This document shows, in pieces, positions 1-64,000 of a stretch of 64,000 nucleotides of DNA. The notes under the pieces were generated by a model. It worked only from the letters and a program-made list of their open reading frames with translations. It did no database searches and was not told the origin of the DNA. How positions within the stretch are numbered: the first letter of the stretch is position 1; every line of letters begins with the position of its first letter. Made by a program: the position numbers and the translations under genes. This DNA comes from Narcine bancroftii (Eukaryota): contig NC_091471.1 in the NCBI RefSeq assembly GCF_036971445.1, forward strand, positions 296,608,001 to 296,672,000. The letters are read 5' to 3'.

Positions 1-43
1 GAGAGAGATGAGGAAGAACTACAGTAACAGCTCTATCACTAAA

Positions 44-198
44 TATATTTACGACACGGTTATACTTTTGCACAGTAGAGGAATTAAGTTATGGGGTAAA
101 GGTTATAGGGACATCTGATCAGTCATGAACTTATTAAATGGTGGAGCAGGCTTGATGGGCCAGATGGCTAATTCCTGCTCTGATTTCTTGTTCTTCTA
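44..198 (+). mobile_element. CR1-like LINE 3' end fragment
   Basis: gaacttattaaatggtggagcaggcttgatgggccagatggctaattcctgctc tail; similar copies near 24560-24810 and 35380-35560. Confidence 0.6.
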
Positions 199-493
199 TC
201 AAATCCAAAATAATCAGCAATACAACAACCAGCTGATTTATGTGAAACTGAGTCCACAGGCAACACTTATTCACTTCAGAGAGTGCATTGTTCAAAAACA
301 GGAAAGGCCCACATAGGTTATGGTTCCTTCCTCATCCTGCACTCACTCTCAATACTCCAAACATAAAATATAGAAATGATACATGGACACCATTTGGTAT
401 TATTGTCTAACAGTGAAGCACCTTTAAAGGGAGGCCCAAAGCCAAATTTCATACCATTCAGGGGTGGTTGCTTGGCTTTATGTCTCCCTCTGC

Positions 494-1372
494 TGTGACA
501 GAGTACATAGATATGTTATTGGGGAAGGGTTTGTTAGAGTAGGTCACATACAAACACTTTAAAACAAATCTTATTTAAAATACTGGAGCTCTGCTAATGC
601 TAGTCATATCGGCTCCATAGCTTTTGCAAGAGCTTTGGAAAGTGCCCAAGAGACTTCATTAATGGATTGATGTTTATAAAAGGCAACAGATGAAAGATCT
701 TGTCAGAGGCGCTTTCTGTCTGGGAGATTGTTGTTCTAAGAAGGTCATGTGGTTTTGCAAGCAGAGAGAGTCAAACAGATTTTCTCTCAGAGAGAGAGAG
801 AGACACACACACATATAGATATCTCTTCTACACTGTCACAATCAGCAATAGTAGCTGGGACTAGAACAGGACAAGCTGGCAAGCTTATGGAAAGCCCCAT
901 TTGGAAGAAGGCCTGGTCAAGCCCTTGTGGTTCATGTAAGAGGAGAGGACTGGCTGTCTAATATTTCACTTGGAATAAGAGAAACAAAAGGAACTCTGTG
1001 GTGACCTGAAAGAAACAGGTTATCATCTGGAGAACCCTGAAGGGGCAAGTTTCATCAGTAAGACACTGATGTGGCTGATTATAAAGCAACAACAAATCTC
1101 TCTCTGAAAACTGACAAGAACCTTCCTGAGCGGTAACCATTTACCTTTCGAGCACCAAAGCCTGGTGAACTTTATAAATGTTAAATTCTGTGCACAGTAT
1201 AAGAATTGCCTACAACCAGTGAACTTGGAGGAATGAGAAGTGAAATTGGACTGTGAACCAAAGAACTTTTATGAACTTACACACACATAAAGATAATTAA
1301 AAGCAACTTTTATTTAAGTAACCATTTGTCTTGGTGAATATCTATTGCTGCTAGGTTTATGGGTCATAAACC
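494..1372 (+). mobile_element. Solo-LTR-like repeat, copy 1
   Basis: Starts TGTGACAGAGTA, ends TCATAA; colinear with 54426-55400; possible 4-bp TSD CTGC (490-493 / 1373-1376). Confidence 0.6.
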
Positions 1373-1409
1373 CTGCAATCTTCCACAAATAATGGAAGGA
1401 CAGAGGGAA

Positions 1410-1945
1410 GCGAGCTCAGAATTTATTGTCGTGAACAAGTTAGGAAATTCAGTGTTTTGCGGTAACATCATAGAGCAAATATTTATAAAACCATCTTACA
1501 ACATTACTATAAAAATTAAAAATAATAGTGCACAAAAAGTAAGCCAGTGTCTTTGGTTCATTGATTATTCAAGAATCTGATGGCAGCGGGGAGAAGCTGT
1601 CCTTGTGACATTGAGTGCTTGTCTTTAGGCTCCTGTACCTTTTTTATGATGAGAGCAGAGTGAAGGAGACATGGCCTGGCTCTTGAAGTTTTTTGAGGAT
1701 CAAAGCTGCTTTTTTAAGACATTGACTCATGTAGACGTCCTCGATGGAGTGAAGTCTGGTGCCTATGATGTTGCAGGCCGAGTTAACAACCCTCTGGAGC
1801 TTTTTCTTGCCTGAGAGTTGCACCTCCATACCAGACAGTGATACAACCAGCGAGAATGCTCTCCATGGTACACCTGTAGATGTTTACGAGAGTCTTCGGT
1901 GACATACCGAATCTCCTCAGACACCTCACCAAGTATAGCTGCTGG
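1410..1945 (-). mobile_element. Rex1/Babar-type LINE 3' fragment
   Basis: RCLRRFGMSPKTLVNIYRCTMESILAGCITVWYG is a post-RT motif of the Rex/Babar clade. Confidence 0.75.
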
Positions 1946-2149
1946 CAAGGACTGCTAGTGGGGATGGGGCTAAATACTACACAGTAAACTGGACAAGGCG
2001 ATGAGGGTGGCTGGGATGTACTCAATCATGTTGGAAGTTTAAAAAAAAAACCTCCACTATGCTCTATCCTTATGGTTCTCGAGAATAACAGAATTATTCA
2101 AAGCCCAAATGGAGACAGATGCCTTCAAGTCTGCTCCACTATTCATTTT

Positions 2150-2335
2150 TTAAATTTACACATACAACACTATAACAGACCATTTCAGCCCATAAATCTG
2201 TGCTGTCCAATTTACACCCAATTAACCTGCACCCTCAGTATGTTTTAAACGGTACAGGGAGAACATACAAACCCTGACAGACAGTGCAGGATTTTAACCC
2301 TGGCACTGATAAGGTGTTGTGCTAACCATGCCACC
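2150..2335 (-). mobile_element. V-SINE/HE1-like SINE
   Basis: Reverse-complement similarity to the SINE at 11958-12190. Confidence 0.55.
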
Positions 2336-3129
2336 CAAGAACCAAACTCCTTCAGCACCATTCCCCATCTCTCTCAATTCCCTTGATAGCCAGAAACCTG
2401 TCAAAATTTGGTTGGAATGAATATGACGAATGAAATGCACGGATACGCAAATAATAACCATGATCTACATTTTTGTTTTAATCTGTCTTGAAATTGTCCC
2501 TCCCCCTTACAGGTTTGAACACCCTTGGTGAGAGTTCAAGATACCTGTCTTAAGTAGAATTTCAGAAAATGAAAAACAGGACACAAAAAGTGCATTTTAA
2601 AATTAAAACAAATAAACATGGTTAACTGATGGCAATCAAGTTAAAGACACATCATTCAGAGAGATGTGTTTGTTGGGTCCTGCTGGGAAAGTGAAGTCTT
2701 TCAGGAGAAGGGTATAGGTCAGAGTAGGTGCTTCAGCACAGTGGCATCAGATTCACAAGTACATATCCACGTTTTCCCTCAGAAAGAGGACGATACTTCC
2801 ATTTTATATCAATACATTCGCAACCTCAGATTCTATGAAGTACATCAACAAAAAGGTTAAATTTTTTTGGTGATATACGAAATGCAACAGCAGTTTACAC
2901 ACAAGTTCTATAATCTGCCTTTTAGTTAGCTGGGAGTCAAAGATTGCCCCAGAAGGAATTCTGCTCCTTTCCAAAATGGAGCTGTGGATTTTTTTTTGTT
3001 TGTTTGCAGCTGGAACAGCTGACAAGTGCGATATCTCTGTAAAATACTCCTGTGCAATCAGTCTCTTCCTGGCTAAATTTGTGACAATGCTACCTTTCTA
3101 GCAGGGAAGAAATACATTAAAAACCCTAC

Positions 3130-3195
3130 CCGCAGTGCTGTTGAGAACTGTGCCTCAGCATTGTCCATGCAGTTTATGGAGATGCAATACAAACC
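3130..3195 (-). CDS. MAU2: MAU2 exon 12 (GLYCISINCMDNAEAQFSTALR); later exons lie left of the window
   Basis: 66 nt, cctgcag/gtaggg boundaries. No intact exon 13 was found in 1-3129. Confidence 0.93.
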
Positions 3196-3369
3196 CTGCA
3201 GGAGGAAAGCAGATGGTTAAGTCAGGAAATCACATTCGGAATTGTTTGTTGGTAAGATGTTCAACCTGCACAAAACACAGAGTTATTAATCCGTCACAAA
3301 TCTATGCAATAAACAGTAAATCTAAGACTCCAATGCTATTTCGTTCACCTTCTGTATTTCTAGGAGGGT

Positions 3370-4830
3370 TAGATTTAGATTTTAGATTTACTGTCAGAGT
3401 ACATACATGACATCACATACAACTGGGATTCATTTTTCCTGTGGGTGCAGCAGAACTACCACTTATTGGTTGTGCAAAAAATAAACTGTACACAGCACAA
3501 AATATGTAAGATCTGTAAAAGTCACAAATATAAATAAACTGACAGCAATAGAGAGAACAAAAAGAAAATCAATCAAGTGCCCAATTAAGAGTCCTTCAGA
3601 GAGTCGCTGGAGGGATAGCAGCTATTCCTGAACCTGGTGGTGCAAGTTTTGTGGCATCTCTACCTCTTCCCTGATGGCAGCAACAAGTTCAGAACACATG
3701 CTGGGTGGTGTGGATCTTTGATGATTGCTGCTTCTCTCCGACGGCAGCTTTCCCTTTAGATGGGAGGTATTACTTGTGATGTCCTGAGCTGTGTCCACCA
3801 CCTTTTGGAGGGCTTTGCGTTCAGGGTATTGGTGTTCCTATACCAGACTGTGACACAGCTGGTCAGCACATTTTCAACTATGTAGAAATTTGCAGGGCTT
3901 CTGGTGTCATACCAAACTTCTGAGTAAGTTGAGGCACTGATGTGCTTTCTTCACAATGCCATTAGTGTATTGGGTCCAGGAAAGATCCTCAGAGATAATG
4001 ATTCCTAAGAATTTAAATTTGCTCACCCACTCCACCTCAGATCCCCCAATAATCACTGGATTGTATACCTCTGGCTTTGCTTTCCTGAAGTCAATAATCA
4101 GCTCCTTAGTTTTGATGACATTGAGTGCAAAGTTGTTGTTGGTGCACCATTCAGCCAAGTTCAGCCTTGTTTTATACAACCCACTATCGTGGTATAATCA
4201 GCACATTTGTAGATGGTGTTATTATTGTACCGAGCTATACATCGTAGGTGTTGAGAGAGTCGAGTAGGGGGCTTAGAATACAGCTCCAGTACTGATGGAG
4301 ATTCTGGAGAAGTTCTTACCAATCTTTACTGATTGTGGTCTGAAGGTGAGGAAATCCATGATCCAATTATACACTGGGGTTTTAACTCCTCGGTCTTAGT
4401 TTGCTGATGAGTTTTGAAGGGATGATGTTGTGAAATGCTGAACTGTAGTTGATAAAGAGCATCCTGATGTATGCATCTTTGCTGACCAGGTGTTTCAGGG
4501 CTTTGTGTAGGGCTAGTGAGGTGGCATCACCCTAGACCTGTTTCTATGATAGGCAAACTAGAATGGATCCATGTCATCACTGAGACGGGAGCTGATATGC
4601 TCATCGTCAGCCTTTCAAAACACGCCATCACTGTTGATGCAAGTCCTACTGGTTGATAGTCATTAAACCAGGTTACATTCTTCACACCCTGTTGGAGTTA
4701 GACATTGAAGGTATCCATGAATACCTTGGTAAGTTGGTCAGCACAGCTTTTTCATAGTTGGCTAGGAACTCCATCCGGGCCGAATGCTTTCTTCGGATTC
4801 AGTCCCCTGAAGGCAGCATGTATGTCCTTA
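3370..4830 (-). mobile_element. Rex1/Babar-type LINE, degraded RT region
   Basis: WCTNNNFALNVIKTKELIIDFRK...FKFLGIIISEDLSW in ORF 3907..4179; (TCTAAA)n-like 3' tail near 3370. Confidence 0.8.
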
Positions 4831-5830
4831 GATACGGACATTACAGAAACAACAACTTCTTTGGTCAAGATTTAATATTACCAGTGGAGACAGAAGTAGA
4901 ATTATTATTAAGTATTAGGGATGTAAAGAAATTAATTTCAGAGATGTTATATATTATTACAAAAGAAGGCTCAAAAATGAGTTGATAAATCAAGACATAA
5001 ATGGGAGTTAGATTTAAACAAGTAAATAGATGAACGTAGATGGATTCAGATATGTAGAGAGAATGAAAAATACAATCAATGTGAGATTATAGGAGTTCAA
5101 TATTACTTTATTTGCCAGTTATATGTAACACATAATATGAATTATATTTATTCAGCTTTATGTTTTAGATGTGGACAAGAAGTTGGTACTTTTTTGCATT
5201 TGACTTGGCAGTGTTCCACAATTAAACCTTTTTTGCTTGAAATGGGTAATTTATTAGAACAAATAATTGGAGTAAGATTCCCACAGGATCCAATGTTATT
5301 TTTATTGGGAGATGTTAGTGGGATTAAACCTAAATTAAAACTGTATATCAGGTAAAATTTGTTCAATTTGCCTTAGCAATAGCCAGAAAAATGTATTGCT
5401 GTAAATTGGAAGTCAGATATTGATCTGGGAATGGATAAGATGGCATGCAGAAGTTCACAGTGGTATTCCACTTGAGAAAATTACTTATAATTTAAGAGAT
5501 ACATATCATACATTTTGTGAAATTATGGAGCCCATATTTACAAACTGGAGGTATTAAAGTTTAAATTAATATCGAATATACCCTTTCCCTTTGTCTCTAT
5601 GAATATTTATATGTTTAAAAGTATCGGAAAGTGAAGTTCTCCTGTTGTGGTTTTCTTGTCCATCTTTCTTTTTTTCAGTTTGTAGGGGATTGGGGGGGAT
5701 TTATAGGAGGTTTTCATTCTTTTGTATATTTTTAAACTTTCTTTTTTATAAAATACCAGATGTATTTGGATTGAATTTGAAATATTGTGATTATTTTTGC
5801 TAGTGGTTTTATATTAAATAAAATATTTAA
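4830..5830 (+). mobile_element. L1-clade LINE 3' end
   Basis: CFRCGQEVGTFLHLTWQC cysteine knuckle, IPLEKITYNL motif, A-rich tail. Confidence 0.8.
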
Positions 5831-6545
5831 AAAAACAACTAATGTATGAAAATTTATTTGGTCAGAGGAAATGCTGTATGTAACAAGCTGCTTCAGAAAG
5901 GAATGTCCTGTAATCCAATGGTCAGTAGTTTCTGAGAACACCAATACTTGGGATAGTTGAAGAGTATATTTCACAGAAGCTCCAGTAGATCTTCCATGAT
6001 CTGATCCATTTTCCAATGAACCAAGCCACCAAGCACATTCTTGTCCACATTGTATGGATTGTGACCCAGCGAGCACTACACAGGTATCAAAGCTCAACAA
6101 CAAATGATATTACCATCTTGGATGGTTTCTTCCACCTGCCTGCAAGATAGATTGAATGAACGGGCAAACCTCACCAACTGACTGAACTTGGCAATCAAAC
6201 AGATGCTAATTTGAACGAGCCTACCAGCATTCACACATGCCTTGGTTCCCCAGAATAAGTATTGCTGTATGACAGGGAAAATGATAAAAATTGATAAATA
6301 ACAGAGCAAAATCAAGTTCATAGAGAAACTGCGCAGGTTAAGCAACATCTTGAGAGGCAGAGGCATTTCCGACGCAAGGTCACAGTCCGAAAACTTAACC
6401 ATCCCTTGACCTCCACAGATGCTGGTTGGCCTGCCGAGTTCCTCAAGCAGATTCCAACAGATTGCTCTGGAATCCCACCGCGGCAGACTTGATAAATAAC
6501 AAAACCTTGTTGATTGGCCAGCCACTGAGCTGCTTTCTTACTCAC

Positions 6546-6623
6546 CAGTAGTGTGTGAAGCTGGGCAGCATGGTTGGAAAATAACCTGGGAGACTGCTGA
6601 CACAGTTGACAGACCTGAGAAAT
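6546..6623 (-). CDS. MAU2: MAU2 exon 11 (ISQVCQLCQQSPRLFSNHAAQLHTLL)
   Basis: 78 nt, ctttag/gtgagt boundaries. Confidence 0.95.
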
Positions 6624-7288
6624 CTAAAGAGATACAAAAACTGTGAATCTCCAGCCAGCAAGGAAATCACAATTAGCTGAATGTTTTGGTTGATGCTAAC
6701 CATGTTTCATTGACTGGTATACCAGCATAATGACAATACAGAGAATCATCATTATGTCATCTGCTTGGAGTGAGAATTGGAAAAGGAGGCATTTTAAATA
6801 TATTGGTTACAGATGAAGTTGGTTGACAACCAGACCAAAAAAAAAGATCCTGTCACTTCATAGCTAAGCTGAGGTGCTTCTAAATAATAATGCCTGGGGT
6901 CATCAACCTGATAGAATTCATTAACTCTAAAGCAACATCACTTAACTTCCAACAAGCATTCTCTCACCTGCCAAGATGTGGAACTCTCCTTCCCTTTTCT
7001 ACTTCTCCATTTTTGAAACAATCCCCAAAATCTCTCTTCTTGAAAACCGTTTTTGGTCACCTATCCATCTTCTTCCAGTGCAGTGCCCAAATGGAGTTAT
7101 TTTTGCTATGGTGAAGTCAGCACATAAATTCAAACTGCTGCTGCTCAAGAAATACCCTCACCTGAACTACCTGGATAAGATGTGAACACAGGCACCAGAG
7201 GTCGAAGTCAAGTTTGTGCCTAGCCCAACACATCCCTGCTCAATGATGTTGTTTGTTCATCATCCTGGGCATTTCAAAGCATACTAAC

Positions 7289-7392
7289 CTCTTGGAGAGC
7301 CGTGGCTTTGTGGCCTGTTACAAGTCGACACATGATAATATGCTCCAGCAACATGACTTGAAATGAGGAGAGGATTGGGCTGCAATCCAGCA
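7289..7392 (-). CDS. MAU2: MAU2 exon 10 ([35 protein letters not shown])
   Basis: 104 nt, gtatag/gttagt boundaries; phase matches exon 9. Confidence 0.95.
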
Positions 7393-7857
7393 CTATACAA
7401 AGAGAGGAATAAGTATTACATTGATCCTGTAAACAGAAAACCTGATTTATCACCACTGATGAACTAATATTTTAAGAAATCCTTTGGAAATCCAATTGAA
7501 AATGGCAATGGTGTTTTTAAAATTACATTTCACAGGCTAAGGTCTATGATTATTTGGGCCAAAGGTTATTTCCCAGTGTTCAAGTGACAACTCTGTCTTT
7601 ACTAACATTGCATCCCAAAATTAACTAATAATGGACCAGTACCAATGACAGTATCCCAATTAAATAAAACATACCAATCCATCTAAACTGTGCCCCAGTG
7701 TAGACCTGTACCCACCAGTACTGTACCCACATTTGTGGCAGACCTGTATCCACCAGTACTGTTACTTTGTGTATGAGTAGAATCTATATAGAAGTCGAGA
7801 CCAAATTTTCCAGGCAGCAACAGAACTCGCAATCAATTTAGTGCTGCAAGGACTTAC

Positions 7858-7948
7858 TTTTTAATTTTTCTAACTGCATGAGTGCTTTATCTGTGTATTT
7901 CTGGGCTTTCTCCAAGTATCCAGCTTGCATGGAGTGCATCACAGTCAC
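7858..7948 (-). CDS. MAU2: MAU2 exon 9 ([30 protein letters not shown])
   Basis: 91 nt, tttcag/gtaagt boundaries, ends in phase 1. Confidence 0.95.
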
Positions 7949-9879
7949 CTGAAACACAAGAACTTCTGCATCATGCACATATATTTTACCATAATATCCT
8001 ACACAGAGCACTAAGCTGTGTAAGTGCAGCCAAACACAACCAAAGTCAGTGCAATATCTTAATTGCTGATGTGCTAAGATGATTGAAATTATACTTTACT
8101 AATGATGGTCGGTTACAAAAGGTGCTTGCTACTCCGTCATAGAGGCTTTGGTGTTTTTAAAATTACATTTGAATTGAGTCAGCTGACAGCCACCCAAGAT
8201 CAGTTCAGATATCACAATTAGACAACATTAATAAAATATTTTTGCAGCATTCAGCTTTGAAATGTCCTGAAAGCACCAGGAAAGACTTGGCAAGGTCAAG
8301 AGAATAAGAACTGGCAAAGAAATTCCTTTCCACCATTTCAATTCCTCAGCTTGACATGACAGTCCTGGCTGACTCTTGCAGAGGAGTGAAACATGAAAGT
8401 CTTCAGATGCTGTGATTCTAGTCAAAACACAGATGCTGGAGGAACTCAGCCAAGTCTTGCATTGCCCATAAGAGGTAAAGATATATACCATAACCAACAT
8501 TTCGGCCCTGAGCCCTTCCTCAAGGTATGCATATTCACATTTAGGGGTCAGGTTCAAGGGCAAGTGGCTGATTCCCACTTTAGTTTAAGTTCTTGTGCAG
8601 CCTACAGGGAAAGAAACCCCTTGATGTGCACGAGGTATAAGCTTTGTGACAAGAACAGAGTGATTTTATGCTCCACCTGAACCAGGGTTTCATTCTCCAA
8701 TGACACCTCCCTCATCTTGAGACAAGCTAAAGCACTTCTGAATATCATTCTGTGCAATAACATAGAATGTTTTCCTACATTCGAAAAAGCAATTCATACA
8801 CACCAACTGCTTTTGAAGTGTGAGCTGGGCCAACAACAATCACTGGGCTATTCGACAAGAGAAGAGGAAATCACATTCAAGCTCAGGATCATCTCCTTTC
8901 CTTCATGCGGCCATGGTGAAACTGCTGATCCCATGCCAGGACTGAATGACACACCAGGGTTCAAGCCAGGGCTTTTTGAGGGATAAATATTGGCACAAGC
9001 TCCCCATATTTTCTCGAAATTGAGAAATATAATCTTTTGATTTCACTTGACAAGGCAGTTGGAACTCTTTTAATAACTCTGACATTTCTGACATTGCAAC
9101 ACCAGTTTCAACCTGGATTCTACATTGCAGAATTAGACCTTCACAATCTGACTTACAGGTTGATTCCAATGATATTTACTTTTTTAAAAAAAATAAAAGC
9201 AGCTACAAATGAATTTCCTTGCCACCAGATGGTCAAAGATGATAATAGATTGGGAAAATTCAATGTTATTTATGCAAGGAAATTACATCGATAAATGTGT
9301 TTTTTTTTTTAAATTATACCTGAAAGACACAACTACTCATTTCCTGTGATGTACTTAGAAGTACATGGAAGTCATACAGCAGAGAAACAAGCCCTTCAAC
9401 CAACTGGCACGCATTGACCAAGTTGCCATCCCCAAGCTAGATATCCTTCAAAAGCTTTCCTGTCTGGTACCTGCCCAAATGTCTCTTAAATGTTGTTCTT
9501 GCAAGTGTACCATTTCCTCTAGCAGCTTGTTACACATATCCTCCAGTCTGCGTGAAGAGATACCGAACAAAGATAAATAAACATTGGAGAACATGGGATT
9601 GGACTGATAAAATGGTATGGATTAAGACTAATTTTTTGACAGAATGCAGATGAGAAACAAGTTGGTCATTTTCTGAATGGAATGAGGCGAATCCACGGAC
9701 CCTGCAGAGACACTGTCTCTCTTCTGCTTCATCTTCTCTCTTACTGTAAGGGGCACCAAGCAATACTAATGGTGACTCTTTGTCTGCCTTACAGCAAGCA
9801 GAAAGAAATTTCAGATAAAAATATTACATTTTCTGCATTATTTCATGACCATATAGGAATCTTGTTCACAATCTATACA

Positions 9880-10760
9880 CAGTGATGTGGAGGAGCAGAG
9901 AACTGTGATATATTCAAGTAAGCTGATGATGCAAATCAGATGGCAGACAAGATCAAGATATTGCAAGTACACATTATCCATTATTTATCTGGATTTTTAA
10001 AAAAAAGAATGGAGAGACTTCAGGGGAATGTTGACGCAAGGTGAATAGTGAAGGTCATGTAAGATGGAGCATAACACAGAACTTCTTCCTCCCTGGTTGG
10101 AAAAGTAGAAAAGCAGTAGTTTTACTCTAGTAGCAAAGGAAAAGTAATTAATATCCGGAGGAAGGATGTCCTTTCATATGAATCAATTAAAAATCAACAA
10201 GTAGGTACTCAAACAATTTGAAGGGCTAATGTTTTTGAATCTTGCAATTCTGAGAGCAAATAATTTCAAATGGAATGATATTCCACTCTTGTGAAACTGC
10301 AGCTGAAATAACATGTACAAGTCTGATCTCCCTACCCAATGAACAATGTACTTGTGACAGAGTGCAACCAGAAAAAATATCGCATTGATTCTTGGAAGGC
10401 TAGGTTTTTCAAGAAGGAGAGATTCAGCACAGTAGGCCTATAATCTACAGAATTTAGAAGAACGAGGAGCAATCTCAAAAAAACAGACAAAATACTTCCC
10501 AGAGTACATCTCAAAATATGGAGTCAGTCATTCAGGACACAGATGAAAAGGAACGTCTTCACCTAGAGAACAGTGAACTTTACAAAATTTTCCTCACAAA
10601 TGAAATACAAGATTTTGTAGCTGACTATAACAGAGGCCAATCAATTTTTCAATACGGTGGAAATCAACTGGTACAGGAATGCAACATTCAGCGGGATCTC
10701 TTATTGAAAGGTGAAGCAGGTGTGAAGAGATCAATGGCCTGCTTCTACTTTTCTTAAATT
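9880..10760 (+). mobile_element. Degraded CR1-like LINE
   Basis: ADD-like RT remnant, then typical CR1 3' blocks and tail (gaagcaggtgtgaagagatcaatggcctgcttct). Confidence 0.5.
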
Positions 10761-10808
10761 CTTATTGATCCAACATCAACGAAAATAGACGGTGAAGAAC
10801 CTCCTTAC

Positions 10809-10955
10809 CAGATAAACCAGGACACACATATGCTCCTTGGGTAGCCAGTGAAAGAGGTCTGCAGGATTACTGGGCAAAATCTCATCATCATGTAATGTGG
10901 AGATGGTTTGAATGCACTGCTGCAGCTGTTTCAGACAGGGCTTTACGCTTTTGAC
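10809..10955 (-). CDS. MAU2: MAU2 exon 8 (VKSVKPCLKQLQQCIQTISTLHDDEILPSNPADLFHWLPKEHMCVLVYL)
   Basis: 147 nt, cttcag/gtaagg boundaries; inside ORF 10776..10997. Confidence 0.96.
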
Positions 10956-11476
10956 CTGAAGATGAGTTCCACATAATCTGTTAGTTATGTTTTCCAAAAA
11001 TGCTGAGGTCTCATAAAACTACATTTATATTTTGAAGCAGTATTTTGAAACAGATGGATATTAAGATACATTTTTAATCAATTACAGTAAATTCCATGTT
11101 ATCAAGCAACTGGCAAAAAAAAAAATGGAAAATAAATAGGTTAAAAAAAAAATTGAAGTTTGAAATGGCCATGCCTCGCCATTACAGGTAGTTCACCAAT
11201 CACACAGCATGAAGTTTCAAGCCATTGGAAAATTCACTTATCCGGCATCTACCAACCTCCATGGGTGATGGATACCAGGGGTTTTACTGTCTATTTATGG
11301 CTGTGGTCACGTGATCAACATCAGTGCAGTTTTGCAAAACATGCAAGTCTGCAATAGAATTGCCACAAGATACAAAGGTCCATTTGTCAGTAGCCAGCAA
11401 CAGTAGCAGTGCACCTGAACCAATGTCATGCTGGTTTAGAAGCACCATGGCATGCAGGTGAATTTGTTTTACTCAC

Positions 11477-11632
11477 CTGCCCTGCGTCCAGGTAGTGTGT
11501 GACTTGTAGTACCAAAAAGAAGACACGTAGAGACTCTTTCTGTATTGGATTACCCAGCCAGTTCTCTACAATCTGGCCACATAGAGTCAGCAGAGGGTGA
11601 ACCTCCTGCAGTTTCCGTTCCATCAATAGCAG
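11477..11632 (-). CDS. MAU2: MAU2 exon 7 (LLLMERKLQEVHPLLTLCGQIVENWLGNPIQKESLRVFFLVLQVTHYLDAGQ)
   Basis: 156 nt, ctctag/gtgagt boundaries; overlaps ORF 11426..11626. Confidence 0.96.
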
Positions 11633-11957
11633 CTAGAGACCAATGGGGAGAACACACAAATTATATATATATTTATATAAAAATCAACAATAAGTCAACA
11701 TCAATTCCCACTGACTGTCATCAATCCAAAATCTGTGAATGACCAACAGACCTCATTATAAAGAAAACTAGCAGTGTTTGGCACTGCCCAGAGTTAGTTT
11801 GAAGGCGATCCCCTGTACATAGCCATTTCACTCACTGAATGCTGTGGGAGGGATTGCCGAATATAACTCCTGAAAGTATTTCTTCCAACTCATTCTCTTC
11901 TCTGGCTGCTCACTCACCTGTGGAATCTGACACTTTCTGAAGTTGATTGATCATCAG

Positions 11958-12190
11958 TTGGCATAGCGGCTTGGCTGGCGTTGCGGTTAGCGCTACGCCT
12001 TCACAGCACCAGTGATTGGAATCCCGTGCTGTCTGTAAGGAGTTTGTACATTCTCTCTGTGTCTGTGTGGGTTTTCCCTGGGGGTTCCAGTTTCCTCCCA
12101 CCTTTCGAAAAGTACCGGGGCGTAGATTAATTGGTTGTAAATTGGGACCGAAATGACCTGTTACCATGCTTATGTCTAAATTTAAAAATA
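11958..12190 (+). mobile_element. V-SINE/HE1-like tRNA-derived SINE
   Basis: tRNA-like head (gcggttagcgctacgccttcacagcacc); V-domain ggagtttgtacattctc...gtgggttttcc...gtttcctcccac; AT-rich tail. Confidence 0.75.
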
Positions 12191-12364
12191 CAAATCTTTT
12201 AGAAATGAACAGTTCTGGGAGTGACACTATGGTACCAGCTTCCAACACTGACCTGATTTCAAATAGACTACGCAATTACTCGGGTTTAAAATGAGAAATG
12301 AGAACTGAAAATGCCCATTTAGGACTCTGCTCAAAGTTCATGTGCCCCTTTCCTTGTGAAGCAG

Positions 12365-12512
12365 TCAAGTATGAAACACGAAAGTCTGCAGAAGCTGCGA
12401 TTGTAGTGAAAACACAGAAACGTTGGAGGAACTCATCAGGTTTCGCAGCATCCTTAGGAGGTAAAGATATATAACTGACGTTTCAGGCCCAAGCCCTTCT
12501 TCAGCGTATAAG
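12365..12512 (-). mobile_element. Penelope-associated short element with canonical minimal hammerhead core
   Basis: Minus strand reads CTGAAGA-A-GGGCTTGGGCCT-GAAA-CGTC, followed by the family body (TATCTTTACCTCC...GAGTTCCTCCA...TGCAGACTTTCGTGTTTCA). Confidence 0.65.
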
Positions 12513-13443
12513 TGTGTCAAGTTTAGTTGGTTTCTTCCATAATTCTCACCTACCAACTTCATAAAAAACATTAAAAAAAATTATGATTTCAGCCTGGCAA
12601 ATTTATTATCTTCCCAACCCATTTGGACCAACTTCCCCAAATTGATGTCCATGAAACAAATGCAGACCGGAGATTGAGGAGCCAGTGTTACCAGGAATTT
12701 AGGGGGCATGAATGAATTTTGACACGGCAAAAGAATTTTGGCTGAGTTCAAGCTTATGGTTGGAAAAAAAGGGCAAGGTCGTTGCATATTAGAATAGTGA
12801 AGTTTCTGGCTATCTCTGGTATGGTATTGAGCCCGACACCTCCACTGGGAGCCACAGCACATTTAAATAAAAGCCTTGTTTTCTTTTCGCCCCATAATTT
12901 TTAAAAAAATTATGTAGTCAGTAGGAGAGAAGTACGGAATAAACTAAAACTTGACTGCTTCACAGGGTAGGGGGCCCATAAACATTGAGCAGTCCTTGAT
13001 GGTGGGGTGGGGGTGGCGTGGAGCTGAAAAAAGATTGAGAATAGCTGATTTGAGCTTCAGTAGAAAACAGCCTGATGTATGGATAGAATTAGACAGCAGC
13101 CAAGCTGAAAGCACAATTTTAATGATGGCACATCTGTGTGGTTTGAACCATGACCCACATCAAACCAAGGCTGTGAATAGTCAGGGCAACCTCACACAGT
13201 TTCTGAAGGAATGGGGACCCGTGGGAAGGGAATAGAGTTTGTAACAAGATCAAAGATAATGGATTCAGTGTTCCCACGTTTTAGTTGGAGGAAATCATGC
13301 AGAAGTTGGAAGAGGTGATAATGACACAGAATGGGTGGGTTACAATTCCCACAGTGGACATACAGTTTACAATATCTAGAGCAATGAAAACTGTATGCAG
13401 ATAATCATTAATTACAAATTATCTAAATTAAAAAAACACTTAC

Positions 13444-13471
13444 CATGCCTTTGCTTAGGAGGAATAGTGCT
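13444..13471 (-). CDS. MAU2: MAU2 exon 6 (R-ALFLLSKGM), 28 nt
   Basis: cttgcag|AGCACTATTCCTCCTAAGCAAAGGCATG|gtaagt; phase matches exon 5. Confidence 0.93.
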
Positions 13472-14362
13472 CTGCAAGAGAAAGTTTAAACTTTCAATTA
13501 GGTGTTTTGATTAGTCATATATGTGCTAAATATTGAAATGGATTAGGGAAATTGAAGGAGAAATTCACATATTAATGCACAACCTTCAAGAATCCTACTC
13601 CAGGGCCTTGACATGGGTGACATCCCCATGTCATACTGAGGGAGTTATGAAGCAAGAAAGGTGCTCAATCTTCACAAAAATGTTACTTCACAGCTCCACC
13701 CACTTGATCTGTCCTATAGGGAACTCCAGACTTATTAACATGCATAAATATTTGTATCGATTCATATTTTGGGATCTGCGCTTTATTGCAAATCCAATTG
13801 CCCTTAAACTGAGTCATCATTTCAGAGTACAATGAAGAGCTCACCATGCAACATAGGTCTGGAGTTCACAGACATCACTTTCTTTTCTCCATCTGGTCAA
13901 CGAGCCCCAATATATTCGCTCCAGTAGTTAACATTAACAATGTGCAGGTAATCGAGTGATATTTATCATGTGCAAGCTTAATTTGGGTATCATGTTCAGC
14001 ACATACATCTTCAGCCAAAGGGCCTGCTCCTATGCTGGACTGTTCCATGTTCTAAAATTGTTGTTTTCAAATTCCAGATTATTGATCAAATTTCAACTTC
14101 ATAGCTCCTATCATAAGATTTTATTATATTTAATTAATCTGGATTAGCAGTCTAATAATAGTTAATGCACAACCATCGTATGTCACATTCTTAAAGCTCC
14201 CAGTAATGATCTTGCAGTCACTCAGGTTAATTTTCGTAAACAAGGACCTATAAATGACCATGTCACCTAATTTCCTCAAATAAGTTTTTTTTTAACTTGT
14301 AAAGCTGTGGCTTGGATTACATTTCCACCCATGGACCTCAATCACCAAAATTTGGGTCTTAC

Positions 14363-14457
14363 CTTGTATATTCTGATCCCACTACTCTTGCATACTCAGC
14401 TCCAACTCCAAGAAGATCACATGCCGAGACCAAATCTTTCTCCAACGTATGGAGTTG
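14363..14457 (-). CDS. MAU2: MAU2 exon 5 (QLHTLEKDLVSACDLLGVGAEYARVVGSEYT-R)
   Basis: 95 nt, ctcacag/gtaaga boundaries, ends in phase 2. Confidence 0.95.
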
Positions 14458-14779
14458 CTGTGAGAAAGGGAAAGAGTTGCCTCAAATTCTTATAACTGCC
14501 ATTAAAATATAGAAATACTGTACATGGTGTCATCGAGTCAAGAGGAAATGCAACATCAAATGCTGTGGAGTTAAACTAGACAGTGTGCAGACACTGCAAT
14601 TGTAGTTTGACATAGAAAAGTGCTGGAGAAACTGCAGACACACAAGAGTGGCACTGACAGAGCTGTTGTAATGGTGGCGCTGCCACTTGTGTGAACCCAG
14701 TGAGAGCACTTCTCTGCAGGGTCCTACTGCCCAGTCCTTCTGTCGACGGCTCCGTACAGGCTTTAAATGGCCTGATGAA

Positions 14780-15345
14780 GGAGACGAAGGTGTTTTATCT
14801 AAAAATCGTGCAACCACAGGGTCTGGGCCCAAGATGGCAGCACCTAGTTTCAGCAACAACCTTGAGGGGTTGCAGACTCCAGGAGAGCAGTTGACTAGTG
14901 TAGGGTACCAGTAACAGGGAGAAGAGCCTTCATTCAGAAGAGAAGATGATCCCAAGGATAGTGACAAACCAGCAAGGCCGCTGCGGCAACAGACACACAC
15001 AGGTGGCAACCTACTGACAACTTTCAGGCGAGGAACCCACGCAGGCTACGGGCTGCTGGAGACTGGCTCATGAGAACCAGATATCGGAACCAGGATTCAA
15101 GAATGTGCTGAGGCTAAGAAGGTCCCCCGAAGGAACCTGAGAATTGAAGAGTTCCTCATCGTCTTGGAGGTTTAGATGTGGAGCTCGGGTTGCCGATGGT
15201 TTGAACTGGAGTCCATGCAGCTGCAGAGGCTGCGGAAGGGAATCCACAGACACTCAGAGACTGAAGGGACTCTCTTTTGCTCCTCTTTATCTTATTGTTG
15301 GGCAATGCTATTGATGGCTTTTTGTCTTACGGCAAAGAAAATTGG
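14780..15345 (+). repeat. Dispersed non-autonomous repeat family (~600 bp)
   Basis: Shared blocks with 9700-9865 (+), 38305-38890 (-) and 50120-50815 (-); Rex-like (CTTGAAT)n 3' tail in some copies. Confidence 0.5.
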
Positions 15346-15632
15346 AAGGAAATCATGGATATTTTTTTCTTTTCTTTCTAATATATTTTTATTGATTTGA
15401 AAGAGAAATATTTAGTTGTATATTTAACAAAAATAATCATCAATAGTACTTTAAAATACAGAATATGGGTCAATAGCAAATTATATAATACAATATAGAC
15501 AGTAAACGTGTATAAAAGAAGTTCATTTGGAGGAACTTCGATTCACATTCTATTATTGGAGTAAATTTATGATGACTAAATAATCTCTTCTATGTATAGA
15601 GAAAAAACGAAATTAAAACAGAATAAACACAG

Positions 15633-16089
15633 CATCGAGTCCACGCTGCTGAAGATCCAGCTGCGCTGGGTGGGTCACGTCTCCAGAATGGAGGACCATC
15701 GCCTTCCCAAGATCGTGTTATATGGCGAGCTCTCCACTGGCCACCGTGACAGAGGTGCACCAAAGAAAATGTACAATGACTGCCTAAAGAAATCTCTTGG
15801 TGCCTGCCACATTGACCACCGCCAGGGGGCTGATCTCGCCTCAAACCGTGCATCTTGGCGCCTCACCGTTCGGCGGGCAGCAACCTCCTTTGAAGAAGAC
15901 CGTAGAGCCCACCTCACTGACAAAAGGCAAAGGAGGAAAAACACAACACCCAACCAACCAATTTTCCCCTGCAACCGTGTCTGCCTGTCCCGCATCGGAC
16001 TTGTCAGCCACAATCGAGCCTGCAGCTGACGTGGACTTTTACCCCCTCCATAAATCTTCGTCCGCGAAGCCAAGCCAAAGAAAGAAAAG
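15633..16089 (+). mobile_element. RTE-clade LINE 3' end, 5'-truncated, young
   Basis: Open frame QLRWVGHVSRMEDHRLPKIVLYGELSTGHRDRGAPKK...SRIGLVSH; AAGCC/AAAG tail; TSD AAACACAG at 15625-15632 and 16090-16097. Confidence 0.85.
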
Positions 16090-16850
16090 AAACACAGAAA
16101 TTGAGAAAGAAAAGGAAAGAACAACCCCCCCCCCCACCCCAATCTGGATTTTGTGGGTATTATTACATAACAATAAAATGAACCTCAATTATTTTTATTA
16201 ATTATCTTAGTATTTTTAAAATTTATTTCTGTCTCTCAAGATATTACCTGATTCCAGCATTTTTGTGTATTGCACCAAAATCGCAGCGTCTGCAGATGTT
16301 CCTGTTTAACTCATCATTCACTGTCATTTGTGGGAATATGCTGTGTGCAAATTGGTTTCCACTTTACAAGAGTGATCTCTCTTTCAAAATACTTCCCTAC
16401 CTGTGATTTCTTGAAATCAGATAGGATGCAGGTCATTCACTGGGGCTCAGGCACAAGAGTGAAATTTGCATCATGGAAACACTCACTAACCAGGCCTTAA
16501 AAATTAAACATCTGCTAAGGAGTGACACCACAATCAATCTGGTCAAATTTCCTGTGAAGAATTAAACTTCAGATCCATAAATGAAAGGCACAGTTGAAAT
16601 AGAGGTTGACTACTTTGAGTGGTGTTCTTGGAAGTGAGAGGAGAAATGAAAAGTAATGCAGAGTTCACCTTAGGGATCGGAAAAATGCATACGAAAACCT
16701 CCTTGATTCGGTCTGAAGCTTCACCAGGGTGCACAGAAGCACTCCGAGTTTGTTAACCTCTTACTTCACTACTTCTGATAATTGTTAAAAAGTCAACTTT
16801 TACCTTGGCATGAAACCCCCATTAACCACAAGAAATCAAAAGGTACATAC

Positions 16851-16946
16851 TGCAAGCTGAAAGAGCAGTCGACAATGCCAGTAAGGTGTCTGCTGAGAGA
16901 TCTGGATTGCTTTCCGTAAAAGTGGTTTTGCTGAATCAACCAGATT
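16851..16946 (-). CDS. MAU2: MAU2 exon 4 ([32 protein letters not shown])
   Basis: 96 nt, tttcag/gtatgt boundaries; lies inside ORF 16836..17030. Confidence 0.95.
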
Positions 16947-19900
16947 CTGAAATACAAACAGTATTATTACCACAAACAAGGTCTCAAAAAAAAGGCAGAA
17001 AACAGTCCTGAAGACAATCAACATGGACATGTTACTATATGTGAAATGGATGCAGCAATTATCATGTCCAATGACTGAACAAGCCTAATAAGAGAGTATG
17101 CTTTCTTACAATTTTAAAAGGTCAATAAATAAGCGGATCAATTAAAAAAAAAAAGACATTTAGATTAAATAATGAGGTAGAGAGAGAAACTATTCCACTT
17201 GGTTCAGGAGTCTTGAAGCAGGATACATGGTCTAAAAGTTAGAGCCAGAACTAATGTTGGCAAAAACTTTGACACAGGGTCAGGAGCCAAAATTTATCAA
17301 CTCTCATCCACAAACATCAGTTGTTCACACAAAATGGACACATCTCCTTAACTCGTCTGCACTCTCAACCACTCATTTCCACTAATCCAATATCAATCCC
17401 ACAATATACTCAACACCCCTCAGATCCTACCACTCAACTGCAAATTGGGGGGGGAATTTACATGAGCTAATAAACATACCAATCTGCATCCCTTCGGGAA
17501 ATGGGAGGCAACAGTTCCACTAGTTGTGCTACAGTGCATCGAGGGTCTGACAACTTTTAAAAGGATCAGTGGATACAAGGAAAAGGAAGGCAAATAAATG
17601 GATTACTTCATGGATCAGCCAAGTTCAAATTTCAGGAGCTCGAATGGCCTGCTTCATGTCCTCAGAGTACAATTTTGTACTCTTCTGTTACAATCTCACT
17701 ATTTTATCAATTGTTCAATGGCTTCTCATATTGCAATCCCTGCAATAAAAAGATCCACATTCACTGAACCATCATGTCCTTTCCCAGGTCCTCAACCCTG
17801 TGAAACCAGTATTCTTTCTAAATATGGCTTTCAAAGTGCTGGTACTAAATGCCAGACTTTGTCCTTTTAGAACCCAACCAGATATGGACCTTGCACTTGT
17901 GGCCTGTCAGAATCTCCCTCACTGCACTCCTCCTATTCAGGTGTCCCATTGCTCCCAAAAGATAAAGCTTCCCTCAATTCAACTAAGGATTTTATTCCCG
18001 ACTCCTCTTGGTGATTAAAATTTCCTCTCCGTCCATCTTTGCATACTACCTTGTAAATTTAAACCCATCTGTAAATTACAGCAGATGAAGAGAGATGAAA
18101 TATGTGCCATCTTCCTTCCTGTTCATTTTGTCCCTTTACAAGGAACCACAAAACAACTCTGCAGGGAAAATTAACCAAATAAAGGCATTCAATATTAAAA
18201 TGACTGCCCTGAATTTTGAACCCACTAGCTACCTGTTGGGGAGAACTGGAAGACCAGGGAAAGGAAAAGCTTCACTCTGCTCACACTGGGTAGAAATGGT
18301 GGTGCCCAGGATGAAAAGCTGGCCGATGCCGCTTTTCCCAAAGTGTCTCCCTATCCCTGCCATGTAAGAGTCTTCATTTTTTATTAGTATGAAGTATACT
18401 AGTAAGGCTTTATCTGTAAACTTGAGGGAAGGGGTGTTAATTATGACAGCAGCATGGTTAATGTAGTGGCGAGTGCAACACTGTTACAGTCCCAGTAACC
18501 GGATGAAAGTAAACTTTACATAAGTCTGCAATAGTGTTTTTTTTTTCAAATTACTTTACATTTTGCATGTTTTTTTGTCTTTTAAATGATGCATTCTTAA
18601 TGTAGGTGTATTATTTAGGCATTGGAAGAGCGAGTCTCAGTCAACGGGAAAATTAGCATAAACGGTATCCGTGATCCCCATACATGCCAGATAATTGAGA
18701 TTCTACTGTAGTTCTATCCTTTCCTAGTCCAAACTCTCACTGCTCATTGAAATTAGATGAGAGAAAATATTTTTAACCAGCAATAGGCCAACAGAATAGA
18801 ATGAAGACAACCATTCAATGAAATATCAGGAAAAGATTTAAAAGTAGAGGCAGTTGAACTGAACAGAAACAAAAGAAAAGATTTAAAATCGTTTCAGAGT
18901 CTGCACTGAAGCCAGAAGGGAGAGTTTTTGACAAAGTACCACAGCACTGGAGGAAGGCGCATGTTGCTTTCCTGCTTCATAACTCATATTTAAAATGACC
19001 CTGTGAAAAGTACAAGGATATTGGTAATTGTAGCCAACTCATCTGAGCCAGCATTCACCCATAAAACAGTTATCCTTTCTGTCCATTTTCCATCTTCCTC
19101 CTGTTTTTGTATTAACCAATAATTCAAGAAGTGGGCACTTTAACATCATAGCCCTAAATTTTGTGCCCTTACTTGCGGATCTTTGGTACCATATTTCAGG
19201 ATTGTCAGCTGCACTTACATTATTCCCTCCCACCCTTGCAGAACTTCAAACACATCATCTGTATTGCTTGGAATCGGTGCCATTTTGATGAAGAAAGATT
19301 TTTTTTTTAAATTTCACATTGTGCTTCCTCACACAAAAAAATACCCAAGGGAGATTTTGTAATATCCTCTCGAAAACCACAATATCCTTCCCAGAAGGAG
19401 AAGCCCAATATTGCATGTTCACTGAGTTTTTAAACTTGTGCCTTGGCTTTTAACTATTCATTAGGAAATCTACAGTTCTTGCAAGTTTTGATGATTCCAT
19501 TAAACAGCTCCCATCAACGGCAAACACCCATCCATCCAAACTCTTCCACTGCAACAAGACCAGTCCATTCCATGGATAATTATTGCTATCCTATGAAATA
19601 AATGTCTCATTGTACTCTTGGAAATATTAAATTCCGCCTGTCACTAATCCCCTTTGTAGTTTATTTTGTTTTTCTAAACCATTGACTGTGGCCCCATTTT
19701 CTGATCATCAAATCACAATATAATCCCCTCTGGAACAACTTCCATTCATTGAATCAGTTGGCAGAAATGGTCCCCAGAACCGTATTTCAAATACCACCAT
19801 CCATTTTCAATCGATATGATCCTTAAAACTGTTGGCTTTCTCCTCAGTAACTTCATTGTGCTTCTTTTGTTCTCCTTCAGTTAGTTGGACAAAATCACTG

Positions 19901-20879
19901 CTTTTTCTGTTTTGTGTTGCTAATAGCTGGGCTTTACCATATGCTCAGCAGATACGGTTGTAGTTAACAGAGAGTAAAACTGAGCCAAAATCCCAGATGT
20001 ACAAGTTACAGCAGATATGGCTGGTTTTGATGGAGACAAAGGAATTTATCTGATGTTGGACAATTCAGTATGGAGTCCAATTTGCAATCTGCTCAGTTAG
20101 AAGAGGAGGTACTGTGTTGAACCTCATTGAAACAATGCAAGAGGCCACAGAAGTCAGTGAGATGGAGAATGTGGTGGTAAGATGCAGCCCAGGATTGCTC
20201 TTATCCAGTCAACCCCAATGAAGGGTTTTCAACCTGACATGTTAACTCTGCTTTTCTGCTCACATACCCTGTCTGACCAGTTGAGTGCTTTCAGCATTTT
20301 CTAATGTTATTTCCAATCTCTGATATTGCTCTTGTGAAAATATTGCTTAAATTTACATTCATGTTGGATATAACCACATCTTTGATAGCTCCAATTAATG
20401 CAAGTATTTATTGATTTATTGCTGGTTGTTTCCACAACTTAGTAAGTGGAATCATGAACATCTTTTACCTACATTTACACAATTCCTCTCCTTAAGCAAA
20501 CTACTGCACGAAGTTGCAAGCAAATGTTTCCTGACTGAAAACATTTCATACAAGTCTGCAATAAAATCATAAAATGCACATTTCAAAAGTTAACAAAAAT
20601 CAACGAAAGGTTTAGTCACATGGCTTCAATGGCAGTGAATATTTGAAGCTGAATGGTATTCACAAGACATACAATCAATTCTTCTGATGCCATTGGACAA
20701 TGAGAAAAGGGAACAAACCAAATTTCTGACTTCTCCCATTGGACACTCTCCTGTCAGCAAATGGCAAACTCCAGTTAGATTCGATGCAGATCACTCATTT
20801 GATCAGGCTTAGACCAAATCAATTATCTTGTGCAAAAGTATTTGGAAATGTCTACTGAGCCAGATTTAAATCAACCACA

Positions 20880-21410
20880 ATTTATTTCAGCTTGAAAAAG
20901 ATTCTATCACCAGACACATTCTCCTCCCCTTCAGCAATGATGGAACTGTTCCCCTTCTGAGTCCCTGGTCTGCTTTTCTATCCACAACAAACACATGGTG
21001 TTATAATACTTTTCTGTGCAGCCTCAGGATATGTCCTTTAATCTCTTCTCTACCCAACATCCAAACTCTTTCCAGGTGAGGCAGTGATCACTTGCACTTT
21101 TTCCTGTATTAAGTATTCACAATGTGGCCTCCTCTTCAGTGGAGAAAGCAAACAAAGCTTCCTTCTACCTTGAGGAAGGGCTCAGGCCCGAAACGTACAT
21201 TTACCTCCTATGGACACTGCGAGACCGGCTGAGTTCCTTGAGCATTTCCGTGTTTAGACTTTAATTCTCCAACCACCCTGACCTCTGCGGCCTCCTGCAC
21301 CATTTCACCAACTGCCCAGCAGAAGCTCATCCAAACACCTCATCTTCCACCTGGGCGAATTGCAGATTGAACTCTGTATTGAATTCTCCATCTTCAGGTA
21401 ACCTACATTC
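20880..21410 (+). mobile_element. Penelope-like element 3' remnant with nested hammerhead-bearing short element
   Basis: Degraded GIY-YIG-region blocks (ttccaggtgaggcag, cacctcatcttccacctggg) interrupted at about 21165-21260 by TTGAGGA-A-GGGCTCAGGCCC-GAAACGTA. Confidence 0.55.
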
Positions 21411-21858
21411 TCTATCAGAACTGGACATTTCTGCTGTAACTCGTACATGTTTGATCTCGACAAGTTTTACTCTCTGTTGCTTAAACATAACATTCAGGGC
21501 ACATATTACAGCCCTGCAATTAGCGAGACACAACAAAAGAATTGGAGTAATCCCATCCAACTGTCCATGAATCCAATTAATCTGGTCTCAACCCAGATTC
21601 TTGATTCATTCTTCCAGCCATTTTCTCTGCATTAAAATTATCTTCTTTCTCTTTCCTACTTCTGAATAGTCTCCAATTGAAAACATAAGATCACAAATAT
21701 TGAAAACTTCAAATAAACATGTATTGCTAAAAACACATAGTGTGTGGTCGGGCAGCATCCTGAGAAAGAGAAACAATTAATGTTTTCAATAACCAATTCT
21801 CTTAGTTTCTTGTGATCAACTTTTAACAAAAAGCTAAAAAGATTTTTTTTGGTCTTAC

Positions 21859-21924
21859 CTGGTGACAATATAACTCTGACAGAAGGCTGGCTGCTTCAAA
21901 TTTGATATCTTCAAACTGTGGAAT
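21859..21924 (-). CDS. MAU2: MAU2 exon 3 (IPQFEDIKFEAASLLSELYCHQ)
   Basis: 66 nt, AG/GT flanked, in frame, MAU2 sequence. Confidence 0.95.
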
Positions 21925-24072
21925 CTAACACACTCACATTAAGGATACATCAAAAATAATCATTTGAATATTGTTATTTCAAACCACTTTCCCCTCTGCT
22001 TTCTAAAAGCGTTGCAACATTAGGTCTGAGGGTAGAATTTTGAAGAACTAATGCACAAATGTCCACAATGTTATTCAGAAATTTGCCAGATGTACAATTT
22101 CCAACGTGGCAGAATGGAATCAAAACAAGTAACCATTAAGACCAAATGTATAATGAATTTTAACAACTCCCTAAAATATAGCTGTCACTGAGAAACAATC
22201 ATTTTCCACCTTCTCCATCCAACGACCCCAGTAAGTGTGGGGTAGAAATTTGAAAACCAACAAGAAGAAGAACTGCACTATATCTGAGAGGCACAAAACT
22301 CCAGAAGAAAGCAAAGCAAGGAAGCAAAAACAGAGGTGGATTTTAAAGAAAATCATGGAAGAGTGGAAGATGATGAGACTCAAACATTTAGGAAGCAAAT
22401 TCTAATCTTTGAAACTGAAAATTTTGTTAGTCATCCAAGCTCGAGGAGAAAAAAAACATAGGAACATAGTATTGAGGACACATGACTGGAGAATGCAGAT
22501 AGGAAAAGTAACTATGATGGAATGTAAATGAAAGACGGTGCATCTCAAATTGTAATTGTTGGGGGAGCAGTGTAAATTAGCAAGTCTGGGGAGATGGAGA
22601 TTAGATTTCAGTGAAGAGAATTTCTGTTTTATCATTTTAAGAGGATAGAAGATGAGAGATTGGCTAGAATACTGAAACAGTTAATGAGAAAATAAAGGAT
22701 TCGTGGAGGATTTCACTAAGAGGTGGACCAGGGTGGAATGAAAAAAATAAAACTAGAGATGAAAGTAGTCAGCTTTTGAGGATAAAATGGGATTGAACTG
22801 GTGTGAAAAAAATTACAAGTTTGTTGGAGTAATTAAATAATACGTCTTCAATCCTCCCTGGAGGAATCTGCTGATTATCTAACAATGGATGCCATACCAG
22901 CAGGTGATGCATAGGTGGTATAGTGGTCAAGATAGGCAATGGGCACTGGAACTGAACGTTGTCACAGCTGACCTCTCATCCATCGATGATATTATTGGAA
23001 TGTCCGCATGATCAAGAAAGAAAGAGTAAATGGAAACTCTTGGGGCACTGGAGAGGAAAGAAAGCGGAGCTAGGAAGGGTAGCCACAGACAAAACTTTTT
23101 TTTGAGGCACAAATATAAGCAGGAGTTCTGTAGCTATACTGAGCTTGGGGCAAGGGCTGCAAGATTCACTCCAATATGTTTACAGCAAAGAAGCATAAAT
23201 TGGATTACAAAGTGAACCAAAAGGACTACAGAATGAAGGGGGTAAAAATGAAAGGCTGCAGCCACCATGGTTGAAGTATAAACACGATGTTGGAGACACT
23301 CAGGAGGTCAAGCAGTGTACTTTACATAGCAAAGATAGATACATAACCAACATTTTGGGCTTCAGCCCTTCATCAAAATATGAAAAAGATGTAGGCAGGT
23401 ACCATACCAACATTTTGGGCTTCAGCCCTTCATCAAGATATGAGCAAAAGGTAGGCAGGTTCCATACCCAAATTTTCAGGCATTAGCCCTTCATCAAGGT
23501 ATGAGCAAAATGTAGCCAGGTGCCATAATCAAGGTTTCAAATTGAGCCCTTCATTTACATATGAGCAGACTGTAGGCAGGTGCCTGAATCCAGGTGCATG
23601 CCTACATTTTGTTCAAACCTTAATGAAAGGCTCAAGCCCAAAATGTTATGCATCTTTATCTTTGCTACATAAACTGTTTGCTACACTGTTTGACCTGCTG
23701 AGTTTATCCAGCATTATGGTTTTACAATAAGAATGAATGATATTTTACTTAAAAAATGTTACAGAGCAAATTATGGAGTCACCTTTCTGTCTGCCTTTTG
23801 GACATGGATTCAAATGGCTTAATTTATCATTGAATTCTCATTTTCATTTTACATTGTTCTTCAGGCCAGTGCTTAGACTCCAGAACCACTTCTGCTGAAT
23901 CCAAGCAATGAGATGCAATGCACTAATTTGCTTGATCTGGGTATAATCATTCTTGATTGCAAGAAAAAAATGATTAGCAAGAATTAAAATGAGAAAAGCA
24001 ACACTTCTTCAGCAAGACCACCGCTAAGCCACCAGCTACTCACTTTACCTTTGTTTAGAATAAAAAGGATAC
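21925..24072 (-). other. MAU2: U12-type (minor spliceosome) GT-AG intron 2 of MAU2
   Basis: Donor GTATCCTTT at 24072-24064. Branch site TCCTTAAT at 21945-21938, about 12 nt from the AG, with no polypyrimidine tract. Confidence 0.9.
23272..23728. repeat. Fold-back element with four tandem ~60-bp hammerhead-like units
   Basis: Units at about 23342, 23402, 23462 and 23523 (cataaccaacattttgggcttcagcccttcatcaag..tgagcaaaa.gtaggcaggt); 23592-23728 is an inverted copy of the left arm. Confidence 0.8.
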
Positions 24073-24090
24073 TTGTTGGGATATTAACCA
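24073..24090 (-). CDS. MAU2: MAU2 exon 2, 18-nt micro-exon (WLISQQ)
   Basis: tctctttcag|TGGTTAATATCCCAACAA|gtatccttttt supplies the WLISQQ residues expected between exons 1 and 3. Confidence 0.93.
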
Positions 24091-24979
24091 CTGAAAGAGA
24101 AGAAAAAATTTTTTTTTAATTAGTCACATTGGTGATATTGCAAATCAGTAAAATCTACCCTGTGACATAACAACTTGGCATGCTCACACAAGGGATTCTT
24201 TATTGCAAAATTTCTTTATATCCATTTCTTTTTCCATCAAAGGAAACTTCACTGTCCAATATCTTCATTAATTGAGCAGCACCAGTTTGATGCAGCCTAA
24301 TCATTATTTCCTCATTATCATAATAGCTCCTGTCAACCGTACTCTTTTGAATCTGCTACTTAAACTTCAAACTCCCCTCCGATCTTGCAATCTTTAACAC
24401 AGAAATGCTGGAAGAACCAAAACATCAGTTATATACCTTTACCTAGCATGGACACTGCCAAGTTCTTCTAGCACTTAATGCATTTGAACTATAATCACAG
24501 TATCTGTAGACTTTAGTGTTTCATTTCAACCAGTGAATGTGCTGCAAGTTCAGAGATGAGGGACGAACTGCTTTACCCAGAGGGTAGTGAATCAGTGGAA
24601 TTCGTGGCCTATTGAAGTAGTGGAGACAAACTCAGTAAATACACAGTATTTAAGACAAGGTTGGATAGATTTCTACATGGTATGGGAATTAAGGGAAATG
24701 GAGAAAAGGCAGGGAGGTGACAATGAACCTATCACATTGTCACATGATCACAGTGAATGGCGGAGCAGGCTCAACAGGCCAGATAGCCAACTCCTGCCCC
24801 TATTTCTTCTGTTTCAATCTTTCACACTTGTTTGGATCCATCTGCCATTTTATGACTGCTGTTACAAATCCTGCTGCTTCCTCTGACAGCCTTCCTCAGA
24901 ATCCACTTTTTTTTTAATGGTTGAGAAGCGATGGGAGTCAGACATTGGTGTTGTAATATCAGAAAGATGATGTATGGAT

Positions 24980-25690
24980 TGTTGTTCAGATAGTATGACA
25001 TCAATTATAAATGCAAGATATGGATTGGTTCAGTGTAACTTCCTACACCAATTATACTGTATATTACGCCACAGAAGATGCACAGGTCAAAATCTAAATA
25101 TTGGAGATGTGTTTTAGATGTGGGATTGAAACATGAACTTGGTCGTGTGTGAAGGTGAATCCTTTTTGGCAAGATATTGCTGAAACATTGACAAGGATAA
25201 CGGGGGTGGCATTCCCAGGCAACCCGCAGCTTTTTTTGGCGGGTAATTTTATTGAAATAAGTAATAAATTCTTAATTTATTTTGTCAAAATAGCTTTAGG
25301 AGTAGCTAAGAAGTGTATTGTAACTATCAGTACTTTGTCCAACTTTCCTTTACTCAGAGCACAATGGACTGAAGAGATGATAGTTGTATACCTATGGAGA
25401 AAACTACAATCTTAAAAAAAAACCAAGTATGATATATTTGTCAAGATATGGCAGCCTTATTTGGATCATATAGGGGCCCAATTATAATGCTAACAACAGA
25501 TGTTGTTACAATACAAGCAGATGTGACTTCCCCACATAGATCTTTTATAGATTTTATGGATTGTGCAAGTATGAGCTTGGACGAGGTATGGTTTTATATT
25601 TTGTAGGGGGAGGGGAGAGGGGTTTTTCTTTGTAGGAAATAATATAATATAGTGATATTGAAAATTTCTAAAAAATGAAATATTTGAAAA
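24980..25690 (+). mobile_element. L1-clade LINE 3' end, degraded
   Basis: CFRC and KVNPFWQDI...IALGVAKKCI motifs; G-rich 3'UTR and A-tail. Confidence 0.7.
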
Positions 25691-25699
25691 AATCCATAA

Positions 25700-27150
25700 G
25701 GTGCTTCACTGAATATTTTAATAAACTCCAAGTAGCCAATATCTCCTCCTCAAAAAATCAACTGAGAGACGTGACCTTCCCACACAAAGCTCTGCTATCT
25801 CTAATAGGTGTAAGCTTTTTCAGATGAGAGTGGACCCTGACTCCAAAAATCTTCTCCAGTAATTTCCCTACCATGGAGGCAAGGGTCATCAGTCTATAAT
25901 TTCAAGTTGGTCTTCTTTAACAAAGGAATAATTGTTGTTTACTCTAAGTAGACCCCATAATTATATACATCTCAATTAAATCTTCCCTCAGCCTCTTCTG
26001 TTCCAAAAAGATAAGTAATCAAATAACCATAGCAAGGATATGGGCCCTTTTTGTTTGTGACAAACTATTATTCTGTCTTGGCCTATTGACCCACAACCTG
26101 GACCATAGTGCGCCCCCCCCCCCCCCCCCCCCACAAAGCCCTGCCATCTATCCAAATTTCTCTTAAATGTCAAAATCAAACCCATATCCACCATTTCAGC
26201 TGGCAGCTCATTCCACATTCTCACCACCCTCTGAATGAAGAAGTTCCCTTTAAACATTCCTCCTTTCACCTTAACCCACGTTGTCTGGTTCATATCTCAT
26301 CTACCCTCAGTGGAAAAAGCCTGGCTACATTTACTCTGTCTATCCCCTCATAATATTAAATAACTCTATCAAATCTCCCCTCATTCTTCTATGCTCCAGG
26401 GAATAAAGTCATAATCTGTTTAACCTTCCCCTGTAACTCAGTTCCTGAAGTCCAGGCAAGATCTAGTAAATCTTCTCTGCACTCTATCTTATTGATAATC
26501 TTTCCTGGAGTTACGTGACCAAAACTGGACACACAACACTCCAAATATGGCCTCATCACAACTTTACCATAACATCCCAACTCCTATACTCAAAACTTTG
26601 ATTTATGAAGACCAACATGCCAAAATCACTTTTAAAATCAACTATCTACCTGTGATGCCACTTTCCAGGAATTATGCATCTGTATTCCCAGATCCCTCTG
26701 TTCTACTGCATTCCTCAGTTCCCATACTGTTTTCCATGTCCTACCTTGATTTGTCTTCCTGAAATGCAACACCTCACTCTTGTCTGCATTAAATTCCATC
26801 CTCCATTTAACAGGCCATTTTTCCAGTTGGCCCATATCTCAATCCTCGTGTCATCTGCAAATGTATCCAATCTTTCCTCATCGGTAAAATTTTCCAGTCC
26901 CAACCACACTTGTATAAATTGCCTCTGCACTCTCTCTAGAAATTGTATCTTGTAATATGATGACTAAAACTGTATGCAATTCTCAAGCTGTGGTTTAATT
27001 GGTGCTGCACATTGTTCTAGCATACTGCTCTTATGGGTTTGGTTAATAATAGATAACATCTTGAATGCTTGCTTTTTAAACATAAACTGTATACTTGTCC
27101 TCTAAACTTTAATTATCTGTGCACATAAACCCCAAGGCATCCCTGTTCCT
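25700..27150 (-). mobile_element. CR1-like LINE fragments
   Basis: FADDT, KWRMEFNADKSEVLHF, RPYLECCV and FFIQRVVRMWNELP motifs in the ORF track. Confidence 0.8.
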
Positions 27151-28131
27151 CCACACCTCTAAATCTCATTTTATTGCAAATTCTCTTCTTATAGCCCATT
27201 AATGTTTAGGAGATGGGAGGACACCAGAGCACTCAGCAGAAACCCACAGACATGAAAACTCTACAGAGAGCACCCATACTCAGCAACACTAATGGCAACA
27301 CCACTGTGCTACTCATAAATGCAAGTTTTGCATTTATTTTTCATTTCCCATGTTCTGCTCTGCCCACCTTGATTTCTCTTTTTTTAAACAAGTTAAAAAT
27401 CACAATCTATTCCTGATATATTGAATTATAACTGGTCTCTTCTTCACGTGACTATGGAGAATAGTCATAGATGGTACTAATGGATGTGGGTTTGCACAAT
27501 GGACAGAGTTCTCCACTATGCAGTTATAATTTATGCCTGCTCTAAATGCAGATGGAAAACAGCTCACTAATGTTATAACAAACATAAACACAAAATATCT
27601 GAAACATTTTTACACATTCAATAGCAGAAACATAAACAGAGATAATGCTGAAGGTAAACTATCAAAATAGTCAATAAATTATTGCAATATGTTGATTAAT
27701 ATAACCCCTCAATCAATGCTGCCCCATGATCATTTAACTCACTGCTGTTTACACAATATTTCATTTTTTTGACAAAATAGCAACATTCTGATAAGTAAAA
27801 CTTTGCCTGTGAGAGATATTAACATTCAACAAGATCCACAAAAAGTGAAACTTTCCTCAATAACACCACTACATTGAACAAGGGCAAAATGCCCTACATA
27901 GCTCAATTTTTGAGTACTCTTTCGTCAAAGGTTTCCTGTTGTGTGTAGGACAGTGACAAGGTCCCTGATCGAAACGGGGGGGGGGGGGGGGGGGGTCGAG
28001 CGAGGAGCAGAGAGGACCAGGTTAAGGAAGAGGACACCAGGTATCGGCGATGGGTAGGGGCAGGGGGCGGGCACTTTTCTTGCTCATCCTCAACTCCCAT
28101 GTCCGATTGCGATGCGCTGTCCGCTGCTCAC

Positions 28132-28431
28132 CGCCTTCTCCAAGTGCGAGCGAGCCTGATCCGTGTTCTTGGTGTGGTGGTACAGAACGCTGCCGAGTTG
28201 CAGGTGGGTGCGGGCCTCGATGCGCTGCGACGGCTTGAACTGGAAGATGGCCTGCAGACAGTGCACGCAGAGCTTGATCTTGGGCGGACTGGCCGTGCGG
28301 AAGTTCTCGGCGAAGCCCAGCAAGGCCAGGTACCAGGCGTCCGTGTACTGAGACGGCTGCTGAGGAGGTTGGGGCTGCGGCTGCGCCTGGGGTTGTTGCT
28401 GCTGAGGGCCGCTAGCGCCAACCGCCGCCAT
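28132..28431 (-). CDS. MAU2: MAU2 coding exon 1 (100 codons)
   Basis: ATG in AAGATGGCG context. MAAVG...[68 protein letters not shown] matches the MAU2 N-terminus. Donor GTGAGC at 28131. CpG-rich. Confidence 0.97.
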
Positions 28432-28530
28432 CTTACCCGCATCCGCGACAAACATCGCGAGAAGTTGGACCCGGCCCGAGAGCTGGGGGTGCGGCCTGGG
28501 GAAGCCGTGACGTCATGAGGAAGCGGTGGA
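28420..28530 (-). promoter_or_regulatory. MAU2 CpG-island promoter/5'UTR motifs
   Basis: YY1-type AAGATGGCGGC over the start codon; TCTCGCGATG (BANP/CGCG-like) near 28453-28462; full CRE TGACGTCA at 28508-28515. Confidence 0.6.
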
Positions 28531-29619
28531 GTGGGGAGCAGTCTGTTGTGGGCACGTTGGCTGCTGCTGCAGAGACGGGGGCGAGAAGACCAGGATCGTT
28601 GGAGCTGTGTGCAACGGATTAAATAGTTTGAAGGTGTGCAAAATGAAATTTGCACCTTGGCCGAAATATGAGAACGTTCTCCTTTGGTGCTCAGGGAGAG
28701 CTGGGGTTCCACGTTCAAGTTTATTGTCATCTGATTGTGCAAGTCCAACCCGACAAAACAGCTTCGGTGTACAAAAATGCAGATACACATCCAGACATAA
28801 TACATACCGACAAACGAAGCATGCAGTTAAAAACAAACAATGCTCAATGTACTTTTTGTAGCATCCCTTGATGAAGGACTGAAGCCCGAAACGTTGGTAA
28901 TGTAAATGTTAGAATCTCGGAGGGTTTGTTTGAGCAGTTCATTCAGTGGTTCAGAAGTCTTGCTGTCTGCGAGAAGAAGCTGTTTCTCAGCTCAGTTTCT
29001 CGTCCAAACATAATGAAGGCAGCAAGCAAGGAAGACCTCGGAATGTATTGTAAGCAAGAGTAAAATCACATGCGGAATGCAATGTAGAATGTTGCCCCCT
29101 TTATTTAAGGAAGGATATTACAGTAATTGTCTTAAAGGTGCAGCCTCAACACCTTCGTTCCTGGAGAAGGGAGCTGTTATACAAGGCTTAAACGATAGGA
29201 AGTCAACGAATGAAAGCTGTTCTCCTTAAGAGTGATAAAATTCTGAGGTTGTTTCCAAGAAGCTGAGAACTGGGAAGGAGGGGCTGACTGTCGGAACACG
29301 GGGAAGGTCACTTTGAAATTCTCTATCTGGGCAGGGGTGGTCAACCTTTTAATTCATAAATACAGAACATTTCGGTCCACGAGTCCGTACCGGCGGTGTA
29401 GGTTAATTAGGCGGACGCCAAATCATATAACTGTACTTAATATTTTGGCAAATAAAATCAGAACAACCAGCTTTAATGAGTGGTGAAGCAGTCCCAAGGG
29501 GTTCATATATCTACTCCTGTTTATTTCCTAATCTGACTGAAGGAATGACATGATAGGTATTCTCTGTCGTCACAGATTTTGATGGAGGGGACACTGATTC
29601 AAACTGATATGTAAAAACT

Positions 29620-30420
29620 CTCTGGAGAACCAACAGATATTTCAACAAGTAAGATAGTAGAAAAGTACAGAAGTGCATTATATAGAGAGAGCAGTTGGTA
29701 CTGAGAGAAAACAACAATTTAGCGGTTTATTCAGGAGTCTAATTACAGTGTGATTATATTTAGTGGTTGCATGATCTCACACTTGAGAATCTACTTCCTG
29801 ACAAGATGGGGTTGGAGAGAGTGTGGTGCCCTGGGATGAGTGTTTAATACATTTGCTGCTTTACCAAGGCGGCAGGAGTTTGATGGAAGGGAAGGGATAT
29901 GTGTGATGGTCTGAGCCATGTTCACGATCCTCTTGTAACCTTAATGAAGGATTCAAGCCCGAAACGTTGCTGAAATATCTTTATCTTTGCTACATAAAGT
30001 ATACTGTTACACCTGCTGAGTTTCTCCAGCATTGTGTTTTTACTTCACATTCCCCTGCAGTTTCTTGTGGTCTTGGGCGGAGCAGTTGCCGTCCAACGTA
30101 GTGATGCACACTGACAGGATACTTTCAATGGTGCATTAGTAGAACTTAACGGATGCAGGTGACATGCGAAATTTTCTCAGGCTTCAGCGGAAAGAGAGGA
30201 CAGGTGCACTTTTTTGTGCATTGCATCGACGTGGTTGGACCAGGACAGGTCACTGGAGATGTTTACCCCAAGGAACTTAAAGCTGTCTACTCTCCCCTCC
30301 TCAGTAACATTGATGCAGAGGTTCAATCATTCTCTAGAAATTTATAACCGGGTCTTGCTGAAATTGAGGGAGAGGCTATTGTCCTTGTACAAAGCGACAA
30401 GTTATTCCATCTCCCTTCAC
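29620..30420 (-). mobile_element. Rex1/Babar-type LINE fragment between MAU2 and NDUFA13, with nested hammerhead-bearing element (~29935-30048)
   Basis: Similar to the other Rex copies (caggacaggtcactggagatgtttaccccaaggaactt). Confidence 0.65.
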
Positions 30421-30729
30421 AGAGTTAAAGCAGGATTTCAAAATGAAATTGGACTGACACTTCACTGAAGATACCGTTCACAGCGATGGATTTTTGTACA
30501 TATTGTATATATTGTTATTGATATGGTTCACGGTGAAGTAATAAATAAAAAATTATAGAAGGGACCAATGATTGTTCCACTTGAATTTTTTTTACACTCA
30601 ACGTAATGTCACACAAAGAGCAATTATTTGTTTATTCACCAAAACAGTAGGATTGTCAAAGAAACTAATTCCAAATAAATGACAATGAACCCATGAAGTG
30701 AAATGAAGTTTAGCCCAACTCCGAGATGC

Positions 30730-30836
30730 AGTTCATGCCAATCACCTGATTGACGGTCCGGAGGCAATCGATCAGCTTAGAGAGGCGGGACTTCCGCTCT
30801 GCCAAGCTTGGCCGGAAGTAGTATTCAACCGAGAAA
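30730..30836 (+). promoter_or_regulatory. NDUFA13 proximal promoter
   Basis: CCAAT 30738-30742; GC-box-like GAGGCGGGAC; two inverted ETS/GABP sites, ACTTCCG 30790-30796 and CCGGAAGT 30812-30819, typical of nuclear OXPHOS gene promoters. Confidence 0.65.
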
Positions 30837-30930
30837 ATGGTGCATGTCAAGGTGAAGCAGGACCTACCTCCTCCGGGTGGCTACGGTCCGGTGGATTATA
30901 AGCGGAACATTCCGCGCAGGGGGCCCTCAG
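30837..30930 (+). CDS. NDUFA13: NDUFA13 (GRIM-19) exon 1
   Basis: [31 protein letters not shown] is the diagnostic NDUFA13 N-terminus; 94 nt, donor gtagga. Confidence 0.96.
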
Positions 30931-30949
30931 GTAGGACGGGGGAGGGTGT

Positions 30950-31855
30950 TGTCTGGAAGTCGGGAGCTCTGGGAGGGGAAGACTGGGGAACTGTTGAAGG
31001 GGAGTCGGGAGTTCGGGGGGAGTCTGGAGCTGGGGGGAGCAGAGAAACCAGCAGTTCGGGGGGAGTCTGGAGCTGGGGGGAGCAGAGGAACCAGCAGTTC
31101 GGGGGGGGGGGAGGTGTTGGGGAAGCCTGGAGCTCGGGAGGGGGAGCTTGGAGCTGGTGGTGGGGGGGGTGTTGTTGGGGAAGTCTGGAACTCGGGGGGG
31201 GGGGGAAGCCTGCAGCTCGGGGAGAGGGGGGAAGCCTGCAGCTCGGGGAGAGGGGGGGGAAAGCCTGCAGCTCGGGGAGAGGGGGGAAAGCCTGCAACTT
31301 GGGGAGGGTTGGTGGGGGGGAAGCCTGGAGCTCCGGGAGGGGTGGTGTTGGTGGTGGGGGGGGGGAGCCTGGAGCTCCGGGAGGGGTGGTGGTGGCGGGG
31401 GGAGGAGCCTGCAGCTCGGGGAGAGGGGGGTGTTGGGGAAGCCTGGAGCTCCGGGAGGGTTGGTGGGGGGGGGGAAGCCTGGAGCTCCGGGAGGGTTGGT
31501 GGGGGGGTGGGGAAAGCCTGGAGCTCCGGGAGGGGTGGTGGGGGGGGGGAAGCCTGGAGCTCCGGGAGGGGTGGTGGTGGCGGGGGGAGGAGCCTGCAGC
31601 TCGGGGAGAGGTGGGTGTTGGGGAAGCCTGGAGCTCCAGGAGGGGTGGTGGGGGGGTGGGAGCCTGGAGCTCGGGGAGGGGTGGTGGGGCGGGAGAGCTT
31701 GGAGCTGGGGGGGGTGTGTTTTTGGGGAAGCCTGGAGCTCGAGGGGGGTGGTGGTGTTGGGGAAGCCTTGAACTTGGGGGGGGGGTTGATGTTGGGGAAG
31801 CCTGGAGCTGGGGGGGGGGGGATGTTGGGGGAAGCCTAGAGCTTGGGGGGTTGGG
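30950..31855 (+). repeat. G-rich minisatellite (~31-nt unit) at the start of NDUFA13 intron 1
   Basis: Repeated ggggaagcctggagctc(c)gggagggg(t)ggtgg and aagcctgcagctcggggagagggg variants. Confidence 0.9.
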
Positions 31856-31865
31856 CACCTCCTGA

Positions 31866-32151
31866 TTCCACTTTCAGGTGGCCAAAATACTCCAATGTAA
31901 AGCCGCATCATATTCTACCCCTACGTGGCTGTCGGTTGGCTACAAAGTGGAGAACCCAGCCAGGAGGAGCACTTACTTAACCCTCTTCCCGTTGGTATGA
32001 TCTCCGGCTCTGAGAATCTCTCGTTGCACCTGAAAGCAGTAGTAGGACTACGGCCACAGTCCACAGGAGCTGGTGTTCGCTCGAATGCCGGCACGTTCAG
32101 GTGGCAGAAAATGCCGGTGCATTATCTGCATCTGAGCACCTGAAAGCGGAT
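31866..32151. mobile_element. Putative MITE (Harbinger-like)
   Basis: Terminal inverted repeats tccactttcaggtg / cacctgaaagcgga; flanks tga / taa. Confidence 0.45.
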
Positions 32152-32156
32152 TAAAG

Positions 32157-32821
32157 TAGGGCTTTCCAAACGTTTTAGTTCATAGAACCCTTTTGGGAGC
32201 ACTTGGAAATCACAGATCCCCAATTGTCAATTACAGTTTAAAAGATCTGATTATTATGATCTGATTATTATGATTGCCTTATTATACACAAGTATAATAA
32301 GGAAATAAATAAACTCACCATTCTCTAATTTACATTTAATGGATGAATGGAATTGCTTCTTGTCCTCACAGATCTTAATGTTGGCCACAATGTTAGATGT
32401 ATCCTTATGTCATGGCACCTCAGTACTTCAGATGAATGATCCTGTCTTCTAGTTTGTTTTTTAATCCAACGATCCATGATTCTTAATACAGTAAGGCAAG
32501 CATGGAATATCTTTCAGTTTAAATTTTAAAATAAGGCCAACCTCACACCAGAAGAAATCAGAGCCTTATTTGTGGTAAATGATGCACAGGTCGGTTGTCT
32601 GCGCTGCTCATTACGCCATTTTATTTTCTTAGGTCTGGTGGAGGCAAATGTTTGCAGCCATTGCATAAACACAGTGATTTAGAGGTTTTAAAAAAAAAAG
32701 TAATTTAAAGAAAAACCGGTTGAATGGTAGATAGTATTACTACCTGCCATTTCTTCCACAGAACCCCTATGGTTTTCCATGGAACTCCTGGGTTCCACGG
32801 AACCCAGTTTGGGAAACGTTG
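32157..32821 (-). mobile_element. hAT/Charlie-like internally deleted DNA transposon
   Basis: TIRs tagggctttccaaac / gtttgggaaacgttg; degenerate 8-bp TSD gattaaag / ttctaaag; MDRWIK transposase-start remnant on the minus strand near 32460-32478. Confidence 0.6.
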
Positions 32822-34862
32822 TTCTAAAGCATTCCCCCAAGTAGAGGAAAGCTAAGACTTGGAATACACTCGGGAAATATTTCCTTTTTGCTTATATATT
32901 GAAGAAGGGATCAGGCCTGAAATGTCAGTAATGCACTATATCTTTACCTCCGATTGACACTGAGTTCCTAGTGTGTTTTTACTGCAATCACAGCACCTGC
33001 CATCTTCCATGTTTCACTTCTCACCCATGCCAGCCAGGTTGCTAACCTGAACTAATCCCATTGGCCTGCTCATGGCCAATGCTTGTTATCATGCCTGTCT
33101 CTGCATGTCCCAGAAACGTACTTGTGAATCTTTTTGACACCATGTTTATTTAAGCATTTCCTTCCTGCATTAAGGGGACCAGAATTTCACACCTTTTTCC
33201 AGTTGAAACCTCACCAACGTCCTGTAGAACTGGAACTTGATGTCTCCACTCTCGTTGTCGGTGCCCAGTCTGAATGACAAACCCCTTCATCACCCTTTTT
33301 CCTGTGTCATCCCTTTGAGGGAACTCTGGTCTCACAGCTCTGGATCTCTGTTCTTCAAGACTTTCCAGAGCTCTGCAATTTTCTGTGCAAGTACTGGCCT
33401 GTAGGGTGTACAAGAAGACCATCCCTAAAGATGCCCTGAGGCAGAGAAGACTGTGGATTGAGTGCTGGAACATGGCATTTATAGGGGTGGATACCACAGG
33501 TCAGCATGAATGTGGTGGGCAGAGCAGTCTGCTTCAAAGCTGCATGACTCCGCCACATTGATTTAGAAATTTATCATCATTCTAAGTTTCAATTCTGGTG
33601 CTCCCTTCCCAAGAGTACAATCAGAGCCACCTGTTCCAACCAGTGACATTTGGCTCTGTGTGATTATAGAAAATAACACTGCAACATTCCCACAGTTTTT
33701 GCTCTTGAATCTTAGCTGTAAGGCATCCAAGTTGTCCTGAGATGACATCATGCCATCTGATTTGTGAACTGTTCTCGCCAGCATCGCTCAGATGGTGAAT
33801 GTGGGGCATTCTGGAAATATTTAGAATTGTTAGTTTTGTGCCTGGGAGTGATGATTTTCTGTGATGACTGCACATAGAGTACTCATTCCCCCCCCCCCCC
33901 CCAACAGTTTTTGATTAGCATTGTTTCTGTTGCTGTAGACTCCCAAACATCTCTCCAACAAGGGTCCTGCTCCACTCACATGACCAAGAATCTCAAGCCG
34001 CCTCCAGTAGCTTTACCAAACCAAATTTGACATTGAACCACATACGATGAGACTGGAGGGTTTAAGGCTTGTCATCATAGTGAATTTATGAAAGGAATCC
34101 CAGATTTGAGATCAAAGAATCCAGATCACTCAGGTCATGTCTGCCACTAGTGAGGTGATATAAATGAGAGGAAGATGCTTTAGGTTGAGAGTTTAGTTCT
34201 GAGTTCTCCAGAGAGTCATAAGGCTAGAAGAGATTACAGAATGAGGGAGAGGTTGGGACAGGGAGGTATTTGAAATCCAGGGTGATTTTCTTTTAAATCA
34301 AGGCGTTTCCTAAAAACAAACACATTAGATCAGTGAGCCAAGGGTTTTGGGAGCTTGGGGTGAATGTAGTTTACAGAGGATGCATGTTACCATGTTTGAA
34401 GGACAAGCAGAAATGAGTTCTTCCAAATATTCAAGTTTTTTTTGTGTTTCAATCTGCATGACCTGTTGCATGTGTTTTACTGGGCAAATCATCCAGAATC
34501 CAGGAATTCATCAAGAGCATGAGAGTTCACATCTCATGACAGCTGTTTGAGTAAATATGTATGGTTTTAAACAGCGGGGATCAGAAATAATATTTTCAAA
34601 ACTATCAGAAAGTTGGACAGGCAGTACTGAATGTCTCTTTTGACACATTGGAACTGCGTGCCTGTCTCCCATCCTGCACCAAGTCTGAAGAAGCCTCAGG
34701 GCCTCAGTTTTACCACCACTCTCAGGACAGTAACCCAGGGAAATGCCCAAATCTGAAGCAGCGCACTGATTTAAGGGGAGGAAATGGTTTGATTCACCCT
34801 TATGCTGACCTTATAATGTATTATTCGTGAGGTGCTGACACCATATTTGTTTGTATTTGTAG

Positions 34863-34941
34863 GTTACAGCATGTTTGGGATTGGAATTGGGATTTTAATC
34901 TTTGGCTACTGGAGGCTCTTCAAGTGGAACAGAGAACGACG
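34863..34941 (+). CDS. NDUFA13: NDUFA13 exon 2 (GYSMFGIGIGILIFGYWRLFKWNRERR; TM helix)
   Basis: 79 nt, ttgtag/gtatgt boundaries, phases consistent. Confidence 0.96.
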
Positions 34942-35753
34942 GTATGTCTCCTCCCAAACCACCCCTCTAAAACTCTATTTACCTTATTCACGTCCCGCAG
35001 TTCAGTTAAAGACAGTTGCAGGTTTCATCTTTACACATTAAATCTTGCCACACCCCTGTTTTCAAGAGTGCTTTGTGGAAGGAATGGCTTGCTCCTGAAG
35101 CATCGATGATTAGGGAATGCCTAGGGGGGAGGGGGGCGGGGTTGATATTTTGGTCTTTGCAGACTAGCCACTGTTTTGGATATTTCAGAAGAGAAAGATT
35201 TGAAGGTGAAATGGTTTTACAGGTTAGTGGGATTACAATTATTAGCACATTCAAAGAGATTATTTTTGCATGACTAAGAGCTGGAAAACTCCTCTGAATC
35301 TACACCTTTCTCCGGAAATTCATTCTTTCTGGAAATGTGTTGTTGGACTGTCCATTGGAGCAGAGGTGAGAAGTACCTTCAGTCAGAGGGTGGTGAATCT
35401 CTGGAATTCATTGCCATTGGTTGTGGAGACCAAGTAATTGGGTATATTTTAAGGGTGACTGAAGGTTATGGGGACAAGGTAGGAAAATGAGAGGAAAAAT
35501 ACATCATCCATGATTTGAATGGCAGAGCTGACTCAATGGGCTGAATTCCGCTCCTGTCTCCTGACCATTCTTTGAGCTCCATCTTCAGTCACCGTCATTG
35601 TGATGTGAAACATCAAAGTTTGTGATTGTAGTAAAAACATGGAAATGCTGGAGGAACTTGGCAGGTCTCGCAGCATCCATAGGAGGTAAAGATATATTCC
35701 AGACATTTTGGACTCGGGCCTTTCCTCAAGGTATGAGTGGAAAAAACTTCACT

Positions 35754-38159
35754 GGAGGGAGTCACGTGATGGAGTAGTGGCTGGTCGTGTGGAACCAGCC
35801 CTCTTCAGAGAAAAGAAAAAAAAGTTTGAAAAAACAGAGCTCAATAAACATAAAATACTGGAAGAGAAAGATAAAGTTACAGAGAAGAGACAAAAGATGG
35901 CTCCCAAAAGAGAAAAAGTAAGAATAACAGAGAAAAGGGAAGAAGGAAAATCACTGGAGAAGAAAGAAGAAGGCCTTACCTGCACGTCGGAGCAGAGAGC
36001 CACCGTGGAGAGGAGTGGCCAAACTCTGATGTTGGAAAGTCCCCAGAGGAGCTGGGGAAAGTCCTCCCGACCAGCAGACTTCAAAAATGGCTCTCAGAGC
36101 CAAGAAGAGATGCACAACTGCGCAAGTAAAAGAAAAGGTTAATGCCGGCAGGAGGGGGACTCGGCTGAGGAGTGGCCAGCTGAGAGATGCCCAGTATCGG
36201 GGCGTTCGGCTGGGGGAAGCAAACAAAAAAGAAGAGTGGTGAGAAAGAGAATGAAGGGTGGGGTGGATGAGCTGTAACGGGGCAACCAGCAGGGGGACGA
36301 CTGGCAGCGGGTCGACCCGCAGGGGGAGGCCCGGCAGCGGGTCGACCCGCAGGGGGAGGCCCGGCAGCGGGTCGACCCGCAGGGGGAGGCCCGGCAGCGG
36401 GTCGACCCGCAGGGGGAGGCCGGCAGCGGGTCGACCCGCAGGGGGAGGCCCGGCAAGGATACAGAAGCAACTCACCAGATAAGGATGAAGATACACGGAT
36501 ACAGAGAAGAAGACGACACAGACATAGATGCAGACACAGAAGAAGAGGAGGAAGAAGACCAAGAATTTCAAAGGAAAGAAGAAGGTAAAATAGAAGGACA
36601 AAATTTAGATAAAGCCATTTTTGAAGAACAAATGGGGTCATTAAAAGAATGGCTATCATTAGAATTTAGTTCAATCAAAAGAAAAATGAAAAGATCTGAA
36701 GACAAAATGCAAAGCTTAGAGTTGGTCATGACTGAAACAAGGAAAAGAGTAGAAAATGAGGAGGAACGAGAAGCTCCTGCAGAAATGGAGATAAATGATT
36801 CAAGAGGGAAGTTGGAAGAGCGAAAAAAAAATAGAAAGACCAGATTTATTGTTACAAAAAATTGACGTATTGGAAAACTACAGTAGGCGAAACAACATAA
36901 AAATATTGGGCCTGAAAGAAGGCAAAGAAGGGTTGGATATGAAGGAATTTATAAAAGGATGGATCCTGAATGTGTTGGGAACGACAGATTCACAAGAAGA
37001 AATAGAAATCGAAAGGGCGCATAGAGCACTAGTACCGAAACCGCTACCACATCAAAAACTGAGATCCATATTGCTAAAACTTCTAAGATATATGACAAGA
37101 GAGAACATACTGGAGCAGGCAAGAAAGAAGGTTAGAGAAGACAGTAAGCTGTTGGAATATAAAGGACAAAACATTTTTTTTCCTGGACATAAGCTTCGAA
37201 CTTTTAAAGAAGAGGAAGGAATTCAACACGGCGAAAACAATCTTATGGAAGAAAGGTTATAACTTTATATTAAGACATCCAGCAATACTCAAAGTATTTA
37301 TTCCTGGGGAACAGAATAGACTGTTTTCGGACCCAAAGAAAGCCCAAGAATTTGCTGAACATTTGAAAGACAGGAGGAGGAGGAGTGACAAGAAGGAAGA
37401 CCGGCAAGAAAATATACAAAAATATGTAAAAATATAAAGTAAAGATAATGTATATTTAAAGATGGATAAGAGAAGAGGGGGCTGGGGTAGGAGAATAATG
37501 GTCACTGCAAAATCGGTTGATGCTGGCGAGTAATTTCGTAAACCGAATGGAAAGGGGAGTTGTGGTTGCCAACAAGGGGCAATCCAAGGAGGGGAGGTTC
37601 ATTTGGGGTTAAAGGGTTATTGCTTATGGGGATTGTTGGGGTATTTCATGTCTTAAGTGCATTGTCATATATTGAGATTAAAAAGGAAAACTTAAAAAAC
37701 AGTAATGGAAAAAAAGGGGATGGAGGTGGTGAAGAGATGGAAAAGAAGTGAATGTAAAGATCCAAGATGGCCACATTGGACTATATGACTATTAACATTA
37801 ATGGAATATATAACCAAGTTTAAGTGTATCCCATTGGAAAAAAAAATCACATATAATTTAAAAGACAAAGTTACAATGTTTGAAAAAACCTGGGAACCAT
37901 ATATGGAACATAACAGAAAGAGCAGGCCTCGGATCACCACCACCTAAAATGATAAGAAGATAAACACGACCAGATTTAATCTGTATAAGTAGATGATACG
38001 TCTTTTTTGTTTGTATTCCTTTTGTATAAAGATATTGTTTTGTTGTATTTTATATGTTCAACATTTACTGTTTTTGGAGGGGGTGGGAAGGGGGAAAAAA
38101 ACAAGAGAAAATGTCACTGTGAATATTTAAAGAGGGATAAATAAAGAATTACAAAAAAA
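35754..38159 (+). mobile_element. L1 with 5'UTR and disrupted ORF1, ORF2 almost entirely deleted
   Basis: 5' end GGAGTCACGTGATGG shared with 62349; ORF1 motifs LENYSRRNNIKILGL and IERAHR; ORF2 start at 37767 joined at about 37823 to the ORF2 C-terminus; 3'UTR and A-tail. Confidence 0.85.
36289..36455 (+). repeat. 30-bp tandem repeat (5 units) containing a perfect 14-bp palindrome
   Basis: Unit cagggggaggcccggcagcgggtcgacccg; GCGGGTCGACCCGC is self-complementary. Confidence 0.95.
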
Positions 38160-39810
38160 GCACTTTACTTATACCGTGAGGAAGGGCTCAGACCAGAAAT
38201 GTCGGTGATGTATATTGACCTCCGATGGATGCTGCGATACAGCCCGAGTTCCTCCAGCATTTTCGTATCAGTGCCCTCTGGTGGAGATCAGAAGGAAAAC
38301 TACTTATTCAAGATTCCTGTAGTCATGTAATAATACAGAACATGTAATATTACACAAAATTTCCTTCTGCTTCCCATAAGGAAGACAGAGTCCCCAGCAT
38401 TATTGCCTGGTATCTTTTTACGGTAAGAGCAAAAGAGAGTCCCTTCAGAATAACTGAGTGTTCCAGCACTCCCACAGCCTCTGCAGCCACATAGTCTCCT
38501 ATCCGATCCATCGGCACACTGAGCTCCAGATCCAAAACTTCCAACACAATGAGAAAAATTCACCCAAGGTCTTTTGGGACCCCCATCTTGCCCTCACCAC
38601 CTTCTCAAATCTTGGTTCCAAAAACTGGTTCACATGCACCAGTCTCCTGCAGCCCGGGCGGGTCCTCCAACCGCAAGTCACCCGTGTGGGTCCCTCAGCC
38701 ACTGAGCCCCTCACTGGCACCGTCCTGTAGGGTCATCTCTGCTTCTCCATGTGGAAGGGGGCACAGAATGTTCTCCCCGTATCTGGTTCCCTGCACCAGT
38801 CCGCTGCTGCCCCTGTGTTTGGTACCCCTTGTGGACTCTGTCGAGCACAGGCATCTTGAGCGCAGACTTTGTGGTTGATGGATTTTACTTTATAACACCT
38901 GTTCGGAGCTGCCATGTGATGTTTGGATCCATGGTGGAGGTCAGAACAAAAACTTGTACAGTCATGATCAGCACAATTTGAATTAAGGGAAGGCCATTTG
39001 GCCCTTTGCAGTCTCCACCCTTCATCAGGATTCACTTCCGGCTCCACTCTGCAGGAGTTTCCTTGGTGTGCTCCTGTTCCTCCCACATTCCACAGGGAAG
39101 TTTGTGAGTTGTGTATGGATGGGGAAAATGAGGAAATGGGCTTGCTCTTTTGGAAGTTGGTGGGCCACACAGACTCCTGGATAATTTTAAGATTTTCCTG
39201 CACTATTCACAACTCTTTGTTCCCTGAATACTCCATAAAACTTTTAAATCAATGACTGAGACGCCACAGTTCTGAGGGAGAGAATTCCGAAGATTAACCA
39301 TTTGTCTCAATCCAAGGTGGCTGAGTTACTCTGACCCCAATTTGAGGCTAGTTTGCTGAAGGAGACAACCATGGTGTTGAGCCTTTGTAAAATTACTCTG
39401 CCCATCTGTGAATATAGGTGTTCATTGCAAGTCTAGCCTTTCGGAAAAGAGAACAAAGTTGTAACTATCCTCCCAAAGTCATCTCACTGGAACCCAACTC
39501 AATCTCAGTAATTTACTGGTGCACTCAATCCCTCTGGTAATGTTGGCCATTTAACTTTTGTTATTGCCATTTGCAACGTTCAGGGGCAAGGATGTGCACA
39601 AGGTCCCTTTAAACATCAACATCTCTCAATCTATGTCTTTTTTAAAACATTCCTTTCCACATGCTACTCACTTGCTCCCCTCTTTGCTCGTAATTGCCTC
39701 GTGTATCATCCTGACCTGCCAGACGCTTGAACCATTACTACATTGACCTTTTATTACAGGCTTACAGTTTCGTGTGATTTTATTTCTTCCCCACCCCCAC
39801 CCCCCCCCAG

Positions 39811-39882
39811 ACGCCTCCAAATTGAAGACCTGGAAGCCCGTATTGCGATGATGCCATTGCTTCAGGCTGAGCAGGACAGGCG
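39811..39882 (+). CDS. NDUFA13: NDUFA13 exon 3 (RLQIEDLEARIAMMPLLQAEQDR)
   Basis: 72 nt, ccccag/gtaagt boundaries. Confidence 0.96.
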
Positions 39883-39939
39883 GTAAGTCAGAGAGGGGTC
39901 TGCTGGAAATAGAATGGAGAAGCAACCTGCCACAAAATA

Positions 39940-40632
39940 CAGGTAGTCCCCAACTTACGACCGTAATGGGGGCCAAAGGATCGGTCATATCTTGGAATGG
40001 ACGCAAGTCAGAATTTCCCCTGCGAGCATGGATTACCAAGATCTTAAAGCTAACTTTTTAAATCCAATGTTGTATTTGATAAACTGTAACAGGAATACAG
40101 GGCATGTAAGAGCCAAAATGTGTGTGTGTACTTTGTTAGTCGGCATCCTGGGGTCGAGAGGCTGGGCATGGCCACCATTTCAACAGTTTTAAAGGACAAT
40201 AAGAAAATACGTGAGGCTATAAAAGGTTCTGCAAGTATGAAGAGCCATCTTGATTCCTGTGCGCATGAGCGGTGGGTTTGCGCATGTGTGAGAGTTAAGC
40301 GCCCTGATGATATTGAATTTGCGCCTTTAACTCTCCGCCCTCATGTGCCAACCGAACTCCAATGCGCGAACCCATCATGTATGCGCCAACCAAAGACTCG
40401 AGCATGCTCACAGAAATCAAGATGGCTCTTCCTACTTGCAGAGCCCTTTATAGCCTCACATATTTTCTCTTTGTCCATTAAAAGGGATAGGTTTTTCCTC
40501 TTGCCATCTTTCTAGCACCCCTACAGAACAGCAACTGTGCTCCAGGCACTATATTGCGCATAAGCATTTTTTAATTTGGTCGTATGTGTGGATGGATGTA
40601 AATTAAGTAGGTTGTAAGTTGGGGTGTGCCTG
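39940..40632 (+). mobile_element. Tigger/pogo-like non-autonomous DNA transposon in NDUFA13 intron 3
   Basis: TA-flanked TIRs caggtagtccccaacttacgacc / ggttgtaagttggggtgtgcctg; HTH remnant ATISTVLKDNKKIREAIKGSASMK. Confidence 0.8.
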
Positions 40633-40857
40633 TAGTGCAAGTTAGTCTGCAGTCATATCTCAAAAGCAACCAAGCCATGTATATAAAGAAGTGTATTTAC
40701 AGAAGTGTAGGATGTAAAAATGTTTAATTCAATAGTTATTCATACACTGCGCACAGGATGTGCAAGGGTCAGAGGGTACCCATGTAAATCCTGCGAGTAG
40801 GCCATTCAGTCCTCAAGCCTTCACTATCATTTATTCAGATCATGGCTTTTTTTTTAG

Positions 40858-40927
40858 GTTTCTACGTTTATTAAGAGAGAACCTTGAGGAGGAGGCAAAG
40901 ATTATGAAGGATGTTCCAGGCTGGAAG
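40858..40927 (+). CDS. NDUFA13: NDUFA13 exon 4 ([23 protein letters not shown])
   Basis: 70 nt, ttttag/gtaaac boundaries. Confidence 0.96.
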
Positions 40928-41747
40928 GTAAACCAGACCCAGATCATGCTTTAGTTTCTCTTTGTAAAAAGAAATCCAGAGGAGTGCAGGTCCATAAACT
41001 CTGGTCAAAACTGACCCTAGTTGCTGCACCTGTCCATTAGCTCTGTGGATATAGTAAGGGGCTGGTGGGTCTCATCTCACCTCCCTCTGCACCCCCCCCC
41101 CCCCCTCACTGCTTGCATCAACAACAGTCCACTGAGGATGGGGAAAGCAGGTTGGGTATATAGGGAAATTTACATGACTTCTGTCCTGGTTCTTGCCCTG
41201 ATTGGGGTTGGAGTGCATTTTGAAGGCAGTACAGCAATTGCACTTCGTCTTTCTGAGAGTGGAATGAAACAGTGAACAGATGCATCGGGGATCACGCACC
41301 CCTCTCAGCTCAGCAGCAGGCAGGCAGAACCTTTGGCCTGTTGTGCCACTCATTTGATAGATGGGAGAAACCAGGGCATTTCTCCATTGAGTAGCCTCGG
41401 CTATAGATGTGAGAACACTCTTGCTTCACAATCACCTCACACTGTCCCCTGTGGAACAGTGTTCCAGATTTTCCCTTTGGTCCAACTCCTGACCCTTTGC
41501 TCAAGGTTCCCTGATCAGGGGAAATGGTTTTGGTATGCTACCCTGGTGCCACATCAATCACAGCAATCAGATACAATCTCTGCTCTGATTTTAATACTTC
41601 AAGCACAGGGTTATTCTGAAGATGTGTTTGTTCAACGCCCCGCCCCACTTCCATAGTGAATTTGGTGAGGTGGGATCTTCACCGATTTTGGAAGGTTGGG
41701 GCTGCTGTTTGATTATTGAAGAGGTTTCACTGCATTTCCCATTGCAG

Positions 41748-41867
41748 GTTGGTGAGAGCGTTTACCACTCCAATCGCTGGATCAGGCCCCCAGTGGAGGA
41801 ATTATTTAACCTTCGACCTCGAGAAGAGTTCCTCAGAGAGAAATATGGCTTCCAGATGTACGTGTGA
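41748..41867 (+). CDS. NDUFA13: NDUFA13 exon 5 (VGESVYHSNRWIRPPVEELFNLRPREEFLREKYGFQMYV*)
   Basis: ttgcag acceptor, TGA at 41865-41867. Spliced CDS totals 435 nt = 144 aa plus stop. Confidence 0.96.
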   Translation, partial: VGESVYHSNRWIRPPVEELFNLRPREEFLREKYGFQMYV

Positions 41868-41945
41868 GCACAATGCACAGCTGACTGCTCCAACAAGATC
41901 TGCCTCTTGCCTCTTGAAAATCCTCTTGATCCGTGTGGTATTGTT

Positions 41946-41951
41946 AATAAA
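41946..41951 (+). terminator. NDUFA13 polyadenylation signal
   Basis: AATAAA about 80 nt after the stop codon. Confidence 0.7.
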
Positions 41952-42179
41952 ATTTGTGATATACTTGAGGCTGAGATGTTCTTTTAAAGGACAGTTAAAA
42001 TCTAAAGTAATGGTCACAGAACAGACAACTCTTCCTTTGGCAATGAGCATGCAATTTTTCATGTCCCTCTAGTGGACAACCTGGTTGTTGGTTTAAACTT
42101 GTTTGAAAGACCAATTAGAGAAGGTGATTCAAGATCTATAAAGTTATGAAGTTGTATAGGGAAGACAGGAGAAGAATGA

Positions 42180-43480
42180 GCTTTCACACAGGTGAAAACA
42201 AAACCAGTAGGCACAGAGTCAAGCAGTTAACAAATCCGACCTCCTGCCGGGCCTTTACTATTTAACCCCTGCTTGGTTTTACTATTGCCTCTGACCTTGC
42301 CCTCTCTGAGATGGAATGCTCTGTCTTAGGTAGAGGCCTCACCTTCATCCTTTGCCTCCACTCCAATGAGTTCTGCACATGCTCAAACTCTTCTTCCATG
42401 GTCTCCATGTGTACATCTTCAATCAGGATTTTCCACCCCTCACTGAGGACCCCTTCTGCCTTCAGCCTTCCTGCCTTTGGACACCCCATTCTGGGTTTTT
42501 ACCTGATCTGGATCTTTTTATCTTCCACTGCTGTTGACACATCAACTGCTTGTCTTAACCACTCCTTCCCCCCCCCCCCCCACTTAATCAGATCTCAACC
42601 CCCCTCCGGAACACACAGCCCTTCTCTCTCTGTGCCAATCCTGTCTCTTCCTACCTACATTCACAATACCTCGCATGCCCTCCATCACCTTATCAACATC
42701 CAGTTCCCTCAAGTCAAGTGCCTCATTTTCACAATGGACATCCAATCTCCATTTCCCATATTAAAGGTTTCAAAGCCCTTTGTTTCTTTCTCAACAAAAG
42801 ACCCAAGCAGTCTCCTCCTCTGGCTCACCCTCAATAACTTCTTTGGCTTATCCTACTTTCTCCAAGTCAAAGGGGTAGCCATGGTTACCTGGATGCATTG
42901 CAGCTATGCCTGCCTTTTTGTTGGCTGTGTGGAGCAATCCATGCAACAAGCTGATATAGGCAAGGCTTCTCAACTCTTCCTCCGTTCCATTGATGACTCC
43001 TTCGGTGCTGCCTCCTGCTCATCAACTTTATCCACTTTGCTGCGAACTTGCACCCTGACCTCAAATTCACCCTCCCCTTTCTCAATATTTGCCTCAATCT
43101 GAGGAGACAACCTAGTTACAGATATTTTCTACAAACCTTGTAACTCCCACAGCTATCTTGACTACACCTCAACACCGTCTCTTCTATGGATTCTATCCCT
43201 TTCTTTCAATTCCTCTCTCATCTGATTTCAGTATGATGTCTTCCGTTCCAGTTCATTCAAGATGTCTTCCTCTAGAAAAATGTGCCTTCCCCTCTCCTTC
43301 CATTAACTCAGCCCTCAACAACATCTATTTCCTGCACATCTGCCCTGGATTGTACACCCTGAGAAGCAAACAGGATTCCCTTTGTCCTCACCTACCAGCT
43401 TTCACATCCAACCTATCATCCTTTGCAATTCCTGCCAACTGCAACATGATCCCACCACTGGACTCATTTTCTCCTTCTCT
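42180..43480 (+). mobile_element. Penelope-like element, degraded RT
   Basis: ORF 42311..43102 contains FTMDIQS, LTLNNF, YFLQVKGVAM, SYACLFVG and FLRSIDD, the Penelope RT motifs. Confidence 0.8.
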
Positions 43481-43689
43481 CTCCTTTCTGCTTGGACCAC
43501 TCACCCCTTTGGGAACAACATCCCTGGGAATTGCTTCTACTCCAGGACCAATCAGGTAACTGGCCAGGCAAGCTCGATGATGCATGACAGCAACATACTA
43601 CTCACAGGCTAATTGGAATCCAATTTCCTTTGTTTAAAAACAAAAATAACCAAATCAAGTGATGGAGCTGATTGGCCAGGTTAATTCTT

Positions 43690-44250
43690 TTACTTTTAAA
43701 ACTTTTAAATATTTCTATTAATTTGATAGAAATATTACATGTATATATTGTTTAGATATATAGCTTTTATAAAATGCAATACAGAATGAGTCATATATAA
43801 ATTATATGTCATATAAAATTCTCAAAAAAAGTGAAAAATCCTTGAGAATTTCACCTCGTATTCTAATATTGAGATGTATATTGTGATTATCTAAATAGTC
43901 CAATCTGTTTGTAGAAACAGAACAAAAATAAGATGAAAGAAAAAAGAACCCTTACTAATCTAAACACTCCCACTAAACACGGTCACCAGCAAATAAATTG
44001 TAAAGAACATGTATTGGCTCTAGGACATCGGATAGAAACCCCCACCAGAGCATCCCTGCCTAAGTCATCAATTTGTGATAATAGTCCATGAATGGACTCT
44101 ATATTTTGTCAAATTCAACCTTGATCTCTTTAACATTAGATCTAATTTTCTCCAAACTCAAGCAAGGCATTACATCCTGGAACCATTGCATACGAGTTGG
44201 TGCTATGCTGACGTCCCATCTTATCAAAATTAACCAGGCTAATTCAAGCA
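43690..44250 (-). mobile_element. L1-clade LINE 3' end
   Basis: Minus-strand WFQDVMPCLSLEKIR-like C-terminal motif with T-rich tail on the plus strand. Confidence 0.55.
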
Positions 44251-44999
44251 GTCTTGTTTCAATACTACTTTTTTTCCTGGAGTAAATATTACAGCCAGTG
44301 TTCTGAACCTGAACCGATTCTATTTCAACAGATGCTGTCTGACTGGAGTCCCATCTCTTTAATTCTGATTTTCAACAGCTGCAGTTTTTTTTACACTACC
44401 CAGTCTTCTTTTGCTGCCCATTCAACACCTTCACTTTTCTGAAGTCCAAAACAAGATGGTATAAGTAAATCATAACCCCTTCCTTTTTCATGTTATATTT
44501 TTGTTGTGTGTAGTTGGTTAAACTGTCCTTCAAACCAAACATCAACCTTATGGGCCTGCTGTCAGCATCCTCTTGGTGGACAGCATTAAGAGCAAAAAAA
44601 ATGCTGGAGGAATTTAGTTGGTCTCGCAGTGTCCATAGGAATTAAAGATATATTATGTTTTGGGCCTGAGCCCTTCTTCAAGGTATGATTTTTTTTTAAA
44701 AAAGAGAGGCATCTGTATTGAAAGAGAAGAATTGGAGGGAGAGGTGCACAAGACCAACAGACAAAAGGTGTTAATTGGATATGATAAAAGGCCAGGAGAG
44801 AGGAAAGGTGAGAATTGATTTTGGCTCTGAGAAAGGAGACAGTGAAAATGGAAAAGAGAGAGACAGGCATCTAGAGGACAGGATCACAACATCTGCAGAC
44901 TTTCACGTTTCACTCACTACTATTGAGAAACATGAAAGGTTTGATTCACATGGAGATTCAGGACAACCAGGTCAAGGGTGTACCCAATTTGGGTCTCAT

Positions 45000-45890
45000 C
45001 CTGATAACCACCTTCATATGAACTTCAGACCAAGAGCTCAGTTGAACTTTGCCATCTATCCTTTGTGAAAAGGATTTTCCAGGCTAACACCTTTGACCAC
45101 AAGTCCTTCAGGCAACCTGGAATGTCCTGCAAACACTGAGGGATGAGGACTCGATGGATACTGCGGGGTGGTTTCCTGAGCAGACTGTTCAGAACATCTG
45201 GCAGAAGGCTTAATTGCCAGTGCTCACAAGCATCAGAACTTGGCTTGGCTGTCAGATCCTTCCTGTATGTCTGGAACATCACCTACAATGCATGTTTCCC
45301 CCAAGATGACTGCAGTGGGGTGGAGAAGACACCAACCTCTTTGCAGAATGCAGACTCGTTAAGAGCACGTGGAGAAGGATGGAGGTATTCTTGTCACAGA
45401 TTATCCCCAGCAGCAGTGTGACATGATCTATAGGCTGTTCCTGGGCAGGCACAGAGTCTGACATCCTGAACTGCTGGGAGATCATCAACTCAGTGAAAGA
45501 TGTCCTTTGATCTGCCCAAAACCTGCTGGCCATTCAACACACCAAGATATCGGTGAGGGAATGGTGCTGACTGGCCCATTCCAGGCTGCGGGTGTACGAG
45601 ATGAGGGACTCACTGTGGCTTGGGGCAGCTAACGCGAGGTATCTGAGAGGAAGGGCCACAGTCTAGATACCTCCAATACAGGGCATTTTGGGGCTGAGAC
45701 CGTGGGGAAGTCCTTTGACCACCAGAAGGGGGGGAGGGATGACAAGGTGCCACAGTGGTGGCAAAATTGTAAATAAAGAACGTTTGGACCAACATTCAAT
45801 GAGGGGAATATATGGACATGAATGTGAGACAATAGATTAACTATTTTGCAAATGATTTATTGTGAATGATCTACTTGTGGAAATAAAAAC
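45000..45890 (+). mobile_element. Tx1/L1-like LINE 3' fragment
   Basis: Degraded cysteine-knuckle region and IINSVKD-like motif; ends at AATAAA/A-rich sequence. Confidence 0.5.
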
Positions 45891-45974
45891 ATCATATATC
45901 TTTAAATATGATATACGTAATCAGAAAACAATATGCCACAACCTAGTGGTTGACTCTCGGTGAAGTAATTCGAG

Positions 45975-46070
45975 TGTTTGGTCAGGCGTTGCCGAGGCTG
46001 CTCTGAGCTTGGGTCCTGACGCCATCTTGTTTGGGCAGCGGTCAGGGAAGGACGACAACCGACCGGCGGG
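45975..46070 (+). promoter_or_regulatory. UQCR11-like CpG promoter/5'UTR
   Basis: CpG-rich patch with YY1-type CGCCATCTTG at 46020-46029 and a weak X-box-like GTTGCCGAGGCTGC at 45988. Confidence 0.45.
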
Positions 46071-46120
46071 ATGTTGGAGCGACTTATTGGCCGGACTCCG
46101 ATGCAGCTACTCAAAAACTG
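46071..46120 (+). CDS. UQCR11: UQCR11-like (cytochrome b-c1 complex 6.4-kDa subunit) coding exon 1 (MLERLIGRTPMQLLKN-W)
   Basis: ATG in a small CpG island; 50 nt; donor gtgagg at 46121 splits the conserved KNW tryptophan codon. Confidence 0.85.
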
Positions 46121-46227
46121 GTGAGGCCGGGAGCCGGGGTGGGGGTTCGGCGGGGGCAGCGCCGAAGGTCAAGGGTGGAGAGTTGCGGCGCTTCAGGCTC
46201 GGGAGTGAGCAGCGACGGTGGGTCGTC

Positions 46228-46440
46228 AACTCCTCTCCCCTTTCCCATCTCCCGCCTCGCCCCCTTCCCCCTCCACCCCAGCCTCGCCCCCCGCCTCTCC
46301 CCCCCCCCCCCTCTCCCCCCCCCCCCCCCCCTCTCCCCCCCCCCTCTCCCCCCCCGCCTCTCCCCCCCCGCCTCTCGCCCCCGGCCCCGGCCCCCGCCCC
46401 CTCCACCCCCTCCACCCCGGCCTCGCCCCCTTCCCCCGCA
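46228..46440 (+). repeat. C-rich tract in UQCR11-like intron 1
   Basis: Runs of C up to about 18 nt; G-quadruplex potential on the minus strand. Confidence 0.85.
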
Positions 46441-46479
46441 TGACTCTCCCTTCCATCCTCACCCAATTATCAATGATGA

Positions 46480-46790
46480 GAAGCATCGATCATTGGAGAT
46501 GTCCAGAGGTTTTTCCCAGGGTGTGAAATGGCTAATGTAAGGGGAAATTTCTTTAAGGTGCTTGGGAGTAAGAACAGGGGGATGTAAAAGGTAAGTTTTT
46601 CACTCAGAGTGGTGGGTGCATGGAATGTATGGCTGGCAACAGTGGTGGAATGGAATCTTAAGAGATGAATAAATAGGTACATGGCACTGAGATAAATGGA
46701 GGGCTATGCAGTTGAGAAATTCTAGGTAGTTGTTAGAGTAGGTTATTAGGTTTGTGGGCTAAAGGACATGTGTGGTGCAGTAGATTTCTG
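46480..46790 (+). mobile_element. CR1-like LINE 3' fragment
   Basis: cactcagagtggtgggtgcatggaatg block typical of CR1 3' regions. Confidence 0.6.
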
Positions 46791-46933
46791 TATCGAATAA
46801 ACGTTGGGGGAAATATGAATATTGATCTTTATAATCCATCTATAGTAGGAGCAGAATGTATAGTTGGACACTCATTGACAAAGACATGATATTATAAGCA
46901 AGGCTTCTGTATTTGACATAATTTCTTCTCTAG

Positions 46934-47051
46934 GATTCCAACGGTGACCACGTGGGGCATTGTGGCTGGGATAACTGTGATATATGCCACAGACTGGAAG
47001 GTAATAGTTGGTCACATCCCATACATAAAAGGAAAATTCAAGACTGATTGA
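46934..47051 (+). CDS. UQCR11: UQCR11-like coding exon 2 (W-IPTVTTWGIVAGITVIYATDWKVIVGHIPYIKGKFKTD*)
   Basis: ttcttctctag acceptor. Motifs WxPT..TWG, ATDW and PYIxGKFK are characteristic of UQCR11/QCR10. Single hydrophobic helix; 55 aa total. Confidence 0.88.
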
Positions 47052-47622
47052 AGGTCTCAACTGTTTAATGGTATGCCACTAATTTCTCATAATCATGTGT
47101 GTGTGTGATATATTTACCTCAACATATTAGCTTTGACTAAAATGAGAATGTCGCTCTGTCTAATGCGAGGGAAAATGAACTGCTATTATATTTATGGCAT
47201 GAAGCAGAATGGTCAGTTTTTGGTGGTTCAAGTAGCCACTTGTCCTTTCCTGTACCTACACATCACACAGAGCCAAATTGAATTCTACTTTGAATCTGCA
47301 TTTCATTATTTTCTGTGTTGAGGTGTAACATAAAAATCAAATTTTAAGTAGCCTATCTTCAAAGCATCAGGTGATTCTTTCTCCCATTACATTTCCCACT
47401 GCATTTGGATTTTTAGGGGCCTCAAAATTAATTCCTCACAAAAACAAATATATGTAAGAAAGAAAAGCATCGATAGCCTATTGAGTACCTCGCCACTGCT
47501 CCAACATTGTGCATGATTGTGACACAATTCCAAAGACCATTTTCCTGTGCCAACCCTATCTAATTCACTTAGTGTCCAAAAATCCATTAATGTTTGGTTT
47601 TGCACACACTTTAAGAAATAAA

Positions 47623-48064
47623 CAGATGGTCCCCGACATGCGTCTGAGTTCTGTTTTGACTGACCGGTTGGATCTCAAAATCAAAGTAAGTCGGACATAT
47701 GTTACTATGGCCGACACATTCTGAAACTGGAGCTGTGGCACTTCGTCCATGGCCCAGCCTGTCCAGCACTTGAAAGACCTGTTGACACCGACACCAGCAT
47801 CTGCCCTGTGCTCACCTCCCCCACATCGATCACCAGGTCCGCCACTGCTTTCGTGTCCCGAAAATAGAACACATCCAGCGGCAGCAGAGTTTCGGCGCCC
47901 CTCCCGGCCTGTGGCTGCCGCCATGTTTGTCCGTCAAAATAAACTGCCCCTGGATCCTGGGACCTGATATGTAATTTTTATATTTACATATATTTTTATT
48001 TTTAAAAAAATTATACAGTGTTTATGATCTTAAGTCACATAGGTCATAAGTATGGGACCACCTG
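47623..48064. mobile_element. Tigger-like MITE
   Basis: TIRs cagatggtccccgacatgcg / cataagtatgggaccacctg, followed by TA on the right. Confidence 0.6.
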
Positions 48065-49079
48065 TAAATTAAAATGAAATCATATTCTACAGAGTATTTA
48101 TTAAATTTGCAAAGCTCTGCAATATTAATTACCTACCTCTTCATGATTAATCTTAGTTTGGATATTATTTGGTAGGAATCTGAAGATTGTCAATCTTGGT
48201 ACATGTTCATTAGAATTAAATGGTCAGTCCACTTTGTCTTCTTTCAGTTGACCTTGTTTTGTTAGATGGTTGGTGGATGTGGTTCAAGAAGCAAATTGTC
48301 TGTTTGTTCTCCTTGTCCTTCAGGCTCTCATCAGATCACTTCTAAACCATTTCTCTTTATTTGAGTTCTGTCCTGACTAATTTGTATTTTTTTAAACTTG
48401 CATTTTGTTTGGTGGTTGAAGCCAGGGGGATGTCACTGGAGTCGGTGAGACTAATGATGTGTGGCAGGCTTCATGAAATCAATCTTTTGTCTGTGCGATA
48501 TTCATGAAGCCAAAAAGTCTCGTAAAATATGTGCTGACTCAAAATGTTGATCTGTCTTAGACTAGAGATACCAGTTGTACATTTGATACATTCCTTGAAT
48601 TATTTTGTTTTTTTTTAGGATTTGAGGGAATAATCTGACCAAGTGATTCAACAACACCCACTGAGGCTGTCAAGAATTTTGCCAACTGACATTTCTGGTT
48701 TTGAACATTTAAAGCTGGATGGCAATGAGATCAAACATCTTTTGAGTTAAAAACATTACGTTTGAGGGTGATTTGTGTTAATGTCAAACAAATAGTATCT
48801 ATGGGGGCATCTTCAGCCTGAACTACCCGGTTTATTCGGAACTTGGAGTTTTGCCTCAAAATATACCCTTTCAGCTTCTGAAATAAAATGTGAAATACAG
48901 CATTAAATTGGCAAATGTTGATATTTATAAATTCTTCCAATCTGTACACTCAAGAGCGATCTCACGATAGTAAGTACATTGGATTAATTGGGACTGTAAT
49001 AAAGCAATGTTTATTTGACACATTATACCTTGCGCAGTGGAAAGGAATCATCTACAAGCATTGTAACAGGTTAACTCAA

Positions 49080-49690
49080 CTCTGTTGTGGGGTTAATTCA
49101 GGAGCCTGATGGTTGCAGGGAAGACATTCTCTTTAAGCCTGTTGGCGTGTGCTTGTGCCTTCTCTTTGATCTGAGGTGGGGGAAAGAGAGGGTGTACGGA
49201 GTGTGATGGGTCTTCAGTGTGTGCCTGCCTTTTCTTGGCAGCGGGAGATATAGATGGTCCATGTAGGGGAGGGAGGTTTGTGATATTTTGAGCTGCATTC
49301 ACCACCTCTAGCTTCCAATCTTTAACAACCAACTCCAATACCATGCTGTGATGCATCCAGCAAGTCTGCTTTTGATGGTGAACCTGTAGAAATTATTAAG
49401 GCACAGGCAGACATGCCAGATTTCCTTAGTGTTCTAAGAAAGTAGAGGTGTTGGTGCTTTCTTGACCTTTGTGACAACATGCTTGGCCCAGGTCAGGTCA
49501 CTGGAGATGTTTATTCCTGATAACTTGAAAGCTGTCCACTCTTCACTTCAGTGCCATTGATGTGGAGAGGGGTGTGGACTTTGCTCCTGGAGTCATTGAT
49601 CAACTCCTTCATCTGATTGCCATTGAGAAAGAGGTTGTTACCTTGACACCGTGCTACTGACTTTCAATCGCCTTCCTGTTTACCTCATCA
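49080..49690 (-). mobile_element. Rex1/Babar-type LINE fragment
   Basis: DPSHSVHPLF...NRLKENVFPATIRLLN C-terminal motif. Confidence 0.7.
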
Positions 49691-50913
49691 TTATTTGATA
49701 CCTGACTGAGGTCTGTGTTGTTGCATTCCACTACATTCATTATAGTTCCTTTGGCACTAAATGGAAATTCTCCAAAGATTAATCTTTTGCAAAAAAAAAC
49801 CTGCTTGTTTTCACAACTTAATATTTTGCAGGATAGAGCAGAAACAAGTTGTTTGCCTTGTATCATAACCAGCATTGATTGCACATTAATGCACAATCTT
49901 CAGGAAGACACAGGTGGAAGCTCCTAACATGGGTCTTTAGAGTTTCTGCAACCTTGTAACAAATTCAAACATAACGGTACAGGTTATGAGTCATAAAACT
50001 TTTGGAATAATCTGCATTCCTTCAAAATGACCTTGGAAAAAAATGTCATACTTATTTAACAGTCTTTGCACAATGAATGTTAGGGCCCCAGAACAGAGAG
50101 ACAAAAATATATAACACAATCTCTTGAAGATTCAAGTTACAAGATTCCTTTATGGTCGTGTAATGGTATAGAATGTGTAATATAACAAAATTGCCATCTG
50201 TCTGCTGTAAGATAAAGATTCTGGTAACCCCTACAGTAAGAGCGAAAAAGAAGCAAGAGAGTCTTTTTGGAGTCACTGAGTGTTCACGGATTCATCTCCA
50301 GCACTCATGCAGCTACAAAGACTCATTTTCAATCCATCGGCAACCCAAGCTCCAGATCCAAACCTCTGATATGATCAGGAAGCCTTTAGCACCCGGGCCC
50401 TTCTTGCCCCCAGCACCCTCTTAAATCCTGGCTCTGATACCTGGTTCCCACAGTCTCCAGCATCCTGTGTGGGGTCCCCCAAACATGTCGCCCACCGTTT
50501 GTGTGGGTCCTCAGTTGGCTGAACTCTTCGCAGGTTCCTGGGATCATCTTCCTGTTAGGTTGTCTCCTCTGCTCCTCCTCAAACGGAGTGCCCTGCTCCC
50601 CTGGAGACTGCAACCCCTCATGGCTGCTACCGAGCACAGGCGCTGTTATCTTGGGCACAGATCCGTGGTTGTATGATTTTACTTACAAACTCTGTCTGCT
50701 TCTGTAACAGAGTTGTTTAAGGCCTGTACAGCATTAGGAACAGACAGTTGAACCCTTTAGAGCAGCGCCATGTCTCCACTCCCTGGTCTGCTCCAGCAGC
50801 AGTGCTGCCATTTTTAAGAGGTTGGTGAAGAATGTATGTGGGATATTTCCCTTCATTAGCTGGATATCGTATACAAGAGAAGAAAGGTTAAGGATCAACT
50901 TTATAAAATCTTG

Positions 50914-53555
50914 TTTTTTTAAAAAAAATTTTATTTTTCACACCATAAACCACATTGACCATGATACATACATTTTCCTTTTCAAATATATACAGTGTCA
51001 TTTTTTCTACCCCCTCCCTCCTCCCATCCCACCCTCCCTACCTCCCCCCCCATCCATTTAAAGTACAAAATCTAAGATACATTAAACCAGTCAAACAATG
51101 TTGTCATTCAATAAAAATAAACAAAAAATTCCACTGAGTCAGTTCTTTTCATTTCCTTCTCCTTTCGTTAATTAAGGTAGTGAATGTCCCCGGTAGGTTT
51201 TCTCTATTGTGTTTCATGTAAGGCTCCCATATTTGTTCAAATATTTCAATATTATTTCTTCAACTATATGTTATTTTTTCTAATGGAATACATTTATTCA
51301 TTTCTATATACCATTGTTGTATTTTCAAATTATCTTCCAATTTCCAGGTTGACAATACATTTTTTTGCTACGGCTAGAGCTATCTTAACAAATCTTTTTT
51401 GTGCACCATCCAAATCAATTCCAAATTCTTTGTTTTTTATGTTACTTAGGAGGAAGATATCTGGATTTTTTGGTATATTGTTTTCTGTAATTTTATTTAA
51501 TATTTGGTTTAGATCTTCCCAAAATTTTTCTACTTTCTCACATGTCCAGATTGCATGAATTGTTGTTCCCATTTCTTTTTTACATCGAAAACATCTGTCA
51601 GATACTGTTGGGTCCCATTTATTTAACTTTTGAGGTGTAATGTATAGCCTGTGTATCCAGTTATATTGTATCATACGTAACCTCGTATTTATTGTATTTC
51701 TCATCATTCCAGAACATAATTTCTCCCATGTTTCCTTTTTTATCTTTATATTTAAATCTTGTTCCCATTTTTGTTTAGTTTTACCATTTGTTTCCTCATT
51801 CTCCTTTTCTTGCAGTTTAATGTACATATTTGTTATAAATCTTTTGATTATCATTGTATCTGTAATCACATGTTCAAAGTTACTTAAACTCAGACTGCTT
51901 CCTAATTTGTCCTTCAAGTAGGATCTCAATTGGTAATATGCCAGCCCTGTATCTTGAGTTATATTGTATTTATCTTTCATTTGTTCAAAGGATAATAATC
52001 TATTTCCTGAAAAACAATTTTCTATTCTTTTGATCCCTTTTTTCTCCCATTCTCTAAAGGAAAGGTTATCTATTGTAAAAGGGAGTAACTGATTTTGCAT
52101 CAATATTAGTTTTGGTAATTGGTAATTTGTTTTATTCCTTTGTACATGAATCTTCTTCCAAATATTGAATAGATGATGTAATACTGGAGAACTCCTTCGT
52201 TGTACCAATTTTTCATCCCATTTATATAATGTGTGTTCAGGTATCTTTTCCCCTATTTTATCTAGTTCTAATCTAGTCCAATCTGGCTTTTCCCTTGTTT
52301 GGTAAAAATTTGATAGGTATCTTAATTGTGCGGCTCTATAATAATTTTTAAAGTTTGGCAGTTGTAAGCCTCCTTGTTTATACCATTCTGTTAATTTATC
52401 TAGTGCTATCCTCGGTTTCCCCCCTTTCCATAAAAATTTCCTTATTATTTTCTTTAACTCCTTGAAGAATTTCTCTGTCAAGTGTATTGGCAATGCCAGA
52501 AATAGGTATAATATCCTTGGGAAAATGTTCATTTTAATACAGTTTATCCTTCCTATTAGTATTAATGGTAAATCTTTCCAATGCTCTAAATCGTCCTGTA
52601 ATTTTTTCATTAGTGGATAATAATTGAGTTTATATAGATGGCCAAGATTTTTATTTATTTGTATACCTAGGTATCTTATTGCTTGCATTTGCCATCTGAA
52701 TGGTGATTCCTTCTTAAATTTTGAGAAATCCGCATTATTCATTGGCATTGCTTCACTTTTATTTGCGTTACTCTTGTAACCCGACACTTCTCCATATTCC
52801 TTCAATTTCTTATATAATTCTTTTATTGATAGTTCTGGTTCTGTTAAGTATACTATAACATCATCTGCAAATAAACTGATTTTATATTCCTTGTCTTTTA
52901 TTTTTATCCCTTTTATTTTATTTTCTGTTCTTATCAATTCTGCTAGTGGTTCTATAGCTAACGCGAACAATAAGGGTGATAGTGGGAATCCCTGCCTTGC
53001 TAATCTGCTTAAATTAAATTGCTTTGATATATATCCATTTACTGTCACTTTCGCCAATGGCCCCTTATATAATGCTTTAATCCAATTAATATACTTCTCT
53101 GGTAAACTGAATTTTTGCAATACTTTGAATAAATAATTCCATTCTACTCTGTCAAAGGCCTTCTCTGCGTCTAAAACAACTGCTACTGTTGGCGCTTTAC
53201 TCCCTTCTACTGCATGAATTAAGTTAATAAATTTACAAATATTGTCAGTTGTGCGTCTTTTTTTAATAAATCCAGTTTGGTCTAGATTTACAATTTTAGG
53301 TACATACTCTGCTAATCTGTTTTCTAATAGCTTAGCTATTATCTTATAATCTGTGTTAAGTAATGATATTGGTCTATATGACGCTGGTGCGAGTGGATCT
53401 TTCCCTTGCTTTAGTATTACTGTAATTATTGCTGTTTTACATGAATCTGGTAAGCTTTGTGTTTTATCATTCTGGTTGATTACTTCCATGAGGGGAGGAA
53501 TTAATAAATCTTTAAATGTTTTATAGAATTCTATTGGAAATCCATCCTCTCCTGG
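50914..53555 (-). mobile_element. 5'-truncated young L1 (ORF2 RT to C-terminus) inserted into a CR1 copy
   Basis: 719-aa ORF 51330..53489 with YRPISLLNTDYK, LDAEKAFDRV, RQGFPLSPLLF, LFADD and CFRC..GTTIHAIWTC. Late frameshift near 51350. Poly(A) at 50914+. TSD ATAAAATCTTG (50903-50913) / ATAAAATATTG (53556-53566). Confidence 0.93.
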
Positions 53556-53960
53556 ATAAAATATTGGTTAAAGCACAGTTGGAATATTACACCTGGTTCT
53601 AGACACCACACAATAGGAATGACTCAATTGTATTGGAGCGGGTGCAGAGAAAGTTCACCATGATGCTGTCAGGGTAGAGGATTCTCATGAGTAATGAGAG
53701 TTTAGACAGGCTGACATTTTCTCTGAAGCACAGGAGGCTGAGGGGTGACATGGTGGAAGTGTATGATTATGAGAGGCAATGATAGGCAGATGGAACGAGG
53801 ACATAGACTTAAGGTGAGAAGCTGAATATTTAAAGGGCATCAGAGAGGTCAGTTTCCCACAGGGCGGTTGATGTGTACCTTCCTGCAGAGGAGATGGAAG
53901 AATCAGTACACCGCAATGCTTGAGGCATTTGGATATACACTTTAATTGGTGAATGTTTCC
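53556..53960 (+). mobile_element. CR1-like LINE (continues from 50820-50913)
   Basis: ttggttaaagcacagttggaatatt...ttggagcgggtgcagagaaagttcacc CR1 blocks. Confidence 0.65.
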
Positions 53961-54425
53961 ATTTATCAGATGGGTTGGCTTTTTTCTGAACAGAGGAGGC
54001 TGATGGGATGAGACTCAGTGGAGCTGTAATTAGGGTATTGAATACCAGAGGGCATATGTCTATGGTGAGCGCTCAGAGGTTTAGAGAGGACCCGAGGTAG
54101 AATTCCTTCACCCAGAAAGAAGCTGACATCTGAAACAAACTGCCTGAGGTTGGCCGGGACAGGTAGCCCCATAAATATAATAACCATCCAGGCGAACACT
54201 TCAGTCTTCAAGGCACAGAAGGCTATGACTGTGCCAGCAACCAGTGTGGACAGATACTTGGGCCTGGATGGGGTGATCCACACAGCTTATTCATTTCAGC
54301 ATCTTGCTATGATAAGTACAATTATCCGAAGCCCCTCCCCCCATCTTATTTCCTCCATGTTTATTTTCCTGTGTACCAAGGTTCAATGAAAAGATTTGTG
54401 TGCAGTCAACCAAACCAAAGCATAC

Positions 54426-55400
54426 TGTGACAGAGTATATAACTGTGTTTTTGGGTGATAAATTGGGAAAGGTTTGTAGAGAAAGTTGCATACAAACACT
54501 TTAAAACAGATCTTACTTAAAATACTGGAGCTCTGCTAATGCTAGACATATCAGCTCTATGGCTTTTGCAAGAGCTTTGGAGAGTGCCCAAGAAACTTCA
54601 CTAATGGATTGTTGTTTACAAAAGACAACAGATGAAAGATCTTGTCAGAGCTGCCTTCTGTCTGAAGTAGAGCTTGCTGTTCTAAGAGGGACATGTGGCT
54701 TTGCAAGTAGTCAAACAGTTTTTCTCTCTAAGAGACCGAGAACGAGATTGTTCTACAGTGTTACAGCCAACAGGCAGCTGAGACTGGAACAGGACAAGCT
54801 GGCAAGCTTGCGGAAAGCTCAATTTGGAAGACGGCCTGGTCAAAGCCCTTGTGGTTCATGCAAGAGGAGAGGACTGGCTGTCTAATGTTTCACTTGGAAT
54901 AAGAGAAACAAAAATGCACTGTGGTGACCTGAAAGAAAGAGGTTATCATCTGGAGAACCCTAAAGGGGTAAGTTTCGTCAGCAAGACACTGAAGTGGCTG
55001 ATGGAAATACATCAGTTGTAGATGTCCTGGAACAAGAAATCTCTCACTGAAAACTGACAAGAACCTTCCTAAATGGTAACCATTTACCTTTCAAGCATCA
55101 AAGCCTGGTGAACTTTATAAATGTTAAATTCTGTGTACAGTATAAGAATTGCCTGCAACCAGTGAACTTGGAGGAATGAGAAGTGAGATTGGACTGTGAA
55201 CCAAAGAACTTTTCTGAACTTCCACACACATTACATACATGTGTTTAGAATTAGAAGGGGGTTAAGTAAGTCAATAGTGATAAGTTAAAGTTTGATTCTA
55301 TTTTCATGTTTAAAGATAATTAAAAGCAATTTTTGTTTAACCATTTGTCTTTTACTAGTAATATCTATTACTGGGTTTTGGGGTCACCTTGGCTCATAAC
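54426..55400 (+). mobile_element. Solo-LTR-like repeat, copy 2
   Basis: Same termini (TGTGACAGAGTA ... CTCATAAC) and long near-identical blocks shared with 494-1372. Confidence 0.6.
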
Positions 55401-55639
55401 TTAAATGCTTAAATGACCATCGATCAGTGGCATTAACATACACAGGAATAAAGTGTTTTGAGAGGAGGCAGCCCAATAGAGTATGTTCTTGAATCACGTA
55501 GTTTTGGTCAACATCATTTTCTTATAACGCTGATGAGAAAAGAAATTAAATACGACAGTATTTTAGTGTAATGAAAAATTGATTTTGTTTAACGTAACGT
55601 TTCACGTAAAGTAGCACTTTCTAAGAACATATGAACAAC

Positions 55640-56460
55640 GTTAAGTGAGGATCTGCTGTACATCACAGGTAAAACCTTCCTCACCATTGAGAACATCTAC
55701 AGGGAATGTTGTCCGCTGTCAGACATCAAGGATCCACACCACCCAGCACATGATCTGTTCTCTTTGTTACCATCAGGAAAGAGGTATAGATGCCACAAGG
55801 TTCGCACCACCAGGTTCAGTAACCACCATCATTATATTCCCAAACATTAAGGACTCTTACTCAGACAATAAATCAGAATATTGAGATAGGAGGGTTACAG
55901 TGAGAACTAAACAAGAATGTCTGCAGACACTGTAATTGTAGTTGTAATAGAAAATGCTGAAGAAACTGATGTAGCAAAGGTAAAAGTACATAACCAACAT
56001 TTCGGGCCCGAATCCTTCATCAAGGTATGAGCTTAAAGCAAGCAGACATTTTGAGTTTGAGTAGAGTAAATGTAGTACTTGGGTGAGTTCATTCAGTCAT
56101 TTGATTATAGCGGGAAAGACACTGTCCTTGAATCTAGTGCTGCAAGATTTCATGCTCGAATCTTCATTCTGGTGGAAGTGTGGCTGCTTTGGGATGAACC
56201 CTGTGGTATGTCGGCAGTTTCTTTTCTGAGGCCTCAGTATGTGTTGATGTTGTCGATGGGCCGTCTGAGCTGCGGTCACAATTCTCTGCAGTTTCTCGCT
56301 GTCTTGAGCAGAGCAGTTCTATCATACAGTTATGCACCCCGACTGGATGCTCTTGATGGAAGTTGTTGAGGGACACCTGGAACATACCAAATTTCCTCAG
56401 GCTCATGAGGAAGTAGAGGTGCATCTTCTTGGCCATCTTGTCGACAAGGGTGGTACAGCC
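55640..56460. mobile_element. Cluster of Rex/Babar fragments and one hammerhead-bearing short element (~55915-56030, minus)
   Basis: DPHHPAHDLF-type motif (+); LRKFGM and STRFKDSVFPAIIK (-); CTTGATGA-A-GGATTCGGGCCC-GAAATGTT on the minus strand. Confidence 0.6.
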
Positions 56461-58850
56461 CAGGCTGGAGATTTTATCCTGGCACTAACCAACCAGATTC
56501 TCAACCTCCATCCTGAATACCGACTCAGCTTTTCCAGTTACTCAGCCATCAACACGGTGTTGTCATGTTCACAACATTACAGCCATTGTTATAGGATAGA
56601 ATTTCAAGAAATGTAGCATAAAAGTATACCATTCTTTAAACAGTACAGTAATTGGAAATAAATTTTGGCAATTGAAGAAAATGCAGATCCTTCCTAACCG
56701 ACTGAGTACTTGCAGTTACTTTATTTCTATTCTTTAAAAGATGAACCTGGATTTCTAGCACGGCAGCACATTTCATTCAAAATTAATTTATGGCCTCAAA
56801 ATAGGTCTTGTATCCATGATCTTTCGAGTTGTGAATGAGCTCATTTTCTTCTTCAACTTTTTAAAAAAAGCCTTTATAACGAATAGTAAATTCAATGCAA
56901 GCAGCCCATTTTTTTTCTGTGGAGGGGATTTTGTAAATAATCATCTTGGATTTCCCCTGCACATCTAATGAGAAGTCAGAATTCTAATCCCTGCACTTTA
57001 ACCTCAGCTAGTTTTAAATACAACAGCCACCAATTAGGAGCAGGTTGCTTTACCAATTTGCAATTGAAAAGAGCAGATGACCAGATAAATTCAGCAGCAG
57101 TATCGTAGATCCAAAGGGAAGGATCGGATGTTCTACTGGTTCTCGCGTCTGGGAAGAATTAGGTTGATCGAGAAGGTGATTCATTTACAGTTGCTAAAAT
57201 TAAAGTAAGTCCAATCCATAGATCAAAGAGATGATATGAAAATTTATTGTTGTTACAAATGTACAATGTACACATGAACCAAAATTTTTATTTGCTGCAG
57301 ATTGATTACAATCTCAAAATTACAATGCAAGGCTGTAGCGCATCTGGGATAAAAATGGCATGGTCATTATTATCAAGGTTCAAAAGGATTGCAAATGAAA
57401 ATATTCATGTACCCCATGTCATTCATTCTGGTGCCTTGCCTTTTGGCATAGGCGATCATGTCTCTCCATCCGTCACGATCTCTGACCCTCCAAATTGTAG
57501 TTGGCTCCATCTTTGAGCTGAGGCCATAGTCGATGTTGAGTTCATGATTATACAAGGGGAAAGATACTGAAGTGGTTTCCTGTTGCCTTCTTCAGTTGCA
57601 GTGTCCGTACTGGATGGGTAACCCAGGCCATTGATCAGCAGATTCATCTGCCCAGTGTGTTTTTAGTTTTATGACCATAAATTCCAGTTTGTAGAATCTA
57701 ATTGAAAAAAACCATCCACCATCTGCAATCCATGACTTCATGTGACCCTGATTGGGAGGCTAAATGGGAACTACACCTTGCCCAAAGGCGACCTGTTTGG
57801 ACGGAAGGAGTGCCTTCCACCTCCCTTGGCTGAGCAATTGCACAGTGCTGACACTGCACCCCAAGTCAAAATTTGAATTTTGTTTCTGCATCAATATTTT
57901 AGTTTTAAAATGGGATATTAAAAAGTAGAACTGATGTCAAAGACAGACTGAAATATTGGATTTGATTTTAACTTTCACAAAACTTCAGTTCGTTGTAATC
58001 TTTGACATTGAATGATGTATGTTACTGTCTGACTCAATAATTATGAGAAATTCAGTTTTGGAACAACCTTGTAAAATAATTTCATTGTTTCTTTGAAGAG
58101 TTTTCATGTTTTTCAGAGCAGGGGCAACAGAAATTTAGAGCGAAGGAAATTAGTTACAAATACTTGAGAAGACTTGTTACTAGATAGAGCACATTGCTTC
58201 CAAGATGCTTTGATTTAAGCATAATATGCTTCGTGAATTTAATTCTCTTTAGCAAAATAACCTGTTTATTTTTAAATATTGTTAAATATTTTGTGTGGTT
58301 CATCTCAAGAATCATCAAATACACAACTTTAGATAGTGAATTGTAAGAGTTACTGATTAGGTTTACACTGCAATCACAGCGTCTGCAGACTTTCTTGTTT
58401 AACATTGATTAGGTTTGGTCTGTTCGCTAAACTTATTGAGAGAGCTGGTTGACAAACCCTCTAAAATATGGCGCTGAAATACGTTTTCCATTTAGAATGC
58501 CATCATTTTTCCTTTTGAGGAATTAGCATTTATAAGGTAATTAAGCTTTGATGAAGAAGTTATCTGTCAGTAAAGGAAAAAAAAGTATTGTCTTCCTTGA
58601 GTTTTCTGATCTGCAGTATTTAGCAGACTATTGTAAATAAACATGGAGAAACATTGGATAGGATATATCATTATGTGTTCCTTGAGATCAATTAAATTCT
58701 TTTTTAGAATGCATATTTTTTTAAAATCCTCAGAAGCTGTTGAATAAAAAGTTTGACGGTGATTTGTAAGAGTCACTGTAATTGTAATAGTGAGGTCTTT
58801 CTGATAAGCACCATGAGGTTGCAAATGTAACATATTGTTCAGCTGTAGAA

Positions 58851-59390
58851 TAGTGATTCCCAAAGTGGGCGCTGCTGCCCCCCTGTGGGTGGTGGAAAGA
58901 TCCAAGGGGGCAGCGAGGAAAAAAGGGCCGGCCCAAACCGTCCCTCTTGTTATTAATCAGTTTACTGCCAACTTTAAGAAACCAGCGCAGTAATTTTCTG
59001 GCCAGACTCGGGGTGGCAGGAGTGAGCCAAGGAGTTCTTGTGAGAGCTGGTCTCAGTAGCCGCCATGATGTATTGGCACCCTGCTTAGCGCCCCCACTAA
59101 CTCCCCACCCTGCTCAGTGACGCCACGACACCCATCAGCACTGCTCTAATATGCCCCCCCCAGCATTGTTGTATGGCGGGGTGGGGGGACTCAGGATGTG
59201 GCCTGGAGGCCAAGGTGAGTGGCAGCCCGAAAATGTCTGGGAACTATTGCTATAGAAGATCTAATGAACTTCCTCAGACAATAGTAAATCCAAATCTGAA
59301 AAAAAATTGCATCTTTTGTGCAAAACAATATTTGTTCCCATCTCTGGGATATTCCCATGACTAAATGTACTGAAAAGCTTAGTGGCTGTA
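58851..59390. mobile_element. hAT/Charlie-like MITE
   Basis: Left end tagtgattcccaaagtgggcgc...ccccc typical of Charlie-type elements; right end unclear. Confidence 0.4.
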
Positions 59391-59574
59391 AATGAAGTCA
59401 GAGCATACACACTCTGTAGCAGAGTATTAATTTCAGTCCCTATAATCAGAAAACATGTATTTATTACAGCAGAATAATATTAAATATAAATTGTTCCAAA
59501 TTTTTCTCTCAAACCAGAAGTGAATTTAATAGTTCTTGCTGATACAAATGGGATCTGCATCATGGGAAAAAACA

Positions 59575-61200
59575 TCAGAATTTATTGTCCTGAACATGAA
59601 ATTCATTGTTTTGAGGCAGCATTACAGGAGCAAAATTGCTATAGATGACATTATAAAAAAAATAAATATATTAATTCAAAAGAAGAGAAAGTGAGGTTGT
59701 GTCTGTGGTTCATTGTCCATTCAGAAATCTGATGGCAGAGGGGAAGAAGTTGTTTTTGTAATGTTGGGTGCTCATCTTCAGGCACCTGTATTTCCTTCCT
59801 GATGATTGTAGTGTGAAGGGGGCATGGCCTGGGTGGTGAGAGTCTTTGAGGACAGAGGCTGCTTTTTGTAATGTTGGGTGCTCATCTTCAGGCTCCTGTA
59901 CTTCCTTCCTGATGATTGTAGTGTGAAGGGGGCATGGCCTGGGTGGTGAGAGTCTTTGAGGACAGAGGCTGCTTTTTTAAGCCACCGTCTCCTGTAGTTA
60001 TCCTTAATGAAGTGAAGACTGATGCCCGTGATGGTACTGGTCGAGTTTACAGCTCTCTGTAATCTTCTCCTGTTCTTTAGCACCTCCACACAGAGATGCA
60101 ACCAGTCAGAATGCTCTCCGTGGCACACCTGGAGAAATTTGCAAGACTCTTTGGTGACATAGTGAACCTACTCAAACTTCTCACAAAGTATAGCCGCTGG
60201 CGAACCTTCTTCATGATTGCATCGACATGGAGGTCCCAGGACAGATCTTAAGAGATGTTGACAGCCAGAAATTTGAAATTCTTAACCCCTTCCACTGCTA
60301 ATCCCCTGATGAGCACCACTTTGCGTTTTCCTGATTTCCCCTTCCTGAAATCCACAATCAGTTCCTTAATTTTGCTAACATTGACTGCAAGGTTGTTGTT
60401 ATGACACCACGCAACGAGCTGATCTATCTCCCTCCTGTACGCTTACTCATTGCTGTCTGTGATTTTGCCAATGACTGTGGTGTCATCAGCAAATTCATAG
60501 ATGACATTTGAATTGTCCCTATCGAAGTCATGGGCATAGAGAAAGTAGAGCAGTAGGCTAAGCATGCATCTTTGAGGCGGACACGTTGTTTCCGATTCGT
60601 AGCAATTCAGGTATTCGGATGAGGAATACAAGAATCCAGTTGCAGAGTCCTTGGTTTTGAAGCTTGCCTGCTAGTACTGAGAGTATGATGGTATTGAAAG
60701 CTGAACTATAATTGATTTGAAAAGCAGCTCAATGTAGGTATTATCAAGATGATCCAGGGCTGAGTCAGGGTTGGCGCTAAGTGGGGGGGGTGGGCATCCA
60801 CAGGCATTGCCCTCCCAATGAGGTGCTGTGCCCCCCAATATGGTCGTGGCCATCGCTCGCCATCAGACCTGCCCCAGCCTGCATCACTAGCATGTGTCAA
60901 GTATCACTAGCATCTAGCTTGACACCCAGTAGTGACTCCACCTGCCCCAGGCTGCGTCACTAGTGGCTAATGATGATTGATGGCGTAAAAGCAGTGCTCT
61001 CAGCAATGATATTGGAGAGGGGCAGATGATGGTACAGCACACACACCCTCTCCGCATACGCTAATGCCCCTATCTAACATGCTTTGTGGTGCCGATGCCG
61101 GGCTGAATGGAGAGCCAATGAGATTACATCTGCTGTGGAGCGATTATGGCGATAGTCAAATTGCAGTTTGTCCAGATCTTTACTTTGGCATAAGTTAATT
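59575..61200 (-). mobile_element. Rex1/Babar-type LINE with internal 110-bp tandem duplication
   Basis: LQFDYRHNRSTADVISLALH, EFADDTTVIG, RRRLQRAVN and DSHHPGH motifs; duplication 59753-59862 / 59863-59972. Confidence 0.8.
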
Positions 61201-62348
61201 CTGGCCATGATCAGATTCAAGGAATTGCAAATTGCCAGAATTGGTGATGATTGACAGTGCTCCACGTTGGCCTTGCAGAATCAGCTTGCGCTTGATTCAT
61301 GAGTATTATGATTATCCCACATGCACAATAAATACTAATGAAACATAACAGAATGTTCGTGCTGCTACTGAACAGTGCAGCTCCCTTTGTAGAACTAGAT
61401 CATAGTTTCTGTAATGTGCTTCCAATGGTATTCACTGAAGTTATTCCTACAGGTAATATTTGGTTTAAAATATTAAATTTTAACATAACTTCATCATTTC
61501 TAAGTCCTATCTTTCTGGATTTCTCTTTTCAGTCACCTATTTATTCTCATCGAGGTAAGTCTGTTGTGCTATCTATCCTTTTATTATGTCCTCATCCTGC
61601 TGCTCTTTTTTCTCAACCTTGAAGTCTCATTGGCTGATGAGACTGACTTGGTCTTACCATTAATTTACAGATTACATATTTCCTAATGACATGGAAGGAG
61701 GCAACTCATTCCACAACGTCTATGTTATCTCCTGGAAAACCTGTTCCTCCGACGATTTCTCTGCAAACCTATTCTTCAATTTATGATTCTCCTCTCACTC
61801 ATCCAGATTCAAGGTTGGGCATCAGTCCTTAACCTTACAGCACCCTACTAACCTACCAATCAGCATGCCTTTATGATGTGGGTCACAGAGAGAATGTGCA
61901 TGAGGTTAGATTCAAACCCAGGTGCATTTTCTCGGCAATTGCTCAGCAATTTCTGCAACATGAAAGGAAAAATGTTGTCAAGGTTATGGACTGATATCGT
62001 GACGAACATTAAACAGTTCATCTCCGCTTTGACTGGTTTCCACTGATCCAGCGTCAAATGCGCTCACTTCAAACCTCCCTTATAATTCCAGGCTCTCAGA
62101 CTAGAAGAACCTGGAGTTTCAAAGTCTTTGGACTTTGGCTATCCCTTCTTATTCAACCCCTTGAACTCTAAGTTTTGACTCTAAGGGTTGCTTAAAAAAT
62201 TGCTACTCTAAAGTAGCAATTTATAAGTGGGAGTGTTGCAGACCAAGGAGTTTACCTGCTCTTCTTGTGATATTGCTAATGAATAGACCAGCTGCACTCT
62301 TGGTTTCTGCCTCCTGAGGTGAACATCTCTTCACAAACACCTGATGTT

Positions 62349-63848
62349 GAGGAGTCATGTGATGAGTAGTGGCCGGTCGGGGAACTCCAGCCCTCTCCGG
62401 AAAAGTAAAAAAAAGACAGTGAAAAAACAAAGGCACAAACACAAAAACCAAAATAAAGTGAAAGTAAAGGTGTGGAGAAAATGGCAGCGAAGAAAGAAAA
62501 GCCAAAAGCAACGGGAAGAAGAGAAGAAGAAAAGACGTTGGAAGAAGAAGGTGAAGGCCTTACCTGTACGAGGAGGCCCGCCGTGGAGAGAGAAGCCCGC
62601 TCCCTAAGGCCACTTGAAGCCCCGAACTCGGGACTACAAAAATGGCTCACGGAGCCAAACAAAAGTGCGCAATCGTGCATGCGCAAGACAAATAACACTG
62701 ACGGGAGGGAGGACCAGCTGAGGAGTCGATCTCCACAGCTGAAAGTGACAACCACAACGAAGCAGCAAGAGGAAAACATAGAAAATAACGAGAACAAGAA
62801 AGAAGAGAGTAAAAAGAAATGACCAACCCAGAGGAGGAAGACCAGCATCAAGACACCTCTAGTAAAAATAAGAAGACCAAAAATACCCAACAAAATAAAA
62901 CAAACAAACCAACAAGAAAACCAGAAGAGACAGAGGTAAAGGACACAGATCCTGGAGTGGACTCAGAAGAAGAAGAGGAAGAACACAGAGAAATGAAAGA
63001 TGAAGGGAAGGGCAAGTACATGGATATATTTTTTTTTAAAGAATATATGGAATCAGTAAAAGAATGGCAATCACAAGAATTCAGTGAATTAAAAAGTTCA
63101 GAAGAAAAAGTGAATAGATTAGAGATGATCATGACAGATATAGGAAAAAGAGTGGACAAGGTAGAAGAACGAGAAACAGCCGTAGAAATGGAAGTAGATG
63201 ACTTAAAAAAGAAATTAGAAGAATCTGATAAAAAAGTTAAAGAGACACAAGAGCTGTTAGCTCAGAAGATAGATATAATGGAAAATTATAATAGAAGAAA
63301 CAATATAAAGATAGTGGGCCTTAAGGAAGATGAAGAAGGCAAGAATATGAGAGAATTTAAAAAAGAATGGATCCCCAGGGTCCTAGGAAGGCCAGAATTA
63401 CAGGAAGAAATGGAAATAGAAAGGGCACACAGAACATTAGCTCCTCAACCACAACCACAACAAAAACCAAGATCCATTCTAGTAAAATTCTTAAGATATA
63501 CAACAAGAGAAAATATATTGGAGAAAGCAATGAGGAAAATAAGAGAAGACAAAAAACCACTGGAATACAAAGGTCAAAAATTTTTTTTCTATCCAGATAT
63601 AAGTTTTGAACTCCTGAAGAAGAGGAAGGAGTTTAATACAGCAAAAACGACCCTATGGAAAAAAGGATATAAATTTATGCTAAAGTACCCAGCGGTACTT
63701 AAAATAGTTATTCCAGGGCAGCAAAACAGACTATTCTTGGATCCGGAGGAAGCATGAAAATTTGCAGAACAACTACAAAACAGACAGAGAGATGAAGACA
63801 TGTAACGAGAACAAAAATTACCACAAACCATATGTGTGTATGTAGGTG

Positions 63849-63879
<31 letters not shown>

Positions 63880-64000
63880 ATGTGTGTATGTATATATATA
63901 AAAAAAGAGTATAGGTAAGAACTAAGAAGGGAAAGAAAGGAAGTGACCTTTGTTATATATGAAGATTAAAATCTTTTCTGGGGGGGTTGGGTGGGGAAGA
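62349..64000 (+). mobile_element. L1 5' end with ORF1 (continues beyond the window)
   Basis: ORF 62819..63757: coiled coil, MENYNRRNNIKIVGL, IERAHR, PRSILVKF, FYPDIS. Same 5' terminus as the 35754 element. (TA)n/(TG)n in the spacer at about 63830-63900. Confidence 0.9.

Follow-up and report, generated by a model that had tools for sequence, protein, structure and literature searches.

The 64-kb window, by which we mean the whole stretch of 64,000 nucleotides analysed here, harbors a family of old, short repeats, now dead, that probably arose by reverse transcription from the end module (pseudo-LTR) of a cartilaginous-fish Penelope-like element (PLE). Their hammerhead motif has U instead of C at position 3 opposite a retained G8, and is predicted to cut slowly or not at all. 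The element type, the extra A in the core, the tail and the inverted pieces are all ordinary; the core variant U3 is modestly surprising. The copies and the related remnants are as follows.

6376..6490, plus strand: older, divergent relative of the body, core only partly present (E 3e-6)
8385..8534, minus strand: subfamily A copy with a U3 core (8497-8523), body and tail (core pattern, family model)
12370..12515, minus strand: subfamily A copy, body and tail present; the sole C3 copy, first stem I pair broken
14570..14633, minus strand: core-less fragment, end of body plus tail
16253..16310, plus strand: core-less fragment, end of body plus tail
19882..20169, minus strand: second remnant of the older PLE, endonuclease end plus downstream region
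20211..20301, plus strand: older core and body in heavy decay; by eye, C at position 3 (E 3e-4)
20870..21400, plus strand: decayed end of the GIY-YIG endonuclease from an older PLE; the copy at 21160 interrupts it
21160..21256, plus strand: subfamily A copy, U3, tail-less, stem I 3' strand deleted, within the endonuclease remnant
23245..23731, both strands: subfamily B fold-back insertion with a possible 8-nt flanking repeat
24395..24524, plus strand: copy truncated within the core (start about +15), short inverted piece at its 5' end
28862..28906, plus strand: U3 core without body, between the first exons of MAU2 and NDUFA13; stem II A.C mismatch
29938..30047, plus strand: subfamily B copy, U3, G5A, without tail
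32888..33018, plus strand: subfamily A copy, U3, internal deletion, with tail
35604..35740, minus strand: subfamily A copy, U3, G12A, with tail
38164..38266, plus strand: subfamily A copy, position 3 is G, without tail
42266..43495, plus strand: decayed PLE reverse-transcriptase remnant (tblastn E 1e-35)
44595..44915, minus strand: longest copy; U3 core (44655-44681), body present, tail absent
55909..56045, minus strand: subfamily B copy, U3, intact stem I flanks, with tail
58359..58403, plus strand: tail-only insertion with an 11-nt direct repeat on both sides

Fourteen cores were found with a fixed 27-nt pattern (at most three mismatches), whereas 100 dinucleotide shuffles gave 0.00 matches on average. 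They lie on the minus strand at 8497-8523, 12478-12504, 23350-23376, 23410-23436, 23471-23497, 35703-35729, 44655-44681 and 55997-56023, and start on the plus strand at 21170, 23620, 28868, 29941, 32899 and 38176, where a preliminary description made from the letters had placed about 14 copies. Three of the four array cores which it put at 23345-23555 match the pattern, whereas the fourth array unit (23528-23564, minus strand) is a decayed fifteenth core recognized only at E = 0.2. The shared body that it saw beside the core is also present, 3' of it, in two subfamilies, A and B, about 19% apart in an alignment count of their consensuses. All of the copies are old, with 77-91% identity to their own subfamily consensus, and none of the 14 has the core, the palindrome and both stems intact together. 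No consensus structure was obtained for the body, and a search for relatives of a 48-codon open frame running through the copy at 12371-12514 found none.

The core geometry supports the assignment, made earlier, to the minimal type I hammerheads of PLEs. Positions 4, 6, 8, 9, 13, 14, 15.1 and 16.1 are unchanged in all 14 cores, which also share G8, A9 and an extra unpaired A between 9 and 10.1, while the free positions N7 and N17 each show three states. G12 is kept in nine cores. The palindrome ACGU (15.1-16.1, in place of stem III) is intact in only four, most of the other copies having CpG-type changes. Stem I flanks are found at 55989-56029, as had been described. Position 3 is U in 12 cores, C in one (12504) and G in one (38176), so that most copies depart from the canonical CUGANGA...GAAA...UH core, and the reported predominance of UUGANGA holds. 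Because printed U3 members exist in the PLE minimal type I class, U3 is treated here as a class variant and not as a reason for exclusion.

U3 is an inherited trait of the family and not decay, since both subfamilies have it whereas the metagenome counterparts are mostly C3. Among the matches listed from a metagenome pattern scan that covered 28 of 64 parts, 108 of the 116 distinct same-geometry ribozymes had C3 and eight had U3; with a stem II of at least three pairs, the numbers were 99 and two. The family body was matched in none of the best metagenome matches among those listed, and a core pattern scan of the genome-contig and viral-contig collections gave 0 matches. A variant table from sequencing contigs holds no C row at position 3, which is weak evidence because the rows for G12 and N7, two positions that must vary, are also missing and the table is thus biased. 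Another register, in which C is position 3 and a U is inserted, was rejected: by eye, stem I pairs in no register but the standard one. U3 also allows an alternative CCUU/AAGG hairpin, which has four pairs in nine of the 12 U3 copies but in none of 97 C3 controls; as a mechanism it was rejected, being predicted to dominate only in two copies with a weak stem II and to be near zero in the majority sequence.

With regard to selection, fixed non-CpG core positions differ in 4 of 120 cells, as compared with 62 of 503 in the body (p = 0.003), in a test that used the 11 copies also found by a body-only model, small-sample consensuses and hand-set CpG filters. Changed A/T cells number 0 of 87 in the core and 22 of 281 in the body. 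Between the subfamily consensuses alone, none of about 14 fixed core positions differs at about 19% divergence, a borderline estimate of roughly p = 0.05. Compensatory changes were seen in none of eight pairs of stems I and II in the 14 window copies, which are decayed, belong to one family and offer little power, and the covariation score (0.117) was below the shuffle mean (0.158). The opening pair of stem II (10.1-11.1) is G-C in eight copies, G-U in three and unpaired in three, and 83.9% of all stem II cells are paired. An A.C mismatch in stem II common to three copies suggests relaxed selection in one branch. The Rfam hammerhead models gave no match in the window and none in 16 control same-geometry loci, which makes that search uninformative.

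Weak catalysis is expected of U3, given a type III hammerhead in which every mutant with one or two changes in the CUGA region, the C:G to G:C swap excepted, is reported to have low activity (PMC9901934). Selection would have gone on acting on the core of the source elements once U3 had appeared, likeliest for the fold or for low, protein-assisted cutting and not for fast cleavage. We tentatively entertain the broader idea that a vertebrate PLE lineage amplified massively with U3.G8 fixed, uncompensated and unreverted, the fold being kept as a protein-binding structure or slow switch, which would mean that selection was not for cleavage speed. As for catalysis itself, it is possible, if doubtful, that U3.G8 is well tolerated and that the ribozyme cuts usefully when dimeric or with the PLE protein bound to it. 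The remaining core positions stayed constant, unlike N7, N17, the loop and the body, which diverged; the Poseidon ribozyme is reported to cut only with its protein (PMC11167929), the tolerance of core changes differs between hammerheads (PMC3884650), and a PLE-linked acorn-worm ribozyme has the same pair (PMC4209133). However, when this pair changes in nature, its partner usually changes too, giving U3-A8 (PMC3088659), and the mutants of the region had low activity (PMC9901934), whereas position 8 in the family is never A (G in 14 of 14). It is unlikely that U3 killed the ribozyme of the founder and hitchhiked, with the core no longer under selection: the lack of covariation and the stem II mismatch in three copies agree with this, as do insertion in vitro without any need of cleavage (PMC11167929) and the success of Naiad PLEs without canonical hammerheads (PMC8557442), but the core cells vary about four times less than the body cells.

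The copies were likely made by a PLE reverse transcriptase (RT), as had been proposed. The RT remnant named for that role is confirmed at 42266-43495, where the best named matches are cartilaginous-fish proteins. The endonuclease remnant at about 20870-21400 is confirmed weakly, by frameshift-aware scores of 77 and 71 against control maxima of 59 and 53, a single-frame HMM search having given no match. The part of the claim that makes these remnants the mobilizer is unsupported, because the 21160 copy interrupts the endonuclease remnant, the region downstream of the latter does not match the upstream part of the U3 family (score 33, null 95th percentile 32), and the RT remnant is on the strand opposite to the nearest copy, about 1 kb away and unjoined to it. 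The remnant at 19882-20169 is about 72% like the stretch from 21262. It and the copy at 20211 lie head-to-head, so that within 19882-20301 an endonuclease end faces a homologous core and body of old age. The different downstream region of the old endonuclease remnants weakens the reading of the copies as a PLE end. In metagenomes, same-geometry ribozymes of the C3 type lie 72-132 nt past a PLE endonuclease end in 14 of 16 same-strand loci, among the matches listed, and an endonuclease match was recognized at 25 of 121 loci, likewise among those listed.

Of 22 fragments, 11 end 3' at +129 to +134, seven at +88 to +104 and four elsewhere, giving two end classes about 40 nt apart; the family model itself stops at +129 to +134, past which point the copies diverge. 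The PLE RT would initiate internally at two sites, about 90-100 and 130-135 nt past position 3, yielding copies without and with a tail, a behavior that Poseidon of Anolis has shown in vitro. Tail-only pieces are found at 58359 and, inverted, at 44881, at the far end of its insertion. The template was probably uncut RNA: all of the copies long enough to include the ribozyme continue across the cut site. The dispersed copies mostly begin close to the 5' edge of stem I, as if they were products of a short or 5'-defined RNA, and the core-less fragments have staggered 5' ends. Copying would mostly halt at that edge, probably the RNA 5' end inside the pseudo-LTR, and only a few products would go further. 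General target-site duplications were not apparent in 14 insertions, the longest flank repeats averaging 5.2 against a null of 4.8. The inverted pairs exist, although the 'often' attached to them was an overstatement: cores are on both arms at 23245-23731 only, with four core units of about 60 nt, body and tail on the minus arm and one core and body without tail on the plus arm (23591-23731), and two further inverted neighbors (24395/24414 and 44595/44881) have no second core.

The longest copy (44595-44915) carries a high-copy, pyrimidine-rich upstream part (44751-44842), which occurs once within the window, and a lone inverted tail (44881-44914, plus strand) at its other end. In sequencing run X1, 13,454 contigs aligned to 44520-44980, where depth is high over the core, the pyrimidine-rich part and the tail and about 8 over the flanks; contigs connect the core to the upstream part, for example across 44688-44751 in 25 contigs. 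Runs X9 and X11, which bear two other organism labels, show the same depth profile. In run X5, guessed to be RNA, a deep contig of 2,314 nt ends in the element; it is not counted as evidence of expression. The contigs reveal no molecule ends.

These data also bear on a quite improbable origin, an independent, SINE-like, non-autonomous element derived from the pseudo-LTR, transcribed from just upstream of stem I and mobilized in trans by the PLE RT, with U3 only in the parasite and C3 kept in the helper. Eight of the 10 dispersed copies lack upstream homology past 17 nt, a 5' clustering that fits such an element equally well, and no U3 copy in the window is joined to an RT or endonuclease ORF; on the other hand, the family extends more than 150 nt upstream in many contigs, at about the depth of the core, and the staggered 5' ends of the core-less fragments also stand against it. 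Very improbable is a retrozyme, in which tandem units self-cleave as dimers, circularize and spread via circular RNA, and the earlier label 'retrozyme-like' is not sustained. The window does hold one array of about 60-nt units (period 60, 3.9 copies), of a size inside the 51-972 bp range (bioRxiv 10.64898/2026.07.22.740005), and its units 3 and 4 can form all 21 of the pairs checked for a double hammerhead. But this is the sole array among 11 core-bearing loci, the rest being dispersed; it has no intact unit (G12A or a broken stem III) and forms one arm of a tailed PLE-type fold-back. None of the 22 fragments starts within 10 nt of the cut site (+28), their two-site tail pattern is that of PLEs, and eight of nine predicted Xenopus retrozyme dimers failed to cleave. 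The array would represent a local partial-tandem or DNA-level expansion and not an active circular-RNA family. That U3 arose by independent post-insertion decay of ordinary C3 ribozymes has practically no chance, and is refuted within the window, despite the age of the copies and sporadic U3 elsewhere (2 of 101 metagenome ribozymes with stem II, among the matches listed), because position 3 is outside any CpG and is U in 10 of 12 insertion arms (p ≤ 3 × 10-7 at a 15% independent change rate).

PLE hammerheads cut poorly in vitro, one needs its own protein to do so, and catalytic mutants still insert (PMC4209133, PMC11167929). With its uncompensated change at C3-G8 and a core otherwise frozen, this high-copy family amounts to an experiment by natural mutation on the need for cutting. 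Should the U3 family prove unable to cut, cleavage is not needed in vivo and the fold serves some other purpose; should it cut, the descriptors used to search for hammerheads, which begin with CUGA and so overlook the family, ought to include U3.G8. In the literature that our search covered, no paper was found that discusses U3.G8, which does not establish its absence from print, and none was listed on cartilaginous-fish PLE ribozymes.

The closest relatives in print are the minimal type I hammerheads in metazoan PLE pseudo-LTRs of Cervera and de la Peña (2014; PMC4209133), which likewise lack a real stem III and have a palindromic 15.1-16.1, G10.1-C11.1 and a short stem I. They too are mostly single and dispersed, from truncated PLEs, with some opposite-strand pairs. 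The extra unpaired base between 9 and 10.1, taken for unusual in the preliminary description, is a known trait of this class (PMC4209133). The family differs in U3 with G8 from most of the 56 representatives in Fig. S3 of that study, which have C3 and include no cartilaginous fish; U3-A8 occurs there in Schistosoma mansoni 3 and 4. U3 with G8 is found once, in the PLE-linked Saccoglossus kowalevskii 1, uncommented in the text examined, which gives the pair one printed precedent. The core variants of Perreault et al. (2011; PMC3088659) also change at position 3, but there U3 covaries with A8, whereas G8 is kept here. Small PLE hammerheads that cleave as dimers are, by its title and its citation in PMC6765202, the subject of Lünse, Weinberg and Breaker (2017) and belong to the same ribozyme class. 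With the non-LTR retrozymes of metazoans (Cervera 2020, PMC7229834; Li et al. 2026, bioRxiv 10.64898/2026.07.22.740005) the family shares a PLE pseudo-LTR origin and one short head-to-tail array; however, retrozymes are defined by at least two consecutive tandem units, each with a complete ribozyme, and by monomeric linear and circular RNAs, in contrast to the dispersed stubs and one dead array here. PLE insertions are known for a one-sided tail of 30-40 bp and an inverted 5' copy (PMC8557442), habits matched in the window by the two 3' end classes about 40 nt apart, the tail-only pieces, inverted pieces at three loci and the staggered 5' ends of core-less fragments. In layout, the family is like Poseidon of Anolis carolinensis (Frangieh et al. 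2024, PMC11167929), in which about 100 nt come after the hammerhead and two RT start sites define an optional tail of 30-40 nt, with an AC-rich stretch at the start region and insertion from uncut RNA. It is unlike Poseidon in that the latter has a C3 core and begins its ORF within the ribozyme; in the window, the corresponding place holds an ATG only in copies with U at N7. Insertion in vitro is unaffected by catalytic mutations in Poseidon (PMC11167929).

Based on a fixed 27-nt pattern, 14 hammerhead cores were matched in the window (none in 100 shuffles), and a profile search added a barely recognisable 15th core inside an array of short units; the insertion loci bearing cores number 11. 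Position 3 is U in 12 of the 14 cores, C in one and G in one, and all 14 share G8, A9 and the extra A. In this U3 family (U at position 3 with G8 kept, U3.G8), the body sequence lies 3' of the cores and splits into two subfamilies, to whose own consensus the copies are 77–91% identical. CpG decay is visible (G12 is kept in 9 of the 14 cores and ACGU in 4), and none of the 14 copies has the core, the palindrome and both stems all intact. Inverted pairs proved less frequent than the preliminary description had claimed, cores being found on both inversion arms at one locus only.

Judged from the copies themselves, U3 is inherited and not a product of independent decay. Position 3 lies outside CpG, U3 is present in both subfamilies alongside all three N7 states, and it occurs in 10 of 12 insertion arms (p ≤ 3e-7 under a 15% rate of independent change). 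As an outside control, the same core geometry was searched in metagenome contigs (28 of 64 parts covered), yielding at least 128 matches at least 116 of which were distinct, in at least 121 loci. Among the distinct matches listed, 108 had C3 and 8 had U3; among those listed with at least three stem II pairs, the counts were 99 for C3 versus 2 for U3. Public contigs aligned to 44520-44980 came from three sequencing runs with three organism labels (13,454 from X1, 1,310 from X9 and 16,049 from X11); C is not listed at position 3 in their table, but the G12 and N7 rows are also missing, so that this carries little weight. U3.G8 is a real, inherited variant of a known ribozyme class. Sporadic U3 cores are also seen in metagenome animal DNA within otherwise C3 families (L042:3501-3527, L089 and L111), consistent with single-copy decay.

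Cervera and de la Pena 2014 (PMC4209133), in the parts covered here, give an unpaired base between 9 and 10.1 as a regular trait of the minimal hammerheads of Penelope-like elements (PLEs), likewise a palindrome at 15.2-16.2 and the occurrence of pairs on opposite strands; a family with U3-A8 is also described there. Among the 56 representatives of their Fig. S3, U3 with G8 stands in one PLE-linked acorn-worm row and U3-A8 in two, and none is from a cartilaginous fish. The extra A, previously called unusual, is therefore ordinary in PLE minimal hammerheads, and U3.G8 has been printed before; in the text covered, this precedent goes uncommented, both as a trait of a family and as a feature of one copy.

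Stem covariation, proposed earlier as a check, was not found. In 11 copies that are also detectable by the body alone, a small sample, differing non-CpG cells amount to 4 of 120 in the fixed core versus 62 of 503 in the body (p = 0.003), and variation is concentrated at N7, N17 and loop 2. Decay of dead copies is expected to strike core and body alike, so the surplus of changes in the body probably goes back to source elements that differed from one another but had preserved the core along with U3. Set against this conservation is a stem II mismatch common to three copies (28868, 29941 and 56023), all with A at 10.3, giving A.C, which suggests a sub-branch with a weakened stem. In two of the three, an alternative hairpin using U3 is predicted to be favoured. 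By analogy with studied hammerheads, U3.G8 would be a weak cutter, since, in the parts of the sources covered, natural changes at this core site are usually compensated (PMC3088659) and only a G:C swap rescued this region in a mutational scan (PMC9901934). The ribozyme may nonetheless be active, because tolerance to core changes differs between hammerheads (PMC3884650) and a protein able to assist cutting is described for Poseidon (PMC11167929), again from partial coverage. An open frame of 48 codons at 12371-12514 (-) extends across the core, the body and the tail; a search for related proteins found none, and the frame may be due to chance or be an ORF start as in Poseidon.

The array comprises four units of about 60 nt, within the minus arm of a fold-back. 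Double hammerhead pairing is predicted as possible for units 3 and 4, but both carry G12A, and stem III is broken in unit 2. Since one CpG has decayed in opposite ways in unit 2 and in units 3-4, we infer that at least two units are older than the decay. The retrozyme-like reading offered earlier is not borne out here, as the array lacks the consecutive complete ribozymes by which a retrozyme is recognised.

The DNA of the window is vertebrate. Family copies 28868 and 29941 lie between two head-to-head first exons (28090-30930):

28090-28512 (-), first exon of a MAU2-like gene
near 30840-30930 (+), first exon of an NDUFA13-like gene

Directly after the latter is a G-rich tandem repeat (30938-31854, period about 36). 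A GC-rich segment at 47565-47933 (-) with a short ATG-led frame is possibly the first exon of a further gene; Pfam gave no match. An open 745-aa LINE-type reverse transcriptase (RT) frame (RVT_1, zf-RVT) and coiled-coil ORF1-like frames occur at 51330-53567 (-), 62813-63757 (+) and 36498-37361, and 36498-37361 and 62927-63771 are 71% alike.

The U3 family continues upstream. In the contigs, the depth over 44751-44842 matches that of the core, and many contigs connect these two parts; of the loose contig ends beyond 44688, the most frequent one is similar to the upstream portion of the array unit. A decayed RT at 42266-43495 (+) has its best named matches in cartilaginous fishes, and its close relatives have RT and GIY-YIG domains, as in PLEs; it lies on the strand opposite to the nearest U3 copy. 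Elsewhere (other animals, metagenome), a ribozyme of the same shape follows the end of the PLE endonuclease by 72-132 nt in 14 of the 16 informative loci listed. At L001/L002, a near-complete PLE ORF lies between inverted C3 hammerheads, one side being 132 nt after the endonuclease end. In the window, an old homologous core and body (20211-20301) stands head-to-head with a second old endonuclease end (19882-20169). A decayed C3-like core near 21655-21685 (+) and a body-like piece near 21730-21800 (-) are candidates recognised by eye only.

None of the U3 copies in the window connects to an ORF. The copy at 21160 splits an older endonuclease remnant, and the region downstream of that remnant showed no match to the upstream part of the family. 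In 8 of 10 dispersed copies, upstream homology is absent beyond 17 nt. The preferred reading is that RT ran as far as the 5' end of an RNA lying within the PLE end module (pseudo-LTR), where, according to the part of PMC2377424 covered, the Penelope transcript starts; a separate short parasite would fit this observation as well. The copies are likely ordinary truncated PLE ends.

None of the 22 fragments mapped to the family model starts at the cut site, and the templates were therefore likely uncut RNA, by analogy with the Anolis Poseidon study. Counted from hammerhead position 3, 3' ends fall at +129 to +134 in 11 fragments and at +88 to +104 in 7. The 44595-44915 insertion bears a lone inverted tail at its far end; a tail-only insertion of about 45 nt (58359-58403) lies between exact 11-nt direct repeats. 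The two classes of 3' end and the lone tails match the tail pattern of PLEs: in the parts of the sources covered, PLE insertions are described as having a tail of 30-40 bp at one end only, together with inverted 5' pieces (PMC8557442), and in Anolis Poseidon RT has two internal start sites 3' of the hammerhead, the tail being the sequence that separates them (PMC11167929).

Follow-up and report, generated by a model that had tools for sequence, protein, structure and literature searches.

Does the short two-exon reading frame that follows the NDUFA13 gene in the electric ray Narcine bancroftii encode a hidden, second version of the complex III subunit UQCR11, or is it the gene from which this ray makes the usual subunit? 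On the forward strand of the window (the whole 64-kb stretch of DNA that was analysed) the frame opens with an ATG at 46071, and the coding part of its first exon (46071..46120, 50 nt, codons 1-17, phase 2) runs up to the donor TG/GTGAGG at 46121. A GT...AG intron of 813 nt (46121..46933), with an acceptor AG ending at 46933, separates it from the coding part of the second exon (46934..47051, codons 17-55 plus TGA), which extends over 118 nt to the TGA ending at 47051. The joined frame encodes 55 amino acids with its sole stop at the end; an earlier note on this DNA had given the 50-nt and 118-nt exons, their GT/AG limits, matching phase and 55-residue product with exact coordinates. The same note had held the gene to be hidden and likely missed by automated annotation. 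This is refuted by an identical, named RefSeq protein from the same species, XP_069784728.1 ('cytochrome b-c1 complex subunit 10 [Narcine bancroftii]', 55 aa), which is 100% identical to the window protein, with zero differences found. Its product name does not carry the suffix '-like', and it is annotated as protein-coding. Narcine UQCR11 is an already known and annotated complex III subunit gene.

A search with the Pfam family UCR_6-4kD (PF08997) scored the window protein at 82.8 bits against a cut-off of 24.5, with residues 1-55 aligned to model positions 1-55. The second exon, which encodes the transmembrane segment and the C-terminal tail, scores 57.4 bits with the same family and reaches a best PDB E-value of 4.2e-10 by itself; the whole protein matches PDB chains of 'cytochrome b-c1 complex subunit 10' across residues 1-55 without gaps (best E 1.2e-15). 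A profile made from 30 UQCR11 rows of vertebrates, run over the whole window in six frames, detected just these two exons (E 9e-22 and, for the first exon on profile columns 1-17, E 1.8e-4) and no second UQCR11-like segment in the 64 kb, the next-best match having an E-value of 0.12. The two coding exons are real. Mammalian UQCR11 (PF08997; PDB 1sqq_K, 9cg3_G) is matched over its full length without gaps (E about 1e-15) and has the same single-helix fold, at about 45-49% identity and with the Narcine protein one residue shorter. The match to yeast Qcr10 (PF09796), given as the counterpart of UQCR11 (PMC7827222), is in contrast weak (E 4.3e-4), and its 20.7 bits lie under the cut-off of 27.5, so that the protein does not belong to the yeast-type family.

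The build of the protein is also that of the family, with 55 residues, one hydrophobic helix and basic ends (charges +2 and +3). The hydropathy of segment 18-36 is 1.37 (ray range 1.14-1.43) and the N-terminal charge is +2 (ray range +2 to +3). An AlphaFold model computed from a 30-row alignment has a mean pLDDT of 83 and contains one long helix (8-35), which may reflect the signal of the family more than the Narcine sequence itself. At E<=0.001 Foldseek returned zero matches for this model, which is no surprise for a helix of 55 residues; its sole match was the bovine subunit 1sqq_K (E 2.5e-3, TM 0.63).

The promoter, the first exon and the start of the intron are covered by a CpG-rich block (46001..46500; GC 0.70, CpG observed/expected 0.63, 35 CpG in 500 nt), one of four such 500-nt bins in the window, and the CpG promoter that had been claimed for this gene is thus borne out. 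On the forward strand a YY1-type motif, CGCCATNTT (46020..46028), lies 43 nt upstream of the ATG. By the consensus that we take to describe this motif the window contains five matches, where chance would give 0.63, and the one at 46020 is likely to be a putative housekeeping-promoter element. At the other end, the rest of the second exon is predicted to be a short 3' UTR on the forward strand (47052..47070), closed 19 nt past the stop by a candidate donor ATG/GTATGC at 47071; on a crude consensus score this donor agrees with 6/9 positions and another candidate at 47097 with 7/9. A non-coding third exon is predicted at 48619..49003 (forward strand), with AATAAA signals at 48882 and 48998 and a candidate acceptor at 48618; out of 215 AGs it is one of the 4 that pass a simple pyrimidine filter. 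Human UQCR11 presumably also has a non-coding third exon, and the crude consensus score suggests such an arrangement in Narcine; alternatively, the second exon may be the terminal one, using the AATAAA at 47617.

How divergent is the protein? In a comparison with 33 other rows, its identity is 62-71% with rays, 56-64% with sharks, 58% with Callorhinchus and 40-55% with bony vertebrates. The alignment of this protein with 29 vertebrate UQCR11 rows is gap-free, and the cartilaginous-fish rows in it are likewise 55 residues long. Identity to the Pongo protein is 49%, against 53-69% for other cartilaginous fishes and 47-93% for the bony rows. This figure, together with the gap-free PDB alignment, agrees with the description in the earlier note of an ungapped match about half identical to human UQCR11. 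The segments GPRY, GAVGAVGLVW and LDWVP, which it had regarded as typical of vertebrates, are all absent from the window protein as it had said. Their value as a yardstick was examined in 144 other rows, comprising 25 from cartilaginous fishes and 119 non-shark rows (the 120 listed of 377 matches minus one shark cluster, 7 of the rows being unnamed). GPRY occurs in 47/119 non-shark and 15/25 cartilaginous-fish rows, and its change to GRTP is truly private to Narcine; GAVGAVGLVW (9/119 and 0/25) and LDWVP (23/119 and 0/25), however, are minority motifs. By these counts the yardstick is mostly mammalian, and other rays and sharks share most of what looks like divergence. Cartilaginous-fish UQCR11 is a sequence type of its own, and the 'typical vertebrate' motifs are largely of the mammalian type.

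The conserved core of the family is present, namely W17-x-P19, W24-G25, T36-D37-W38, P46-Y47 and G50-K-F-K53. Conservation reaches 90% or more of the 144 other rows in 16 columns, and 14 of these are retained, including W17, P19, W24, G25, T36, D37, W38, P46 and Y47; the two lost are Y10 and G28, of which G28A is common to stingrays whereas Y10P is private. Other rays (Hemitrygon, Hypanus, Mobula, Amblyraja/Leucoraja, Rhinoraja and Pristis) also have 55 residues, align gap-free at 62-71% identity and share with Narcine the ray/shark-type C-terminal half. Compared with them, the Narcine protein has the tract R8-T9-P10-M11, encoded by the first exon, in place of P-R-Y/H-x, as well as I26, I30 and H44, and among the 32 columns that do not vary across 7 ray rows it differs at 6. 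Each of R8, T9 and P10 occurs in 0/144 other rows, and Y10 in 139/144, so that a near-invariant tyrosine has become a proline next to the loss of P8 and R9. As a natural variant at such a site, Tyr10-to-Pro would mean that any contact made there is dispensable or compensated. Callorhinchus has a threonine at position 10 of its UQCR11.

The clustering of the change in four adjacent codons within a CpG island raises the question of whether the R-T-P-M tract could result from misassembly of GC-rich DNA, the true protein being a more ordinary ray UQCR11. The RefSeq protein is no independent check on this point because it was probably derived from the same assembly. A compensated frameshift was considered and rejected, as neither shifted frame restores P-R-Y/H. 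Moreover, the sequence flanking these codons is not homopolymeric, and a single nucleotide step separates each residue of the tract from its counterpart in the P-R-H-R of one Hemitrygon copy; we therefore regard an error of this kind as very improbable. The tract would rather have arisen by ordinary point changes along a branch of about 200 million years that is without close sampled relatives; the divergence of the electric-ray lineage from skates and sawfish is reported to date back about 210 million years (10.1101/2025.02.26.637739).

A long branch and the replacement of P8, R9 and the near-invariant Y10 might also be taken as the mark of a decaying, non-functional copy. Yet the frame is open, the splice sites are intact and the CpG island is in place; the 14 of 16 highly conserved columns that are kept set the gene apart from the '-like' copies of Hypanus, which are damaged there; charge and hydropathy are unchanged; and the gene is annotated as protein-coding. 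Such a pseudogene is accordingly a reading to which we attach hardly any probability. An insertion of a processed copy is discounted more directly, as the gene is not a retrocopy given its intron and CpG island: an 813-nt GT-AG intron, an open frame and the island are found where a processed pseudogene would be expected to differ.

The gene tree that the earlier note had proposed places the Narcine protein with the UQCR11 of other rays in two maximum-likelihood versions. In the tree of 34 rows it falls among rays with support 86/68 and beside stingrays and devil rays with 88/83; in the tree of 42 rows the corresponding values are 96/79 and 94/84. In the latter analysis the Narcine protein and the other rays come out as one clade in 94% of 200 bootstrap trees; this clade carries no star, and the bony-vertebrate part of the tree is poorly resolved. 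AU tests reject neither a placement outside the other cartilaginous fishes (p 0.324) nor one outside all jawed vertebrates (p 0.177), because 55 columns hold little signal. The terminal branch is long in both trees (0.34-0.37), and 7 residues are found in Narcine only when compared with the 33 other rows (other rays 0-3, Callorhinchus 4), a count that is inflated because no other electric ray is among the rows. In Tajima relative-rate tests the Narcine protein has more changes in 35/36 comparisons with other rays, with one tie. A mild acceleration is plausible on this pattern, and we do not claim it as established because just 1/36 tests is significant at p<0.05 and the comparisons draw on overlapping data and are non-independent. 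Together, these results make it probable that the gene is the ray's ordinary UQCR11 orthologue, mildly divergent. The earlier note had left the choice between a fast-evolving orthologue and a retained paralogue, and it is the former that fits the trees; an ancient paralogue or a tissue-specific isoform finds no support in them or in the annotated Narcine proteins listed.

The location of the gene bears on the same question. Its upstream neighbour is NDUFA13 (GRIM-19; 30837..41867, forward strand), with five coding exons encoding 144 aa; Pfam GRIM-19 is matched by 4/5 of these, and 3 reach or exceed the cut-off. From its stop to the UQCR11 ATG there are 4203 nt on the same strand, confirming the earlier claim that the two genes adjoin, at a distance of 4.2 kb. 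Subunits of complex I and complex III are encoded here 4.2 kb apart in the same orientation. Beyond NDUFA13, on the reverse strand, lies the first coding exon of the cohesin loader MAU2 (28132..28431, limits set by eye; Pfam Cohesin_load E 8e-19). In humans, MAU2 and NDUFA13 are, as we take it, both on 19p13.11 with GATAD2A between them, so that the local order of this pair has presumably already changed. With UQCR11, all three genes are on human 19p (a placement partly assumed here), and we therefore view them as one old linkage group. We recognised no MBD3 or TCF3 exon among the 22 long frames scanned in the window, and found no report of a UQCR11-NDUFA13 linkage in the literature. Human UQCR11 is reported to lie between MBD3 and TCF3 on 19p13.3 (PMC4882821), whereas Narcine UQCR11 follows MAU2 and NDUFA13. 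This position would best be read as a gene-order difference from mammals and not as a sign of duplication. Contigs of 33-57 Mb carry many of the UQCR11 entries from sharks and rays, in contrast to the 376 Mb contig of the Narcine gene, which is in line with the extensive chromosome fusion reported for Narcine bancroftii (2N=28; 10.1101/2025.02.26.637739). UniRef labels the UQCR11 of Callorhinchus 'Methyl-CpG binding domain protein 3a'. This mislabel may be a trace of UQCR11/MBD3 linkage in some species; we set this hint aside, as the label sits on a cDNA and does not record gene order.

Neighbours unlike the human MBD3/TCF3 (as reported in PMC4882821), the long branch and the 7 residues found in 0/33 other rows could alternatively be explained if Narcine had two working copies, of which the present gene would be a relocated, faster-evolving duplicate, perhaps restricted to a tissue such as the electric organ, and a more conservative copy would have stayed at the ancestral locus. 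There is some precedent for this. Teleosts are reported to retain two uqcr11 copies with differing expression (10.1101/2024.07.30.605748; PMC4398389), and this pair, uqcr11.1/.2 (UQCR11-A/-B), illustrates that vertebrates can keep two copies expressed differently; it is, however, attributed to the teleost genome duplication, whereas no second Narcine copy is found among the annotated proteins listed. Extra UQCR11 copies also occur in other cartilaginous fishes, and the AU tests leave room for an older origin. Against these points, both best trees nest the Narcine protein among rays, and any duplication would therefore be recent and not ancient; the CpG island and YY1-type motif would look like a housekeeping promoter; and the private-residue count and the rate excess are both weakened by the sampling and non-independence noted above. 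A profile of cartilaginous-fish UQCR11 run against annotated proteins gave 32 matches, in which the one Narcine row is the window protein and a second Narcine protein is lacking. With the bony-vertebrate profile no Narcine row appeared among the best 120 of 377 matches listed (which include one shark cluster), nor did a second Narcine entry appear among the listed members of related protein clusters. Going by annotated proteins, UQCR11 is likely to be single-copy in Narcine, and we consider the existence of two working copies improbable.

Additional copies are no rarity among cartilaginous fishes, extra '-like' UQCR11 entries being found in Hypanus, Hemitrygon, Scyliorhinus and Heptranchias; we found nothing pertinent in the literature on a ray or shark UQCR11 paralogue. 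Stingrays have two UQCR11 types, with one Hemitrygon copy grouping with Hypanus and the other with Mobula (99/95 in the 42-row tree), and Hypanus has several '-like' copies with damage at conserved positions. These types may derive from a duplication in the stingray/devil-ray line or from a set of retrocopies. In Scyliorhinus canicula, and likewise in S. torazame, several UQCR11-like entries that are almost identical to one another lie on different large contigs.

What would the ordinary orthologue do in the ray? As the membrane segment, the conserved tryptophan and the motifs TDW and PY..GKFK are intact, we infer the same role in complex III as elsewhere. Narcine UQCR11 would be a small single-pass accessory subunit of this respiratory complex, imported into the mitochondrial inner membrane, if it behaves like the family, and incorporated there into complex III. 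Its N-terminal arm, the site of the private tract, presumably faces the matrix. UQCR11 has been described as a late-assembling accessory subunit that enters complex III with the Rieske protein (PMC6286155), and yeast Qcr10 as needed to stabilise the Rieske protein (PMC7827222); in respirasomes, UQCR11 is described on the matrix side, close to COX7A of complex IV (PMC6138618). By analogy with these family members, the Narcine protein would join complex III late, together with the Rieske protein, would help to stabilise the complex, and would lie near COX7A of complex IV in supercomplexes. It is conceivable that electric rays rebuilt the N-terminal arm, in a sole or a relocated second copy, with changed contacts to a core subunit or COX7A and changed supercomplex formation, but we give this proposal little credence. 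On the best reading this is a housekeeping complex III subunit whose annotation is correct, with little further significance; the one remaining curiosity, Tyr10-to-Pro, would gain weight only if electric rays turned out to have another UQCR11 copy or an altered pattern of supercomplexes.

Several minor features of the window deserve mention. MAU2 and NDUFA13 are arranged head-to-head, with starts about 2.4 kb apart (28132-30837), and an ETS/GABPA-type motif, CCGGAAGT, according to the consensus that we assume for it, is present just upstream of the NDUFA13 ATG. A further CpG-rich bin at 15501-16000 (observed/expected 0.76) falls inside the expected span of MAU2. Low-complexity G-rich/C-rich tandem tracts are found right behind the first exon of both NDUFA13 (30950-31850) and UQCR11 (46230-46440). 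From UQCR11 downstream to 64000 only LINE-type remains were recognised. These include, on the reverse strand at 51330-53567, a 745-aa open frame of a 5'-truncated LINE-type reverse transcriptase (RVT_1 E 1e-40, zf-RVT). Two related lysine/glutamate-rich stretches on the forward strand, at about 35900-37900 and at 62400-64000, gave no Pfam match and by eye resemble the first open frame of LINEs; the former is situated inside intron 2 of NDUFA13 and has a short tandem repeat near 36290-36460.
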